A stretch of DNA of 64,000 nucleotides, taken from assembly GCF_004010195.1 (NCBI RefSeq), contig NC_057749.1, positions 12,031,282 through 12,095,281 on the forward strand, read 5' to 3'. The stretch is from Chiloscyllium plagiosum. Lineage: Eukaryota. Under the pieces are notes generated by a model. The model saw only the letters and a list, made by a program, of their open reading frames with translations. It searched no databases and was not told the DNA's origin. This document shows positions 1-64,000 of this stretch, in pieces. Made by a program: the position numbers and the translations under genes. Every line of letters starts with the position of its first letter. Within the stretch, counting starts at the first letter, position 1.

Positions 1-280
1 TCTTTCCTATTCTTCTTGTTTCTGCTGTCCCTTTTTCCCTCCACCCCTCTCCTTTCTGCACCCTCTTGCTCCCTTCTGTCTATCTGATTTCATCCCCTCA
101 CCCTTTTCTACTGTCTCCCCCACTTCCCCCCACCTCTACCCAACACTCCCTCCTCCCGCTCCCTCCCATCTTCCCCTTAATCTCACTGCCTTATCCCTCC
201 ATCTACCAGTTCCCTCTGCCTTTCTCTCTTTCTCCCTAACACTTCCCTCCTCCTCCCTCTCCTCCCCACTCCCTCATCCT
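1..280. repeat. Pyrimidine-rich (C/T) low-complexity tract
   Basis: Almost purely C/T runs (ctccct, tccccc) over about 280 bp. Confidence 0.85.
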
Positions 281-864
281 TTATTAAAGGATTTTTGTAA
301 AACCTGAAAATTCCTACCTAATAGCAATTTAAGTTTACGTCACATTCCCAGCTTCTCAGTAGACCTAAGGATGGACAGTAAATTGGAGCCTTGCTAGTGA
401 TGGGTGCCCATTTCATCGGAATGAAGAATAAGACATTCTTATGTGGGGCGTTACACAGTTCGATTCTAGTCTTGCTCCATGTTCACACAGGTACTTAGGA
501 ACCAAAAGCCTTGCTGACTTCCTCCTCTTGCACTCGGGTGCTGAGATCAGTTGACTCAGCAGGGACCAGGAATTGAGTCCAGTTTGTGGTAGAAAAGGGT
601 GGGTGCAGGGGATCTGTGAAGTTTGAGTATTTCAGCTCTTCTTCCATTTGTTGAACTTCTCCATAAAGGCATAAAAATAGACAAAGGTGAACAATTCAAA
701 CTCTACATTTTTTAATCAAATAAATAGCCAGTTACCTACCTGCCTAGTTCATAGAGGAAGCAGCAAATTGAGTTGTTTTTCTGCACAGTTAATGATAAAT
801 TAGTGGTGGCCTTTTGGGTCTCCCTATGATTGCTCTGCCACGGTAGTTGGGTAAATTTGCCTGT

Positions 865-1180
865 TTTTTAATTCTTTCAGGGGACATGGGTGGCACTGGC
901 TGGTCAGAATTTATTGCCCATCCCTTGTTGACCTTGAGAAAGTAGTGGTGAGCTGTCTTCTTGAACTGCCAAGTCTGTGTCCTGAAGGTTGACCCACAAT
1001 GCTGTTTAAGGAAGGAATTCCATGATTTGCCATGAATTCCATGTGACAGTGAGAGAATGGTGATATATTCCCAAGTCAGGAAGATGAGTGGTTTGGAGAG
1101 GAACTTGCAGGTGATTATGTTTTCATGTATTTGCTACCATTGTCCTTCTAGATAAAAGTGGTCGTAGGTTTGTCGCAGGA
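865..1180 (-). mobile_element. Old non-LTR retroelement 3' end (CR1/L2 group, family not assigned)
   Basis: Reverse complement resembles the 3' ends at 22850-22995, 6400-6590 and 13500-13590 (ggatgggcaataaat..gccatgtccc..gaat). Confidence 0.55.
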
Positions 1181-1364
1181 GCCTGTTAATTTGATGTTGC
1201 CTCTTGGCAACTGGCTGATGACATTCTGTAATAATACAGCAAGTGTCAGTTAGAAAAAAACTTGTGCAGTATTTACACACGAATTAGATCAAAAGAACGC
1301 AAGGATATTTACCTAAATCAGAAAGCTCTCCTAAGTTACCTCTCATCTCCCCATATCCTTCATT

Positions 1365-2430
1365 AGACCATACAACATAGGAGCAGAAATTAGGCCATTC
1401 AGCCCATCAAGTCTGCTCCACCATTCAATCATGGCTGATAAATTTCTCAATCCCATTCTCCCATTTTCTCCCCATAACCCTTGATCCCCTTTACAATCAA
1501 GAACCTATCTATTTCTGTCTTAAATATGACTTGGCGTCCACAGCCTTCTGTGAAAGTTAATTCCATAGATTCACCACTCTCAGGCTGAAGAAATTTCTCC
1601 TTTATCTCTGTTCAAAAAGGTCTTTCTTTTAGTCTAAGGCTGTGTCCTTGGGTCCTAGTCTCTACTGCCAATAGAAACATCTTCCCAACACCCACTGTGT
1701 CCAGGCATTCAGAATTCTATAAGTTTCAATCGGATCCCCCCTTATCCTTCTAAACTCCATTGAGTATAGACATAGAGTCCTCAAATGTTCCTCTTATGTT
1801 AAGCTTTTCATTCTTGAGACCATTCCCGTGAATCTCCTCTGAACACGCTCAAGGGCCAGTACAGCCTTCCTGAAATATGGGGCCAAAACCTGCACACAAC
1901 ACTCCAAGTGTGACCTGTCCTATCTGTCCAGCTTCTTTCCCATTTGTCCGCTGCACCCTCCCCTCTGACCTATCACCATTACTCCCACCTCCCTCCAGTT
2001 AAAACGCTCTCACCTTCCTCCCAGCCCTACCCCCACCCCCCTCCCATTTATCTCCCACCCCCTCGGCTCACAGCCTCACTCCTAATGAAGGGCTTTTGCC
2101 CGAAACATCGACTCTCCTGCTCCTCGGATGCTGCCTGACCTGCTGTGCTTTTCCAGCACCATACTCTTGACTCCAAATGTGGCTTGATCAGAGCCTCAGA
2201 AGTACATCCCTGCTTTTATATTCAAATCCTCTCAAAATAAATGCCATCACTGCATTTGCCTTCCTAACTACTGACTCAATCTACAAGTTTAGCTTGAGAG
2301 AATCCTAGACTAGAATTCCCAAGTCTCTTTGCACTTCAGACTTCTGAATTTTCTCCCCATTTAGAAAATAGTGCATGCCTCTATTCTTCCTACCAAAGTG
2401 CATGACCTCTCACTTTCCCACATTGTATTC
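1365..2430 (-). mobile_element. CR1 LINE 3' fragment, interrupted by a PLE terminal fragment
   Basis: CR1 3' tail stem-loop (aggccattcagcccatc) plus degenerate ORF2 C-terminus (PHLE.CVQVLAPYFRK). Confidence 0.8.
1918..2169 (+). mobile_element. Penelope-like element terminal fragment with degenerate hammerhead motif
   Basis: Homologous to the 3' end of the PLE at 25640-25867. Imperfect TSD actccaagtgtgacctg (1901-1917) / actccaaatgtggcttg (2170-2186). Motif ctaatga-agggc-tttt-gccc-gaaacatc at 2082-2109. Confidence 0.8.
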
Positions 2431-2974
2431 TTTAAGCTCAAGATCTAGTACCATTCATGCATCACTGCTCTCCTTTTTGAAGGCACCTGGTCCACCAAAC
2501 ATTCAAGTTTGGCACTCCCATCTATGTGAAACCCTTTGCAATGTTCCAAAGTCTTTGAATTTCTCCAATTCTTGCATCTCCCTGTTAAATTGTTCCCCAA
2601 CTGGTGCCTTTCCATCTCTCCCTCCTCTACACTGACCCTTAAAATATAGCTGTAACTGAATTTGTGGTCATCTGCCCCAATATTTCTGCATTCACTCTGA
2701 AATTTTGATTGTTATTTCTCCTTGATATTTTTATGATGATAACAATGCTATATAAATACAAGTTGGTAATGATGACAACTTCTGAAATATCAAAACATAT
2801 AAAAACACCACAGCTGGAAGGTGTTCAGAACAATATTGGAATTAAGATATGAAATGGGATCAGAAGTGGACCATTAGAAACACGAACAGGAGTAGGTCAT
2901 TCGGCCCCTTAAAGCATGCTCTGCCATTCAGTAGGATCATAGCTGATCCAACATTCCTCACATCCAATTTCCTG

Positions 2975-4172
2975 CAGTACAGGCTCTTCGGCCCTCGATG
3001 TTGTGCCAACATGTGAAACCAATCTGAAGCCCATCGAACCTAAACTATTCCATTCTTGTCCATGTGCCTACCCAATGACCATTTAAAGGCCCTTAAAGTT
3101 GACAAGTCTCCTACTGTTGCAAGCAGGCCGTTTCACATACTTACTACTGTCTGAGTAAAGAAACAATCGCTGACCTCTGTCCTATACTCATCACCCCTCA
3201 ATTTAAAGCTATGTCCCTTCGTGCTAGCCATCACCATCCAAAGAAAAAGGCCCTCACTGTCCCCCTTTCTAACCCACTGATCATTTTGTATGTCTCGAAG
3301 TCATCTCTCAACCTTGTTCTTTCTAACGAAAACAGCCTCAAGTCCCTCAGCCTTTCCACATAAGACCTTTCCTCCATACCAGGCAACATCCTAATAAATC
3401 TCCTCTGAACCCTTTCCAATGCTTCGACATTCTTCCTGAAATGTGACAACCAGAAATGTACGCAATACTCCAAGTGCGGCCGTACCAGAGCTTTGTACAG
3501 CTGCAACATGACCTCAGGCTCCGAAACTCAATCCCTCTACCAATAAAAACTTACACACTGTATGCCTTCTTAACAACCCTATCAACCTGGGTGTCAACTT
3601 TCTGGGATGTGTGTACTTGGATACCAGGTCTCTCTGCTCATCTACGCTACCAAGAATCTTACCATTAGCCCAGTACTCTATTCTTGTTACTCCTTCCAAA
3701 GTGAATCACCTCACACTTTTCCACATTAAACCCTATTTGCCACCTCTCAACCCAGCTCTGCAGCTTATTTATGTCAGTAACCTGCAACATCCTTCAGCAC
3801 TATCCACAACTCCACCAGTCTTAGTGTCAACCGCAAATTTACTAACCCATTCTTCTACACCCACATCCAGGGTGAGCAACAGCCCCAAAACAGATCCTTG
3901 TGGTCCACCACTAGTAACTGAACTCCAGAATGAACATTTCACATCAACCACTACCTTGTATCTCTTGATGCTAGCCAATTTCTGATCCAAACCGCTAATT
4001 CACCCTCAATCCCATGCCTCCATATTTTTGCAATAGCCTACCAAGGGGAACCTTATCAAATGCTTTATTGACATCCATATATGCCACATCAACTGTTTTA
4101 TCCTCATGCACCTGTTTGGTCACCTTCTCAAAGAACTCTAAGGTTTGTGAGGCATGACCTACCCTTCACAAA
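2975..4172 (-). mobile_element. CR1 LINE ORF2 3' part (decayed)
   Basis: ORFs 3231-3509, 3514-3699 and 3769-3990 give LYKALVRPHLEYCVHFW, VTSGGPQGSVLG and VSKFA, typical CR1 RT/C-terminal motifs broken by frameshifts. Confidence 0.9.
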
Positions 4173-4461
4173 ATTAATTTTACACAAGGGCTCTACCTCC
4201 ATGGTTGTTTTTGGCAAGGAGTTGCAAAGACTCCTTACGCTCGGAGAGAGGTTGTTCTTCCTCATCTCAGTCTGAAATTTATTCTGAGACTATGCCCTCT
4301 CGTCCTAGACTTTCCCATGAGGGGAAACATCCTCACAACATTAACTCTGTAAAGGCCCTTAAGAATCCACTATGATTCAATGTGTTCACCTCTCATTCTT
4401 CTATACTTCAGTCAGTAGAGTTCCATCCTATTTAGCCTTTGCTCCTAAGACAATAGACAAT

Positions 4462-5563
4462 AAACAATAGGTGCAGGAGTAGGCCATTTTGCCCTTCGAG
4501 CCTGCACCACCATTCAATATGATCATGGCTGATCATCCTTAATCAGTATCCTGTTCCTGCCTTATCTCCATAACCCTTGATTCCACTATCCTTGACAGCT
4601 CTATCCAACTCTTTCTTAAATGAATCCAGAGACTGGGCCTCCACTGCTCTCTGGGGCAAAGCATTCCTCACAGCCACCACTCTCTGGGTGAAGACGTTTT
4701 TCCTCATCTCTGTCCTAAATAGTCTACCCCGTATTTTTAAGCTGTGTCCTCTGGTTCGGCACTCACCCATCAGCGGAAACATGTTTCCTGCCTCCAGAGT
4801 GTCCAATCCTTTAATAATCTTATACATCTCAATCAGATCCCCTCTGTCTTCTAAACTCAAGGGGGTATACAAGCCCAGTCACTCCAATCTTTCAGGGTAA
4901 GATAGTCCAGCCATTCCAGGAATTGACCTCGTGAACCTACACTGCACTCCCTCAATAGCCAGAATGTCTTTCCTCAAATTTGGAGACCAGATCTGCACAG
5001 AGAGAGAGAGATATGTCAGAGAGATGGAGATGTCAGAGGGAGAGATGCCAAAGAAAGAGAGAGAGAGATGACAAAGTGAGAGCGAGATGTCAGAGAGAGA
5101 GGGAGAGATGTCAGAGAGAGAGAGAGCGAGAGATGTCAGTATATTGGGTCCCAGCACTGATCCCTGCAGTACCCCACTGGTCACTGCCTGCCATTCCGAA
5201 ATAGAGCCATTTATCACTACTCTTTGTTTCCTATCAGCCAACCAACGTTCAATCCAAGTTAGTACTTTGCCCCCAATACCATGCGCCCTAATTTTGCTCA
5301 CTAACCTCCTATGTGGGACTTTATCAAAAGCTTTCTGAAAACTTCCAGGTACACTACATCTACTGGATCTCCCTTGTCGATCTTCAGTTACATCCTCAAA
5401 AAATTCCAGAAGATTAGTCAAGCATGATTTCCCCTTCATTAATCCATGCTGACTCTGACCTATCCTGTTACTACTATCCAGATGTGTCGTAATTTGATCC
5501 TTTATAATAGACTCCAGCATCTTTCCCACCATTGAGGTCAGACTAACTGGTCTATAATTCCCT
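4462..5563 (-). mobile_element. CR1 LINE 3' part with an internal segment replaced by a GA-rich microsatellite
   Basis: KGKSCLTNLLEFFEDVT, FQKAFDKVPH, QGSVLGP and TRGHSLKIRG motifs. Repeat at 4998-5138. Confidence 0.9.
4998..5138. repeat. (GA)n-GATGTCA compound microsatellite
   Basis: Repeated gagagagagatgtca-like units. Confidence 0.9.
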
Positions 5564-5699
5564 CCATCGCAGGAATCATTCTAGTGAGCATCTTTTGAAC
5601 TGTTTCCAAAGAAATTATGTATTCTTTAAGGACAGGGGCAGCAGATACATAGGAACACCACCTGCAAATTCCCCTCCAAGCCCCTCAACGTCCTGACTT

Positions 5700-6395
5700 G
5701 GAGTCGCAGAAATGTTTAGCATGGAAAGAGACCCTACAGTCCAACCTGTCCATGCTGACCAAATATTCTAAATTAATCTAGTCCCATTTTCCAGCATTTG
5801 GTCCATATCCCTCTAAACCCTTCCTATTCATATACCCATCCAGATGCCTTTTAAAGGTTTAATTGTACCAGCCTCCACCATTTCCTCTGGCATCTCATTT
5901 CATACATGCATCATCCTCTGTGTGAAAAAATTGCCTCTCAGGTCCCTTTTTAAATCCTTCCCACTCACCTTAAACCTAAGTCCTCTAGTTTTGGACTCCC
6001 TTCTCCTGGGAAAAAGACCTTGACTATTCACCCTATCCAAGTCTCTCATGATTTTATAAATCTCTATAAGGTCACCCCTCAGCCTCCGACAGTCCAGATA
6101 AAATAGCCCAAGTCTATTCAGCCTCTCCCTGTAGCTCAAACCCTCAAGCTCAAGCAATATCCTTGTAAATGTTTTCTGAACTCTTTCAAGCTTCACAACA
6201 TCTTTCCTACAGCAGGGAGACTAGAATTGCATGCAGTATTCCAAAAGTGGCTTAACCAATATCCTGTACAGCCACTACACGACCTCCCAAATCCAATACT
6301 CAAAACAATGACAAATAAAGATAAGCGTACCAAATGCGTACTTCACTACCCTGTCTACCTGTGACTGGGCTTTCAAGGAACTATGAACCTGCACT
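5700..6395 (-). mobile_element. CR1 LINE 3' fragment nested in an older retroelement end (5630-6590)
   Basis: ORF 5900-6196: LERVQKTFTR..RLRGDLIEIYKIM..NFFTQR. Confidence 0.85.
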
Positions 6396-6699
6396 TGGAA
6401 ATATATCACAGTTCTTTCAGTGTTGCCGGATTAGAATTCTGGAATGGCCTCTCTGACAGTGCTGTGGGTCTATCTAAACCTCAAGGATTGCAGCAGGTCA
6501 AAGAGGCACTTTCTACAAGGACAAATAGGAATGGATGAAATGGTAGCCCAGCCAGAAATAGCCACATTCTGTGAACAAATAATTTTAAAAGAAACCTTCC
6601 TACGTAGTCACTTATAAAACATTCTGACCTTGCAACATGCCTGTCAGTTGGGTGGCTGCCAACAGTCCCAGTTTAAGGCTTTTCATTCATTGTTAGTCC

Positions 6700-7220
6700 A
6701 CTGGCATTGGTCTTTGTTCTCCCAAAATGAACTTCACATTTTACCAAGTTGTATACCATTTGTCAATTTTTTGCCCACTTGCTTGACCTATCAGTATCTC
6801 TCCGTAACCTATTTGTATCACTCTCACAACTTGCGTTTCCACCTACTTTTGTCTCATCTGCAAACTTGGCTACAATACATTTGATTCCTTGTTCGAAGTC
6901 ATTAATATATATTGTAAACTATTGCATTCCCAGCACTGATCTTTGTGGATCCCCAATGATTACAAGTTGCCAGCCTGAAAAAGAACCTCTTATACCCAAT
7001 TTCTGTTTCATGCATCAATTCTCTCTTTGTGCAGTACTATGGGTTCTTCTCTCATGACGTCATCTTTTGTGAGGTACCTAGTCAAACATCTTCTCAAAGT
7101 TCAAGTACAACACATTTAGTGATTTCCCCCTCTATCCATTCTGGTTGAGACTTCCTTGGAAAGCTTGAATAAATTAGGCAGACGTGACCTTTCTTTCATG
7201 AAGCTATGCTAACTCTGCTT
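6700..7220 (-). mobile_element. Decayed CR1 RT fragment
   Basis: Minus strand shows PQRSVLG and VAKFADETKVG remnants. Confidence 0.7.
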
Positions 7221-7231
7221 GAGGGGGGGAT

Positions 7232-7370
7232 AAAGAAACTAAAGAATGGCAGATGCTGAAAATCAGAAAGAAAAACAAAAACAAATTGCTGTAAAAACTC
7301 AACAGGTCTGGCAACATCTTTGGAGAAAAAAAGAAGAGCCACTGGACCTGAAATGTTAACTCTACTTTCA
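7232..7370. mobile_element. Degenerate PLE-terminal element (family C)
   Basis: Similar to 23641-23860 (gcagatgctg..aacaggtctggcaacatc..ggacctgaaatgttaact). Confidence 0.55.
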
Positions 7371-7374
7371 TGCT

Positions 7375-7907
7375 TTTGATGGGTTTAAGGGCCAATTTGC
7401 AAATAGCTAACAGATTCAGCCTCAGGCAAAAGGCTTTCAAATAAAAGAAACACTTCTACAAAGAAAGGGGAGCGGCCAGTTCTCCCACTCAGCTTATCTT
7501 TGGTTTTTGCAGTCAGGCAATTTTGAGGCTGCTGATCCAAATAACAGCAACATGAAAGAGGTTGTTCTGTGCTGACATCTCTCTGTCCTGTAAGACTGTG
7601 TTTGATTTTTCATTTTGTGCCAAGAATGTTTATGGCGATTGTTGTAAGTATTTGGAACAGCATCATTAAGTTGGGATAATCTGTTGGGTTTTTGGATAGG
7701 TTACGTTATTCTGTATTCTGTTCTCTTTTATTTGTGTTTCATCCAGTAATCTTATTAATAAATTCTGTTTTATTGAAAACTAAGTGGTTTGACCAGCTGC
7801 ATCACTCCTGGAATATCTGCATTACACCTGCTTAAAACAACTAGCAAAGTTAGGGTCTGGGCTACTTCCTTGAAATGTTTTGAGGGGGTCTGACATGGTC
7901 CATAACA
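7375..7907. mobile_element. LTR-like repeat (related to 37553-38105)
   Basis: Ends ..gagggggtctg..gtccataaca. Shares aaagttagg.tct.ggcta..ttttgagggggtctg with 38049-38105. Left boundary uncertain. Confidence 0.5.
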
Positions 7908-8129
7908 CTGGATTCTGAATTTAGTCTGTGTGGCTATTACTGACTTTTACCTTCATCTTAACACTCTCTTTAACTTCCTTGGTTGACTATGATTGATTTA
8001 TCCCTTTCCTTAGAATCTTTCCTCCTTAGTGGGTTATATTCAGCCCTTTAAGCTGGCTCTGCTACTCAATATAATTGTGAATTATCTGTTTATGTTTCAA
8101 ATTCCACACTCCTGTCCAGCCTGAATGAT

Positions 8130-8960
8130 TCTAGATTCTCTTTAGGTGAGGGAATCAAAAGTCGCAGTAAAACACTTGTCCTTGGGGAAAAAATTCTCAT
8201 CTTTGTTCTGAAAGATAGACCCCTAATTTTACCCAGCAAAGGAAACATGCTTTCCATGTTCAACTTATCACGACCATTCAAGATTCATAATACGCTTCAA
8301 CAAATTTACCCCTCATTCTTTTAACCTCCAGTAATAACAAGCACAGCTTGTCCAACCTATCTTCACAAAACAGTCCAGTCATTATAGATACAGGTTGTAC
8401 CTCCCTGATCTGACACCCTGGTCCAGTATCCACAGTTGGTTCCAGTTCTAGTCTAAAATTGCTGTTAAGGTTACAAGCCATTGCCTGCAAATGCTTGGTC
8501 TGCAGTCACATTTATTTTAGTGAAGCACTTTTAATCTGCCTGGACCCTTTAGTGAAAAGATATATTTTATTGTGCACAGCTCAGTGTGGAGAGTGTAAAA
8601 TTAATTGCTACAACTCACAGGAACAATCGTCTCTGATGTTAGAGCTTATGTAACTTTATTGTTTCAAGGTTCCATATTAAGGAACATGTATTGTTTTAAC
8701 GATTTACAGGAGGAAAATTGAATGAACCTTATAATGAAATGCATAAGTATTATGAGCAACATATTGCAAAGTACTTTTTAATAGTGTTTAAGACTCCTGT
8801 GTCCGGCAAAGGCCCAGTTCCGAGACTGCTGGATTATGGTGATACAACTTATATCACTCTCGTAAACCTCCTCTGAATTGCCTCCTACACATTTATATCC
8901 TTCCGTAAATAAGGAAATCAAACCTGCACACTGTATTCAGGATAGGGTCTTGTCAGCAAA
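8130..8960 (-). mobile_element. Old CR1 3' fragment split by a MITE
   Basis: ORFs 8090-8281 and 8278-8490 give degenerate DRLDKL..RMRG..MFPL. CR1 sequence resumes after 8853. Confidence 0.6.
8391..8851. mobile_element. Tc1/mariner (pogo/Tigger-like) non-autonomous DNA transposon (MITE)
   Basis: TA-caggttgtacctccctgatc ... gattatggtgatacaactta-TA: imperfect TIRs and a TA duplication. The host CR1 reads through when the element is removed. Confidence 0.65.
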
Positions 8961-9719
8961 CTGCTTGTTCATCAGTCTACCTGAAGGACGAATTGAATCA
9001 TTGGGTCATATCCTGTTTTATTTATTCAGACAATTCATCAAAACAGACACTATCAGTTAGCTGACATGCCTTTGCTTTTTCATAGAATGGTATGTTTGCT
9101 GTTAATTATTAGACACAACTTATTGTTTTAATCCCTGTCCCTCACCAAGGAACTGTATTCATCCCTAGCTCCTTATCCTCAAGCTAAAGTAAATAATTTG
9201 TTGACATAAAAAGAATGGATGTTGCACAATATGCCTGTTAAACCCCTATTTAATGTTATTAGACCTATTTTACACATCATTTAAAATGCCTTGCATTTAC
9301 AATGTTCCATATTGGAAAATTTCTCTTGACATCAAGTCGCTTTGAAATGGTGAAGTTAGTGCTTTATTTTTATACTATTGGTATTTTTTTTTTCAGATTA
9401 TAAATAGTTTCAAGGATGGGGAAAGAGAGACAATGTTTCTTAGTGTTGTGGATGACTTCTGCTGTCAGAGATAGTATTTAAGATTTGAGTGTTGGCAGCA
9501 CTTTGGCCCTGCAGGGCAAGGAGTGATTCACTCACCAAAGTCAGTTCACCTAAAGGCTCAATGTATGTGTACAGTTTCAGTGTGATACTTGGGGATATTG
9601 ATAAGTGTCCCATTGATCCATTTCAGTTTAATGATGTCAGCCAGCAGAATGATGAAGTTTAGAACTCACCTCAGCATCCTGGATTCAGGTGTAAGAATAA
9701 TAACCTGCTTTATACAGGA

Positions 9720-12700
9720 AGGTGAAGAGAAGGTGGCATAATTTTGCATCATTCGGGAGGCAGAGTCTGTGATAGATAAGAGTTACAGGCATGGAGAAAG
9801 CTAGGCAACTGTTAGAAGGGGGTCAAAACAGTAATTCCCCTGAAAAAGAAGTATACCGTTTTGGATACTCGGAGGGGGGGGGGTACTTAACATGGGCATG
9901 CATTGGGATGCAGGTCTCTAGCACAGAGTCTGTCCCTGTTGCACAGAAGGGAAGGGGGAAAAGGAGGAGAGTGTTAGTCTTTGGGGACTCAGTAGGTACA
10001 GGGTCAGATAAAAAGTTTGTTCGGAATGAAAGACACTCCCTGTTGGTGTATTGCCTCCCAGATGCCAGGATCAGTGACGTCTCAGATTATGTCTTTGGGG
10101 TCCTGAAGGGAGAGGGTGACCAGCCCCAAGTCGTGATCCACATAGGTACCAACAACATGGGTAGAAAGAGGGATAGGGATGTAAGGCAGGATTTCAGGGT
10201 GATGGGGTGGAAGCTGAGAGCTAGAGCAGAGTTGTTATCTCTGGATTGTTACCCGTGCTACATATAGTGAGGCGAAGAGTAGGGAGAGATACCAGCTGAA
10301 CACGTGGCTGCAGGGATGGTGCAGGAGGGTGGGTTTCAGATATATGGATAATTAAGGCTCATTCTGGGGAAGGTGGGATATCTACAAACAGGATGGTCTT
10401 CACTTGAACCAAAAGGGTACTAATATCCTGGGTGGGAAATTTGCTAATGCTATTGGGGTGGGTTTAAACTAGCTCAGCAGGGGTTTGGGAACCTGTCTTG
10501 TAGTTCCAGTGCACAGGAGAATGAGAGTAGTGAGGACACGGACAGGATTTCACGGTCACAGGAATGTGCTGGCAGACAGCAAGCTGGTTTGAAGTGTGTC
10601 TAGTTCAACGCCACAAGTACTCAAAATAAGGTAGGTGAGCTTACAGTATGGATAGGTACCTGGGACTTCGATGTTGTGGCCATTTCGGAGACATGGATAG
10701 AACAGGATCAGGAATGGATGTTGCAATTTCCAGGGTTTAGATCTTTCATTAAGATCAGGGAAGGTGGTAAAAGAGGGGAAGGTGTGGCTTTGTTAGTCAA
10801 GGACAGTATAATGGTGGCTGAAAGAACGTTTGATGAGGACTTGTCTACTGAGGTGGTATGGGTTGAGGTTCGAAACAGGAGAGAGGTCGCACTGCTGGGA
10901 GTATTTTATAGGCCTCCGCAAAGTTCCAGGGATGTGGAGGAGAGGATTGGCAAAACGATTCTGGGAAGGAGTGAAAGGAACATGGCGATCATTATGGGGG
11001 ACTTTAACTTTACCAACATTGACTGGAAATGCTATAACTCTAGTATGTCAGGTGGATCAGGTTTTGTCCAATATTGTAGAAGGGCTTCTTGACAGAATGT
11101 CGAAGGGCTGACAAGGGGGGAGGCGACACTGGATCTGGTGCTTGGTAATGAACCAGGCCAGGTGTTTGATTTAGTAGTAGGGGAGCACTTTGAAGAGAGT
11201 GATCATAATTTGATTATGTTTAGTTTAGTGACGGAAAGGGATAGGCACATGCCACAGGACAAGAGTTATAAATGGGGGAAGGGCAATTATAATGTGATTA
11301 GGCAAGACTTAGGAGGCATAGATTGGGTAGCAAAATGCAGGGGATGAGGTTCAGTTGAAATGTGGAGCTGGTTTAAGGAACTGATATTGCATGTCCTCGA
11401 TAGGTCTATCCCTGTCAGGCAGGGAGGAAGTGATAAGGTAAGGGAACTGTGGTTTACGACAGAATTTGCATCTCTTGTTAAGCAGAAGAGGGAGGCTTAT
11501 GCGACGTTGAGACGAGATGGTTCAGATGGAGTGATGGAGAGGTACAGATTAGTTAGGAAAGATTTAAAGAGAGAGTTAAGAAGAGCAAGGAGGGGACATG
11601 AGCAGTCTTTGGCAGGTAAGTTAAGGAGAATCCTAAAGTTTTCACTCAGGAAAAGGAGAGTATTGTAGAGAAGAAGAATGAGATACGGGCCATTAGACTA
11701 GAAAGATTGAGGTTAGTAAGGAGGAGATGTTATCAATTTTAGAATGTGTGAAAGTAGATAAGTCCCCTGGGCCAGATGGGATTTATCCAAAGATTCTCTG
11801 GGTAACAAGGGAGGAGATGGCAGAGTCTTTGGCCTTGATCTTTGAGTCACTCATTGTCTACAGGCTTAGTATCAGAGGCCTGGAGGATTGCAAATGTTGT
11901 GCCCTTGTTCAAGAAGGGCAGTGAAGATGACCCAGGTAATTATAGACCAGTGAGCCTTATGTCTGTTGTAGGAAATGTTTTGGAAAGGATTATAAGAAAT
12001 AGGATTTATAATCATCTAGCAAGCAACAATTTGATAGGAGATAGTAAACATGGTTTTGTCAAGGACAGGTCATGTCTCACAAACCTCATTGAGTTTTTTG
12101 AGAGGGTGACCAAGCATGTGGATGAGGGTAGGGCAGTTGACGTGGTGTACATGGACTTCAGTAAAGCCTTTGATAAGGTTCCACATGGTAGGCTATTGGA
12201 GAAAATGTGAAGGCATGGGATTGAGGGTGATTTAGCAGTTTGGCTTTCTGTAAGAAGGCAATGAGTGGTGGTTGATGGAAAATATTCAGCCTGGAGTCCT
12301 GTTGCTAGTGGTATGCCACAAGGATCTGTTTTTGGACCAATGTTGTTTGTCATTTTTATAAGTGACTGGGACAGAGGCATAGGTGGGTGGGTTAGTAAGT
12401 TTGCAGGTGATGCTAAAGTTGGTGGAGTGTTGGACAGTGTGGAAGAATGTTGAGGGTTGCGGGGGAATTTGGATAAACTGCAGAATTGGACTGAGAGGTG
12501 GCAAATGGGAGTTCAATGCAGGTAAGTGTGAGGTGATTCACTTTGGGAAGAATAACAGGAAGGCAGAATACTTGGTCAATGGAAAGATTCTTCATGGTAT
12601 GGATGTGCAGAGGGATCTCTATGTACATAGATCCCAGGTTGATAGTGCTGTTAAAAAGGCATAGAATGTGTTAGGTTTTATTGAGTACCAGAGCTGTAAT

Positions 12701-13250
12701 GTCATGCTGCAACTGTATAAAACGCTAGTGCAGCCTCACTTGGAATACTGTGTGCAGTTCTGGTTGCCCCATTATAGGAAGGATGTGGACTCATTAGAAA
12801 CGGTGCAGAGGAGATTTATCAGGGTGTTGCCTGGTCTGGAGCGAAGGTCTTATGAGGAAAAGCTGAGGGACTTGGGTCTGTTCTCATTGGAAAGAAGGCA
12901 GCTAAGAGGTGATATAATGGAGACATACAAGACGATCAGAGGATTAGATAGGGTGGACAGTGAGTGTCTTTTTTCCGAGGATGATGACATCAGCTTGTAC
13001 GAGGGGGCACAGTTGCAAATTGAGGAGTGGTAGATTTAAGACAGATGTCAGAGTCAGGTTACTTACTCAGAGTGGTTAAGGATATGGAATATCCTGCCTG
13101 TCAATGTAGTTAACTTAGCCACATTAGGGGCATTTAAATAGTCCTTGGATAAGCACATGGATGATAATGGGATGGGCTTAGATTAGTTCATAGATCAGCG
13201 CAACATCGAGGGCCGAAGGGCCTGTTCTGTGCTGTATAGTTCTATGCTCT
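9720..13250 (+). mobile_element. Near full-length decayed CR1 LINE: ORF1 SGNH esterase, ORF2 APE endonuclease + RT
   Basis: VLVFGDS, VIHIGTNN and DGLHLN (esterase). AISETW and IMGDFN (APE). KSPGPDGI, NYRPVSL, DFSKAFDKVPH and PQGSVFGP (RT). 3' tail gggccgaagggcctgttc..ttctatg. Multiple stops, frameshifts and internal deletions. Confidence 0.93.
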
Positions 13251-13257
13251 ATAAATC

Positions 13258-13590
13258 GTAATGGCACTGGACTAGTAATCCAGAACTTGGGCTCGTGTTT
13301 CGAGAACATGGGTTCAAATTCCATTATTATTGATAGATTTAAATTCAATAACCTGGAATATAAATCTTGTTTCGGTAATCTCATTGTAAAAACCCAACTG
13401 GTTCACTAACATCTGGAGGGAAATCATCTTTGCCTGGTCCAAACTATGTGCCCCCAGAATCTCAGTAACTTGGTTGACTTTTAACTGTCTTCTGAAATTT
13501 CCTCACAAACCACTCAAGGGCATTTTAGGGATGGACAACAAATACTTGCCTTTGTCAGCAACGCTGATAGCCCATGAAAGAATTAATAAA
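13258..13590 (+). mobile_element. Old tRNA-derived SINE
   Basis: tRNA-like head (gtaatggcactggactagtaatccaga..gggttcaaattcc). Tail shared with old retroelement ends at 6520-6590 and 22940-22995. Confidence 0.6.
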
Positions 13591-14058
13591 GACAGATAGC
13601 CCAAGGCACTTCACATCAATGTAACCAGCCAAAATGTGATGCTAAAATAGATATTAGGACAGTTGACCAAATGCATGCACAAAGAGGAAAGTCTTAAGCC
13701 TCACATTTGTCCTGAAACGCCTATGCGAGAGTGTCAGGTAAGAGTTGCAACTAATATAAAGAGTAGAATCTAGCTTGACTGTAATGACTCAGTGGTGAAA
13801 TAGACAGACTGGGTTCATACCTAGAAATGTGGTGCTTAAATGACTGGTACCTCTGAACCCTATCCAAATGAAAATTAGTTTAGGGGTGGAGAGGGGAATC
13901 CAAATTTAGTTTAAATAAAAGTAAAGTGGGCATTAGAGATTTGAAATAAAAACAAAGGGCTTGAGAAATTCAACAGGTCTTGCAGCATCTGTAGAGAGAC
14001 AGGGAAAGTTAACATTTCAAGTCTGATATCACTTGTTTGGAGAACGCATTCTCTCTGT

Positions 14059-15765
14059 ATTGAATTGAATTGCATTTATTGTCACATGTACTCATGAGTA
14101 CAGTGAAAGGTTTACAAGTTGCCACTTAGTGCCATCTTGGGTAAAAAGGTACCTAGGTACAGAGGAGAAAGTGAGGACTGCAGATGCTGGAGATCAGAGC
14201 TGAAAAATATGTTGCTGGAAAAGCGCAGCAGGTCAGGCAGCATCCAAGGAGCAGGAGAATCGATGTTTCAGGCATAAGTCCTTCTTCAGGAATGAGGAAG
14301 GTGTGCAAAGCAGACTAAGATCAAAGGTAGGGAGGAGGGACTTGGGGGAGGGGCGTTGGGAATGCGATAGGTGAAAGGAGGTTAAGGTGAGGGTGATAGG
14401 CCAGAGAGGGGGTGGGGGCGGAGAGGTCGGGAAGACGACTGCAGGTCAAGAAGGTGGTGCTGAGTCCGAGGATTGGGACTGAGATAAGGTAGGGGGATGG
14501 GAAATGAGGAAGCAGGAAAAATCTGCATTCATCCCTTGTGGTTGGAGGGTTCCTAGGCGGAAGATGAGGCGCTCTTCCTCCAGGCGTCGTGTTGCCATGG
14601 TCTGGCGTTGGAGGAAGCCAATGACCTGCATGTCCTTGGTGGAGTTCAAGTATTCAGCCACAGGTCGGTTGAGTTGGTTGGTGCGGGTGTCCCAGAGGTG
14701 TTCTCTGAAACGTTCCGCAAGTTGGCAGCCTGTCTCCCCAATGTAGAGAAAGCCACATCAGGTGCAGCGGATGCAGTAATGGAGGTGCAGGTGAATTTCT
14801 GACGGATATGGAAGGATCCCTTGGGGCCTTGGAGGGAAGTGAGGGGGGGAGGTGTGGGTGCAAGTTTTGCATTTCTTGCGGTTGCAGGGGAAGGTGCCAG
14901 GAGTGGTGGTTGGGTTGGTGGGGGTGTGTGGACCTGACGAGGGAGTTGCGGAGGGAGTGGTCTTTCTGGAACGCTGATAGAGGAGGGGAGGGAAATATAT
15001 CCTTGGTGGTGGGGTCTATTTGGAGGTGGCGGAAATGACAAAGGATGATACGATGTATCTGGAGGTTAGTGGGATGGTAGGTGAGGACCAGTGAGGTTCT
15101 GTCCTGGTGGCGATTGGAGAGGCAGGGTTCAAGGGCGGAGGAGCGGGAAGTGGAGGAGATGCGGTGGAGAGCATAGTCAATCACGTCTGAGGGGAAATTG
15201 CGGTCTTGGTACAAAGCAGAAAAATAAAGAAAACAAAGTCAAAAGTTAAACATTACAGTCCTTATTAAAATAGTTGAAAAACAAGGAAACACAGTTACGA
15301 GTTCAACAACATAGTCTCTATAAGCACCTGGCCATGCTGGCCTTGTACTCCTCCACAATGGCTCAACCTCTCCCCACTGATGCCACGGGCTGTCTGTTCC
15401 AGCTCCCGCCCTTGCTGTTGCCCGCCCTGAGCTGCCCCCTCCCGCTCTCGCTGCCGTCCGCCCGCTCCCACTCTCACCATCTGCAGTCCCCAGGACACCG
15501 GCTGCCCTGGGTCACTCCCTCCCTCTCTCGCCACCATCCACCCCAGGCCAGCTGCCTTAGGATAATTGCCAGAGGCCAGAGACCTTTTTTTGCTGTCATG
15601 TTGGGCATGCCCTCCCCGTGCTGGCTTAATCTCCTCCATAATGATTTCCCCCTCACTGCACAAACTCGTACCTTGCACAAGGTAAAAAGATTATAAATTA
15701 AGAAGAAAAAGCGAAAGAATAAAAAAGGCAGATGGAACAGATGGGCCACAAGGAGGAGCCCTCAC
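14059..15765 (-). mobile_element. Unclassified retroposon-like element with (TTCAA)n tail, split by a PLE
   Basis: Minus strand ends AATAAATGCAATTCAATTCAAT (14059-14080). Sequence is continuous across the PLE TSD. GC-rich body at 15330-15640. Confidence 0.4.
14162..15207 (-). mobile_element. Penelope-like element (Neptune type), 5'-truncated: RT C-terminus, Cys linker, GIY-YIG endonuclease, terminal repeat
   Basis: DRNFPSDVIDYALHRISS, GTFPCNRKKCKTCTH, GETG..LAERFREH and RRLEEERLIFRLGTLQPQGMN. TSD ggtaca at 14156-14161 and 15208-15213. Confidence 0.9.
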
Positions 15766-15834
15766 CCTGTAATGATAATCTGACACCATCTTGTGATTTT
15801 TCCAAAGAAGCTATCTGTTTTGCAAAGAATTAAA

Positions 15835-16580
15835 TTTGAGTTCCATTGTAGAACTTCAGCACAAAAATCAAGATTAATGTTCCAGTGTAAGTCTAAAAGG
15901 AGCATTGCACTGCTGTGGATAAGATGTTTTGCCAAGGTCCAATTAAGCCTGCTCAGTGTTTGTGCAGATTCTAAGGCACTGTTTTGAAAAAGAGTAAAGA
16001 AGTTATTTCTTTTTTTTCTCTTTTTTTTTTACAAAATGCACCAATCTTTATTCAAATTCCACCACTAGGAAGATAGGAAAACACCCGGGTGGCCAGTGAC
16101 AAACACTGCCCTTCACATCAAGGGACAGTGCTGTGTGATCAAAACAGTGAAGGGGAGGGTAGGGACTAAATCAAAATAGAGTTGGAGGGAGAAATGATGC
16201 ACTCCACTCCCTGCGGCGCCCACCTCTCCCTGAACAACTCCAGGATGTTGGTCGACACCGCGTGCTCCTTCTCCAAGGACACCCGGGCTCTAATGTAACC
16301 GCGGAAGAGGGGCAGGCAGTCGGCCCTAACGACCCCTTCCACGCCCGCTGCCTGGACCTGTTAATGGCCAGTTTGGCCCAAAGAAGTTATTTCTGGTGCC
16401 TTGACCAATAATTATTCCTAATCAACAACACGAGAAACAGATTTTTTTAATTGGCGTTTTCTGAGCGCAAACTGTTGCATTTCCTGCATTTACAACATTT
16501 CAAAGAGTGCTGCATTAACTGTAAAGTGTTTTGAGGTGTCTGGTGATTGTGAAAAGCTTCATATAAATGCAAGGTATTTT
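15835..16580 (+). mobile_element. DeuSINE (SacSINE1-like), interrupted by an L1/Tx1 fragment
   Basis: Deu-domain-like ..ggcactgttttgaa..agagt..ggtgccttgaccaataatt..aaacagatt.. and tail gtgaaaagcttcatataaatgcaag. Recognised from memory of the consensus. Confidence 0.65.
16011..16379 (-). mobile_element. L1/Tx1-type LINE 3' end with poly(A) and 15-bp TSD
   Basis: Perfect TSD aaagaagttatttct (15996-16010, 16380-16394). Poly-T on +, AATAAA on -. Minus translation AKLAINRSRQ..DCLPLFRGYIRARVSLEKEHAVST..FRERWAPQG. Confidence 0.85.
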
Positions 16581-16620
16581 AAAATCTATTATTAATTAAA
16601 TCTGTTCATTTTAATTTCAG

Positions 16621-16907
16621 GTGAGAGGCCGTTCGCATGTACTTGGCCAGATTGCAACAAGAAGTTTGCTCGCTCTGATGAATTGGCTCGACACTACCGC
16701 ACCCACACAGGCGAGAAGCGTTTCAGCTGCCCCATCTGTGAGAAACGCTTCACGCGCAGCGACCACCTGATGAAGCATGCTCGGCGCCATGTCAATTTCC
16801 AGCCCAGCATGCTGAACAGGGCGCACAGCTCACGGCCGAGCTCAGTCAGTGATTACAGCCGATCAGATGCATCCAGCCCAGCGCTAAGTCCCGCCAGCTC
16901 GCCCTAA
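16621..16907 (+). CDS. KLF13: Krueppel-like factor 13, last coding exon (C2H2 fingers 2-3, Ser-rich C-terminus)
   Basis: Acceptor ttttaatttcag|, phase 1. (G)[75 protein letters not shown]. The C-terminus is diagnostic of KLF13 and OTUD7A is adjacent. Confidence 0.95.
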
Positions 16908-19900
16908 ACACTCCTGTGCCCGATTACTAAACTTTTGATTTGTCTAACCTCCCAACCGTGGAACTTCACTGCAATAGTGAAAAACAAAAAGAGAAGTTAG
17001 ATTGGTCGATGTTGAAGGGACAGCATCACCGCTACCGAGTCTTTAAAAAAATTAGAGTTAACAGCTTTAAGAGAAAACACAAGATGACTACACGTTCACC
17101 TCAGGATATGTTACTTTTCTTTTAAACTGCACAATAGAGAAAGCAACATGCAGTTTAGATTTAACCTGGTTCAGTTTTTCCCTCAGGGATGACAGTACAT
17201 TTCTCCTGTACCATTGCCTTGCCTTAAATATTTGCACTCAGATTGCATCGATGTCATGTTGATATGCAGGGGGATACATAGGTCAATTCTGCTTTTGAAA
17301 CTTTAATGTTTGTGGCTCAAGTGTTAATCATGGGATTGTTGTAACTTGTATGTTCTTCCAAATCACAGCACACGTTTCATTAGTGGCTGAAAGGGGTTTG
17401 CAATTTTCCTGGTCATTTATCCAACCTCCTCCAATATGCTGCATATCACTTTCAGAAGGTAACTAAAGAACAATGCACGAGGTGGAGGAATCGGAGCTTT
17501 CCTGTTTCTGAGTTAAAGTCATAAGCTGCCAGTGGATGTTGTCTTTCCTGCTGATCACCATGCCTTCTGTCCCTCTCCACAACAAAAACATAATTACTCT
17601 GTAAAATTGTATGCAAACTTAGAAAGTTCATGTTGTGAACGAATGAAAAACCAGAAGCCATTCCAAAATGTTCTGAAGATATTTTAGAAGAGTTTTAAGT
17701 GCTGTCAAATGTAGTGTATTGTATACTCTAGGTTATTGGTTGCATTGTGGAATGATAATATACATTCCAAAGGAATCCATGTGGACAGTGTACATACTTG
17801 CTTTGCATGGAAGCTATTGCCTCTGGCCCCTTGTGTTTGTTGTGTTGATAGGGTCAGCATAGCACTATTGGTACTTGATGCTGAGATCAGGTAACTTTAC
17901 TCCTGGACCTCTTGCACTCTCTCATAGTAAATGTGTCTGAAACACATCAACTCGCAGATACTCTTTGATAACCTCCTGTATTTATTTTTGGGTTTCTATT
18001 TAACTGTAAAATGCAATAGGCTGGTCCTTTTATTAAAAACAAAGAGGAGAATGTATGGTCAAGTTGAGTGGTTAAATGTTTGTGTGTGTATGATGGAAGC
18101 TGAATTAATCTCACTGACTTGTCAGTTAAACTGGTACATAAAAAATTGTCTTACGCCACAAGAATTTAAAGTTTATTTCACAATCTACTCCTCTCCATCA
18201 AGAGATTGCATAATTTAAAAACTGTAAATATTTTTCTGATAACTTATCCTGCCTACTCATTGCTCTCCCCCTCACCCCCAAAAAAATGCTTCTCTTTCAC
18301 TGTAGTATTGGTTCCACAAGCAAGCTGCCCTTCAATACCTTCACTCACATTTGAACTTACACTGTGATTATTGATAAGTCTTTAGTCATGAAAGATAGAA
18401 TAGTCAAAAGTCTGTCCTGTTCTTAACAAATGCTAGCATTTCTCCAGCAGCAATCATTGGAACATTTGTGGGCGGCAGGGTGGCACAGTGGTTAGCACTG
18501 CTGCCTCACAGCGCCAGAAACCTGGGTTCAATTCCCGACTCAGGCGACTGACTGTGGAGTTTGCACATTCTCCCCGTGTCTGCGTGGGTTTCCTCCGGGT
18601 GCTCCGGTTTCCTCCCACAGTCCAAAGATGTGCAGGTCAGGCGAATTGGCCATGGTAAATTGCCCGTAGTGTTAGGTAAGGGGTAAATATAGGGGTATGG
18701 GTGGGTTGCGCTTTGGCGGGTCGGTGTGGACTTGTTGGGCCGAAGGGCCTGTTTCCACACTAAGTAATCTAATCTAATCTAATCTAATGATCAGAAACAG
18801 GAACAATTACCAAGAACTGCCTTGAGGGTGGAATGAGCTAATTCAGTAAGGGACGAAATGTATGGTTTACTATTACACTGGACAGTTCATCAGACATATA
18901 ATCATTTTGGATATGAAATAATACTTTATAATGGTGTGGATTATTATAGGAAGTAGCTGCTCACTGTCATTTGGCAGTTTGTGGAGGTGAACTTCTGAGG
19001 CTGCTAAACAAATATGCTCAGACCTCAATGTATTATAGATTGGCTTCCCGATTAAAATAACTCAGATTGAAAGCCCCAAAGAGGCCCACTGTATAAAAGT
19101 ACACGAAGCTACTCATTTAGGAAGGAAGGCAATTTGAGGAATGGCTATGGCAGGATGAGGACAGAAGTTTTTTTTTAAAAAAGGTTTCTAAAATTGGGTT
19201 TAGGACTGGCTACAGCACTGAGATAGTGTTGTCCTTTCACCTCAGAGGTTTTGTTCAAATACCATTCAGAATGGAGCTAACAGTCATCAATTTGAAATTT
19301 TGATATCATTGTTTCTGTGCATTGAGATACTGAAACTAATTGCTGCTGCTAAAGCACAGACAATCTCACTCCAAAATGGGGAGAAAAATAATCTAGATTT
19401 ACCTTTGTTCTCTAACCTGTGCTGTACCTGGCCTAGGAGTGTTTGGTGAGACAGTACAGAGGGAATATTATTCTGCTTCAATTTAATGTACCTAGCCTGG
19501 GAATTACATGGTACATCAGTTAACTGCTTCATTCCCACAATGAACATGTCTTAGCTTTAAAATTGAAGCTCCTTCAACTGCCTACTTCTCAAAAATTAAT
19601 GATCGCAGGTTTCCAGAGAGTCAAGAGTTTTTTGGTTTCATGTATAAGAGTGAGTGATAGCACCAGCTATGTCAGTAATGTTAGCTAATGTTAATGAAGC
19701 AAAATTACAAGCTGATCTGTATATTTTAGAGAGTGTGATTCTTTGGTGCTTATACTGTATATTTATATGTAGGGATTGGGCAAGATTCTCCCTTTCCAAT
19801 CAGACTGTTCAATTTTTCCTCAGGACCTCGTGTGCACATGCTATGTAAATCATTAATTTCTACTTTATCTAAATAAACCAGTTCTAACTTGAGAAGGCCA

Positions 19901-20140
19901 TGTAGTGACTCGCTACATGCATCCAATTATTATTAAAGGGATCACACTTCACAATGCTGGTGCTCACTGCTCTGATGTTCTGCTTTGTATGCTTTTTGTA
20001 ATTTTACTTTGTACATCAATATTGTGATTATTGTCCTATGCAATCTTTAACATGAGCAAAACTACAAATTTCTTAACAAATAATATGCATGGATAGTGAG
20101 GGCTTCTTTTAAATAAATGTTTAAGACTTTCTGTGAGACC
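16908..20140 (+). other. KLF13: Probable long KLF13 3' UTR
   Basis: Repeat-poor AT-rich stretch after the stop codon. AATAAA near 19872 and at 20112-20117. End is inferred. Confidence 0.5.
18470..18787 (+). mobile_element. HE1-type V-SINE (tRNA head, V-domain, CR1-like tail)
   Basis: ggtggcacagtggttagcactgctgcctcacagcgcc..gggttcaattcc head; gtggagtttgcacattctccccgtgtctgcgtggg V core; tail gggccgaagggcctgtttcc (aatct)n. Confidence 0.9.
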
Positions 20141-21116
20141 CATTATTGAGAACCAAAACTCTGAAATCATAAGATTTATAGAATGGTTACAGCATTTGGC
20201 AATCGCTGCTTTTGGCATCATCATTGTCCCAAAACTGTCAATTCTGACCAGATTTCAGAGTCTACAAATGACTTTTTTAAAAATGTGAGCTGGACAGTGA
20301 ATGTCTAAGGGCTATTTAAGCATCATGTCCATTGTACCTCATTATTGTGCAATCACATATAAAAAAAGCGGTGGGATCCAGTGAAGGCAAGACGACAACA
20401 ACAATAGATGGAAAGATGAAAACAAAGGCAGTACAAGAATGAGAAACATCAGAGAAAGAGAACTGAGAACACAAAGTACCAAATACAAATAGAATCTTTG
20501 GGGGGGGGGGGGGAGAGCAACAGGAAATACATGAATTCATAGATATTTAAGATGTCAGTGTCCATGAGATCAGACTTTCACTGTCTGATGTTGTAACTTC
20601 TTACAATTTCCATTATTACTAAGAATCAAATGATGAGAAAACAGGATTAAGCCATTCAACTATTTGAACCTGCTCCACCATTTGATATGATCGTGATTAA
20701 TGTAACTCTTGATTCAACTTCCCTTTTCCACCTACTTCCAATACAATTTCACTTTCTTGGTAGTTCAAAACTCTAGCTACCTATGCTTTAAAAATATTCA
20801 ATGATCTTGCCTTCCTAGCTCTCTGGGAAAAAGAATTCCACAGACTCACTGTTCTTTGTGAGAAAAAAATTCTTTTCTTTTTTTTTGGGAGACCCTTTAT
20901 TTCTAAACCGTACCTTCAAGTTCCAGTCTCTCCCACAATGCCTTCAGCATTCATTCTGTTAAGACCCCTCAGAATCTTTCACATGTCAAGAAGATCTCTC
21001 ATTCATCTAATTTCTAACATACACAGGTTCAGCTTGTCCCCAACATTTTCTCCTAAGATAGCCACACATCCCAGCAATCAATTGAGTAAACTCTCACTAA
21101 ACCGCTTCGAATGTAT

Positions 21117-22161
21117 TGTTACGACTCAGAGGTGAACCCCTCTGTTAACTGAACCAAACACCCAGAAAAACTCACCTCGCTTCGTAATGTTAAAATATGA
21201 GTGACAGAGAATTCCCAAATTTCACTATTTAAAGAAAATAACATCAGTTCTTTTTTAACTCAAATGTGAACATTAAACAACTACTCACAACTCTGAGCCC
21301 CCCTTTCTCTTAACTGCTTGTTATCTGCCTTCAACTCTATAACAATATGTTGTTCCAATAAGACACTCATTAAAATGACATCAACTTAATTTCAAAACCA
21401 CCGCCAATGTTGTCATGTGTCTTTCTTCTTCCACCTGAAGATCTCCCTGGGTTGTTGTCTTTTTATTGCGAGTATGCTTCAGATGAAAAGGTACCTTTGA
21501 TAGGAAGTGTTTTCTAATTTCTTTGAGAGCAAGATGTTAACTCTCCACGTGTTTCTGTCTTGACAACAGTTGCTCTCTGACCAATTTTCAAAAAGGTCCA
21601 CATTTTATACCCTCCAACATCAGACTGGGTCATTGGTTCAATGTATCAAAACAATACATTTTAACTAGATTGGATTTTAGTATCCTGCGGCATAAATTAA
21701 ATTTATTAGTTAAATTTGAACTGCTTTCAAAGCAGCATCCAAAACTCAGGTATCCATTTCACAGCCAAGTGTTACATATAAGTGTTGCATAGCTTTAAAT
21801 TAAGAGGGGGTAGATATAGGACTGAAGTTAGGGGTAGGTTCTTCACTCAGCGAGTCGTAAGTTCATGGAATGCCCTGCCAGTAGCAGTGGTGGACTCTCC
21901 CTCTTTATGGGCATTTAAGCGGGCATTGGATAGGTATATGGAGGATAGTGGGTTAGTATAGGTTAGGTGGGCTTGGATCGGCGCAACATCGAGGGCCAAA
22001 GGGCCTGTACTGCGCTGTATTCTTCTATGTTCTATATTTTCAATTTTCTAGTGCACTCTGGGACTGCCATCTGGTCATAAACATAGGTGCTTGTAATTTC
22101 AGTTCAGAACAGCATTCACTCTCTCTTAAAAGGTACAGTACATGCCTTCAAATTCATAACA
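21117..22161. mobile_element. Solo LTR (Gypsy-like)
   Basis: Starts TGTTA, ends TAACA. 4-bp TSD GTAT at 21113-21116 and 22162-22165. Confidence 0.8.
21781..22035 (+). mobile_element. Young CR1 3' end inserted in the solo LTR
   Basis: HSFKLRGGRYRTEVRGRFFTQRVV, tail gggccaaagggcctgtactg..ttctatgttctat. Confidence 0.85.
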
Positions 22162-22429
22162 GTATTTATACACTTTCTTAAACAAGGAGACCAAAACTGT
22201 ACAATCTTCCATGTGAACTCTCAAACACCTTGTACAACCGTAGCAAAACATATCTATTTTTATATACTATTCCCCTTTGCAATAAACAATATTCCATTTG
22301 CTTGCTTAATCACTTATTGTATCTGCATCCTAACATTGTGATTTATACATAAGGATTTGGGTATCCTGGTGCAACAAGAGTTTTGCAGTTTTTTTTAAAC
22401 AGAATCTCATCTAGACTAGCTATAAAATT

Positions 22430-22995
22430 TCTGTGGCTACAACATCAAGTCAGAGGCTACAAATTCTGTGGTGAGTAACCATTTCCTGTCTTACAAAGCC
22501 TGTCCATCATCTACAAGGCACAAGTCAGGAGTGTGATGGAATACTCTTCACTTGCCTGGATGAGTGCAGCTCCAACAACACTAAAGAACCTCAATACCAT
22601 CCAGGACAAAGTGTCCCACTTGATTGGCACCAACATCTGCAAATAGTCACTCTCTCCACGATCAATGCACAGTAGCAGCAGTGTGTACATCTGAATGATG
22701 CCTGCAGAAACTCCTTGTCTCCTTGGACAGCATCTTCCAAACCCACAACCATTACCATCTGGTTACAAAGGCAAAGTACATGAGAACACCAAACCTTCCA
22801 AGTTTTCTTTTGAGCCATTCACCACCCTGACTTGGAAATATATCACCATTCCATCAATAATAATTCACAATAACAGCATTGTGAATGTACCAAATGGACT
22901 AAAGTTATTTAAGAAGGTGGGTCTGCACCAACTTTCTCCAGGGCAATAAATGCTGGCCCAGGCAGCAAAGCCATTATCCCATGACAAGTGAAGAA
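22430..22995 (+). mobile_element. Old CR1/L2-group LINE 3' fragment
   Basis: IYKAQVRSVMEYS..AWMSAAPTTLK.L.TIQDK remnant and the conserved tail. Confidence 0.7.
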
Positions 22996-23640
22996 AAAAA
23001 GATGCTCATTTAAATATTGTTTTTCTCATCTTCCTGCCAAAGTAGACAAACTCACATTTTCCATGCTGTACCTCATAGGTCAATTTTTCCCCGCTCGCCT
23101 AACTTATCTATATCCCTTTGTAGACTTTTTACCTGGTCTTCACAAATTACATTCCTACCTATTGGAGTCATCAGAAAATGTAGCAATCGTACATTTAGTT
23201 CCTAGATCTAAGCCATTGATGTACACTGTAAATTGCTGATGCCTCCACACAGTGGCACTCCATCTATTATATCTCACTAATCTACGTATGATCCATTTAT
23301 GTTTCTTGTTAACTAAATTTTTTTTCTCTATTTGCAACCCCTCTTCCCCATAGGCCTGATCTCTTAATTTGCTCAAATTCTATCTTGCAAATTAACTTCT
23401 ATAGTTTTGTGCAATTAGTTACAAGAATGAGACTGGAAGTGAATATGTCTGCATTCTCCTACTCAAACTAAACAGAGCAATGAAATTATTTACATTTTTG
23501 AATTCGCCACACTGTGTTACAATGACAGATGTCTGACAATATAACAGGTCAGTTTATCCTCGAGCACAAGTATTACAAGATGTCCACATAATTATATCAA
23601 TTATGCAATCAATTCTTAGTTGAATCATGAAAAGTTTAAA

Positions 23641-23860
23641 AACAAAAACAGAAGTTGCTGGAAAAGCTCAGCAGATTTGGCAGCATTTGTGAAGAGAAAT
23701 CAACGTTAACATTTTGGCTCTGGTGACCCTTCCTCAGAAGCCGGGGCTGAAATGCTAACTTTGATTTCTCTTCACAGATGCTGCCAGAACTGCTAAGCGT
23801 TTCCACCAATTTCGGTTTTGTTTATGATTTACAGAATCTGCAGTTCTTTCGGTTTTCCTT
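23641..23860. mobile_element. Fold-back pair of PLE-terminal sequences (family C) with degenerate hammerhead
   Basis: Arms gaagttgctggaaaagctcagcagatttggcagcatttgtgaagagaaatcaa / ttgatttctcttcacagatgctgccagaactgctaagcgtttccaccaatttc. Minus-strand ctgagga-agggtc..aaaatgtt near 23708-23737. Confidence 0.7.
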
Positions 23861-24251
23861 AAAAGCTTAGAATGCCCTGAAACCACTTCTTCCACAGAGC
23901 ATGACCAATCTATGGACTCCACCCATTCATGTTAAAAACTCCCACAGCCTAATTAAAATTGTACATCAGTGACCATTATATCTTTGATCATTATTCTAAA
24001 CTGCTTTACTCAATTTCACCTGTTGCATTATTTTAAGCTCAAAATACAGTTGAAAATAGAAACTTGGCACTTAACCTGACTGAGAAGTGCTCCCACCACC
24101 AAACCATCATCTCCCAGACCATCCATAACCTCATCACCTCAGGGGATCTCCCATCCACCGCCTCCAACCTCATAGTCCCACAACCCCACACCACCCGTTT
24201 CTACCTCCTGCCCAAAATCCACAAACCTGACTGCCCCAGCCGACCCATTGT

Positions 24252-24454
24252 NNNNNNNNNNNNNNNNNNNNNNNNNNNNNNNNNNNNNNNNNNNNNNNNN
24301 NNNNNNNNNNNNNNNNNNNNNNNNNNNNNNNNNNNNNNNNNNNNNNNNNNNNNNNNNNNNNNNNNNNNNNNNNNNNNNNNNNNNNNNNNNNNNNNNNNNN
24401 NNNNNNNNNNNNNNNNNNNNNNNNNNNNNNNNNNNNNNNNNNNNNNNNNNNNNN
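24252..24454. other. Assembly gap (N run)
   Basis: Run of Ns. Confidence 1.
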
Positions 24455-25463
24455 ATCTCGGGCGACCGAATCAACATGGACATTTACTATAAACCGACCG
24501 ACTTCCACAGCTACCCAGACTACACCTCCTTCCACCCTGCCCCCTGTAAAAACGCCACCCCATATTCCCAATTCCTTCGTCTCCGCCGCATCTGCTCCCA
24601 GGAGGACCAGTTCCAATACTGTACAACCCAGATGGCCTCCTTCTTCAAAGACCGCAATTTCCCCCCAGACGTGATCGACGATGCTGTCTACCACATCTCC
24701 TCCACTTCCCGCTCCTCCGCCCTTGAGCCCCGCCCCTCCAACTGCCACCAGGACAGAACCCCACTGGTCCTCACCTACCACCCCACCAACCTCCATATAC
24801 ATCATATCATCCGACGTCATTTCCGTCACCTCCAAACGGACCCCACCACCAGGGGTGTATTTCCCTCCTCTCCCCTATCAGCGTTCCGAAAAGACCACTC
24901 CCTCCGTGACTCCCTCGTCAGGTCCATACCCCCCACCAACCCAACCTCCACTCTCGGCACCTTCCCCCGCCACCCCAAGAAATACCAAACTTGCGCCCAT
25001 ACCTCCCCCCTTACTTCCCTCCCAGCCCCCTACTTCCTTCCAAGGTCCCAAGGGACCCTTCCATATCCGCCATAAATTCACCTGCACCTCCACACACATC
25101 ATTTACTGCATCCGCTGCACTGGATGTGGCCTCCTCTATGTTGGGGAGACAGGCCACCTACTTGCGGAACGTTTCAGAGAACACCTCTGGGACACCCGGA
25201 CCAACCAACTCAACCACCCCGTAGCTCAACACTTCAACTCCCCCTCCCACTCCACCAAGGACATGCAGGTCCTAGGACTCCTTCATCACCAGACCATAGC
25301 AACACGACGGCCGGTGGAAGAGCGCCTCATCTTCCACCTAGGAACCCTCCAACCACAAGGGATGAACTCAGATTTCTCCAGTTTCCTCATTCCCCCCCCC
25401 CCCACCTTGTCTCAGTCCCAACCCTTGAACTCAGCACCACCTTCCTAACCTGCAATCTTCTTC

Positions 25464-25634
25464 NNNNNNNNNNNNNNNNNNNNNNNNNNNNNNNNNNNNN
25501 NNNNNNNNNNNNNNNNNNNNNNNNNNNNNNNNNNNNNNNNNNNNNNNNNNNNNNNNNNNNNNNNNNNNNNNNNNNNNNNNNNNNNNNNNNNNNNNNNNNN
25601 NNNNNNNNNNNNNNNNNNNNNNNNNNNNNNNNNN
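25464..25634. other. Assembly gap (N run)
   Basis: Run of Ns. Confidence 1.
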
Positions 25635-25757
25635 TCCCCACTCCGGCCTATCACCCTCACCTTAACCTCCTTCCACCTATCACATTTCCAACGCCCCTCC
25701 CCCAAGTCCCTCCTCCCTACCTTTTATCTTAGCCTGCTGGACACACTTTCCTCATTC

Positions 25758-25785
25758 CTGAAGAAGGGCTCATGCCTGAAACGTC
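25758..25785 (+). ncRNA. Minimal hammerhead ribozyme motif (PLE-type, family A)
   Basis: CTGAAGA-A-GGGC-TCAT-GCCT-GAA-ACGT-C. Confidence 0.75.
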
Positions 25786-27179
25786 GATTCTCCTGCTCCT
25801 TGGATGCTGCCTGACCTGCTGCGCTTTTTCAGCTCTGATCTCCAGCCTCTGCAGTCCTTACTTTCTCCTGAGAAATGCTCGGGTCAAGAATATTGGACAG
25901 TGCTCTTTTGTTTCATGAATCATACACCTTTATAGCTTTATCTTAGGTGTTCTATAATCAAACTATTACTCATTTCCAAATAGAAATAATGGAACTTTTT
26001 ATTGACCATAACACTAGGTTTTATCTTGAAGTAAAAATGAGTTCAAAATGATTTAAATGTGGTCATTATTTGAAAAAAGTGACAACTTATTTTGTTTGTT
26101 GACCAATCATTGAGAAAAATAAAATTGATGAGTGATTCTTTTACATAATGAAAACAAAGAGTCTGGCATTTGCACAAACAAAAATCTGCAACTTTCCTTC
26201 GAGCTCTCCTGTTCAATGTTGAACTGTTTCACCTTGTCATTAATTTCATACTAATTACATGTATTTGGAAAGGAATCAATACAGAGTGGGTGAATCAGGT
26301 GATGAAATAGACTCAGTGGAGCTGCCAAGCTGCTCAGATTTTTAAAAAAATGTTTAGTGCATATGAGGGACACGAAGAACCTAACTCCAATTTGCAAATC
26401 AGAAGCTGCGATACTGCAATAATAGAAGAGGTTTCAAGTAATCAATATTTGAACACCAAAGAATCTCAGTATTGTAAGCCATCCATTTCATTGCTTTAAC
26501 CTAATTGCTGTACTCCAATTTCTCCATTTGCAGCTTCATTCCTGATTTGTCTATCTTTACATCTACCAAAAGCCTGATGTCTGGTGTTAAGCCACCCCAG
26601 TTGTATTCTGCTTTGGACTGTGTGCATGGTGTGGAGGAGTGTAATGGTCATTCAGCGCTCCACGCTCATGTTCTGGGTATTTAGGTTCAAATCCCATCAT
26701 GGCAGAATGTGAAATTTGAACTTAATAAAATTGAGAATTAAAATCTTGCTTAATGGTGGTCATGGGGTGAATCATACTAAAAATTGGCAAAGTGAGGGCT
26801 TCTCTCTACAAAGCTGAATAAGTTTTCTCATGCTTTTATCCCAAATTTGTTTCATTGACTGGATACTATGCCTCAATGCCATCTCTCACATTCTATACTA
26901 ACCAAATTCTCCAACTCAGATTGGATTAGCCACAGGAAATGAAAGGTTATAGGGAAAGAGTGGGTCTGGGTAGGAAGCTCTTTGGAGAGTCAGTGTGGTT
27001 GCAATGCATTGGTGAATAGTGAATACATTAGACTAGATTTGGGGAAGTATAGGTAGATTGCTACTTTACCTGGAAGGTGTGTCTGGGGCTTTGGATACTG
27101 AGGAGAGAGTAGGCAAACAAGCATTAACAATCTTACAGTCAACGAATAATCACTGTACGCAGCTCTTATTTACTGAAAA

Positions 27180-27960
27180 TGAGTGCTGTATAAGTCCTGT
27201 CTGGCTTGCAACATCTGATGCTACTGTGCTCGAGCATGTCAAAAGGTGATAAAGCTCCTGCTCAATATCCTCAGCCTGCTGATGTCCCAGCTCTTCAGTC
27301 TCCATCACATCTTCGCTTGTGCGGAGGATAACACTGCAGCACACTTTGTCCAGAGTGATCCAAACAAACATCAAAACCGAGGTCTTCAAGAGGGCTATTG
27401 TCTGCTCCACCATGATCCTTGTCAAAGAACAGGCTTCATTGTATCCACACTCCATCTTAGTGTGGGGTTAGGTAATGGAGTCACCAGTCATGATCACAGA
27501 AGGTAGCCCTTGCACCCTGGTAACTACTGTTTCAAACAGCTGGACCCTTAAAAACAATAGGAGTGCTCAAGGCTACAGGGATGATTGCAACTTCCAGGAC
27601 ACTAGATGTATACTTGCTAGAATTGGCACCAATGATCACAAATCATTTGCATATTGATGAACTCACCTGCATGATGGAATAGTCTTCTTAACACAATATC
27701 CACCAGTCTAAAGCATCCTCCACCTGGGCCAAGGCAGCAATGTTGCCAATTCCTACTGTCTGGGCTGCAGCACTGACCTTGTCATCACTGACTCTGCCCA
27801 TTCTGTACATGGTCGAGCCATTTTCCAGTCAGAGGCCACATTTAGTCGAGAGATCACATGAGACAAAGTTCATGGTCATTAGGTCCCCCTCCTGAACCCC
27901 CCTGGGCAGCAACTAAAACTGATCTCCCACATTTTGCTCTTGGAGGTGCAACTGCAACTT
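27180..27960 (-). mobile_element. PIF/Harbinger transposase relic
   Basis: Minus-strand remnants INMQMICDH, PGSCN, KGYLL*S*LVTPLPNP and ECGYNEACSLTRIMVEQTIALLK match the Harbinger DDE motifs (GDKGY, YN..H..TR..IE..IG.LK). Contains stops and frameshifts. Confidence 0.75.
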
Positions 27961-28459
27961 TCATCCTTAACTCCCTGAGCCTGTCACTATTGCAACGCAT
28001 ATTCTGTCCCCCATTCCCCACCCATTGAGGTCACTATGGTGACGACCACCAATAACCCCACATTCTGCATTCTATGTCTTTGCATGCACTACCAGCTCCA
28101 TCCTCAATATGAGCAACTCTTATATTTCACCATCCGTGACCCCTCAACAGCACAGCTGCTGACTTATTCCAGTGTTGAGTTTCCCACTGCACAGCCTGCC
28201 AGACTGACGATAGCCTACTACCCAGACTGTAGCAAGATGGAGCGCTGACCGCACCCAAACACCTGCACCATGAGCAGACTCTGCCTTTGACTGACTGCAC
28301 TAGGACCCACTGACTGATGACAGCTCTCTCTGACTTGGAGGTCTACTCCTCTTAGCTTCTTGAAACACGGTCAGTTGATTGATGCATATGCAATATTCTT
28401 GCTTATACAGGTTGCAGGCAACAACTGTAGGCTTTAGATTGACATAGAAAGTGGCATAT

Positions 28460-28590
28460 CTTTGAGGAGAAAGTGAGGTCTGCAGATGCTGGAGATCAGA
28501 GCTGAAAATGTATAGCTGGAAAAGCGCAGCAGGTCAGGCAGCATCCAGGGAACAGGAGAATCGACGTTTCGGGCATAAGCCCTTCTTCAG
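28460..28590 (-). mobile_element. 131-bp PLE-terminal element carrying an intact hammerhead motif
   Basis: 13-bp TSD gaaagtggcatat (28447-28459, 28591-28603). Matches the PLE 3' end. Confidence 0.88.
28563..28590 (-). ncRNA. Minimal hammerhead ribozyme motif (family A)
   Basis: CTGAAGA-A-GGGC-TTAT-GCCC-GAA-ACGT-C on the minus strand. Confidence 0.78.
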
Positions 28591-29147
28591 GAAAGTGGCA
28601 TATACAATCATGACAAGTTGCCAGCTTTATGGGCAAGGCAAGGTAAGGCAATAAAGAAGTACTTTGGGTCTTTAAGGACTGGCTAGTGGACAAAACATAT
28701 GTAGGCAAGGATGATGTCAGCATCCAGGAAGATGTAAAGTGAGTCTGTGCTAAGATAGTGAGTGAACAGCCCAACCCCAGTTATCCAAAAACTGGAACCC
28801 CTCCCTCCTGCACCATCCCTGAAGTGAGTGAACAGCCCTGAGATGCAGCCTGGTTCAATCCTTGAGCTTGGTACCCTGTCCTGCACATAAAATATTCTTG
28901 CAGCGGCATTGCAACAAAAGCATTGCCAACGTGAACCAAAGTGCAGAAGTTTAGTATAAGTAGATTGAAGATACACCATGTTTTTGCAGTGAGGCTGGTA
29001 TGTTTTGGGTGTCAATGTATATGGACATGAGGCTCATGTGGGCAATGACCATGGAATGTGCCATGAGATGTTGGTTACTGCTGTTCAAGATGGAAGTCCA
29101 AAAGAACAAAGAGCGAGGTAAAGTTGCGAGATACCCACTCAGATATA

Positions 29148-31295
29148 CATAGAATATAAAACATAGGAAAGTGCAACACAGAACAGGCCCTTTGGCCCAC
29201 GATGTTGTGCCGAGGATTAATCCTAATGTAAAATAAAATAACTTAACCTACGCACCCCTCAATTCACTGCTATCCATGTGCATGTCCAGCAGTCGCTTAA
29301 ATGTCCCTAATGACTCTGCTTCCACCACCCCCGCTGGCAACACATTCCATGCATTCACAACTCTCTGCGTAAAGAACCTTCCTTTGACGTTCCCTCTCAA
29401 CCTTTCGCCTAATATCTTAAAACTATGACCCCTTGTGCCAGTCAATCCTGCCCTGGGGAAAAGTCTCTGGCTATTGACTCTATCCACGCCTCTCATTATC
29501 TTATATACCTCGATCAGTTCACCTCCATTCCTCCTCCTCTCCAGAAAAGAAAGTCCGAGCTTAGTCAACCTCTCCTAATAAGGCAAGCCTTTCTATCCAC
29601 GCCTCTCATTATCTTATATACCTCGATCAGGTCACCTCCATTCCTCCTCCTCTCCAGAAAAGAAAGTCCGAGCTTAGTCAACCTCTCCTAATAAGACAAG
29701 CCTTCCAGTCCGGGCAGCATCCTGGTAAATCTTCTTCGCACCCTCTCCACAGCCTCTGTATCTTTCCTATAGTAGGACGACCAGAAGTGGACACAATATT
29801 CCAAGTGTGGTCTCACCAGGGACTTGCAGAGCTGCAGCAAAACCTTGCGGCTCTTAAACTCGATCCCCTTGTTAATGAAAGCCAAACACCATATGCTTTC
29901 TTAACAACCCTATCCATTTGGGTAGCAACTTTGAGGGATCATGTACTCGAACGCCAAGATCCCTCTGTTCCTCCACACTGCCAAAACTCCTGTCTTTAAT
30001 CCTATATTCAGCATTCGAGTTCGACCTTCCAAAATGCATCACTTCGCATTTATCCAGTTTGAACTCCATCTGCCATTTCTCAGCCCAGCTCTGCATCCTG
30101 TCTATGTCCTGCTGCAACCTGCAATAGCCTTCGATACTATCAATGGCACCTCCAACCTTTGTGTCATCGCAAATTTACTAACTCACTCCTCAACCTCCTC
30201 ATCCAAGTCATTTATAAAAACTACAAACAGCAGAGGCCCAAAAACACAGCCCTGCGAGACACCACTCAACACTGACCTCCAGGCAGAATATTTCCACCTA
30301 CAACCACTCTCTGCCTTCTGTCAGCCAACCAATTCTGAATCCAGATAGCCAAATCTCCCTGTTTCCCATACTTCCTGACTTTATGAATGAGCCTACCATG
30401 GGGAACTTTATCAAATGCCTTGCTGAAGTCCACATACACCACATCCACTTCTTGACCTGTCTTTTCACCTCCTCAAAGAGTTCAGTCAGATTTGTGAGGC
30501 ATGACCTGCCCCTCTCAAAGTAATGTTGACTGCCTTTAATCACACTATGCTTTTCCAAATAGTCATAAATCCTATCTCTCAGAATTCTTTCCAAAACGTT
30601 GCTGACCACAGACGTAAAACTGACTGGTCTGTAATTGCCAAGGATTTCCCTATGACCCTTCTTGAAAGAGGAACAACATTCGCCTTCTTCCAATCCTCTG
30701 GTACAACTCCCGTTGAGAGTGAGGAGGCAAATATCCTCACCAGCGGATTATCAACGTCCTTTCTCACTTCCCGGAGCAGCCTAGGATAAATCTGGTCTGG
30801 CCCTGAGGACTTGTGAACCTTAAAGTTCGCCGAAATTTCCAGCACATCAACTTCATCAATCTTGATCTGGTTAAGCCTGTATTCTAGCTCCTCAATGTTC
30901 TCATTCACAACAAGGTCCCTTTCCTTAGTGAAAAACCGAAGCAAAAAACTCATTTAGGGCTTCCCCTATTTGCTCAGTCTCCACGCGCACATTCCCTACA
31001 CTATCCCTGATCATTCTCTTATTCTTCATGTATAAGCAAAATGCCATTGGGTTCTCCCTAATCATTCTTGCCAAGCCTTTTCTTGTGCCCCCTCCTGGTG
31101 CTCCTCAGTCCATTCCTGAGCTCCTTTCCAGCAAGCTTGTAATCTTCTAAAGCTGTGCCAGATCCTTGCTTCCTCCACCTTAGATAAGCTGCCTTCTTCC
31201 TTTAGACGAGAAGCTCCTCTGTTCTCGTCATCCAAGGTTCGTTAATCTTACCCCTTACCTGTCTCAGAGGAACAAATTTGTGCATCACATGTTTG
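29148..31295 (-). mobile_element. CR1 LINE ORF2 (RT and C-terminus), decayed, with a 113-bp internal tandem duplication
   Basis: KSSGPDQIYPRLLRE, NYRPVSFTSVV, DFSKAFDKVPH, LVRPHLEYCVHFWS and TRGHSFK. Confidence 0.92.
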
Positions 31296-33145
31296 AAATT
31301 ATCAGCATTCAATTTCTTTTTTTTCTTGGTCCTCTTATTTATTTGACAAAAGTCTAACAAAAAGCCAGGATATGCACAAAACATTTCCTGTCTTCGTGTT
31401 ATTTTGTACTTCCAGGATCACAAAGTTTGATCATTGCAACACAGTCAATTATTTGCAATTCCTTCACTATTACAGCATAAATACTTTGAAACAGAAAAGC
31501 ATTTTGCAAAGGATTTAGTCCAGTGGGTTGAGCATTCAGTTTCTATCAAGTTGATGCAGAACGGGAGCTTGAATCTTAATAGAGTGGGATTAGGTAGTAA
31601 TGATGGTCATAAAGAGCAATAATCCATGGTAAAAGGGCTTTCACTGCTCACAAGTGAAAATCTTGTTTTGATGTCTGGAGCTTAGCAAGAGATGCAATCT
31701 TTTGACTCACTATCAAGAAAAGACTTCCTGCACATTTCTCCCAATTCCCCAACATATATCTTTCCATAGCCCACACCATTCAGATCTGAGAAGATTCCAC
31801 ATTATGTAATGACTATCATAAAATCCTATTAGATACACTAATATCCTTTAGCCGTAACCATTTAGGGAAGAACATCTGCCTTCCTTCTTGGCTTGGTCTA
31901 CATGTGACTCCAGAACCACAGCTATGTGGTCAACAGTCCTCTGCAATGCCTGATCAGTTCTAGGACAATTAAGCATTGTTAGCAATACCCCCATCCCATG
32001 AAATAACAAAAGAAAAGGCTATTTGTGCCACATTTCACATCATATTCCTCTTTCTAGAGTTAATCTTATTACCCTGATTCAGAACAATTGGGCAATTGAG
32101 ATAATTGAATATTTTATTCACTGTATCGCAATATCCAGAATTACAGAGTTTGCTCTTGTCTGGCTTGCTATCCCTGTGTTGTAACACTACCAAACATCTG
32201 TGGTTTTACAGAAATCTCTGTGATTCATAAAATAAATATTAGAACTGCTTTAATTTACTATGTGACAATTATTATTGCAAAATTCAAGTTATGAACAAAA
32301 GGAGGTGTACTGGAAGTTAAGGAGGGAGTGAGTAAAGGCTAACTGCATTGTGTGCTTACTTTCTGGTATCAAACCCAGCAATTGTCATCATGTAGTAAGG
32401 TTTCACTTATTGTATTCTAAGTTGCCAAGAGATTTAGTAAGGTGACCAGTTCACTGCCCTCAACATTAATGAACCTGTTTAAAATTATAACAACCTGTTA
32501 ATTTTGGCCATTTGTTCCTGAGGCAGCCTTTAAATTAGCAGGTTATTAAATTACATTTGACTGCTTGACAGCAAAAGTGGTTTCTAATCTATGGCAAAAA
32601 ACTTGAACTGCTTTAAGAGGCCATCTGTTGGCAGTGGATTTGTCCTTACCTCTGGACTGAAAGACCCAGTTTCAAGTCCCAACTGCACTAGAGGTATGTA
32701 GTAACATCTTTAAACAGGTTAATTAGAAAACAAAAATCCACATTAGGGTTGAATTGCTATAAATGCCGGATTTGTAGGATTGCATTAAAATGGTAATAAA
32801 GGGAGAAGGAGAAACAAAATATCAGTGATATAAGATAGTCTTTGGAGCTTTTTTTGAAATTAAAAGAGCATCTCTCATTTCCAGCTTGAAAAGTAGATAT
32901 TGAATTTGAGCAAGGGATGAGGAGTAAATCAGGGGGGTGGGTGGGAGTGTAGGGGGAAGCATAAGTTGCATGCTGCAAAGTAACAGCTAGATTACTAAGC
33001 TATAGTGGGTTGAAGCTATGGACACTAAATTATTTGCTAGAGGATAAGGACCCACTGGAGCTAGGCAAAGACAAAATGGCATGGGTTGGCTCTTTCTGAA
33101 TATTTGTGGAGCAAAGTGAGGAATGACTGATAAGGATTCTGGTGA

Positions 33146-33347
33146 GCTGAAAATGTGTTGGAAAAACACAGCAGGTCAGGCAGCATCCAAGGAGCAGGAG
33201 AATCGACGTTTCGGGCATGAGCCCTTCTTCAGGAATCCCCAAAACGTTGATTCTCCTGCTCCTTGGATGCTGCCTGACCTGCTGCGCTTTTCCAGCAACA
33301 CATTTTCAGCTCTGATCTTCAGCATCTGCAGTCCTCACTTTCTCCTC
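33146..33347. mobile_element. Fold-back PLE-terminal element (family A) with hammerhead
   Basis: Perfect 14-bp TSD aaggattctggtga (33132-33145, 33348-33361). Inverted arms meet at about 33237. Confidence 0.9.
33205..33232 (-). ncRNA. Minimal hammerhead ribozyme motif (family A)
   Basis: CTGAAGA-A-GGGC-TCAT-GCCC-GAA-ACGT-C on the minus strand. Confidence 0.78.
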
Positions 33348-35404
33348 AAGGATTCTGGTGAACCTTTTCCTTCCTATTGGCAGCATATAAAAGGGAGGCA
33401 AACTCTTGTGGGAGCAGCCATTTTCGAGAGGGGTTGTGAGATTGAAATGTTGCTGTTGGAGCCAAAATGCAGGCTTTGGTAAGCATTGGGCTTTGCCGTG
33501 GAAGGTGAGGAGCATTAAGGTATGCTAAAGTAAGGTCTGTCTTTTTCTTTCAATCTGCTAGATACTAGAGTACTGATTGTAGTTAGTGTACTGGTAGGCT
33601 CCTCCTTAGAGATGTGGGAGATCAGGGAGAAATTAAATGTCCTTGACAACTATATTTGCAAGAGGTGTCTATGCAGCTCCTCTCAGGCTGCATGGATCGG
33701 TTGGAGCTGCAGTCAGACTAACTAAAGAGCATACAGGAGGCAGAAAGTTTTAGAGATATGAGTTTCAGGGATGTGGTCACACCAAAAGTTCAGACATATG
33801 GGTGACTGCCAGGAGGGGCAGGCAGTGCAGTATACCACTTTGGATACATTTTGGCAAGGCAGGAATGCAGATGTAGAATGGCCTCAGGAGAAAGCAGCCA
33901 GATCACTGGCGTCACTACAGGCTCTGTTGTACAGCAGGGAGGCTGGAAGAGTAGGTGAGCAGTAGTGACAAATAGGTGTTTCTGTGACTACAAGCTAGAC
34001 TCCAAACTGATACGTTGCTTCTCTGGAGCCAGGTCAAGGTGATGCGATTGGTCACAGGATGAAAGGGCAGGGTGAGCAGCTGAAGTTCATGGTCCATGTT
34101 GGTTCTAACATAGGCAGGAAGGGAGATCAGGTCCTGCAAAGGGAATTTAGGGAGTTAAGGAATAAGTTGAAAAGCTGATCCTCGATTGTTGTAATCTCAG
34201 GATTAGTCTCTGCGCCATATGCTAGTGATGCCAGAAATAAGATAACGTAGTTGAATGTGTGGCCAAAGACTTGGGAGTAGGAGGGAGGGCTTCAGATATC
34301 TGGATAACTAGGATCCATCTAGGGCAGGAGGGCCCTTTACAAGAAGGATGGTTTGCACTTAAAATGAAAAGCCACCAATATCCTTATAGGGAGGTAAGGC
34401 AGATGAGTTTAGAGCCTGGATTAGTACATGGGATTACAATATTGTAGCCATGACAAAAACTTAGTTGAAAGAAGGGACTGGCAGCACAATGATCCAGTGT
34501 TTAGGTGTTTCAGACTTGATGGAGAGGGCTGTAAAAGGAGGGGAGGAAATAGTTGCATTCCTGATTAAAGAGGATGTCACAACTGTACTAAGTGGACATT
34601 TGGAGAGCTCATTCAGCAAGGTCATACGGTTAGAACTTGGGGACAAGAAAGGTGCAATTATTATGATGGGGTTATGCTGCAGGCCTCTCAATAGTCAGGA
34701 GGAGATAGAGGAGCAGACACATAGGCAAATCATGTAAAAACAACAGGATTGTTGTAGTGGATGATTTTAATTTAGCCAGTATTGACTGGGACACTGGAGA
34801 AATTAAATCGGAGGCAGCTGTTTCAGGGTAAATCCACATTTGCTATATAGGAATCTGATCAACTAGTCTTTAAGAGTTCAGGACCAGCATGTTCCTGTGA
34901 GGATGAAAGATAAGGATGGCAAGATTCAGGAGCTCTGAATAACAAGCGATATTGAAAGATTTTTCAAAAAGGAAACATATAATGCTTAGTAAATTGAAAT
35001 CAGACAAGATCCTTGAAGAATATAGAGGAAACAGGAAAGAACTTAAACAAGGAATTAGGATGGGTAAAAGGGACCATGAGATATTCTTGGCAAACTGAGA
35101 TAAGTAAAATCCCAAAGCATTTCATAGGTATATAAGGAATAAGAGGGTAAAAAGGGAAGAGGTTGGTCCACTCAAGGACAGAGGAGAGAATTTATGCATG
35201 GAGCCAGAGGCAGTGGTTGAGGTCCTTAATGGTTACTTTGTTAGTATTCATTGAGGAGCAGGACATGGATGATGGTTAGATTTGGGTGGGGTATGTTGAT
35301 ATTAAGGTGGTGGTGTTAGGTGTTTTGAAAATATTATGGTAAATAAATCCTCAGGGTCTGATGGTATTCATCTCAGGATACTGAAGGCGGCAAGGAAGGA
35401 GATT

Positions 35405-36640
35405 ACATAGAACATAGAACAATACAGTGCAGAACAGGCCCTTCGGCCCTTGATATTGCACCGATCTATGAACTAATCCAAGCCCATCACCTGACACTAT
35501 TCCACCATCATCCATATGCTTATCCAAGGACATTTTAAATGCCTCTAATGTGGCTGAGTTGACTACATTGGAATGCCCTGCCTGCCACGCCCTACCACTC
35601 TCTGTCTAAAGAACCTGCCTCTGACATCTGTCTTAAATCTATTGCCCCTCAATTTACAGCTATGCCCCCTCGAACAAGCAGATGTCATCATCCTCGGAAA
35701 AAGACTCTCACTGTCCACCCTATCTAATCCTCTAATCATCTTGTATATCTCTTATTAAATCCCCTCTTAGCCTTCTTCTCTCCAATGAGAATTGACCCAA
35801 GTCTCTCAGCCTTTCCTCATAGACCAGGCAACACCCTGGTAAATCTCCTCTGCATCTTTTCCCGATGCTTCCACATCCTTCCTGCAATAGGGTGACCAGA
35901 ACTCTACACAATATTCCAACTGAGGCCTCATTAGTATTTTGTACAGTTGCAGCATGACATTAAAGCAAAGGCTTTACTGAAGTCCATGTACTCCACGTTA
36001 ATTGCTCTACCCTCATCCACATGCTTGGTCACCTTCTCAAAAAACTCAATGAGGTTTGTGAGACACGACCAGCCCTTGACGAATCCATGTTGACAATCTC
36101 CAATCAAATTGCTCTTCTTAACTCTCTCTTTAAATCCTTCCTAGCTACTCTAACTCTCCATCGTCTCATCTGAACCATCTCGCTTCAATGTCACATAAGC
36201 CTCCCTCTTCTCCTTAACAAGAGATACAATTTCTTTAATAAACCATGATTCCCTTACCTTATCACTTCCTCCGTGCCCGACAGGGACAAACCTATATCAA
36301 AGTCACACAATATTTGTTCCTTAAACCAGCTCCACATTTCGATTGTCCCCACCCCCTGCATTTTGCTGCCCCATTCTATTCCTCCTAAGTCTTGCCTAAT
36401 CACATTATAATTGCCCTTCCCCCATCTATAACTATTGCCCTGTGGCATGTGCCTATTCCTTTCCAGCACCTAAACTAAATGTAACTGAATTATGGTCACT
36501 CTCTCCAAAGTGCTCATCTATCACTAAATCAAACACTTGGCCTGGGTCATTGCCAAGTACCAGATCCAGTGTGGCCTCCCCTCTTGTCGGCTCTTCGGCA
36601 TAGTGAGGTCTTGACAGATCTTTGTATCTTCTGTAGCTAC
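35405..36640 (-). mobile_element. CR1 LINE, internally deleted, nested
   Basis: (catagaa)n tail. PTRGEATLDLVLGNDPGQV..ESDHNSV and SYRWGKGNYN remnants. Confidence 0.88.
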
Positions 36641-37552
36641 AAGCAAGGTCTGAGAAGATGAGAATGGACAATGTTTAAAGGAAGGCAAAAGGGATAAGCC
36701 AAGAAATTATAGGCTGGTCAGCCTTACATCAGTGGTAGACAAATTATTGGAGAAGCCAGGATTAACATGTGTTTGGAAAAGAATGAACTTATTATGGATA
36801 GTCAGCATAGCTTTGTTTTGTGTTGTTACATAGACTTTACTAAAGCATCTGACAAAGTCTGTCATGATAGGCTGGTCCAGAAGATTTTCACATGGGATCC
36901 ACAGTGAATTGGTAAGTTGGATACAAAATTGTCTTGGTTGAAGAGGATAATTATGGAGGGTTTCTGACTGGAGGTCTGTGATCGGCGGTGTTCCTCAAGG
37001 ACCTCTGTTTTATATATATAATAAATGATTTGGATGAAAAGATAGGTGGTCTGATTACCAAATTTGCAAACAATAGGAGAATTGAAGTTATGGATAATGA
37101 GGAATGTTGTCAAAAGATACAGCGGGATAGATCATTTGGAAAGTTGGGCAGAGAAATGGCAGATGGAGTGAAGTGTGAAGCTTTGCATTTTGGGAAGTCA
37201 AAAGCAAAAGGAGAGGAAAGTATACAGGAAATGGCAGGACTCTCCTGAGCACTTATATACAAAGGGATCTTGGGGTTCAAGTCCATAGCTCACAAAGTGT
37301 CACAAACTGGATAAGGTCAGAAAGAAAATATATGGCATGCTTGCCTTCATCAGTTGAGGCACTGAATATAGAAATTGGCAAGCCATGTTGCAGCTTAACA
37401 AAACTTTAGTTAAGCCATATTTGGAGTAATGTGTGCAGTTATGGTTGCCATACTACCAGAAGAATGTGGAAGATTTGGATAGGGGGGGAAAAGAGGTTTA
37501 CCAGGATGTTGCCTGGACTGGAGTATATTAGGTATAGGGAGAGGTTAGACTC

Positions 37553-38105
37553 TGATGATGCTAGAGCTTTAACAGGTGAATTGTGTCCTCATCTTATTTC
37601 TATTGAGATGCAAGTGATGAGCAGTCTGCTCAAGCCAATAAACAGCTTGCGATGCCTTCTGTTTCATTTTAGAAGTTGGAAAAATAGAAGCAGCCTGAGT
37701 GGGTGGGATCAAGCTCCCACTGAACCAGGATTTTTAGTTTTTGGTAGCAATTACTGCTGGAGTCTTGAAGCTGGATGTTGAGGCTGTTTTTCCTCTTACA
37801 GCTCAAAGTGGGATTCTCTTCCTGCTGCTAGAATTGCATAAGAGACAATCTATTTTACTATATAGGGGATGTTACTATACTGGAAAAGTTACCATTTGGT
37901 AGGTAAATCTATTATTGTTAGGTTTTCTAACAGAATTCCTTTTTCTAATTCCTTTTATTATTTTAGCTATAATCTGAGAATACAGTGCACTTTACTTCAA
38001 GACTGGTAGTTTGACCAACGCCTGGCACTTGCTTATAAAAGAAGGAAAAAAGTTAGGATCTAGGCTAGCTTCCTAATATATTTTGAGGGGGTCTGGTCCA
38101 TAATA
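37553..38105. mobile_element. LTR-like insertion in CR1
   Basis: Starts tgatgatg, ends gtccataata. Interrupts CR1 coding sequence. Related to 7375-7907. Confidence 0.55.
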
Positions 38106-38156
38106 TGGACTAACTTGAAATATTTTTGCTCGTGTTGGAAGCTGAGGGGCAACCTG

Positions 38157-38769
38157 ATAGAACATAGAACATAGAACATAGAACAATACAGCACAGAACA
38201 GGCCCTTCGGCCCACGATGTTGTGCCGAACTTCTAACCTAGATTAAGTACCCATCCATGTACCTATCCAAATGCCGCTTAAAGGTCGCCAATGATTCCGA
38301 CTCTACCACTCCCACGGGCAGCGCATTCCATGCCCCCACCACTCTCTGGGTAAAGAACCCACCCCTGACATCTCCCCTATACCTTCCACCCTTCACCTTA
38401 AATTTATGTCCCCTTGTAACACTCTGTTATACCCGGGGAAAAAGTTTCTGACTGTCTACTCTATCTATTCCTCTGATCATCTTATAAACCCCTATCAAGT
38501 CACCCCTCATCCTTCGCCGTTCCAACGAGAAAAGGCCGAGAACTCTCAACCTATCCTCGTACGACTTCCTCTCCATTCCAGGCAACATCCTGGTAAATCT
38601 TCTCTGCACCCTCTCCAAAGCTTCCACATCTTTCCTAAAGTGAGGCGACCAGAACTCCACACAGTACTCCAAATGTGGCCTAACCAAAATTCTGTTGAGT
38701 TGCAACATCACTTCATGACTCTTGAATTCAATCCCTCGGCTAATGAACGCTAATACACCATAGGCCTTC
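38157..38769 (-). mobile_element. Young CR1 3' end
   Basis: (catagaa)n tail. Open frame KAYGVLAFISRGIEFKSHEVMLQL..RPHLEYCVEFWSPHFRKD..LFPRV. Confidence 0.92.
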
Positions 38770-39251
38770 TGTTTTAAAAAATTCTCAAGGTCAAGGACCA
38801 GGCTCGCAGGAAAGTAGTCTGACACAGAACAAACAGCCAAGAGGCGAGTCTGCTAGAATATAAGTGTTTTATTCCCCGCAGCGTCGCCACAACCAGGTCT
38901 CGTACTTACAACGGGTCTGGTTTATACTCACTCTACGTGTTACCGGAACTGGGAGCCGTCAGTTCTCGTAGAGCGGTTGCCAACAACCCACGCTCGGCGG
39001 TTAAACGTAACCCCGGAGCAGACTCACCGAACTGGAGACTTTTCCAGCTGATATACTCCCTTCCAGATATAAACATTCATGTGAACAGCAGAGCAAGGCT
39101 AAAAAACACATTCCATTCTGGTTACATACAGATAAGAAGATTCACACGGGACTAAGCAACACCTCCATTCCGGTTAGATTCACACATGTATTGGGACATA
39201 ATTTTTAACCGTTTCACCACATTCCACTGCTTGGAATTTTACACCACAACA
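38770..39251. mobile_element. Possible LTR (TG..CA ends, CpG-rich)
   Basis: Abruptly replaces CR1 at tgtttt.., ends ..cacaaca. AATAAA on - near 38868. No TSD found. Confidence 0.35.
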
Positions 39252-39305
39252 ACGCAACTCTCTGAATTGTGAGCATACCTTCTGTTCAGTCTTCCTATCT
39301 ATAAT

Positions 39306-39700
39306 GTGAACACTCTGTTCACTATATTACTTTTGATAATGTGAACACTGTTTGCGTTCACAAAGTTAATATCTGTTATCTGAACACAGTCCCTGTTCAC
39401 AATGCTACTCTCTCTAATCTGGACATAGTCTCTAATCACAATATTACTCTCTGTAACCTGAACATTGTCCCAATCACAATGTTACTGTTTGTAACCAAAA
39501 CTGTACCTGTTTACAATCTTACCCTTGGTAATGTACCCTTGGTATGCTATTTTGTGTAATGTGGATATTGTCCTCAGTTACATTACTCCCTGAACACAGT
39601 TCCTGTTCACAATTTAATCCTTAATAACGAGCACTATCCTCATTTACAATGTAACTCTTTGTACCCTGAACACAGTCCCTGTTCATAACGTTACTCTCTC
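39306..39700. repeat. Degenerate minisatellite, about 38-39 bp unit, about 10 copies
   Basis: Unit similar to tgaacacagtccctgttcacaatgttactctctgtaacc. Confidence 0.85.
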
Positions 39701-39879
39701 GTTGGCAGTGGCAGCAGCACAATGTAGCAAAGTGAACCATGGCAGAAGCTTCTGTTTAAATACCTGAGGAGTGGGGTCAGTCAGAATGGTGGGGACAGGA
39801 GTGGAACTGAATGTAGAGGCAGAGCTCTAGAGATGACATCACGACTCAGAAAGAGTTTTGGCTGGTCAAGAACCAAGTC

Positions 39880-41295
39880 TTGAGTCATAGAGATGGAAAG
39901 CATAGAAACAAATCTTTCATTCCAACTCATCCATGCCGACCAGGTATCTTAAATTAATCCAGTTCCATAGGCCAGCATTTGGCCCATATCCTTCTAAACC
40001 CTTCCTATTCATGACCCCATTCAGATGCCTTTTCAATGCTGTAATTGTACCAGCTGCCACCACTTTCTCTGACAGCTCATTCCATACATGCACTATCCTC
40101 GGCAAGAAAAAATGCCCCTTAGGTCCCTTTTAAATCTTTCCCCTCTCACCTTAAACCGATGACCTCTAGTTTTGACCTTCCCTACCTCGGGAAAAAGACT
40201 ATCTCCCTATCAATGCCCCTCATCATTTTATAAACCTCTATAAGGTCACCACTCAGCCTCTGATGCTCCAGAGAGAATAGCTCCAGCCTATTCAGCCTCT
40301 CCCTTTAGTTCAAAAACCTTCCAACCCTGGCACTATCTTTGTAAATCTTTTCAAGTTTAACAACATCCTTCCTATAGCAAGGAGACCAGAATTGCATGCA
40401 GTATTCCAAAAGTGGCCTTAGCAATGTCCTGTACAGCCGCAACATGACCTTCCAACTTCTACACTCAATGCTCTGACCAATAAAAGCAAGCAAACCAAGT
40501 GCCTTTTTCACTATCCTGTCTACCTGCAACTTCAGTTTCAAGGAACCTGCACTCCCCCATAACAACTACCCTATCATTTTCACTCCTATCGAGAATTATC
40601 TTTGCTATCCTTTCCTCCAAATCTCTGGAACTATTCAGAGGTGCCAACAGAAAACTCCCAGCAGGGTCAACTCTTCTTTCCTGCTTCTAATCTCTGCCCA
40701 TACTACCTCAGTTGACAAGAGCTCAAACGTCCTTTCGACAGCCGTAATACTGTCCTTGGCTGATAATGGCACCCCCCCCACCTTTTTTACCATTTTCTCT
40801 GTTCTTACTGCAACAACCATTCCTGTGCCTGCTCTACCCGTATCTCTGAAATGGCCACAACACTGAAATCCCAGGTACTGACCCCTGCTGCATGGTCACC
40901 CATCTTATTCCAGATGCTTCCAACATTGAAATAGACACACTTCAAACCAACTTCTTGCTTGCTGGTGCCCTCTTGCGACCCTGAAACCCTATTTTGGACT
41001 CCTCATTCTCAACCTCCTGTATGCTCGAACTACATTGAACTTTCTAATTAGCAATGCCACCCCCCCTCCTTTTTTCCCACCCTCCCTAATCTTACTGAAA
41101 CACCTGTAACCAGGAACCTCCAACAGCCATTCCTGTCCCACATCTATCCACGTTTCCGTGATGGCCACAACATCGTAGTCCCAGGTACCAATCCACGCCT
41201 TAAGTTCACCCACCTTATTTCTGATACTCCTTGCGTTGAAGTATACGCACTTGAGCCCGTCTCTGTGTCCGCAAGTAGTCCCTGTCAGTGCTAGG
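39880..41295 (-). mobile_element. CR1 fragments (3' end plus two APE endonuclease segments)
   Basis: LLRPLLEYCMQFWSP, VVVMGE and GELKAWIGTWDYDVVAITETW. Confidence 0.85.
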
Positions 41296-41629
41296 AGTAT
41301 ATAAAATTGAGAGGCATGGAACAGGGTGGAGAATCAGTCTTTTTTCCATGTTGGTAATGTCAAATACCAGGGAACAAAGGCTTAAAAGGTGAGAGGAGGA
41401 AAGTTGAAAGGAGATGAGGCATTTTTTTTTAAGTGATGGAAAGCACTACATGGGGAGGTATAGCAGCAGATAATGATAGCAATGTTTAAGAGGAATTTAG
41501 ATACATGTACAGGAAGGGAAGAGGGGGCTATGGATGTTGTGCAGGTAGACAGGGTTAGTTTCAAATGGCAGTACAGACATGGGAGGCTGAAGGGCCTGTT
41601 CCTGTGTTGTACTGTCCTATAGTCTAAGG

Positions 41630-42680
41630 ATGAAAAAAATTGAAGAAACCTGAATGTTGAGTTGAAAAATCCTTGTATTAAGATTAACAGTGTGGAAGCA
41701 GGTGATTTTTCTGTGGTGGATCCTTAAACTCCATCACAGCATCCATTTGATTAAGAAGTTACATGGCTAAATCCAGATAAAAGGGCCTGTGGTGAAAGGC
41801 TAGTGAGAGGTGAATCAGCATCATTATTGACGAGAGAAGACTGCTTCAATCTAGGCACTGACTGGAAGAGAGATACATCATTCAGATTCAAAGAGTGCAG
41901 GAGGCATGCCATGGGTGACACCAGCATTTCTAAAGATGTAATGTCTATATAGTAAAACCAGGACATGCAACTAGTTTCATTGCAAGCAGCGTAAGCAGAA
42001 TGCAATAGAAAAAGTTAAGTGATCCTGCAACCAACTGATCAGATCTGAACTCTGCAGTCCTGCCACACTCAGTCATGAAATGGCAGAGGACAAATAAACA
42101 ATTCATTTGTGGAGAAGGCTCCACAAATGTTTTCCATCTCAATGATGGGGAAGCCCAGCTTCGTGCAAAAGACAAGGCTGAAGCATTTGCATTGATCTTC
42201 AGCCAGAAGTGCTGAATGGCTGATCCATACAAGCCTTCTCTTAAGGTCCCCAGCATACAGATAGCAAACTTCAGCAAATTTGATTCACTCCACTTGCCTT
42301 CAAAAAGTGACAGTAAGTCACATAGATAATGCAAAGATGATGTGGCATGACAACATTCCAGCAGTCCTGGAACTAGCTGCATCCCCAACCAAGTTGTTCC
42401 AGTACAGTTACAACGTTGGCATCTACCAAATAATTTAGCAGCTATGTCCTATCCACATAAAGGAACAAGTCAAATTGACTAGTTACTGCCTCCTAACTCT
42501 ACCATAAATTGTCAGCAAAATGATTTTGTTGACTATGTCATCAAATGGCAATTATTCACCAGTGATGTGCTTGATAATGCTCAGTTTGTGTTTCACGAAG
42601 CCCCTTCAGCTGATGACTTCATTCCAGCCTTGGTCCAAACATGGACAAAACAAGTGACTGCAGAGTTGATGTGGAAGCCA
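41630..42680 (+). mobile_element. Old CR1/L2-group LINE ORF2 remnant
   Basis: Degenerate AKDKAEAFALIFSQKC and KLFQYSYNVGIY remnants. Probably continues at 43560-44010. Confidence 0.55.
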
Positions 42681-43166
42681 TTTTGCTGAAATGTCCCTCA
42701 CCCAGCAGAACGATGGTACTTGGCATGTTAACTGTGAGAGGTTCTCAGCCTTCTGCACATAGCTTAGTTCCTCTTTCACAGTCATGTGATGTATTGTTGG
42801 TTAATTAGCTTAATTGCTCAAAGGTGCCTCCTCTTATCAATTAGCTTCTCTCTCTACGATGTATTGCTAATATGTTATTCCTCTAATTAAGGACGTGTCC
42901 TACATTTATTACGGATCTCTGTAAACAGCATGTTAGGTGATAACTTTCAATCCTGTCCATTGTGGAATGTATAGTATCAGTTAGGCTGGCCCCGAGAGCA
43001 GACCCCTGATTCAGTACCTTCTCGGACCATCCTGACACTGATTAACGGTCAGCCTGTGTCTCAGCCCATGTCTTGTTTTCTATATAATCTTATAACTTTC
43101 TGTGGCACTTCGGAGTCTTACCCAGCCACAGTTTGGGATGGTGGTCTTCTCATGATGCATGAGAAG

Positions 43167-43495
43167 TGGGCGGCACGGTGACACAGTGGCTAGCACTGCT
43201 GCCTCACAGCGCCTGAGACCTGGGTTCAACTCCTGCCTCAGGCGACTGACTGTGTGGAGTTTGCACGTTCTCCCCGTGTCTGCGTGGGTTTCCTCCGGGT
43301 GCTCCGGTTTCCTCCCACAGTCCAAAGATGTGCAGGGTCAGGTGAATTGGCCATACTAAATTGCCCGCAGTGTTAGGTAAGGGGTAAATGTAGGGGTATG
43401 GGTGGGTTTCGCTTCGGCGGGACTGTGTGGACTTGTTGGGCCGAAGGGCCTGTTTCCACACTAATATAATCTAAAAAAAAATCTAATAATCTAAT
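43167..43495 (+). mobile_element. HE1-type V-SINE
   Basis: Near-identical to 18470-18787. Confidence 0.9.
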
Positions 43496-44088
43496 AAACC
43501 GGTTAATGTTCAAGGCCCGCCTCTTGAGATTTTCTTCAATAGTTGAAGACTGAATGACTGTCTTTGGCATTAAGATTACATTTGACTGAATATGGCTTCA
43601 AGGAACCCAAGCAAAACTGGAGTCAAGGGGATAGAGGGGAAAACTTTCTGCCAGATGGAGTCATACTGAGCATAAAGAAATATGGTTATAGTTGTTTAAG
43701 GTCAATCATAGAACATCACTGCAGGAGGTTCTCATGATGGTGTCCTAAAGATCTAACATTTTCAACTGCTTTTATTAATAATCCACCCTCCATCGTAAGA
43801 TTAGAGGTAGGGATTTTTAATTAATTATCATACAACATTCAGAACCATTCTGAACTCCTCAGATACTGAAGCAGTTTATTCAATTCAGCAAGATCTGGAT
43901 AATGTCTAGGCCTGGGTCATAAGTAACAAATAACATTTGTGTCAGACATACTAGACAATGACCATCTCCAACGAGAAAGCATTCAACCATCACCCCTTGT
44001 CATTAACATTTGTAATATTCCTTAGTAAGTAAGTACCTGATGCAGAGTCTGAATTCTTCTGAATGCTGAACATTTAGAGCTTTCAGTC

Positions 44089-44309
44089 AAAGTGTGGTGC
44101 TGGAAAAGCACAGCTGGTCAGGCAGCATCCAAGAAGCAGGAGAGTCAGCGTTTTGGTCGTACGCTCTTCCTCAGGAATGTGATGAAGAGTTTATGCTCGA
44201 AACGTCAGCTGTCTTGCTCCTCGGATGCTGCCTGGCTGGCTGTGCTTTTCCACTGCTGTACTTTTTGACTGATTTTCAGCATCTGCAGTCCTCACTTTCT
44301 CCTATTTGA
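44089..44309. mobile_element. Fold-back PLE-terminal element (family A variant) with two hammerhead remnants
   Basis: 11-bp TSD agctttcagtc (44078-44088, 44310-44320). Plus-strand gtgatga-a-gagt-ttat-gctc-gaaacgtc at 44179-44206. Confidence 0.85.
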
Positions 44310-45611
44310 AGCTTTCAGTCTAGTACTGAGTTCCTGAGTCTCAGCATAATATTACATTCAGGACATTACTGTCAATAGAACTATGAGGACAATTAATTTC
44401 ACAACCCAGTGAAATATTACGGGCCACATGTTTTCAGTTTCATAGTAAAGTAACATGGAACACCATGCTTGAATGGAGCAGAAATTGATAAAGTAACCCA
44501 GTATTTGCATTGTAATACCAGCAATTTCTTGTGAATGGTCCAGGAGAACTTAATTCTGATCATCTTCTCAGGATCATGATGTCCATTAACAAATGTGCAT
44601 AAAGTGAACAAGTTGCACCAGAAGGCAACATACACTAGGCACTTACTCAACCTTTCATTACAACAGAAGAATTTTTAGCTTCAGAAGACGACCTTTTGGA
44701 CTCATTTGTCCCTCTACCATATACAAACACTAATTTCTCTAATCTCCATTCTTTAGAAACGTAACTAGTGCTGCTAATTAAACAATTTATCACATTCAAA
44801 AAAAATCTTTTTTTATGATTCCCTTCCTGTCCTAAAATTTCTGTGGGATTATCAAGTTTGTTTTGAACTTTGTTTAATCTTTTCTCCATAGCGAACACAT
44901 TTCCTCAACTTTAAATTGTTGCCCAGAATCTTCTATGTTTACTTTATATTCTTACGAAGGCAATTATTAAAATGATTGTTAAATTCTTGGCCTCAGAGTA
45001 TCTAAACACATAATAAATACAGTACACAGCAACAATACATCCAGCTGACCCCTGCTTATGGGAACAGTTCTGTATTCCATCTCTGATGTAGTACTATGCA
45101 TACATCAACAGAGAGCACCATTGAGCTTTATGAAAGAAACTAGTAAGCAGTCAAAAAAACTTCAGCACTGGGTTCTGAATTGTTACTATGCAAAAACTTG
45201 ATTTCCATTAAGAAAATAATTTTCACTTTTTAAAAAAATCTGCAGCACTCAGCAATCTTTGAGCAGTAACTTGTATTCATGTACATGTTGCAAAGCTCTT
45301 CACTGGAACATATTCCTACATAAATTAATAAATTGATACTTAGCTACATAAGCCCCAAACATTCTCCCTTGTGACCCCATTTCAAGACTCAAAAATCATT
45401 GTGACCTCTGAAAACAGAGTGTGGAAGGACAGCTATACAGCTGTCACATCTTGCTCAGAGCTTGATGCGGTTTCAGTACTGGCAACTCTACTGAGTCAAG
45501 TTTGGACATAAAGAATTTTATTGGAAGAGCTGACCAAAAATCTGGTCATGGTTTAAATCAATATTTTACAATCCAAGAGTGAGGGAACTTCAGAACTTAG
45601 CACCCAAGAAA

Positions 45612-45926
45612 GATTAGATTCCTTCCAGTATGGGAACAGGCCCTAAAGCCCAACAAGTCCACACCGACCTTCCGGAGAGTAATCCACCCAGACCTATTCC
45701 CCTATGTTTACCCTTGACTAATGCACCTATAGGCAATTTAGCATGTCCAATTCACCTGACTTGCACATCTTTGGGTTGAGGGAGGAAACTGAAGAATCCA
45801 GAGGAAACCCATGCAGAGACGGGGAGAATGTACAAACTCCACCAAAAATAGTTACCTGTTTTGAATTGAACTCAGGACCCTGATACTGTGAGGCAGCAGT
45901 GTTAACAACTGAGCCACGGTGCCACC
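45612..45926 (-). mobile_element. HE1-type V-SINE (older)
   Basis: Reverse complement of the SINE head, V-domain and tail. Confidence 0.85.
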
Positions 45927-46009
45927 CAGACAGGGGTGAAATGAAAAAGGAAATTACCAAAGAGGGAATATGTGAAAACCAATAAAATTGTGGAAAATTC
46001 TAAGATATT

Positions 46010-46650
46010 GTATCTGTATCCTCTCTTTGTCTTCCTAATTTCCTTTATCATTTCACCTCTGTGCTTTCTATATTTTCCCATGCTTCCCAAATATGGCTAC
46101 TTTTCAGATTGTTGTAAGGTCTATTTATTCTGCTGTTTCTTACCTGATATGCCTCTGGATATCAGGGGGCTCCAGGTTTGTTAGTGCCACCCTTTTTCTT
46201 TGTGGAGACATGTCTACATTGTGCACATAGATTCTCACTTTTCAATGTTTCCCACTGACTTTCCTTCAAGTAGCTGTAATCAATCCACTTTGCCAGATCA
46301 TCTCTCAGCTTTGTAAAGTTTGCCCTCCCCTAATTTACAACTTTTACTCCTGTTCAATTATTGTCCCATTCCCTTCCAGAATGATGATAAATGTATTATG
46401 GTCATCTTCAAAATGACCATCCACAGCTATTTAAACCACTTGGCCAATTTCATTTCTTAAGACTAAATCGAGAATTGCAACCACTATTGTTGTACTTATG
46501 TGTTGGTTTAGAAAAAAGTGTCCTCCGTTCCTTTCACACCATTTGTGTCCCAGTTGATTCTAGGGTTGTTGAAGTTCCCAACTATGATTGCCCGATTGAG
46601 TTTGCACTTAAATTTGCCAACATATTCATTCCTGCCATTTTTTGTTGAGT
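46010..46650 (-). mobile_element. Old CR1 APE/tether remnant
   Basis: Degenerate KEIRKTKRG and VGNFN remnants. Confidence 0.55.
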
Positions 46651-46739
46651 TCAGTCTCATTTAATGTTTAATTTGTGTGGCACCTCTCTTCACGAGTGTC
46701 ATTGATTTTTCTTTTAAACCAATGATGCTATGTCTCCAC

Positions 46740-47410
46740 CATAAGACCGAGGAGCAGGAGTAGGTCATCTGGCCCTCCGACCCAGCTCCGCCATTCAATA
46801 AGATCATGGCTGACCTTCTTGTTGCCTCAGCTCCACTTACCCGCTCTCTCACAATATCCCTTAAATATTTTTTGAACAATAAAGGAATTATCTTAGCTTG
46901 AAAAACATTTCTGAAGTAGCTTCAACTACTTCACTGGGCAGGGAAGCCATAGTTTCCCAACCCTCTGGGTGAAGAAGTTCCTTCTCAATTCAGTCCTAAA
47001 TCTGCTCCCTCTAATTTTGAGGCTATGCCCTCTTGACCTAGTTTCACCTGCCAGTGGAAACAACCTCTGTACGTCTATCTTATCTATTCCATTCATAATT
47101 TTATATGTTTCAATAAGTTCTCCCCTCATTTTTCTAAATTCCAATGAATATAATTCCAGTCTATTCAGTCTCTCCTCATAAGCCAACCCCTGAACTCTGG
47201 AATCAACCTAGTGAACTTCCTTTGTACCCCCTCTGGTGCCAGTACATCCTTTCTCAAGTAAGGAGACCAAAACTGCATGTAGTCCAGGCGTGGCCTCACT
47301 AGCACCCTGTACAGCTGCAACATAACTTCTCCGCTTTTAAATTCAATCCCTTTTGCAAAGGAGGACAAAATTTCATTTGCCTTCCTAATTACCTGTTGTA
47401 CATGCAGACA
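46740..47410 (-). mobile_element. CR1 3' fragment
   Basis: MLQLYRVLVRP, YEERLNRLELYSLEFR and SRGHSLKIRG. Confidence 0.9.
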
Positions 47411-48169
47411 ATTTTTATCCCTTTCTGTAAACTGTCAAAAACTCTACATCCAGAAATGTTGAGCTGCATCTTTGACCCTTGTTAAGCTAAATTTCTGTTA
47501 AATCAATGAAAATCATGCTGCAATGTGTACACAGCTCTTTGGCTTCGTACTTTTACATATATACTTGAATATTGCCAAGTTCTTGTGCTGTGTATATTTT
47601 AATCTTTGCTGTCTTCTGTCACTAAGTTTCTGCCTCCTGTTCCCTGCTCTGAATTTGCCTACTGATTCTCATCCTCTATAAATCTAGATTCAATCCTCCC
47701 CACCATACTATCTTCACCTTAAAGCACAAATCATACAGAGTGAATCAAAAGTCCAACCTTGTTGATTTACAGACCCAATTTTATATTCGTATAAATGAAA
47801 GGATTGAGTAAATTAAAATCTTCGGTCAGTGTCCCACAACAATACAACAAAGAAAAATTAGGTGTACAACGTAACTATATAGTATAAATGGCCCTACCTG
47901 ACCTGGGACAGTTTGATGCTGACTCAGAGTTTAAGGGGTTGGGAGTGAAGGTGTAGAAGGATTCCAATCCCCAGCATCGACACTCACCTTAAAATGGGAC
48001 AAATCAATGACTATGTCAGCAGATTGTCTAATTACTACAGTAAAAGTTTTGTTCAAACATTTGGCAGTCCAAAGACTAAAATGATGCATTGTTGGTATTT
48101 TTTGGTTAACCTCTACTCATTCAGATAGTTACCAGGTAAAAAGCTAGACATCGATTAGGAGGTGCGGAG

Positions 48170-51035
48170 TACATAACATAGAACATTACAGCGCAGTGCA
48201 GACCCTTTGGCCCTCAATGCTGTGCTGACCTGTGGAACCAATCTGAAACTCATCTATCCTACACTATTCAATTTTCATCCAGATGTTTATCCAATGGTGA
48301 TTTTAATGCCCTTCAAATTGGCGAGTCTACTATTGTTGGAGGCAGGACATTTCACATCTCTGCTACTACCCTGAGTAAAGAAACTATCTCTGACATCCTA
48401 CATCTATCAATCCTCAATTTAAAGCTATGTCCTCTCATGTTAGCCATCACTATCTGAGGACTCTCATTTTCCAACCTATCTAACCCTCAATTATTAATTT
48501 TAACAGAATCCCTACAATGTGGAAACAAGCCACTTGGCCCAGCAAGTCCACACCAACCCTCCAAAGAGTAACCCACCCAGACCCATTCCCCTACCCTATT
48601 ATTCTACATTTCCCCTGACTAATGCATCTAACCTACACATCCCTGAACATTATGGGCAATTTAGCATGTCCAATTCACCTGACCTGCACATCTTTGGACT
48701 GCGGGAGGGAACTGGAGGAAACCCAGGCAGTCATTGGGAGAATGTGCAAACTCCACACAGACAGTCGCCCGAGGCTGGAATCAAACCTGGGTCCCTGGCA
48801 CTGTGAGGCAGCAGTGCTAACCACTGAGCCACTATGCCACCCCAAATTATATGTCTCAATTAAGTCACCTCTCAACATTCTTCTCTCAAATGAAAACAGT
48901 CTCAAGTTCCTCAGCCTTTCCTCCATACCAGACAACATCCTAGTAAATCTCCTCTGAACCCTTTCCAAAGCTTCCACATCCTTCCTATAATTCGGTGACC
49001 AAAACTGTATGCAATACCTTGAGTGCAGCCGCACCAGAGTTTTGTGGTAAACTACTAGTAACTGAATTCGAGAATGAGCATTTTCAATCAACCACCACCC
49101 TGTCTTCTTTCAGCTAGCCAATTTCTGATCCAAACTGTTAAATCTTCCTCAATCCTATGTCTCCGTATTTTGTGCAGTAGCTACCGTGGGGAACCTTATC
49201 AAACGCCTTACTGAAATCCATATACGCCACATCAACTGCTTTACCTTCATCTACCTGTTTTGTCACCTTCTCAAAGAACTCTCGAATAAGGTTAGTTAGG
49301 CATAACCTACCCTTCACAAAACCATACTGACCATCTCTAATCAAATTATTCCTTTCTAGATGATTATAAATCCTACCGCTTATAACCTTTTCCAACACTT
49401 TACCAAAGTAAGACTCACTTGTTTATAATTATCAGGGTGGTCTCTACTCCCCTTCTTGAACAAGGGGATAACATTTGCTATCTTCCAGTCTTCTGGCACT
49501 ATTCCTGTAGACATTGATTACAGAAAGATCAAAGCCAAAAAGGCTCTGCAATCTCCTTCCTGGCTTCCCAGATAAATCTCATCAGGCCCAGTGGACTTTA
49601 CCTATTTTCACACTTTACAGAATTGCTAACATCGCCTCCTTATGAACCTCAATCCCATCTAGTCTAGTAACCTGTATTTCAGTATTCTCCTTGACATCAT
49701 CATATTTTTCCTGTGTGAATACAGTGAAAAATATTCATTAAGCTCTTCTATCTCCTCAGACTCCATGCACAATTTCCCACTACTATCCTTGATTGGCCCT
49801 AATCTTTCTCTAGTCATTCTTTTATTTCTGATATACCTATAGAAAGCTTTAGGGTTTGACCTTGATCCCACCTGTCAATGACTTCTCCTGTCGCCTCCTG
49901 GCTCTTCCTAGCTCTTTCTTTAGGTCCTTCCTGGCTAACTTATAACTCTCAAGCACTCGAACTGATCCTTCACATCTCATCCTAACATAAACCTTCTTCT
50001 TTCTCTTTACAAGATATTCAACTTCTTTAGTAAATCACAGCTCCCTTGCTCGAGCACTTACTTCCTGCCTGACAGCTACATACTTATCGAGGACACACAG
50101 TAGCTGTTCCTTGAGTAAGCTCCACATTTCAATTGTGCCCATCCCCTGCAGTTTCTTTCCCCATCCTAAATCTTGCATGATCACATCATGATTGCCTTTT
50201 CCCCAGCTATAACTCTTGCCCTGCATTATATACCTATCTCTTTCAATAGCTAAAGTAAGCATAACTGAATTGTGGTCACTATCACCAAAGTGCTCACCTA
50301 CCTCCAAATCTAACACCTGACTCGGTTCATTACCCAGTACCAAATCCAATGTGGCCTCGCCCCTTGTTGGCTTGTCTACATACTGGATCAGGAAACCATC
50401 CTGCACACATTGAACAAAAACTGAGCCATCTAAAAGTACCTGAACTATAGTATTTCCAGTCAATATTTGAAAAGTTAATGTCCCCCAAAACAACTACCCT
50501 ATTACTCTTGCTCCTATTCCAGAATCACTTTTGTTATCCTTTCCTCTACATGTCTGGAGCTATTAGGAGGCCAATTAAAACTCCCAACAGGGTGACCTCT
50601 CCTTTCCTGTTTCTAACCTCAGCCCATACTACCTCAGTAGACAAATCATCAAACATTCTTTCTGCTACTGTAATACTGTCCTTGATTAACAATGCCACAT
50701 CTCCCCCTCTGATACCATCTTCTCTGTTCTTACTAAAACATCTAAATCCTAACAACCATTACTGTCCTTGCTCTATCCATGTCTCTGAAATGGCCACAAC
50801 CAATCGACAACCAAGGTACCAACCCATGCTGCAAGTTCACCCACCTTACTGCAGATGGTCCTGGAGTTGAAGTAGACAGACTTCAAACCACCTTCCTTCA
50901 TGCCGGTGAACTCCTGCGACCTTGAAACCATTTTCTGACCTCACTACTCTCACCCTCCTGGATATCGGAACTATAATTTAGGTTCCCATTCCTCTGATGA
51001 ATTAGTTTAAACTCTCCCGAAGAGCATCAGCAAAT
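48170..51035 (-). mobile_element. CR1 LINE ORF2 (APE to 3' tail), decayed, with SINE insertion
   Basis: PTRGEATLDLVLGNEP, NPKAFYRYIRNKR, DFSKAFDKVPHG. Tail at 48170. Confidence 0.92.
48503..48843 (-). mobile_element. HE1-type V-SINE nested in CR1
   Basis: Reverse complement of the SINE head, V-domain and tail. Confidence 0.88.
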
Positions 51036-51099
51036 CCCACCCCACCCCAACTGCCCAGGAGTAGAAGAAGAAATGACCAGCATACAGAATTCATTGTAA

Positions 51100-53875
51100 T
51101 GGGTTTATTAATGCTCAAGTTCTTGGGGAAAGTTGTTAAAAAATAACAAAACATTTGGATTTTGAAATTGGCTAGTGCTTTTTCCTTACCTCAACATAGT
51201 GGCCTTTGATTGCATGTGGTTTCTCATAGGCTTGAGTGCATTCTATTGTCAGTCTAGTCACTAATTGTCAGCAGGATACAGACCATTTTATAACAACACA
51301 GTACAGCCTGATTCTGTTCACATCTGACTTGTACCTGTACTTTACAACAAGGTCAGTGGCTGAAGAAACAAGGTCAGTGGCTGAAGAAGAGCAAGATGAT
51401 TGAATGAATTTTCCTCTTTATCCCCAAGCATTTGGGCCAATAGTAGTGGTTCAGTTGTTGCAGAGTGCATTAGCAATTCCCAATGTATAAGTTGATCCAA
51501 TTAACAAACCTAACTTAAAGCAATGAGACATTGCCAATTCTAGAACATGTAGAAAATAAACAGTTTAATGGAGGAAGTCAGAATAACAAGGGTTTTAATT
51601 TTCAGTGCAAGTCAGGTGATAAACATTTTGAACAATACAGATTACCATGATCAAACAAGATAAGGCATCTCCTATTGAATAGCTCATCCAATAATGGCAA
51701 CATTCACCTCAATCATAATTTATTTTAATACAGAATTTATATCAGAGATCAGGCCTTTGCACTAAATTTGGTAAACTTCAAAATGAGCTTCTAGGACTTC
51801 TCACCATTTGGATAATCGTAGGACGATCATATAAAGAAAAATAATCCAAGAACAATCAATCATAGTTAAACAAAACCTAAAACATTGTTCAATCTTTCAA
51901 ACAATCTTAGCAAGTTTCCTGAGCTCATTGGTTTTTGCCACAAGTTAAATGGTTTAATACTGACAGAAATGTTTGTCATTTGCAAACTAGTTTCTTCTTC
52001 TGAAAACAGACAAGTAAAAATAATGATGCATTTTCTCATCCCAACTAGCCAAGTACTTGTAAGGGTCTTGTAGTTTAAATTCTCTGCATCATTTCTCAAC
52101 CTTAAGTTCAAAGTAATCAGAAAATATTAAACAGTTAACGGTAAATGTATCTGTTTAAATTTCCATGGGAGCTTTCAATACTTTCCTTCCTCTCCCAGAA
52201 GGACAGGAGTTCCACATTCAGTCAGAGTCAGTTGCTACTCACTTCCCTCTTTCCTAAAAGTATTTTCCAACGCTCTTGGGAATCCAGTGGCTTGGGTGGG
52301 GGGGGGGGACATTCTGGTTTTCTGAAATTGGGAGAGCCAAATTAACAGTAAAGTTAAGAAAGAGTTCCCTGACGGTACACATGCAATCCACTCATATTTA
52401 TATTCTCCACTATTATGGTTACTGGAAAATTGAAATTAAAACCAAGTGTTGGAAATCCTTAACAGGCAAGACAGCATCTCTGGAAAGACAAACAGCGAGA
52501 TAAAAGATGTCTAAACTGCATTATTAACTGTTTCACTCTTCAAAAGATACACCAGACCTGCTCAGTTACCCCATCTCTTCATTTTTGCTTTTGTCATTGT
52601 GTGCATAGTACTAAGATTATTAAAGAGAATATTCCCATGAGCTTTATTTTCATATTAAAACAAAAAATGCAACATCATTGAAAATAAAAGCTGCATAGAA
52701 CTAGTCTATCTTATGTTATTAAAAGAAGGCTAGTAGACAATCCCATGCTTCTTGAGCGCTGTTGCAGTGTTAAGATACTAACCTCATCTGTCCATTTAAG
52801 GCCACTTCTAATATTCCCTGTTGGTGTGAAAAAATTCAGGCAGTTTCAACTGCTTGTAAATTTTTGATTTTAATCACAGGGCAAGTGTAACTGCCTGTAA
52901 AGTTCTGGGTTTGGGGCAGAAGAACCCAAAAAACTGGCTTTTTCCTCTTTTCAACAATTGCTTTGAGTTTGTGGCAAAATGTAATGTGATACCTGCAGTG
53001 GGACAAACAGATACATATATAAGATTAGAACGCATTCAGAATTATTGTTGGAAATAGCAAAGCAATGCCACTGCAAAGCGGTGCAAAAGATTTTTTACAG
53101 CTCAATAAACACTGAGGCCATGTTGAAACACTGGAGCAAGATTGAGAAAAACCCATTTCTTAAATAACGTTGCATGTTTACAAAATATCAAAATGTATGA
53201 AAGCCTGGGCCACTCCTTCAGTCCACTGGAGCTTATAAATACACATTACAAAGCTCTAACGTATGCTTCAAGTTAACAGTTTCTGCAATTAAATCATCTA
53301 TTAAAATGGCAAATGTGTTTTTTTAATAAAAAGCGCAAAATATTGCTTTTGCAGCACATTTGTGAAAATAATATAAAAATAATTTCTATATTACAATTTT
53401 TAACTTCTGCTTGTAAATTTCAGTCATAATGCATCTTCTAGTTCACAAACACAAATATACAGTTATTTTCTGCTCTATGTCACCATATCACTTTTACATT
53501 GGTAACTAATGTGCAAATTATCTCCTGGTGTTTACTTTGCTGTAGCGTAATTTAAAAAAAACATAGTTGTTGAAATATAATCAAATATTTGGTAACAGTC
53601 CATGGAGTAACAAAATGAAAAGGTCTCACATTACTCCAGGTTACTAAGTAAGAATTAAGGGTTGGAGTATCAATTCCGAACAGAAGTTGTAACGCGTTCG
53701 AATACATCTGACTGTAGTGCAACTCAAGGACTTTGAAAATGTAATGAACAGACTTTCCTTCATGGTATAAAGATCTATAAATGGATGCTCAACTTAAATT
53801 GCTTCTTCAAAACATTTGTAGTGATGGATTTGGTTAATATAGAGAAACTGGAATGACATTTTTCAGACAATTCAG
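51100..53875 (-). other. OTUD7A: Probable OTUD7A 3' UTR
   Basis: AT-rich, nearly repeat-free. Minus-strand AATAAA at 52643-52648 and 51104-51109. End is inferred. Confidence 0.45.
52435..52590. mobile_element. Old fold-back PLE-terminal remnant (family C-like)
   Basis: aacaggcaagacagcatctctgga ... agatacaccagacctgctcagtt, resembling 23641-23860. Confidence 0.45.
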
Positions 53876-55246
53876 TTAAATAGACCTGTTTCCTCTTTCC
53901 CTGCGCTGAAGCTCTTCTTTGTAACAGTAAGAGCAGTAAAATTCTGTCTCCGGACTGCCGTAGAAGGGGCAGTTGTGCTGTTTGCATCGGTTTTGTTGTA
54001 GGAAATAGGGAGGAGCCGCCATAATTCGCCCTTTGGTTTGCTCTCCACTTTGCCACACCGAGGAAACACCCTCGTCTGCATATTCCAAGTAGCCATTAAC
54101 ATCGCTTGGACCAAATCCATTGGTAAATGTGTGGCTTTTATGTTCAGGGGGCAGCAAATGCTTCAGAGGTTCCATGGTTTCTACAGTAGGAAATCTTGAA
54201 AGACCCACAGGACAGTAATTTTGATAAGACAGTGAGTGACTATGCTGCGGATATGTTGCGCATGTTTTCAGGGAGCCAATGACAGGTGGCTGAATGTCAA
54301 TTGGGCAGTTTGATGATGGAGGTTTAATCTCAGACACATGGATGACATGCCGCAACAAAGCTGGCGTGTGTGTAAAGTGGGCAGAGGTGAGTGTGCCGGT
54401 CTTAGGGATTTCATTTCTGAGGGGTGAATTGGTCTCTGTTGCTTGACCACTCCTTCTTTGTGTTTTTGAGTTCATCAAATCCATATGGCTTTGAGAAGAA
54501 CCTTGTAGAGTGTCCACCTGAGGATTTGGTTCCACCTTGCTTCTCTCAGATGGTTCATGTTCCATCTTTTTACATGTGGAGTTACTGGAAGCTTTTTTCT
54601 CTGCCTCTTTGCGTTTTTGCTCCTGCTCTGCATTGAAGCGTTCCTGAGCAGTAGACAAGTAATAATTAATCATTTCCTCGTGAAACTGATGCCTATGGCT
54701 AGTCAACAGAAGTCCAGCAAAAATGAACTTCCTCTCTCCTTGCATAGCAGCTCTCAATATGCTGAGGCTGAGTTTGACATCAGTGCTGTACTTGCACTGA
54801 TCAGCTGGTTTATCCGTTGGAACTTTAACAGAGGTAATATTTGACTTGTCAGTAGGTGATGAACTTGATTGCAATGACTCATCTTTACTCCCTTTATTAG
54901 ATTTATTGGATTCTTTTTTCTTGCCTTTCTCCACATTCTCCCCATTGCGCCCATTGCTTGAATTTCCTTTGCTGATTCTTCCATGTACTAATCCTCCGAA
55001 TCCTCCCATGTTCTTCTTTATTTTAGTCCCCAGGGTTTTACTAAAACTCCCGAGTTTGTTTGCAACAGAGTCTGTCCTGTTCTTTTCCTTCTTTTGTTTA
55101 TCTCCTTTATCTTTCTCTTTCTGGTTTTTGTGTCCATTCAGATTAGAGTTGCTGCAGATGGAGTCTCTGTCTGACTCGGAGTCAGACAGTGAATGGGCAT
55201 CTTCCCCTACTGAACCAGTTGGTGATTCTGGCTGGGCCAAAGGTGC
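53876..55246 (-). CDS. OTUD7A: OTU deubiquitinase 7A (Cezanne-2), last coding exon with A20-type zinc finger
   Basis: Acceptor AG at 55248-55247, phase 0. APLAQPESPT..DSVANKLGSFSKTLG..KYSTDVKLSLSILRAAMQGERKFIFAGLLLTSHRHQFHEEMI..RCKQHNCPFYGSPETEFYCSYCYKEEL..*. Confidence 0.95.
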   Translation of the reverse strand, partial: APLAQPESPTGSVGEDAHSLSDSESDRDSICSNSNLNGHKNQKEKDKGDKQKKEKNRTDSVANKLGSFSKTLGTKIKKNMGGFGGLVHGRISKGNSSNGRNGENVEKGKKKESNKSNKGSKDESLQSSSSPTDKSNITSVKVPTDKPADQCKYSTDVKLSLSILRAAMQGERKFIFAGLLLTSHRHQFHEEMINYYLSTAQERFNAEQEQKRKEAEKKASSNSTCKKMEHEPSERSKVEPNPQVDTLQGSSQSHMDLMNSKTQRRSGQATETNSPLRNEIPKTGTLTSAHFTHTPALLRHVIHVSEIKPPSSNCPIDIQPPVIGSLKTCATYPQHSHSLSYQNYCPVGLSRFPTVETMEPLKHLLPPEHKSHTFTNGFGPSDVNGYLEYADEGVSSVWQSGEQTKGRIMAAPPYFLQQNRCKQHNCPFYGSPETEFYCSYCYKEELQRRERGNRSI

Positions 55247-55997
55247 CTGTGAGTACAAACAATTCATAACTAGCCTAATAAAATTTATAGTATTATACAA
55301 AACTATTAGAATATAACAAAGTATTTTATATTAAAACCTGACTGCTGTAATAGTTTTGTCTTGCAGTATTATCCAGTGCCTCACCCAAATTACATGTAAG
55401 ACAATAAGCGGCATATGGAGGTTTGACCATAGACAGACTCAACCGTGAAACTCGGCATCTATACACAGACAGTCTAATAGAAACCAGTAGTGAATAATCA
55501 GCAGATAATTTCTTTCCTTTAGTCGAAGGGTTTTGAGACCAATTGTGAAATGCCAACCAAATATGTAGCGGAATTGAGCTAATTAAACACAAATAGGTCA
55601 ACTGAACCTGTGATCTTCCTATTTTGCATAGCTCATGTACTTCAAATCACATTGCTAACAGCAATAACATAAATTAAGTAGATTTAAAGCAAACAGCCTG
55701 GAAACCCCACTATGCAAGATGGCACAAATACCAAATACAAACATAGCAAGGTCTTTTTTTCATTTTTTGGAGCTATTAATTCACTCATAATAAATAGGAT
55801 AACACTACTATTGAAAACAGACATGGTTTTACAATTAATATACATGTTTTCACAATGGTATTGCTCAGGGAATTTGGAAAAAAATATGCATTTTTATAAT
55901 CTCTGTTGTATAGCATCATTGAAGTTATACTTTACAAGTCACATAAATCACAGCAGAAAATATTGCCCTTGCACTTTAAAAGCAGGAAATACTTTAC

Positions 55998-56082
55998 CCT
56001 AGTTTCAGCGGGAATACAGATCCAGGATACATTCATATAGTTATGCAGTAGGTGAAGTTTGGCTTCCAGGGAAAGGACTAAA
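55998..56082 (-). CDS. OTUD7A: OTUD7A penultimate coding exon (85 bp)
   Basis: ttttcttccag| T + [28 protein letters not shown] |gtaaag. Phases fit both neighbouring exons. Confidence 0.93.
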
Positions 56083-56249
56083 CTGGAAGAAAATAATGCA
56101 TGGTGACAAAACATCTACACATGGACAAAAGGTAAGGCACCAACTGTGATAACTCTAACAATCCAAATGTGAATTGACATTAGATCAAACTATTCAATTA
56201 TTACTCACTCAATTCGCGCAAGTCTTCAGAAAAAGACTGTGGTCAGCAG

Positions 56250-56605
56250 ACTGGCTTAATAGTTAGCACTGCTGCCTCTCAGAACTAGGGACAGAGGTTG
56301 GTTCCAGCCTCCGGTGACTGAGTGGAGTTTGCATGTTCTCCCCGTCTGCCTAGGTTTCTGCTAGGTGCTCTGGATTCCTCTCACAGTCCAATCATATGGT
56401 TAGGATTGACCATGCTAAATGCAGGTTTAGGGAGATAGGGTAGGACTGAAAAATGTGTTGCTGGAAAAGCGCAGCAAGTCAGGCAGCATCCAAGGAGCAG
56501 GAGAATCGACATTTCGGGCATAAGCCCTACTTCAAGGGTAGGGTCTGGGTCTGGCTGCAGACTAGATAGGCCAAATGGCCTCTTTCCGCACTGTAGAGAG
56601 TTTAT
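56250..56605 (+). mobile_element. Degenerate V-SINE in OTUD7A intron, with a PLE-terminal insertion
   Basis: gttagcactgctgcctc..gtggagtttgcatgttctccc..ggccaaatggcctctttcc. Confidence 0.75.
56445..56534 (-). mobile_element. 90-bp PLE-terminal element with mutated hammerhead
   Basis: TSD agggtagg (56437-56444, 56535-56542). Minus strand tgaagt-a-gggc-ttat-gccc-gaaatgtc. Confidence 0.82.
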
Positions 56606-56713
56606 GTTAAACGTGAAAAATTACTCTATGTAAAACAAAAGCTTTTGTTATTCTCAAGAAGGACAAAATAATATGTTCTAAAATTAAAAGCAAATTAAAT
56701 CAAAAGTACTCAC

Positions 56714-56828
56714 TTGGCCAACTTAGAGTTGTCATTGTCATCCTTTCCCCACTCCCAATCTTTCTTGGGATCCATTGCAAAGTGCAAAGGTAGCAGCTTG
56801 TGTTCAGAGTCGGTCAAGGGAATTGCAG
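56714..56828 (-). CDS. OTUD7A: OTUD7A coding exon (115 bp)
   Basis: ttgttatttag| CT + [37 protein letters not shown] + AA |gtgagt. Not in the ORF track; found by hand. Confidence 0.95.
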
Positions 56829-57324
56829 CTAAATAACAAAAAAATTAGGAGCAACAAATAGATAACATTGGCAATTAGTCTGTCTTTTCAGGTCGAGAAT
56901 AAAGACAGTTTTCTGAATGGAGAAATACATTTTCTTTGCAATCTTACTGAGAACCACTAAAATTAGAATTATGAAACTAGAATGTTTTTTGAATGCATTT
57001 TACCATATCTGTTAATGAGCACAATTTGATAGTGAAGGCACATAACTTGCTTCTGAATCTGCACCGAACACATGCAGTAGCTTCAAGATAGAGTTACCTG
57101 CAGAGCTGCACACCAATTTCTCAATCTAACATGAAGACATGGAGCAGAAGCCAAGCTTCTTTCAAAATTGAAATCATCACGGACAATGTCGGAAAATAGC
57201 ATTTGCAGAAACTTCTGAGAGACTCCAAATCCAATTATTAATTCATTAACAAAAAAATCAGTGCGTTAATTTCAATAGGCATACACCAAATAAAGTTGAG
57301 CACGACTTTTTTTACTTCCCCAAA

Positions 57325-57452
57325 AGTAGTATTAGGTGCATTAGTCATGGGGAAATGGATCTGAGTGGATTACTCTTCGGAGGGTCGGTGTGGACTTGTT
57401 GGGTCAAACGGCCTGTTTCCACACTAAGGAATTTAATTGAATCTAATCTAAA
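57325..57452 (+). mobile_element. V-SINE 3' fragment
   Basis: ggtcggtgtggacttgttggg..ggcctgtttccacactaag..aatctaatct. Confidence 0.75.
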
Positions 57453-57619
57453 GCCTGGCAACCAAATCAAATATCTGTGTAAATAAGAGAAGGCTCAATA
57501 TTCATTACAAGTCTGATTAACAACACAAAAACAAAAAGGCACAGTAACAAATAGAAAGCATATACTATAAATGCTAGAACCATGCAGCATGTTAGTCAAC
57601 TTATGTGGAGATAAAAGCA

Positions 57620-57920
57620 GCCTCGGGCTTGTGTGTGTAATTTACACATTATCCCTGTGTCGACGAGTTTCCTCCGGGTGCTCAGCTTTCCTCCCACATT
57701 CCACAGATATGCAGGTTAGGTGGATTGGTCATGCTGAAAACAAATGGCATCATAGTGTTCAGGGATGTGTGGGTTATGAGAGTTAGCCGTTGTAAAAAAT
57801 TAATGCAATGTTACAGGGATGGGGTGGATCTGGGTGGAATGCTCTTCGGGGTCGGTGCAGATTTGATGGGCCAATTGGCCTACTTTCTGCACTGTAGGGA
57901 TTTATGATTCTAACGATTCT
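57620..57920 (+). mobile_element. Degenerate V-SINE
   Basis: gtttcctccgggtgctcagctttcctcccaca..ttgatgggccaattggcc. Confidence 0.7.
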
Positions 57921-58144
57921 AACTAGATTGAGAAAAGAATCATACAAAATGTTGATCTGGCTATTTTCAAAATTCTGATCAGAAACATACTTTCAGCATC
58001 TTTGCTTGTGGTTTTAATTTTATCGTGTGTTACATTATGTTACCGACAATGAACCTCGTCAAGCAATTTGCAAGTTGAGCCTCTGGATCAGACCCCTCCA
58101 CTCTGTATGTGCCTGTATCAATGTAACTGCATAAAAGTACTCAA

Positions 58145-60850
58145 AGAAAACAAGCAGAATTTATACAACATCTTTTGCAACTCCAGATGTCACAACACAT
58201 TAAAAAACTAGCTCATTGCCTGTAAAGAAAAAATAGATTTTTAAATACTACAACAAATACAAAACAATGCAATTCAAAACAGTACAAAAATAGTACAAAA
58301 CTAAACCCAAATAATAAAAAAAATCTCCAACCCACTCTCCTATACAAATGTATAAACATATATAGAGAAGTATAAAATTTTAAAAAAACCTAAACTAGCT
58401 ATTGAACTAAATAAATAAATACCTAACAACAAACAAATAAATAGTAATAACTCAGCCCAGCCAAACAAAACACTCATACATTCACAGTTCCTCCTCCCTG
58501 GATATTGGACTCATGAAACACAATCGTTACGACTTTATAAAAGCCCTTGTTAGTGTGGCAGATAAATCTGTGTCCAGGTATTTCAAAAAGGGTTGCCATG
58601 TCTTGTAAAAATTCTCAGTTTTGTGGTGTACCATATTTGTGAGAAAATCCAGGGAAATATGCTCCATAACAATCTTCCGCCAACCCGACAGGCCTGGGGG
58701 GTTTTCGGATATCCAACCTAGCAAGATATTCTTCCTTGCACAGAATGTAAGAATGTTGAAAAGTTTTGCCTTATGCGCGTCTGCAGGAAATACAATGGTA
58801 GGCCCAAAAGGAGCGAAATAGGGTCCTTCCCCACCCCTACACCTAAAATCCTCTCCACTGCACCCACCACAGCGCTCCAATAGGTTTGAAGCCTGTCACA
58901 AGACCAAAGACAATGGTTAAGAGTGCCCATGCAGATTTGGGATATGCTGAAGATATTTAAATTTTAACAAACGGTCTGGGGCTAAGTGGACCCTGAGGAG
59001 AATCTTCAACTGTAAAGCATGGGTCCTATTGCAAATTGATATCTTCCTTGCATTCTCCCAAATATCCTCCCATGCCTCTGAAGAAACTTCAACGCCCAAC
59101 TCTCTCTCGCACATCTTGCAGAGTCGATCAGACTCATCTGAGGTGGGACCCCCCAATTGGTGATATAAAGTACTGACAGAGAGTGTACTCTTAGCCCTTA
59201 ATACCCCTCTTTCTATGTCAGATTGTAGGGATCAGTCAAAAGTGTGGTCTTTTTTTGAATAAAATCCCTAACTTGAAAAAAACAAAAGAGGTCTCTATTA
59301 GATAACTCGTACTTCCGTACTAACTGATTGAAGGACATCATTACGTTTCCCTCAAATAAATCACTCATGCAAGTATTACTCCGAGCTGCCCGACGTTTAA
59401 ATCCTGAATCTATCATACACGGTTGAAAACCCGGCATACCCACTAAAGGTGTAAACAAAGATGTTTTGCCAATATTACCTTCCCTCTGCCAAATTGCCCT
59501 CCTTGCTTTAACAGTATTGATGACTATTGGATTATGGCAATATTCCCCAACTATCCTCACCTTGTCCAAAAACAGCAAACTGGTAAGGGGGCACCTTGCC
59601 TGGGAGGATTCGATATCTAGCCATACTGAAAGAGGGTCCCCACAAACCCAATCATTCACGTAGGTCAAAAGCGAGCTTAATTGGTAATTTTTAATGCCCG
59701 GAAGGTCTACTCCCCCCAATTTGTGAGGCAACTGCAGTTTGGCTAATTTAATGAAGGGCCGTTTACGGTGCCAGATAAAGGAGCTGAACCAACCATTCAG
59801 TCTCCTGAGTGTTTGTTTATTGAAAATCAGGGGGAGCATCCGTATAGGGTATAGCAAACGAGGGAGAATATTCATCTTAATAAGCACTATCCGACCCAAC
59901 CACTAGACTGGAAGTGCCTCCCATCTTTGGAGATCTTGTTTAATTATTTCAAATAATTGAGTAAAATTGGCTTTGAACAGGCAAACCAGAACTGGAGTAA
60001 TGAATATGCCCAAATACACAAAACTCCCCTGTGACCACCTAAATGGGAATCTATAGTCACTCTCAAGAGGCAACTCTTTCGTAAGACCTACCCATAGGCA
60101 TAGCCTCTGATTTAGCAAAATTAATATTATACCCTGAAAAAGCACCAAACGCGTGAATGCATTGTATCAGGCAAGGCACTGAGACTGCTGGATTCGTCAA
60201 GAAAATTAGAACATCGTCTGCATACAGCGAGATCTTATGTAATTTTGACCCCACTTCTGGAGCTGATATATTGAGATCCCCACAAACGTCCTCTGCCAAC
60301 AGTTCAATCACCAACGTAAAAAGTAATGGTGAAAGGGGACAGCCCTGCCGGCTGCCCCTAGAAATATTAAAATTGCTTGATTGTACCCCATTGGTAATGA
60401 CTGCCGCGAGAGGTACACTGTAGAGAATCTTTACCCATCTTATGAAAACTTTGCCCAGACCAAACCGGTCTAGAGGTTCCCAGACCTTTCCCTAATCACT
60501 GTAATGATTTGTGCGGCACTTCTCTTTCTGGCAAGGTATGCTAAGAATGAGCTAGTTTTGAAGTACCGAGATAGTTAAAATGCCTGAAACATGGCTTCCA
60601 ATTTGTCTCACAAATACAATATAACGCTGAGCAGATAATTTGTTTTTAAGTAGTGTTAATTGAGGAATTAATATTGTGTCAGGCCATTGGAAAGAGCTCC
60701 ATGACTCTTCTTGGAATAGTCCCATGTGCTATTTTCCAGGGCAGATAAGACCTTAGTTTAAATCATTCCACCAGGCAATACATTTGATAGTACAGGTACA
60801 ACACTCTTGAGTCCCACATTGGAGTGTCCTCAATTCCCTGCTGTGGGGCA
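58145..60850 (-). mobile_element. DeuSINE split by an L1 (head/core about 60546-60850, tail about 58145-58205)
   Basis: Minus strand ..aaactaaggtcttatctgccc..actattccaagaagag..aaacaaattatctgctca.. and tail gacatctggagttgcaaaagatgttgtataaat. Confidence 0.55.
58225..60475 (-). mobile_element. L1-clade LINE, 5'-truncated ORF2 (RT YADD to CCHC region), frameshifted
   Basis: GCPLSPLLF, KISLYADDVLIFL, FVYLGIFIT, GRIVLIKMNILPRLLYP, GTLNHCLWSC. Confidence 0.92.
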
Positions 60851-61362
60851 TGAACCCATGACGTTCTGATGTCGTGACAAGAATACCACCTACTGAAGAA
60901 GCCTGACACCTTGGTACATTCTGAAATACTGAATAAATACACAGACAGTACTTTGAGGAAGGTCCAGTGCCATATGGTGATAACAGCACATGCACAGTTG
61001 AAATGTTCCTCATTTAGACTGCAAGGCCTCAGACAACCACACATCACTTTTTATAAAATCTTTTGTTAAATTGGCAATCACTTGTCAATGGATATGATTG
61101 TCCGCCTACGAAATTCCATGTCATTGGTCATAGGTTCTGTGGATGATGAGCCCGATCCTGTGGCTACATTTCCATCCACACATTTGCAGGTGTTTTTGGA
61201 AGGTTGAAGTGCTTTTGGCTTTAAGATCGACATTCATTTTTCCAGTCCCTTTTCCGTACTTCCACTTGCTGACAGGATTTGGAGATGTCTGTGTTGGACT
61301 GGAGTGTATAAAGTTAAAAATCATACAATATCAGGTTATAGTTGAACAGGTTTACTTGGAAG

Positions 61363-61397
61363 CACTAGCTTTCGGAGCGCTGCTCCTTCATCAGGTG
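61363..61397 (-). ncRNA. Minimal hammerhead ribozyme motif (family B), intact
   Basis: CAC-CTGATGA-A-GGAGC-AGC-GCTCC-GAA-AGCT-A-GTG: helix I CAC/GTG, 5-bp helix II, palindrome AGCT. Confidence 0.85.
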
Positions 61398-61774
61398 GTT
61401 ATGGAGTATAAGATTGTAAGACACAGAATTTATAGCAAAAGTTTAGTGTGATGCAACTGAAATATATTGAAAAAGATCTGGATTGTTTGTTAAGTCTCTC
61501 ACCTTTTAGAGTGACCATGTCAGTTTTAGTTCTTTCATATGTAAATCACAAAGTTTTTTTAAAAGTTACATTCTCAAGTGAACTTTAACACTTAGTGTCA
61601 TGTTGGCCCAGACAATGCACTGAAGGTGTTAGCTCCCTGTCTGAGGCTGTCTGTGCCACAATGGTCAGACTGATTCTAAACTAAAAAACGGATTTACAGA
61701 ATCTTACATGGATTCATGCAGTTTTTGAGCAAAGTAAGATGTAATTCTGCAAGTACAAATTCACTCCAAAACAT

Positions 61775-61776
<2 letters not shown>

Positions 61777-61819
<43 letters not shown>

Positions 61820-61826
61820 CGCGCGC
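61777..61826. repeat. (GT)17(GC)8 microsatellite
   Basis: Read directly from the sequence. Confidence 0.95.
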
Positions 61827-62486
61827 GGGAGGGGAATAGGAGTGTCTGTGAGAGTGTGTGCGTGTGTAAAGGGGTGTAAGTCTGTGAGAGGGTGTGCGTG
61901 GGAATGTATGTATGTGTGAGCGTATGAGAAACATTCTACATGAGTGTCTGTGTCTGTTGGAGAGCAAGGATGTGTGTGTGTGTAGGTAGAAGTGTCTGTG
62001 TCTATAGACAGACAGACACTCACACATACAGTGTACACTGCCACAGACACCCTCTCACAGACTTATACCCCTTTACACTCACACACTCATAACCACCTCC
62101 CCCTGTCCCACGCACACACCCACATGCACATATACATATTTAAGTTTGTGGGGTGAATTTGTATTTTAAGAACTAAATTTTACTTTGCTGAAAAACCGCA
62201 TGAATCCATGTAAGATTCTATACATTTTTTGGATGAGAATCAGTCTGACAATTGGTGGCACAGACAAGCTCACACAGGGAAACTCACACCTTTAATACAT
62301 TATCTGGGCCGACATGACACCAATTGTTAAAGTTCACTTGAAAATGTAACTTCTAAAAAAGACATTTTGCAATTTACATATTAAAGAACTGAAACCGACA
62401 TGATCATTCTAAAAGATGAGAGACTTAACAAACAACCCAGGTCTTTTTCAATATATAATTTCAGTTACATCACACTATAAACTTTT

Positions 62487-62798
62487 GCGGCACAGTGGCT
62501 CAGTGGTTAGCACTGCTGCCTTGCAGCGCCAGGGACACCGGTTCGATTCCAGCCTCGGGCGACTGTTTGCGTGGAGTTTGCATGTTTACCCTGTGCCTGC
62601 GTGGGTTTCCTCCAGGTGCTCCAGTTTCCTCCCACAGTCCAAAGATGTGTTGGTCAGGTGAATTGGCCATGCTAAATTGTCCATAGTGATAAGTGCATTA
62701 GTAGGCAGTAGGTGCGTGGGTTACTCTGAGGGTTGGTGTAGACTTGTTGGGCCAAAGGGCCTGTTTCCGCACTATAGGAAACTAGTCTAATCTAAAAA
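62487..62798 (+). mobile_element. HE1-type V-SINE inserted in the right arm of the fold-back element
   Basis: gcggcacagtggctcagtggttagcactgctgcc..gtggagtttgcatg..gggccaaagggcctgtttcc. Confidence 0.88.
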
Positions 62799-62832
62799 AA
62801 CCTCCGAGTCTTATAGTCTTATTCTCCACAGC

Positions 62833-62867
62833 CACCTGATGGAGGAGCAGTGCTCTGAAAGCTAGTG
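62833..62867 (+). ncRNA. Hammerhead motif (family B) with one core substitution
   Basis: CAC-CTGATGG-A-GGAGC-AGT-GCTCT-GAA-AGCT-A-GTG. Confidence 0.7.
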
Positions 62868-62939
62868 CTTCCAAATAAACTTGTTGGACTATAACCTGGT
62901 GCTGTGAGATTTTTAACTTTGTCGATAGGAGTTCTTGAA

Positions 62940-63770
62940 GAATTGTGACTCTTCATAACAGCAGCTTCTTCTGAGCAAGGATCTCCCATGCAATAACATC
63001 GGTGTTGGATTTCCCAAGAGAAGCCTTCAAAGAGACATTGAAAAGCTTTTGTTCTTCTCCAATTTGAGCGTGTCCCTTGAGCTGAGCAAAGATGATTTGC
63101 TTTGGCAGTCGGAACTCAAGCATCATAAGTACACGGCCAACTCAAAAGAGTTGGTTTTGGATGATCACAGCCTCGATCCTGGTACTGTTAGCTATTTCAA
63201 GGACAATCATGTTAGTATGCTTATCCTCTCAGCTGATGCAGAGAACCCATTTCAAACAGCTTTGGTGGTATTTCTCAAAAGATCTTGAGCTGGAATTTTT
63301 ATGTAACCAAAGTCTCGGGGCCATACAGAAGAGTCAAAGGATGACTGCCTGGAAAAAGGATCCTGGTATCAGCACAGATGTCACAGTCAAAGACTCTCAT
63401 TCTTGGGAGACTGAAGGCAGTGCTCACAGGTTGGATGTGATGTTGAATCTCAGCATCAATGTGAGCCTCAACCAAAAAGTAGCTTCCCAGGTAGGGGAAT
63501 TGCTCCATGTTTGGCAGGATTTCTCCATTCATCTTAAATAGAGGGACGGACTGGAAGTTGACCTGGGCTGGATTATTTAGGATTTGACTTCTTTGAGTTC
63601 AGACAGAAGCCAGTTCTCCAGTGTGTTGCTGCATAGGCATTAAGCAAGGCTTGAAGATTCTCTTCCAAGAGAACAGAGATGACATTGTTATCTACATACA
63701 GAAGTTTCACAAGCGAGGCCATGTCATTTTCCTCTTAGATTTCAGCCGGTTCAGTCCAAGATCATCTCTA
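62940..63770 (-). mobile_element. RTE-clade LINE remnant
   Basis: NGEILPNMEQFPYLGS..IDAEIQHHIQPVSTAF..TLLYGPET and LLYVDN remnants. Confidence 0.75.
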
Positions 63771-64000
63771 ATGGGGAGTTGGAGGATTTCATCAAATACG
63801 TTCTCGCCGACTATTGCAATTTGGTTTAAGAGTTCTTTGAAATATTGTCTCCATTGCAGGCTGACATTTTCTCAGTCTGTCTCTCAAAAGGATGCCAAGC
63901 TTCGTCTATATTGGTTTGAGGCCAAGGGTGTTGAGTCTGTACATCACCTTGGTGGCGCTGAGGAAACACCAGGTGTCATGCTCGTCAGCAAGGACTTGCA

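Follow-up and report, generated by a model that had tools for sequence, protein, structure and literature searches.

The window analysed here, a 64,000-nt stretch of the Chiloscyllium plagiosum genome, carries ten hammerhead-like sites, all of which had been listed in the initial annotation and all of which are present in the sequence (10 of 10). They lie in repeat copies, the longest of which also retains the 3′ part of an open reading frame (Table 1). The annotation had proposed about three families, which roughly holds: we see family A with its subfamilies, family B and a further family, E, that is itself related to A. The two family B copies are separated by a (GT)n tract.

Table 1. Repeat copies, motifs and associated features in the window, with covariance model scores in bits; strict, match to the strict pattern given in the text.
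Positions	Strand	Feature	Motif and its state	Insertion details	Score
2074..2157	+	Family A copy, A3/A4 type	2082-2109(+), degenerate: G5 to A, ACAT replaces ACGT	Continues upstream of 2074; flank GACTCTCC	55.8
14163..15214	-	Second long family A copy	14262-14289(-), degenerate: helix II GGAC/GCCT, ACAT		57.6
23640..23823	both arms	Head-to-head pair, family E (relative of A)	23708-23737(-), CTGAGGA-A-GGGTC-ACCA-GAGCC-AAAA-TGT-T, degenerate: G12 to A, one helix II pair broken		
24641..25869	+	Longest family A fragment (probable Penelope-like retroelement): ORF 3′ part, ~310-nt spacer, hammerhead motif, 3′ tail		Inverted match to 14163-15214 at 84-92%; N runs at 24252-24454 (just upstream) and 25464-25634 (inside)	
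24675..25448	+	Stop-free frame, 257 aa, GIY-YIG endonuclease domain (C-terminal ORF part)			
25758..25785	+	Family A1 hammerhead motif, C3 to H17	CTGAAGA-A-GGGC-TCAT-GCCT-GAAA-CGT-C, strict, core intact; 10.1-11.1 pair G.U via CpG decay; predicted cut after 25785		69.4
28460..28590	-	Solo family A1 insertion, 131 nt	28563-28590(-), strict, intact; helix I 5′ strand is target DNA	Starts at C of CTGA (28590); long tail at end; 13-bp target duplication ATATGCCACTTTC at 28591-28603 and 28447-28459	
33145..33347	-	Head-to-head family A1 insertion, two unequal arms	33205-33232(-), strict, intact, in arm 33145-33236	Arm 33145-33236 has short 3′ end; inverted arm 33242-33347 cut off inside hammerhead, with long tail; target duplication CACCAGAATCCTT at 33348-33360 and 33132-33144	
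44089..44309	both arms	Old head-to-head insertion, A4-type subfamily	44179-44206(+), C3 to G, helix II GAGT/GCTC; - arm motif within 44137-44183	Tail on + arm; target duplication AGCTTTCAGTC at 44078-44088 and 44310-44320	30.6 and 23.6
56445..56534	-	Family A1 copy truncated at TGAAG	Remnant 56508-56535(-): C3 is target-site DNA (insertion begins TGAAG); A9 to T; ATGT	Short 3′ end; target duplication CCTACCCT	50.1
61273..61850	-	Family B copy, long tail	61366-61394(-), CTGATGA-A-GGAGC-AGC-GCTCC-GAAA-GCT-A, strict, intact; predicted cut after 61366, - strand		
62110..62920	+	Family B copy, short 3′ end, opposite orientation to 61273..61850	62836-62864(+), degenerate: A9 to G; G.U at 10.1-11.1		

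Four of the ten sites match the strict pattern CTGANGA-N8-25-GAAASSTH, in keeping with the CTGAnGA and GAAA boxes that the annotation had described for the best copies; the other six still belong recognisably to the same repeats but are broken by a changed core, CpG decay of helix III or truncation at the 5′ end. Chance matches to this pattern average 0.11 in dinucleotide shuffles, and none of 100 shuffles held four or more. A stricter descriptor, requiring the core and H17, 3 bp or more in helix II and a palindrome beginning with A, returned the same four sites in the window, none in the reversed window and none in any of 50 shuffles. Scanning the window with a covariance model of family A recovered eight A-type copies, among them a partner arm (44137-44183, minus strand) that was missing from the original list.

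The finer description of the motifs was largely borne out: the free position N7 is A, T or G, the loops read TTAT, TCAT, TTTT and AGC, helix III is ACGT or AGCT, and helix I of family A is weak, with only 2 contiguous pairs. The helix II sequences were also given correctly, but part of the variation cited for them is CpG decay rather than covariation, as GCCT is the decay product of GCCC (most other copies read C at 25777) and GAGT/GCTC comes by decay from a GAGC/GCTC subfamily. What had been missed is that the carriers are probably Penelope-like retroelements and that the window copies are dead fragments. Changes in these copies reflect neutral decay, mainly through CpG transitions. Four window motifs keep an intact core, and one of these four has target DNA as the 5′ strand of its helix I.

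Extrapolating from the window, the annotation had foreseen a very large genome-wide count, and the 3.56 Gb searched indeed holds 231,176 strict matches, compared with 9,629 for a reversed-pattern control. At least four designs of helix II can be told apart among these matches: GGGC/GCCC in A, GGAGC/GCUCC in B, 7 bp in D and GGGUC/GACCC in E. Family-specific patterns count 41,780 (A1), 6,915 (B), 17,398 (D) and 3,230 (E) occurrences. Families with no alignable flanking sequence share the core, and their helices I and II differ while remaining paired. Helix I, with 2–4 contiguous pairs across families, reads GUG/CAC in B, UGG/CCA in D1, UGC/GCA in D2/3 and GAAU/AUUC in A2; between D1 and D2/3, a U-A pair becomes C-G in helix II and a G-C pair becomes C-G in helix I. 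Subfamily A4, compared on a single 26-nt backbone, carries a compensated helix II, GAGC/GCUC, in which G-C has changed to A-U. The pattern for this form has 473 matches, with the exact backbone in 84 of the first 100, and counts on the A4 backbone are 170 for the A-C mismatch form, 180 for the G.U form and 1,882 for GGGC/GCCC; about 16 doubles would be expected from independent decay. The proposal of selection on RNA structure in the source elements therefore fits the data well, because the core and paired helices retained across families, together with the compensated A4 subfamily, point to constraint in those sources and not in the window copies.

We interpret the ten motifs as 3′-terminal pieces of Penelope-like retroelements (PLEs) bearing the known minimal type I hammerhead ribozyme motif (min-HHR) of PLE terminal repeats, drawn from several PLE families at very high copy number, with the motif under selection in the source elements and the window copies dead, and we give this reading a probability of roughly 0.88. 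For family A, the stop-free frame matches the Pfam GIY-YIG model with an E value of 7e-4 and 20.3 bits (cut-off 22.6), and all four family A ORF copies scanned match it (E 7e-4 to 0.012), each below the Pfam cut-off. Residues 124-236 of the frame share 49% identity (E 1e-33) with the C-terminal end of P0002, a protein of 894 aa in which both RVT_1 and GIY-YIG are present, the latter above the Pfam cut-off. This ORF of family A is followed, about 310 nt further downstream, by the family A motif, and a genome search with the ORF gave at least 153 matches among those listed, from 183,132 first-look candidates. No reverse transcriptase domain was seen adjoining the window family A copy, where N runs lie; the long ‘open frames’ at three genome loci are N runs. 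A link to a GIY-YIG ORF was established for family A only, and families B, D and E are probably PLEs as judged from motif type and insertion architecture.

That architecture is seen in the insertions of families A and B, which show 5′ truncation, head-to-head inverted 5′-truncated arms, target duplications of 8–15 bp and a tail of about 38 nt on one arm only. PLE insertions have been described with 5′ truncation, adjacent inverted 5′-truncated arms, target duplications and one-arm extension (PMC8557442; PMC11167929). Work on the Poseidon element PAc (Anolis carolinensis) describes cutting and extension of both strands of the DNA, a process that would yield the head-to-head arms seen here, and attributes the genomic ‘tail’ signature to initiation from two closely spaced internal sites (PMC11167929). 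Because the motif lies only about 75–115 nt from the 3′ end and PLE insertions are usually truncated at the 5′ end, most fragments retain it, hence about ten copies per 64 kb.

A possible but rather unlikely alternative is that the short units starting at the hammerhead box are not truncated PLE copies but non-autonomous elements, comparable to non-LTR retrozymes or the SINE-like Sm-alpha, that use PLE machinery and perhaps pass through a circular RNA stage. Among 48 family A copies not selected by motif, 24 begin in the interval from -8 to +2 nt around C3 and none between -20 and -9 nt, a common start near C3 recurs at seven of eight separately examined loci, and a 2026 preprint proposes an origin of animal retrozymes in PLE terminal repeats (10.64898/2026.07.22.740005). 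However, 11 of the 48 copies reach further upstream into ORF-bearing sequence, which makes the short and long forms one family, and the common start could come from reverse transcription of full-length RNA that began in its upstream terminal repeat. No back-joined units (3′ end to 5′ end) appeared in the RNA reads examined, and the window holds no head-to-tail tandem arrays of short units, same-strand copies being more than 2 kb apart. Sm-alpha and the retrozymes of axolotl and Xenopus are likewise short and non-coding, bear a type I hammerhead and have an evolutionary link to PLEs, but they are arrayed head to tail in tandem and their hammerheads are canonical, with loop–loop contacts, whereas the units here are dispersed, solo or inverted, and their hammerheads minimal (PMC7229834; 10.64898/2026.07.22.740005).

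If the motifs derive from PLEs, published work on such elements suggests that the RNA of active sources would be cleaved 3′ of H17, with two copies pairing via the ACGU or AGCU palindrome and/or the element’s protein assisting. The motifs show a G10.1-C11.1 pair, a palindromic helix III and, in 43 of 43 descriptor matches, a single unpaired base after A9; by nearest-neighbour energies, the double-hammerhead fold has no advantage over other dimers. We consider it improbable that the motif is instead a hitch-hiking look-alike without ribozyme activity, conserved for another function, for example as a site of protein binding or of recognition in reverse transcription. Consistent with such a look-alike, helix I is weak, and Rfam hammerhead models gave no match to the motifs at gathering score or at E values up to 10, even with stretches of about 100 nt. 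Nor did reads pile up at the predicted cut 25785/25786 or anywhere else in one single-cell polyA RNA run (1,825 reads placed), a library type that is a poor detector of cleavage ends; this run covers the two orientations about equally, 95% of placed reads continue into unrelated sequence, and the reads look like passive read-through. The Anolis element likewise lacks RNA-seq ends at the cut, its hammerhead mutants had no effect on insertion in vitro (PMC11167929), and the motif is absent from other PLE clades that thrive (PMC8557442). Against this, four or more families with unalignable flanks share the core boxes, G10.1-C11.1, paired helices I and II and the palindrome. Published PLE hammerheads, although poor at cleavage in vitro (PMC4209133), do cleave, slowly as dimers or with protein, and a C3G/G8C double mutant rescues their cleavage (PMC4209133; PMC11167929).

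It is very improbable that the head-to-head insertions are fold-back elements or small-RNA hairpin precursors with an incidental likeness to hammerheads: inverted pairs are common across the genome, and the hairpins formed by the inverted arms of 33145..33347 and 23640..23823 account for matches to Rfam microRNA families (mir-1253 at 33175-33278, 41.5 bits; MIR1886 at 23688-23774, 24.8 bits), but the gathering scores are far higher (103 and 62 bits), solo and long ORF-bearing copies bear the same motif, and the unequal arm lengths with a tail on one arm are those of PLE insertions.

As PLE hammerheads, the motifs in the window belong to a class already published in 2014, when Cervera and de la Pena described min-HHRs in the terminal repeats of metazoan PLEs (PMC4209133); min-HHRs are also covered by Lunse, Weinberg and Breaker (RNA Biol 14:1499, as described in PMC6765202). 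The shared features are a type I layout with CUGANGA and GAAA boxes and a short helix I, one unpaired base between 9 and 10.1, the G10.1-C11.1 pair and a palindromic helix III of 2–4 nt, which implies action as a dimer; shared too are thousands of copies, mostly solitary and in consensus families, with few inside full elements and with opposite-strand pairs (PMC4209133). Helix II has 4 bp in family A and 7 in family D, compared with the 6–8 bp stressed in that paper. PAc is similarly a reverse transcriptase and GIY-YIG element with a hammerhead, but its hammerhead overlaps the ORF start at the junction of terminal repeat and ORF, whereas the motif described here follows the stop codon by about 310 nt and opens the common short unit (PMC11167929). 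Newt satellite 2 and avocado sunblotch viroid provide a parallel in that helix III is too short for a monomer (Forster et al. 1988, in PMC6155905) and a palindrome permits an extended two-copy helix III; their helix III is, however, a real looped stem of 1–2 bp and their copies are in tandem on one RNA, whereas here two same-strand copies are seldom near each other (PMC6155905). Cartilaginous fish receive no mention in the main text of PMC4209133. With descriptors that differ, that paper gives about 4,000 copies for coelacanth and 9,000 for Xenopus, genomes that it calls ‘remarkable’, and the count reported here is far above both.

All ten dispersed minimal hammerheads reported in the initial annotation are present in the window sequence. 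The pattern proposed there, CTGANGA-N8-25-GAAASSTH, fits four of them, against a mean of 0.11 matches in shuffled versions of the window; none of 100 shuffles held four or more. A stricter descriptor, which requires the core, H17, a palindrome starting with A and 3 or more base pairs in helix II, returns the same four sites and finds nothing in the reversed window or in any of 50 shuffles. The remaining six are defective copies of the same repeats, each lacking a core base, some of helix II or III, or its 5' end; at 56508, where the insertion begins at TGAAG, C3 is consequently target DNA. CpG transitions recur in the window copies (ACGT to ACAT or ATGT; GCCCG to GCCTG), and the variants found in at least 10% of aligned reads within the family A motif fall at N7, in loop II and at two CpG sites. 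Because most reads and contigs from other copies carry C at position 25777, the T of the window is the derived state there. We regard the copies in the window as most likely inert.

Hammerhead sites and neighboring features, by position in the window
Feature	Position	Strand	Remarks
Hammerhead site, family A	2082	+	G5 to A; ACAT
Hammerhead site, family A	14262	-	one helix II pair broken; ACAT
Hammerhead site	23708	-	G12 to A
Hammerhead site, family A	25758	+	fits strict pattern
Hammerhead site, family A	28563	-	fits strict pattern
Hammerhead site, family A	33205	-	fits strict pattern
Hammerhead site, family A	44179	+	C3 to G
Hammerhead site, family A	56508	-	A9 to T; ATGT
Hammerhead site, family B	61366	-	fits strict pattern
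Hammerhead site	62833	+	A9 to G
Inverted-pair insertion	33145-33347		target duplication CACCAGAATCCTT
Inverted-pair insertion	44089-44309		target duplication AGCTTTCAGTC
Solo copy	28460-28590		target duplication ATATGCCACTTTC
Extra partner arm, A-type	44137-44183		
Long family A copy	24641-25869	+	
Long family A copy	14163-15214	-	
GIY-YIG frame, 257 aa	24675-25448	+	
N run	24252-24454		203 nt
N run	25464-25634		171 nt
Microsatellite	61770-61850		
RVT_1 ORF	4879-5580	-	reverse transcriptase fragment
RVT_1 ORF	60063-60491	-	reverse transcriptase fragment
Exo_endo_phos ORF	10604-11092	+	endonuclease fragment
Rfam mir-1253 match	33175-33278		41.5 bits
Rfam MIR1886 match	23688-23774		24.8 bits
Stop-free frame, 484 aa	53876-55330	-	C-terminal A20-type zinc finger
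Unrelated dispersed repeats	3142-3516, 6032-6325, 29147-29885, 35398-36111, 38162-38753, 48162-49282 and others		

The motif is no new kind of RNA: its class has been known since 2014, when Cervera and de la Pena defined minimal hammerhead ribozymes (min-HHRs) in the terminal repeats of Penelope-like elements (PLEs; PMC4209133). That paper describes recurrent features beyond its search descriptor, namely an extra unpaired base before G10.1, a G10.1-C11.1 pair and a palindromic 15.2-16.2 or loop 3, and consensus families rich in compensatory changes. The commonest forms of our families A, B, D and E, which differ in helices I and II, keep the CUGANGA and GAAA boxes and H17. An unpaired base stands between A9 and G10.1 in all 43 descriptor hits (from the window and 33 genome loci); it is A in three families (A, B and E) and either U or C in family D. 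G10.1-C11.1 closes helix II in A, B, D2/3 and E, with G.U in D1; the helix has 4 bp in A, 5 in B and in E, and 7 in D. The helix III palindrome is ACGU in A, D and E and AGCU in B. Helix I, previously described as weak in family A, indeed has two contiguous pairs in A1 (another pair follows a U.U mismatch), as against four in A2, two in E and three each in B, D1 and D2/3; its sequences differ among families.

No Rfam hammerhead family (Hammerhead_1, _3, _II, HH9 or HH10) matched anywhere in the window, at gathering score or at E values up to 10, nor in two shorter stretches (91 and 101 nt), each holding an intact copy. The Rfam hammerhead models presuppose a real helix III. Two microRNA families, mir-1253 and MIR1886, did match, both far under gathering score, because head-to-head PLE arms make long, near-perfect hairpins. 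Such inverted-arm hairpins are a likely source of false microRNA calls in this genome, and annotation would do well to mask both them and the motifs as PLE fragments.

When we searched the whole genome (3.56 Gb in 101,977 contigs), the strict pattern gave 231,176 matches versus 9,629 for its reversal, bearing out the very large count that had been anticipated. At about 65 strict matches per Mb, this is a shark-type genome with very many PLE minimal hammerheads, and four matches in 64 kb are typical of it. For one of its repeat proteins, the nearest relative with a name belongs to a bamboo shark (54% identity). Sorting the first 100 strict matches listed by eye, we assigned about 75 to the A type, 14 to B, 8 to D and 1 to E, and 2 could not be classified; family D has no intact copy in the window.

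Helix designs and genome-wide matches to family-specific patterns
Family	Helix I	Helix II	Matches
A		GGGC/GCCC	
A1	GA/UC + one further pair		41,780
A2	GAAU/AUUC		
B	GUG/CAC	GGAGC/GCUCC	6,915
D			17,398
D1	UGG/CCA	GUUACCU/AGGUAAU	
D2/3	UGC/GCA	GUC(A/G)CCU/AGGGGAC, fourth pair mismatched	
E		GGGUC/GACCC	3,230

Base pairs were tabulated with a custom script; a cross-family MAFFT alignment was not structurally consistent. Between D1 and D2/3 there is one double change in each of helices I and II. Within family A, the window copy at 44179 belongs to a subfamily with a GAGC/GCUC helix II, a pattern that has 473 matches, 84 of the first 100 listed lying on an exact 26-nt backbone. Copies on that backbone with an A-C mismatch number 170, those with G.U 180 and those with GGGC/GCCC 1,882, from which about 16 doubles would be expected by independent decay. 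This is a single event, though of the kind predicted earlier. The initial interpretation was essentially right. The motif, its families, their abundance, the PLE-type insertion architecture and the GIY-YIG link of family A are directly observed, and selection in the source elements probably maintains the motif. With at least four helix designs and compensatory changes both between and within families, these repeats offer a ready data set for min-HHR covariation tests. A covariance model built from family A recovers eight A-type copies in the window, including an extra partner arm, and acts as a sequence model, recovering neither family B copy.

The insertions carrying the motif have the architecture of PLEs. 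At eight genome loci retrieved via the exact family A motif, the copies are mostly short, and in five (L002, L003, L005, L007 and L008) an inverted second arm abuts the motif-bearing copy. Target duplications of 10-15 bp flank four of these pairs (L002, L005, L007 and L008). A short 3' end (...CATTTTCAGCT) closes the motif-bearing arm in L002, L005 and L008, and the inverted arm, where complete (L002, L005, L007 and L008), is about 38 nt longer (...CCTCACTTTCTCC). In L003 the ~38-nt tail sits on the motif-bearing arm instead; the motif-bearing arm of L007 ends a few bases past the cut site. The window has this layout at three places, the two inverted-pair insertions and the solo copy. So does family B (61366 on the minus strand, 62836 on the plus), with its own short end and 38-nt tail: its two window copies face each other head to head across a (GT)n tract, and inverted pairs make up its loci L025 and L030. 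PMC8557442 gives as PLE hallmarks a strong truncation at the 5' end, a neighboring inverted copy that is also 5'-truncated and a tail of 30-40 bp at one end. Together with target duplication, these features mark the canonical EN+ PLE unit (Craig et al. 2021); they are present in the two inverted-pair insertions and the solo copy of the window and at L002, L005, L007, L008, L025 and L030. For an Anolis element, in vitro work reproduced the tail as well as priming from each of the two DNA strands (PMC11167929). In non-LTR retrozymes, by contrast, hammerhead units follow one another head to tail in tandem arrays; we found no such arrays in the window, where same-strand copies lie more than 2 kb apart and only inverted pairs are adjacent.

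Family A can also be tied to a coding sequence. Its two long window copies have more than 1 kb in common, and one contains a 257-aa frame that ends about 310 nt upstream of the motif and matches Pfam GIY-YIG at an E value of 7e-4, under the cut-off. All four family A ORF copies scanned (the window and three genome loci) match GIY-YIG, each under the cut-off. Over residues 124-236, the window frame shares 49% identity (E 1e-33) with the C-terminus of P0002, an 894-aa protein with RVT_1 and GIY-YIG domains, the latter above the cut-off. Canonical PLEs encode a reverse transcriptase with a GIY-YIG endonuclease on its C-terminal side (PMC8557442). No reverse transcriptase domain is seen in the window family A copy, where N runs occupy that stretch. 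Insertion architecture suggests PLE identity for families B, D and E; for family A, the GIY-YIG ORF points to it as well.

The long plus-strand copy of family A is interrupted or bordered by N runs of 203 and 171 nt, and several genome loci have N runs of 2.0-2.4 kb at the expected position of the PLE ORF. Such runs read as spuriously long open frames in each of the six frames, and three loci with apparent 900-1,050-aa frames, considered as full-length reverse transcriptase-bearing elements, proved to be of this kind. The reverse transcriptase ORF at 60063-60491 has no similarity to P0002. The RVT_1 and Exo_endo_phos fragments of the window are probably LINE remnants and not demonstrably PLE; we take an Exo_endo_phos-type endonuclease to point to LINEs.

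The point at which copies begin bears on what the ribozyme does for PLEs. Among 48 family A copies chosen independently of the motif from the window and genome loci (reference 25636-25869), half (24) have their start between -8 and +2 relative to C3 and none between -20 and -9; 11 extend still farther upstream, 9 start inside the motif and 4 after the cut site. This distribution puts the start of the common family A unit at the motif's 5' margin rather than where cleavage is predicted. Two accounts of the common start are conceivable: reverse transcription may begin in the upstream terminal repeat when the RNA is full-length, or the template may be a short RNA of its own. We think it unlikely that the dominant retrotransposed unit is a defined RNA of about 80-125 nt, with its 5' end 3-5 nt before C3, and not a randomly truncated PLE. 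On that account, the hammerhead would serve as a 5'-terminal template module, defining the RNA end or binding the element's protein, with no processing at H17. The genome, with more than 200,000 copies, would then be the largest natural collection known for a single ribozyme motif and well suited to learning what PLE hammerheads do.

The RNA data come from one single-cell polyA run, in which 1,825 reads of both orientations cover the family A stretch and 95% of aligned reads continue into unlike sequence. Read ends pile up nowhere, including at the predicted cut 25785/25786, which argues against abundant processed RNA from family A copies in this polyA sample, the library type making it a weak test. 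In the Anolis study (PMC11167929), too, no reads ended at the hammerhead cut site, and hammerhead mutants were without effect on insertion in vitro. By analogy with the literature, cleavage would occur 3' of H17 in a dimer formed via the palindrome, or with the element's protein. In dimer folding, the double-hammerhead pairing has an energy of -5.9 to -17.7 kcal/mol and is never the minimum-energy dimer, a result that says nothing either way about a fold dependent on tertiary contacts.

Our literature search retrieved no paper on shark PLE hammerheads; the supplements of PMC4209133 and of a 2026 preprint (10.64898/2026.07.22.740005) may list such families, and the preprint included one chondrichthyan in its sampling for retrozymes and PLEs. 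Contigs from runs labeled as two other organisms carry the family A element at high summed depth (25640-25900), with common variants identical to those here; family A is therefore common to more than one species label.

An NCBIfam search gave nothing useful. The 484-aa stop-free frame of the window ends in a zinc finger (Pfam zf-A20, E 1.5e-7) that resembles a ZFAND5-like finger in PDB. The frame probably represents a large host-gene exon, and PLE fragments may therefore sit in or near a gene. Other dispersed repeats, unrelated to the hammerhead families and numbered D1-D7, D10-D11, D16 and D20 in the repeat search (distinct from motif family D), occupy much of the window.

What the first reader, a model, noticed from the sequence alone, without database searches (positions are those of the whole stretch)
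61276..62920. 1.6-kb fold-back element with a hammerhead ribozyme near each end, in an OTUD7A intron
Seen: two diverged ~600-700 bp arms in inverted orientation with no coding capacity. Each arm carries a 35-nt hammerhead motif, intact on - (61363-61397) and with one substitution on + (62833-62867). A V-SINE later landed in the right arm. Known: PLE termini carry minimal hammerheads whose helix III is replaced by a 4-nt palindrome, proposed to cleave as dimers, and PLE insertions often have inverted terminal repeats. Inference: this is a non-autonomous, retrozyme-like PLE derivative. Transcription from either strand gives a long hairpin RNA with a ribozyme near its 3' end. It may be an undescribed shark family.
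Basis: partly seen in the sequence, partly recalled or inferred. Interest (0 to 1): 0.85.

Follow-up and report, generated by a model that had tools for sequence, protein, structure and literature searches.

The report
Head-to-head Penelope-like retroelement ends
This is an old, decayed insertion of a Penelope-like jumping gene that landed as two mirror-image copies of its non-coding tail, each with a small hammerhead ribozyme motif near its outer end; this insertion pattern is already published, so the finding is real but ordinary.

Summary
The inverted repeat is real. The arms are 61310-~62003 (sense on -) and ~62004-62920 (sense on +). They are 85.9% identical over 446 aligned unique bases and have no coding capacity. 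A SINE sits at 62481-62800 in the right arm. The left arm carries a motif that meets every sequence feature of the metazoan PLE minimal hammerhead. My strict descriptor found 3 hits in the window and 0 in 200 shuffles. The right-arm copy has three substitutions, not one, including core A9->G.

The 3' ends point outward and the 5' ends meet in the centre. This is the published pattern for Penelope-like elements (PLEs): an inverted 5'-truncated copy next to another copy. A second, unrelated PLE family in the same window shows this layout twice (33146-33347 and 44089-44304). Each of those pairs is bounded by one target-site duplication, so each arose in a single insertion event.

'Retrozyme-like' is not supported. 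There is no tandem repeat, the hammerhead is minimal rather than canonical, and the two ribozymes lie on opposite strands. In a transcript spanning both arms, the sense hammerhead is predicted to pair with its complement (35/35 and 32/35 nt), so it should not fold.

So I could not test copy number, a parent element or whether the family is already described.

The parts
61310..62003 (-). Left arm. The element's sense strand is the minus strand. The 3' end is at 61310 and the 5' end is in the centre. Layout: 56-nt tail, hammerhead, about 370 nt of unique body, then a CA-rich inner part.
61363..61397 (-). Intact-looking PLE-type minimal hammerhead: helix I CAC/GUG, core CUGAUGA, bulged A, helix II GGAGC-AGC-GCUCC, GAAA, palindrome AGCU, A17. 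The predicted cut lies between 61366 and 61365, 56 nt from the arm's 3' end.
   Evidence: features as listed in PMC4209133
62004..62920 (+). Right arm. Sense is the plus strand, the 3' end is at 62920, and a SINE interrupts it.
62833..62867 (+). Decayed copy of the hammerhead, 32/35 identical to the left copy. Changes: core A9->G, loop II C->U, and C11.1->U, which turns G10.1-C11.1 into G.U.
62481..62800 (+). Later SINE insertion with an A-rich 3' end. It is absent from the matching site in the left arm (61423-61434).
61777..61827 (.). (GT)17.5 followed by (GC)8.5. This is a microsatellite expansion inside the CA-rich inner part of the left arm.
61997..62010 (.). Junction of the two 5' ends: a local palindrome centred on CTATAG.
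61281..61309 (-). Candidate only: a 29-nt one-sided PLE 'tail'. This holds only if GACAGGATTT (61271-61280) and GATAGGAGTT (62924-62933) are a decayed target-site duplication (8/10 match). I estimate about 0.2 such matches by chance, so it is not significant.

Best explanation
This is one old, dead insertion of a Penelope-like retroelement (PLE) RNA that integrated as a 'twin'. Two copies of the same ~0.65-0.7 kb non-coding 3'-terminal module were joined head to head. Each copy has a minimal hammerhead 56 nt from its 3' end. The 3' ends abut the target DNA and the 5' ends meet in the middle.

Inferred mechanism: the PLE RT/GIY-YIG protein cuts both target strands and primes reverse transcription from both 3'-OH ends. 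Each flank therefore receives a cDNA that begins at the RNA's 3' end, and the two cDNAs meet and are joined at their 5' ends.

Since insertion each arm has gained about 0.08 substitutions per site. The right hammerhead lost core A9, a SINE landed in the right arm, and microsatellites grew in the left arm.

The palindrome is a by-product of integration, not a mobile unit. It has no ribozyme function in its present context. Its likely present-day effect is that the host pre-mRNA contains a long imperfect intronic hairpin.

Shown: the anatomy, the motif features, the recurrence of the twin layout with single TSDs in this window, and the predicted sequestration of the ribozyme.

Inferred: priming on both strands, single-event origin of this particular locus, and lack of function.
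For: (1) Orientation. The hammerhead defines the sense strand, and on that basis both outer ends are 3' ends. Both arms stop at the same base after an identical-length 56-nt tail. The flanks themselves are not inverted repeats.

(2) The left motif meets all sequence features that Cervera & de la Pena list for metazoan PLE min-HHRs (PMC4209133). [quoted passage not shown] The descriptor gave 3 real hits and 0 in 200 shuffles.

(3) Published anatomy. [quoted passage not shown] 'Dual min-HHRs ... (~100-700 bp) but in opposite strands' were already seen in Schistosoma (PMC4209133).

(4) Published biochemistry. [quoted passage not shown]

(5) An in-window control. A second PLE family has a GIY-YIG ORF at 24675-25445 (Pfam E 7e-4, below the cut-off; the GIY-YIG-like motif is also visible by eye). 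Of its 7 loci here, 2 are head-to-head twins (33146-33347 and 44089-44304). Each twin is bounded by one TSD (14/14 and 14/16 matches; each string occurs only twice in the window). In each, one arm ends ~37-41 nt short of the other, which is the one-sided PLE 'tail'.

(6) There are no other copies of the arms in the 64 kb by blastn or nhmmer. The hammerhead is not better conserved than the rest: 32/35 for the hammerhead, 282/323 for the body and 44/53 for the tail. That is what neutral decay would give.
Against: - No target-site duplication could be shown for this locus. The best candidate is an 8/10 match and not significant.
- No parent PLE is known. The arms show no nucleotide similarity to the window's own PLE family and no endonuclease remnant. 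Yet they extend >=530 nt upstream of the hammerhead, whereas the in-window PLE has only ~150 nt between its ORF end and its hammerhead. So the template had either a long non-coding region or no ORF at all.
- The near-equal arm lengths are not predicted by two independent random 5' truncations.
- Rfam's hammerhead models do not match, even at E<=10. No cleavage assay exists.
- Whether the family recurs in the genome could not be examined.
Confidence: 0.68

Rival explanations
1. The ~0.69-kb arm is a complete, discrete non-autonomous PLE-dependent retroelement with its own RNA 5' end, as the first reader proposed (without the retrozyme part). The twin then arose because both cDNAs ran to the end of a short RNA. 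This agrees with the best explanation on mechanism but differs on what the template was.
For: - The arms are nearly equal in length and meet with little or no spacer.
- At least 530 nt upstream of the hammerhead is non-coding and has no endonuclease remnant.
- In the window's other PLE family, short units also have a fixed 5' end. All 5 short loci, 7 arms in total, start within ~30 nt at the hammerhead's 5' edge, and 6 of the 7 arms start within 9 nt. Its twins have equal 5' ends.
- Non-autonomous PLE derivatives are known (PMC8557442; preprint 10.64898/2026.07.22.740005).
Against: - Only one locus was seen. There is no second copy in 64 kb.
- The inner ends lie in low-complexity CA-rich sequence, where alignment is loose and the left arm is ~80 nt longer.
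- pLTR lengths vary among PLEs, so a long non-coding stretch does not exclude an autonomous parent.
Confidence: 0.3
2. The whole 1.6-kb palindrome is itself a recurring mobile fold-back family that moves as a unit.
For: Only that the structure is compact and symmetric.
Against: - A transcript of the palindrome folds on itself and hides both the hammerhead and the 3' end.
- The same layout in the other PLE family is clearly made anew at each insertion. Its two twins have different ages (arm identity 68/72 and 66/89) and different TSDs.
- There is no second copy in the window.
Confidence: 0.05
3. Two independent insertions of the same family landed next to each other by chance, or a single copy was later duplicated in inverted form at the DNA level.
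For: No TSD around the whole structure could be shown.
Against: - Both arms end at exactly the same element position, and the flanks are not inverted repeats. A DNA-level fold-back duplication would normally carry flanking DNA with it.
- A second insertion landing exactly at the 5' end of the first, in the opposite orientation and of nearly the same length, is improbable.
- Arm-to-arm divergence is uniform along the arms (80-91% per segment).
Confidence: 0.07
4. It is a DNA transposon or foldback-type element with very long terminal inverted repeats, and the hammerhead-like motif is there by chance.
For: Long inverted repeats with no internal region resemble foldback elements (recalled, not tested).
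Against: - The strict hammerhead descriptor gave 0 hits in 200 shuffles of the whole window.
- The motif sits where PLE hammerheads sit, near the 3' end.
- I saw no 2-10 bp TSD of a DNA-transposon type at the boundaries by eye.
- There are no subrepeats in the arms.
Confidence: 0.03

Closest known systems
Inverted / head-to-head 5'-truncated insertions of Penelope-like elements (Craig et al. 2021, PMC8557442, passages read; Evgen'ev & Arkhipova 2005, cited there, not read)
   Same: The 3' ends face outward and the 5' ends are joined. A hammerhead lies near each 3' end. The result is an inverted repeat made at integration. The same thing occurs twice in this window for another PLE family, each time inside a single TSD.
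   Different: Both copies here are short and non-coding, so no ORF-bearing unit sits between or beside them. No TSD or one-sided tail could be shown for this locus.
Minimal type I hammerheads of metazoan PLEs (Cervera & de la Pena 2014, PMC4209133, main text parts 1-2 read)
   Same: All listed sequence features are met by the left copy. That paper already reports pairs of min-HHRs 100-700 bp apart on opposite strands, and many solo motifs from truncated PLEs.
   Different: The two motifs here are ~1.4 kb apart. Cartilaginous fishes are not named in the parts I read, and I did not open the supplements.
Animal non-LTR retrozymes (Cervera & de la Pena 2020, PMC7229834, passages read; Li, Clavereau & Pollet 2026 preprint, abstract and Results part 1 read)
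   Same: Non-coding, hammerhead-bearing, thought to depend on PLE machinery and to derive from pLTRs. Consensus lengths of 51-972 bp overlap the arm length.
   Different: Retrozymes are direct tandem repeats with canonical type I hammerheads and give circular RNAs. Here there is an inverted pair, a minimal hammerhead and no tandem, so excision between two ribozymes is impossible.
Two-strand priming by the Anolis Poseidon PLE protein, and its 'tail' signature (Frangieh et al. 2024, PMC11167929, passages read)
   Same: It gives a direct biochemical route to twin insertions, because both target strands are cleaved and extended. The two RT start sites explain the one-sided ~37-41-nt tail seen in the window's other PLE family.
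   Different: That work did not reconstitute an inverted twin product, and I could not show a tail at the fold-back itself.
L1 twin-priming inversions, and intronic inverted Alu pairs as double-stranded RNA sources (both recalled, no call)
   Same: An inverted retroelement structure made in one integration event. Intronic inverted repeats fold into long dsRNA in the pre-mRNA.
   Different: L1 twin priming gives an inversion of one copy, not two copies of the 3' end.

Membership tests
Metazoan PLE minimal hammerhead (min-HHR) | Conserved core boxes CUGANGA ... GAAA, with H at position 17 | tested here: met
   The left copy has CUGAUGA, GAAA and A17. The right copy fails, with CUGAUGG (A9->G).
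Metazoan PLE minimal hammerhead (min-HHR) | [quoted passage not shown] | tested here: met
   An extra A precedes GGAGC in both arms. The feature is listed in PMC4209133.
Metazoan PLE minimal hammerhead (min-HHR) | G10.1-C11.1 pair closing a helix II longer than the canonical 4 bp, plus a short helix I | tested here: met
   Helix II is GGAGC/GCUCC (5 bp, loop AGC) and helix I is CAC/GUG (3 bp). The minimum-free-energy fold of the 35-mer forms both. In the right copy the 10.1-11.1 pair is G.U.
Metazoan PLE minimal hammerhead (min-HHR) | No helix III loop; positions 15.1-16.1 form a 4-nt palindrome that could pair between two molecules | tested here: met
   AGCU follows GAA in both arms.
Metazoan PLE minimal hammerhead (min-HHR) | Self-cleavage, as a dimer | not testable with these tools
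   This needs in vitro transcription. Published PLE min-HHRs cleave only weakly even as dimers.
Hammerhead families in Rfam | Match to a curated covariance model | tested here: not met
   No hammerhead hit at gathering score on the whole window or at E<=10 on 61200-63000. I expected this for a motif without helix III, so it does not count against the min-HHR reading.
Penelope-like element insertion | RT plus GIY-YIG endonuclease ORF | tested here: not met
   The arms have no ORF, no Pfam hit and no tblastn hit to the window's own PLE ORFs. The locus is therefore at most a non-coding fragment or derivative.
Penelope-like element insertion | Hammerhead near the 3' end; 5'-truncated copies; an adjacent inverted copy forming an inverted repeat | tested here: met
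   compared with the description in PMC8557442.
Penelope-like element insertion | Target-site duplication, and a 30-40-bp tail at one end only | tested here: inconclusive
   There is only a non-significant 8/10 candidate, which would imply a 29-nt tail. Both features are clear in the window's other PLE family.
Penelope-like element insertion | Sequence homology to the pLTR or 3' region of an autonomous PLE in the same genome | not testable with these tools
There is no similarity to the one PLE family present in the window.
Animal non-LTR retrozyme | Direct tandem repeats, each unit carrying a hammerhead | tested here: not met
   The only direct or tandem repeats are microsatellites and one 8-nt duplication.
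Animal non-LTR retrozyme | Canonical type I hammerhead with helix III and loop-loop contacts | tested here: not met
   The motif is the minimal kind and has no Rfam hit.
Animal non-LTR retrozyme | Expressed as small circular RNA | not testable with these tools
   No RNA data could be laid.
Foldback / long-TIR DNA transposon | Fixed-length TSD, subrepeated TIRs, transposase-encoding partner | tested here: inconclusive
   No TSD and no subrepeats were found. A partner cannot be searched for without the genome.

The most novel reading that the evidence does not exclude
The ~0.69-kb arm could be a complete, discrete, non-coding retroelement that parasitises PLE machinery, and an undescribed family in cartilaginous fishes. 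Its RNA would have a defined 5' end in a CA-rich leader and a minimal hammerhead 56 nt from its 3' end. The equal arm lengths would then mean that both cDNAs of a two-strand-primed integration ran off the same short RNA. The window's other PLE family behaves the same way: its 90-135-nt 'hammerhead + tail' units all start at the hammerhead's 5' edge, alone or as twins. Together these would point to a general rule that PLE RNAs with fixed 5' ends give symmetric twin insertions.
Probability: 0.3. Interest if true: 0.4.

Novelty: new member of a known kind. Interest (0 to 1): 0.2.

Why it matters
The finding matters little by itself. It is one decayed copy of a published insertion pattern (PLE inverted twin with minimal hammerheads), sitting in an intron.

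Its modest value has three parts:
- It gives a clean vertebrate example of the head-to-head product expected if PLE proteins prime on both target strands. Two younger, TSD-bounded examples lie in the same 64 kb.
- It shows that in such twins the ribozyme is expected to be locked in a long duplex. That argues against a ribozyme role for read-through transcripts.
- If the arm proves to be a discrete non-autonomous unit, it would add a cartilaginous-fish case to the link between PLEs and their non-coding dependants.

Tried and rejected
- Whole-genome search: none is held for this window.
Copy number, other junctions, orthologous loci and expression therefore stay untested.
- The look-up of sequencing runs: 20 of 24 listed rows hold part of the 2.4-kb stretch, and 3 hold half or more of its words. 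No RNA holder is listed. Organisms B, C and D hold small shares. None was laid, so none of this is evidence.
- Exact-pattern scans with two 22-nt strings conserved in both arms found 0 matches. These covered metagenome contigs, genome contigs and viral contigs. That was expected for vertebrate DNA.
- The search of earlier findings by sequence and by place returned nothing. The search by words returned rotifer, protist and moss PLE notes only.
- phmmer of the left-flank frame (61121-61309, -) against 1.84 billion proteins gave 4 hits. Only one (P0004) matched the window at all in tblastn, and only at the left flank; P0002, the one I printed, is a repeat protein, not a LINE. So the empty site could not be rebuilt. 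My reading that both flanks belong to one CR1-like LINE rests on a motif I recalled and on the frames.
- The Protein Atlas gave no usable hit for the 484-aa A20-finger frame. PDB gave only A20 fingers. 'OTUD7A' therefore stays unverified.
- Rfam hits at E<=10 in the region (mir-297, mir-466, SCARNA7, UnaL2 and others) are all far below their gathering scores. They lie on the GT/CA tract or are isolated, so I rejected them as chance.
- Thermodynamic cofolding cannot judge a 4-bp intermolecular helix III. It pairs the two helix II strands instead, so it is not informative about dimer activity.
- Lunse, Weinberg & Breaker (PMC5785218) is not held. I know it only from a review's text and reference list.

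Full report
**What is there.** The sequence and the repeat finder show one large inverted repeat. Collinear arm pairs run inward from 61310/62920 at 83-95% complementarity to a CA/GT-rich centre. A global alignment of the left arm's reverse complement with the right arm is collinear throughout, apart from a ~320-nt insert in the right arm (62481-~62800). That insert matches at least five other places in the window at 73-84% identity and is a SINE. Over the unique part the arms are 383/446 identical (85.9%), with 45 transitions and 18 transversions. If the arms were identical at birth, that is about 0.16 substitutions per site between them (my K2P calculation from those counts). The arms begin at 61310, not 61276. 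Nothing in them codes for protein. The only tandem repeats are (GT)17.5, (GC)8.5 and one 8-nt duplication.

**The hammerhead.** On the minus strand, 61363-61397 reads CAC-CUGAUGA-A-GGAGC-AGC-GCUCC-GAA-AGCU-A-GUG. Cervera & de la Pena (PMC4209133; I read parts 1-2 of the text) list the features that recur in metazoan PLE minimal hammerheads beyond their search descriptor. [quoted passage not shown] The left copy has all of them. A descriptor I wrote with those features finds three sites in the window and none in 200 dinucleotide shuffles. The other two sites belong to a different repeat family. The right-arm copy (62833-62867) differs at three positions, not one. They are core A9->G and two CpG->TpG changes, one of which turns G10.1-C11.1 into G.U. 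Rfam's hammerhead models do not match, even at E<=10. I take this as expected for a motif with no helix III, not as evidence against it. The hammerhead (32/35) is not clearly better conserved between arms than the body (282/323) or the tail (44/53), so I see no sign of selection since insertion.

**Orientation and meaning.** Taking the hammerhead strand as sense, both arms run from the centre outward. Both stop at the same base, 56 nt past the predicted cleavage site. The flanks are not inverted repeats. So the structure is two copies of one 3'-terminal module joined at their 5' ends. This is the published PLE pattern. Craig et al. [quoted passage not shown] Cervera & de la Pena already noted pairs of minimal hammerheads 100-700 bp apart on opposite strands. 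Frangieh et al. 2024 (PMC11167929, passages) found that a purified Anolis PLE protein cleaves and extends both target strands, unlike R2 and L1. They also found that reverse transcription starts at two adjacent internal sites, which explains the tail. Priming on both strands would place an element 3' end against each flank and leave the two 5' ends to be joined in the middle. That is the layout seen here. The step from that biochemistry to this locus is my inference.

**An internal control in the same window.** A second, unrelated hammerhead-bearing family is present ('family 2'). Two long copies, 24455-25869 (+) and ~15250-14162 (-), carry a frame with a GIY-YIG-like motif. Pfam scores it at E 7e-4, below the cut-off, and the motif is visible in the translation. 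So family 2 is a true PLE, with its hammerhead ~150 nt past the ORF end and 100-140 nt from the 3' end. Five further loci are short 'hammerhead + tail' pieces of 90-135 nt. Six of their seven arms begin within 9 nt at the hammerhead's 5' edge. Two of these five are head-to-head twins. The twin at 33146-33347 is bounded by AAGGATTCTGGTGA on both sides (14/14 identical). The twin at 44089-44304 is bounded by a 16-nt repeat (14/16 identical). Each string occurs only twice in the window. In both twins one arm ends ~37-41 nt short of the other, which is the one-sided tail. Their arm identities are 68/72 and 66/89, so they are separate events of different ages. In this genome, then, the twin layout is a recurrent, single-event product of PLE integration. 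The 1.6-kb fold-back is the same layout with longer arms.

'Retrozyme-like' fails on the defining features. Animal retrozymes are direct tandems of canonical type I hammerheads that yield circular RNAs (PMC7229834 passages; Li et al. 2026 preprint). Here there is no tandem and the motif is minimal. The two motifs are on opposite strands, so no transcript has two sense ribozymes. The hairpin RNA is predicted (MFE -892 and -839 kcal/mol, with 530 and 523 arm-to-arm pairs). Within it, however, the sense hammerhead is paired to the other arm at 35/35 (+) and 32/35 (-) positions. The ribozyme fold is therefore not expected to form in a read-through transcript. A frame ending in an A20 zinc finger at 53879-55330 (-) suggests the host gene is on the minus strand. 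If so, the pre-mRNA would contain the intact left hammerhead in sense, but locked in this duplex. The gene name OTUD7A was not verified (one search gave nothing).

**What stays open.** I could not show a TSD. One weak candidate (8/10 match) would imply a 29-nt tail at 61281-61309, but I expect ~0.2 such matches by chance. I could not find a parent element. The arms have >=530 nt of non-coding sequence upstream of the hammerhead and no endonuclease remnant, whereas family 2 has ~150 nt there. So the template either had a long non-coding region or was a non-autonomous RNA. The near-equal arm lengths favour a template with a fixed 5' end. But the inner ends lie in low-complexity sequence, and the left arm is ~80 nt longer. 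I put about 0.3 on a discrete non-autonomous unit. An attempt to rebuild the empty site from relatives of the flanking LINE failed.

**Verdict.** It is not retrozyme-like, and the palindrome is most likely a one-off integration product rather than a mobile unit. It is a new member of a known kind and of low interest.

Noticed in passing
window 24455-25869 (+) and ~15250-14162 (-): Two 5'-truncated copies of an autonomous Penelope-like element ('family 2'). They carry a GIY-YIG-like endonuclease frame and a minimal hammerhead (CUGAAGA-A-GGGC-UCAU-GCCC-GAA-ACGU-C) ~150 nt past the ORF end. An N gap at 25464-25634 interrupts the first copy.
   Followed up: partly
window 33146-33347 and 44089-44304: Two head-to-head twin insertions of the family-2 3' end. 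Each is bounded by one target-site duplication (33132-33145 / 33348-33361, 14/14; 44073-44088 / 44305-44320, 14/16). In each, one arm is ~37-41 nt shorter at its 3' end, which is the one-sided PLE 'tail'.
   Followed up: yes
window 2074-2163 (+), 28593-28464 (-), 56534-56446 (-), plus the twins above: The short family-2 units share a fixed 5' end at the hammerhead's 5' edge (6 of 7 arms within 9 nt). They use two alternative 3' ends ~37-45 nt apart. This suggests an RNA 5' end or a strong reverse-transcription stop just upstream of the hammerhead. It is unexplained.
   Followed up: partly
window 14270-14162 (-), 25772-25869 (+): An ATG in loop II of the family-2 hammerhead opens a frame (MPETSILLLLGCC...) that stays open to the unit's 3' end. 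This recalls the Anolis PLE, where the ORF begins at stem II of the hammerhead (PMC11167929). No full-length 5' region is in the window to test it.
   Followed up: no
window 53879-55330 (-): A 484-aa open frame ending in an A20-type zinc finger (Pfam E 1.5e-7). It is probably the last coding exon of the host gene on the minus strand. The OTUD7A name was not verified.
   Followed up: partly
window 62953-63734 (-), 61121-61309 (-), 58917-60491 (-): The fold-back sits among LINE remnants on the minus strand. A reverse-transcriptase-like frame lies to its right, a frame ending ...CGWKCSHRIGLIIHRTY lies to its left, and a separate RVT_1-positive LINE lies further left. My reading that the two immediate flanks are one CR1-like LINE split by the insertion rests on recall and could not be confirmed.
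   Followed up: partly
window 29479-29704: A 113-bp tandem duplication, 98% identical, inside a LINE reverse-transcriptase region.
   Followed up: no
window 18472-18782, 43170-43463, 48648-48838, 45611-45923, 56246-56420: Further copies of the SINE that interrupts the right arm, at 73-84% identity to it.
   Followed up: no
window 16596-16904 (+): A 103-aa frame with C2H2 zinc fingers (Pfam E 3e-14). It could be an exon or a pseudogene fragment.
   Followed up: no
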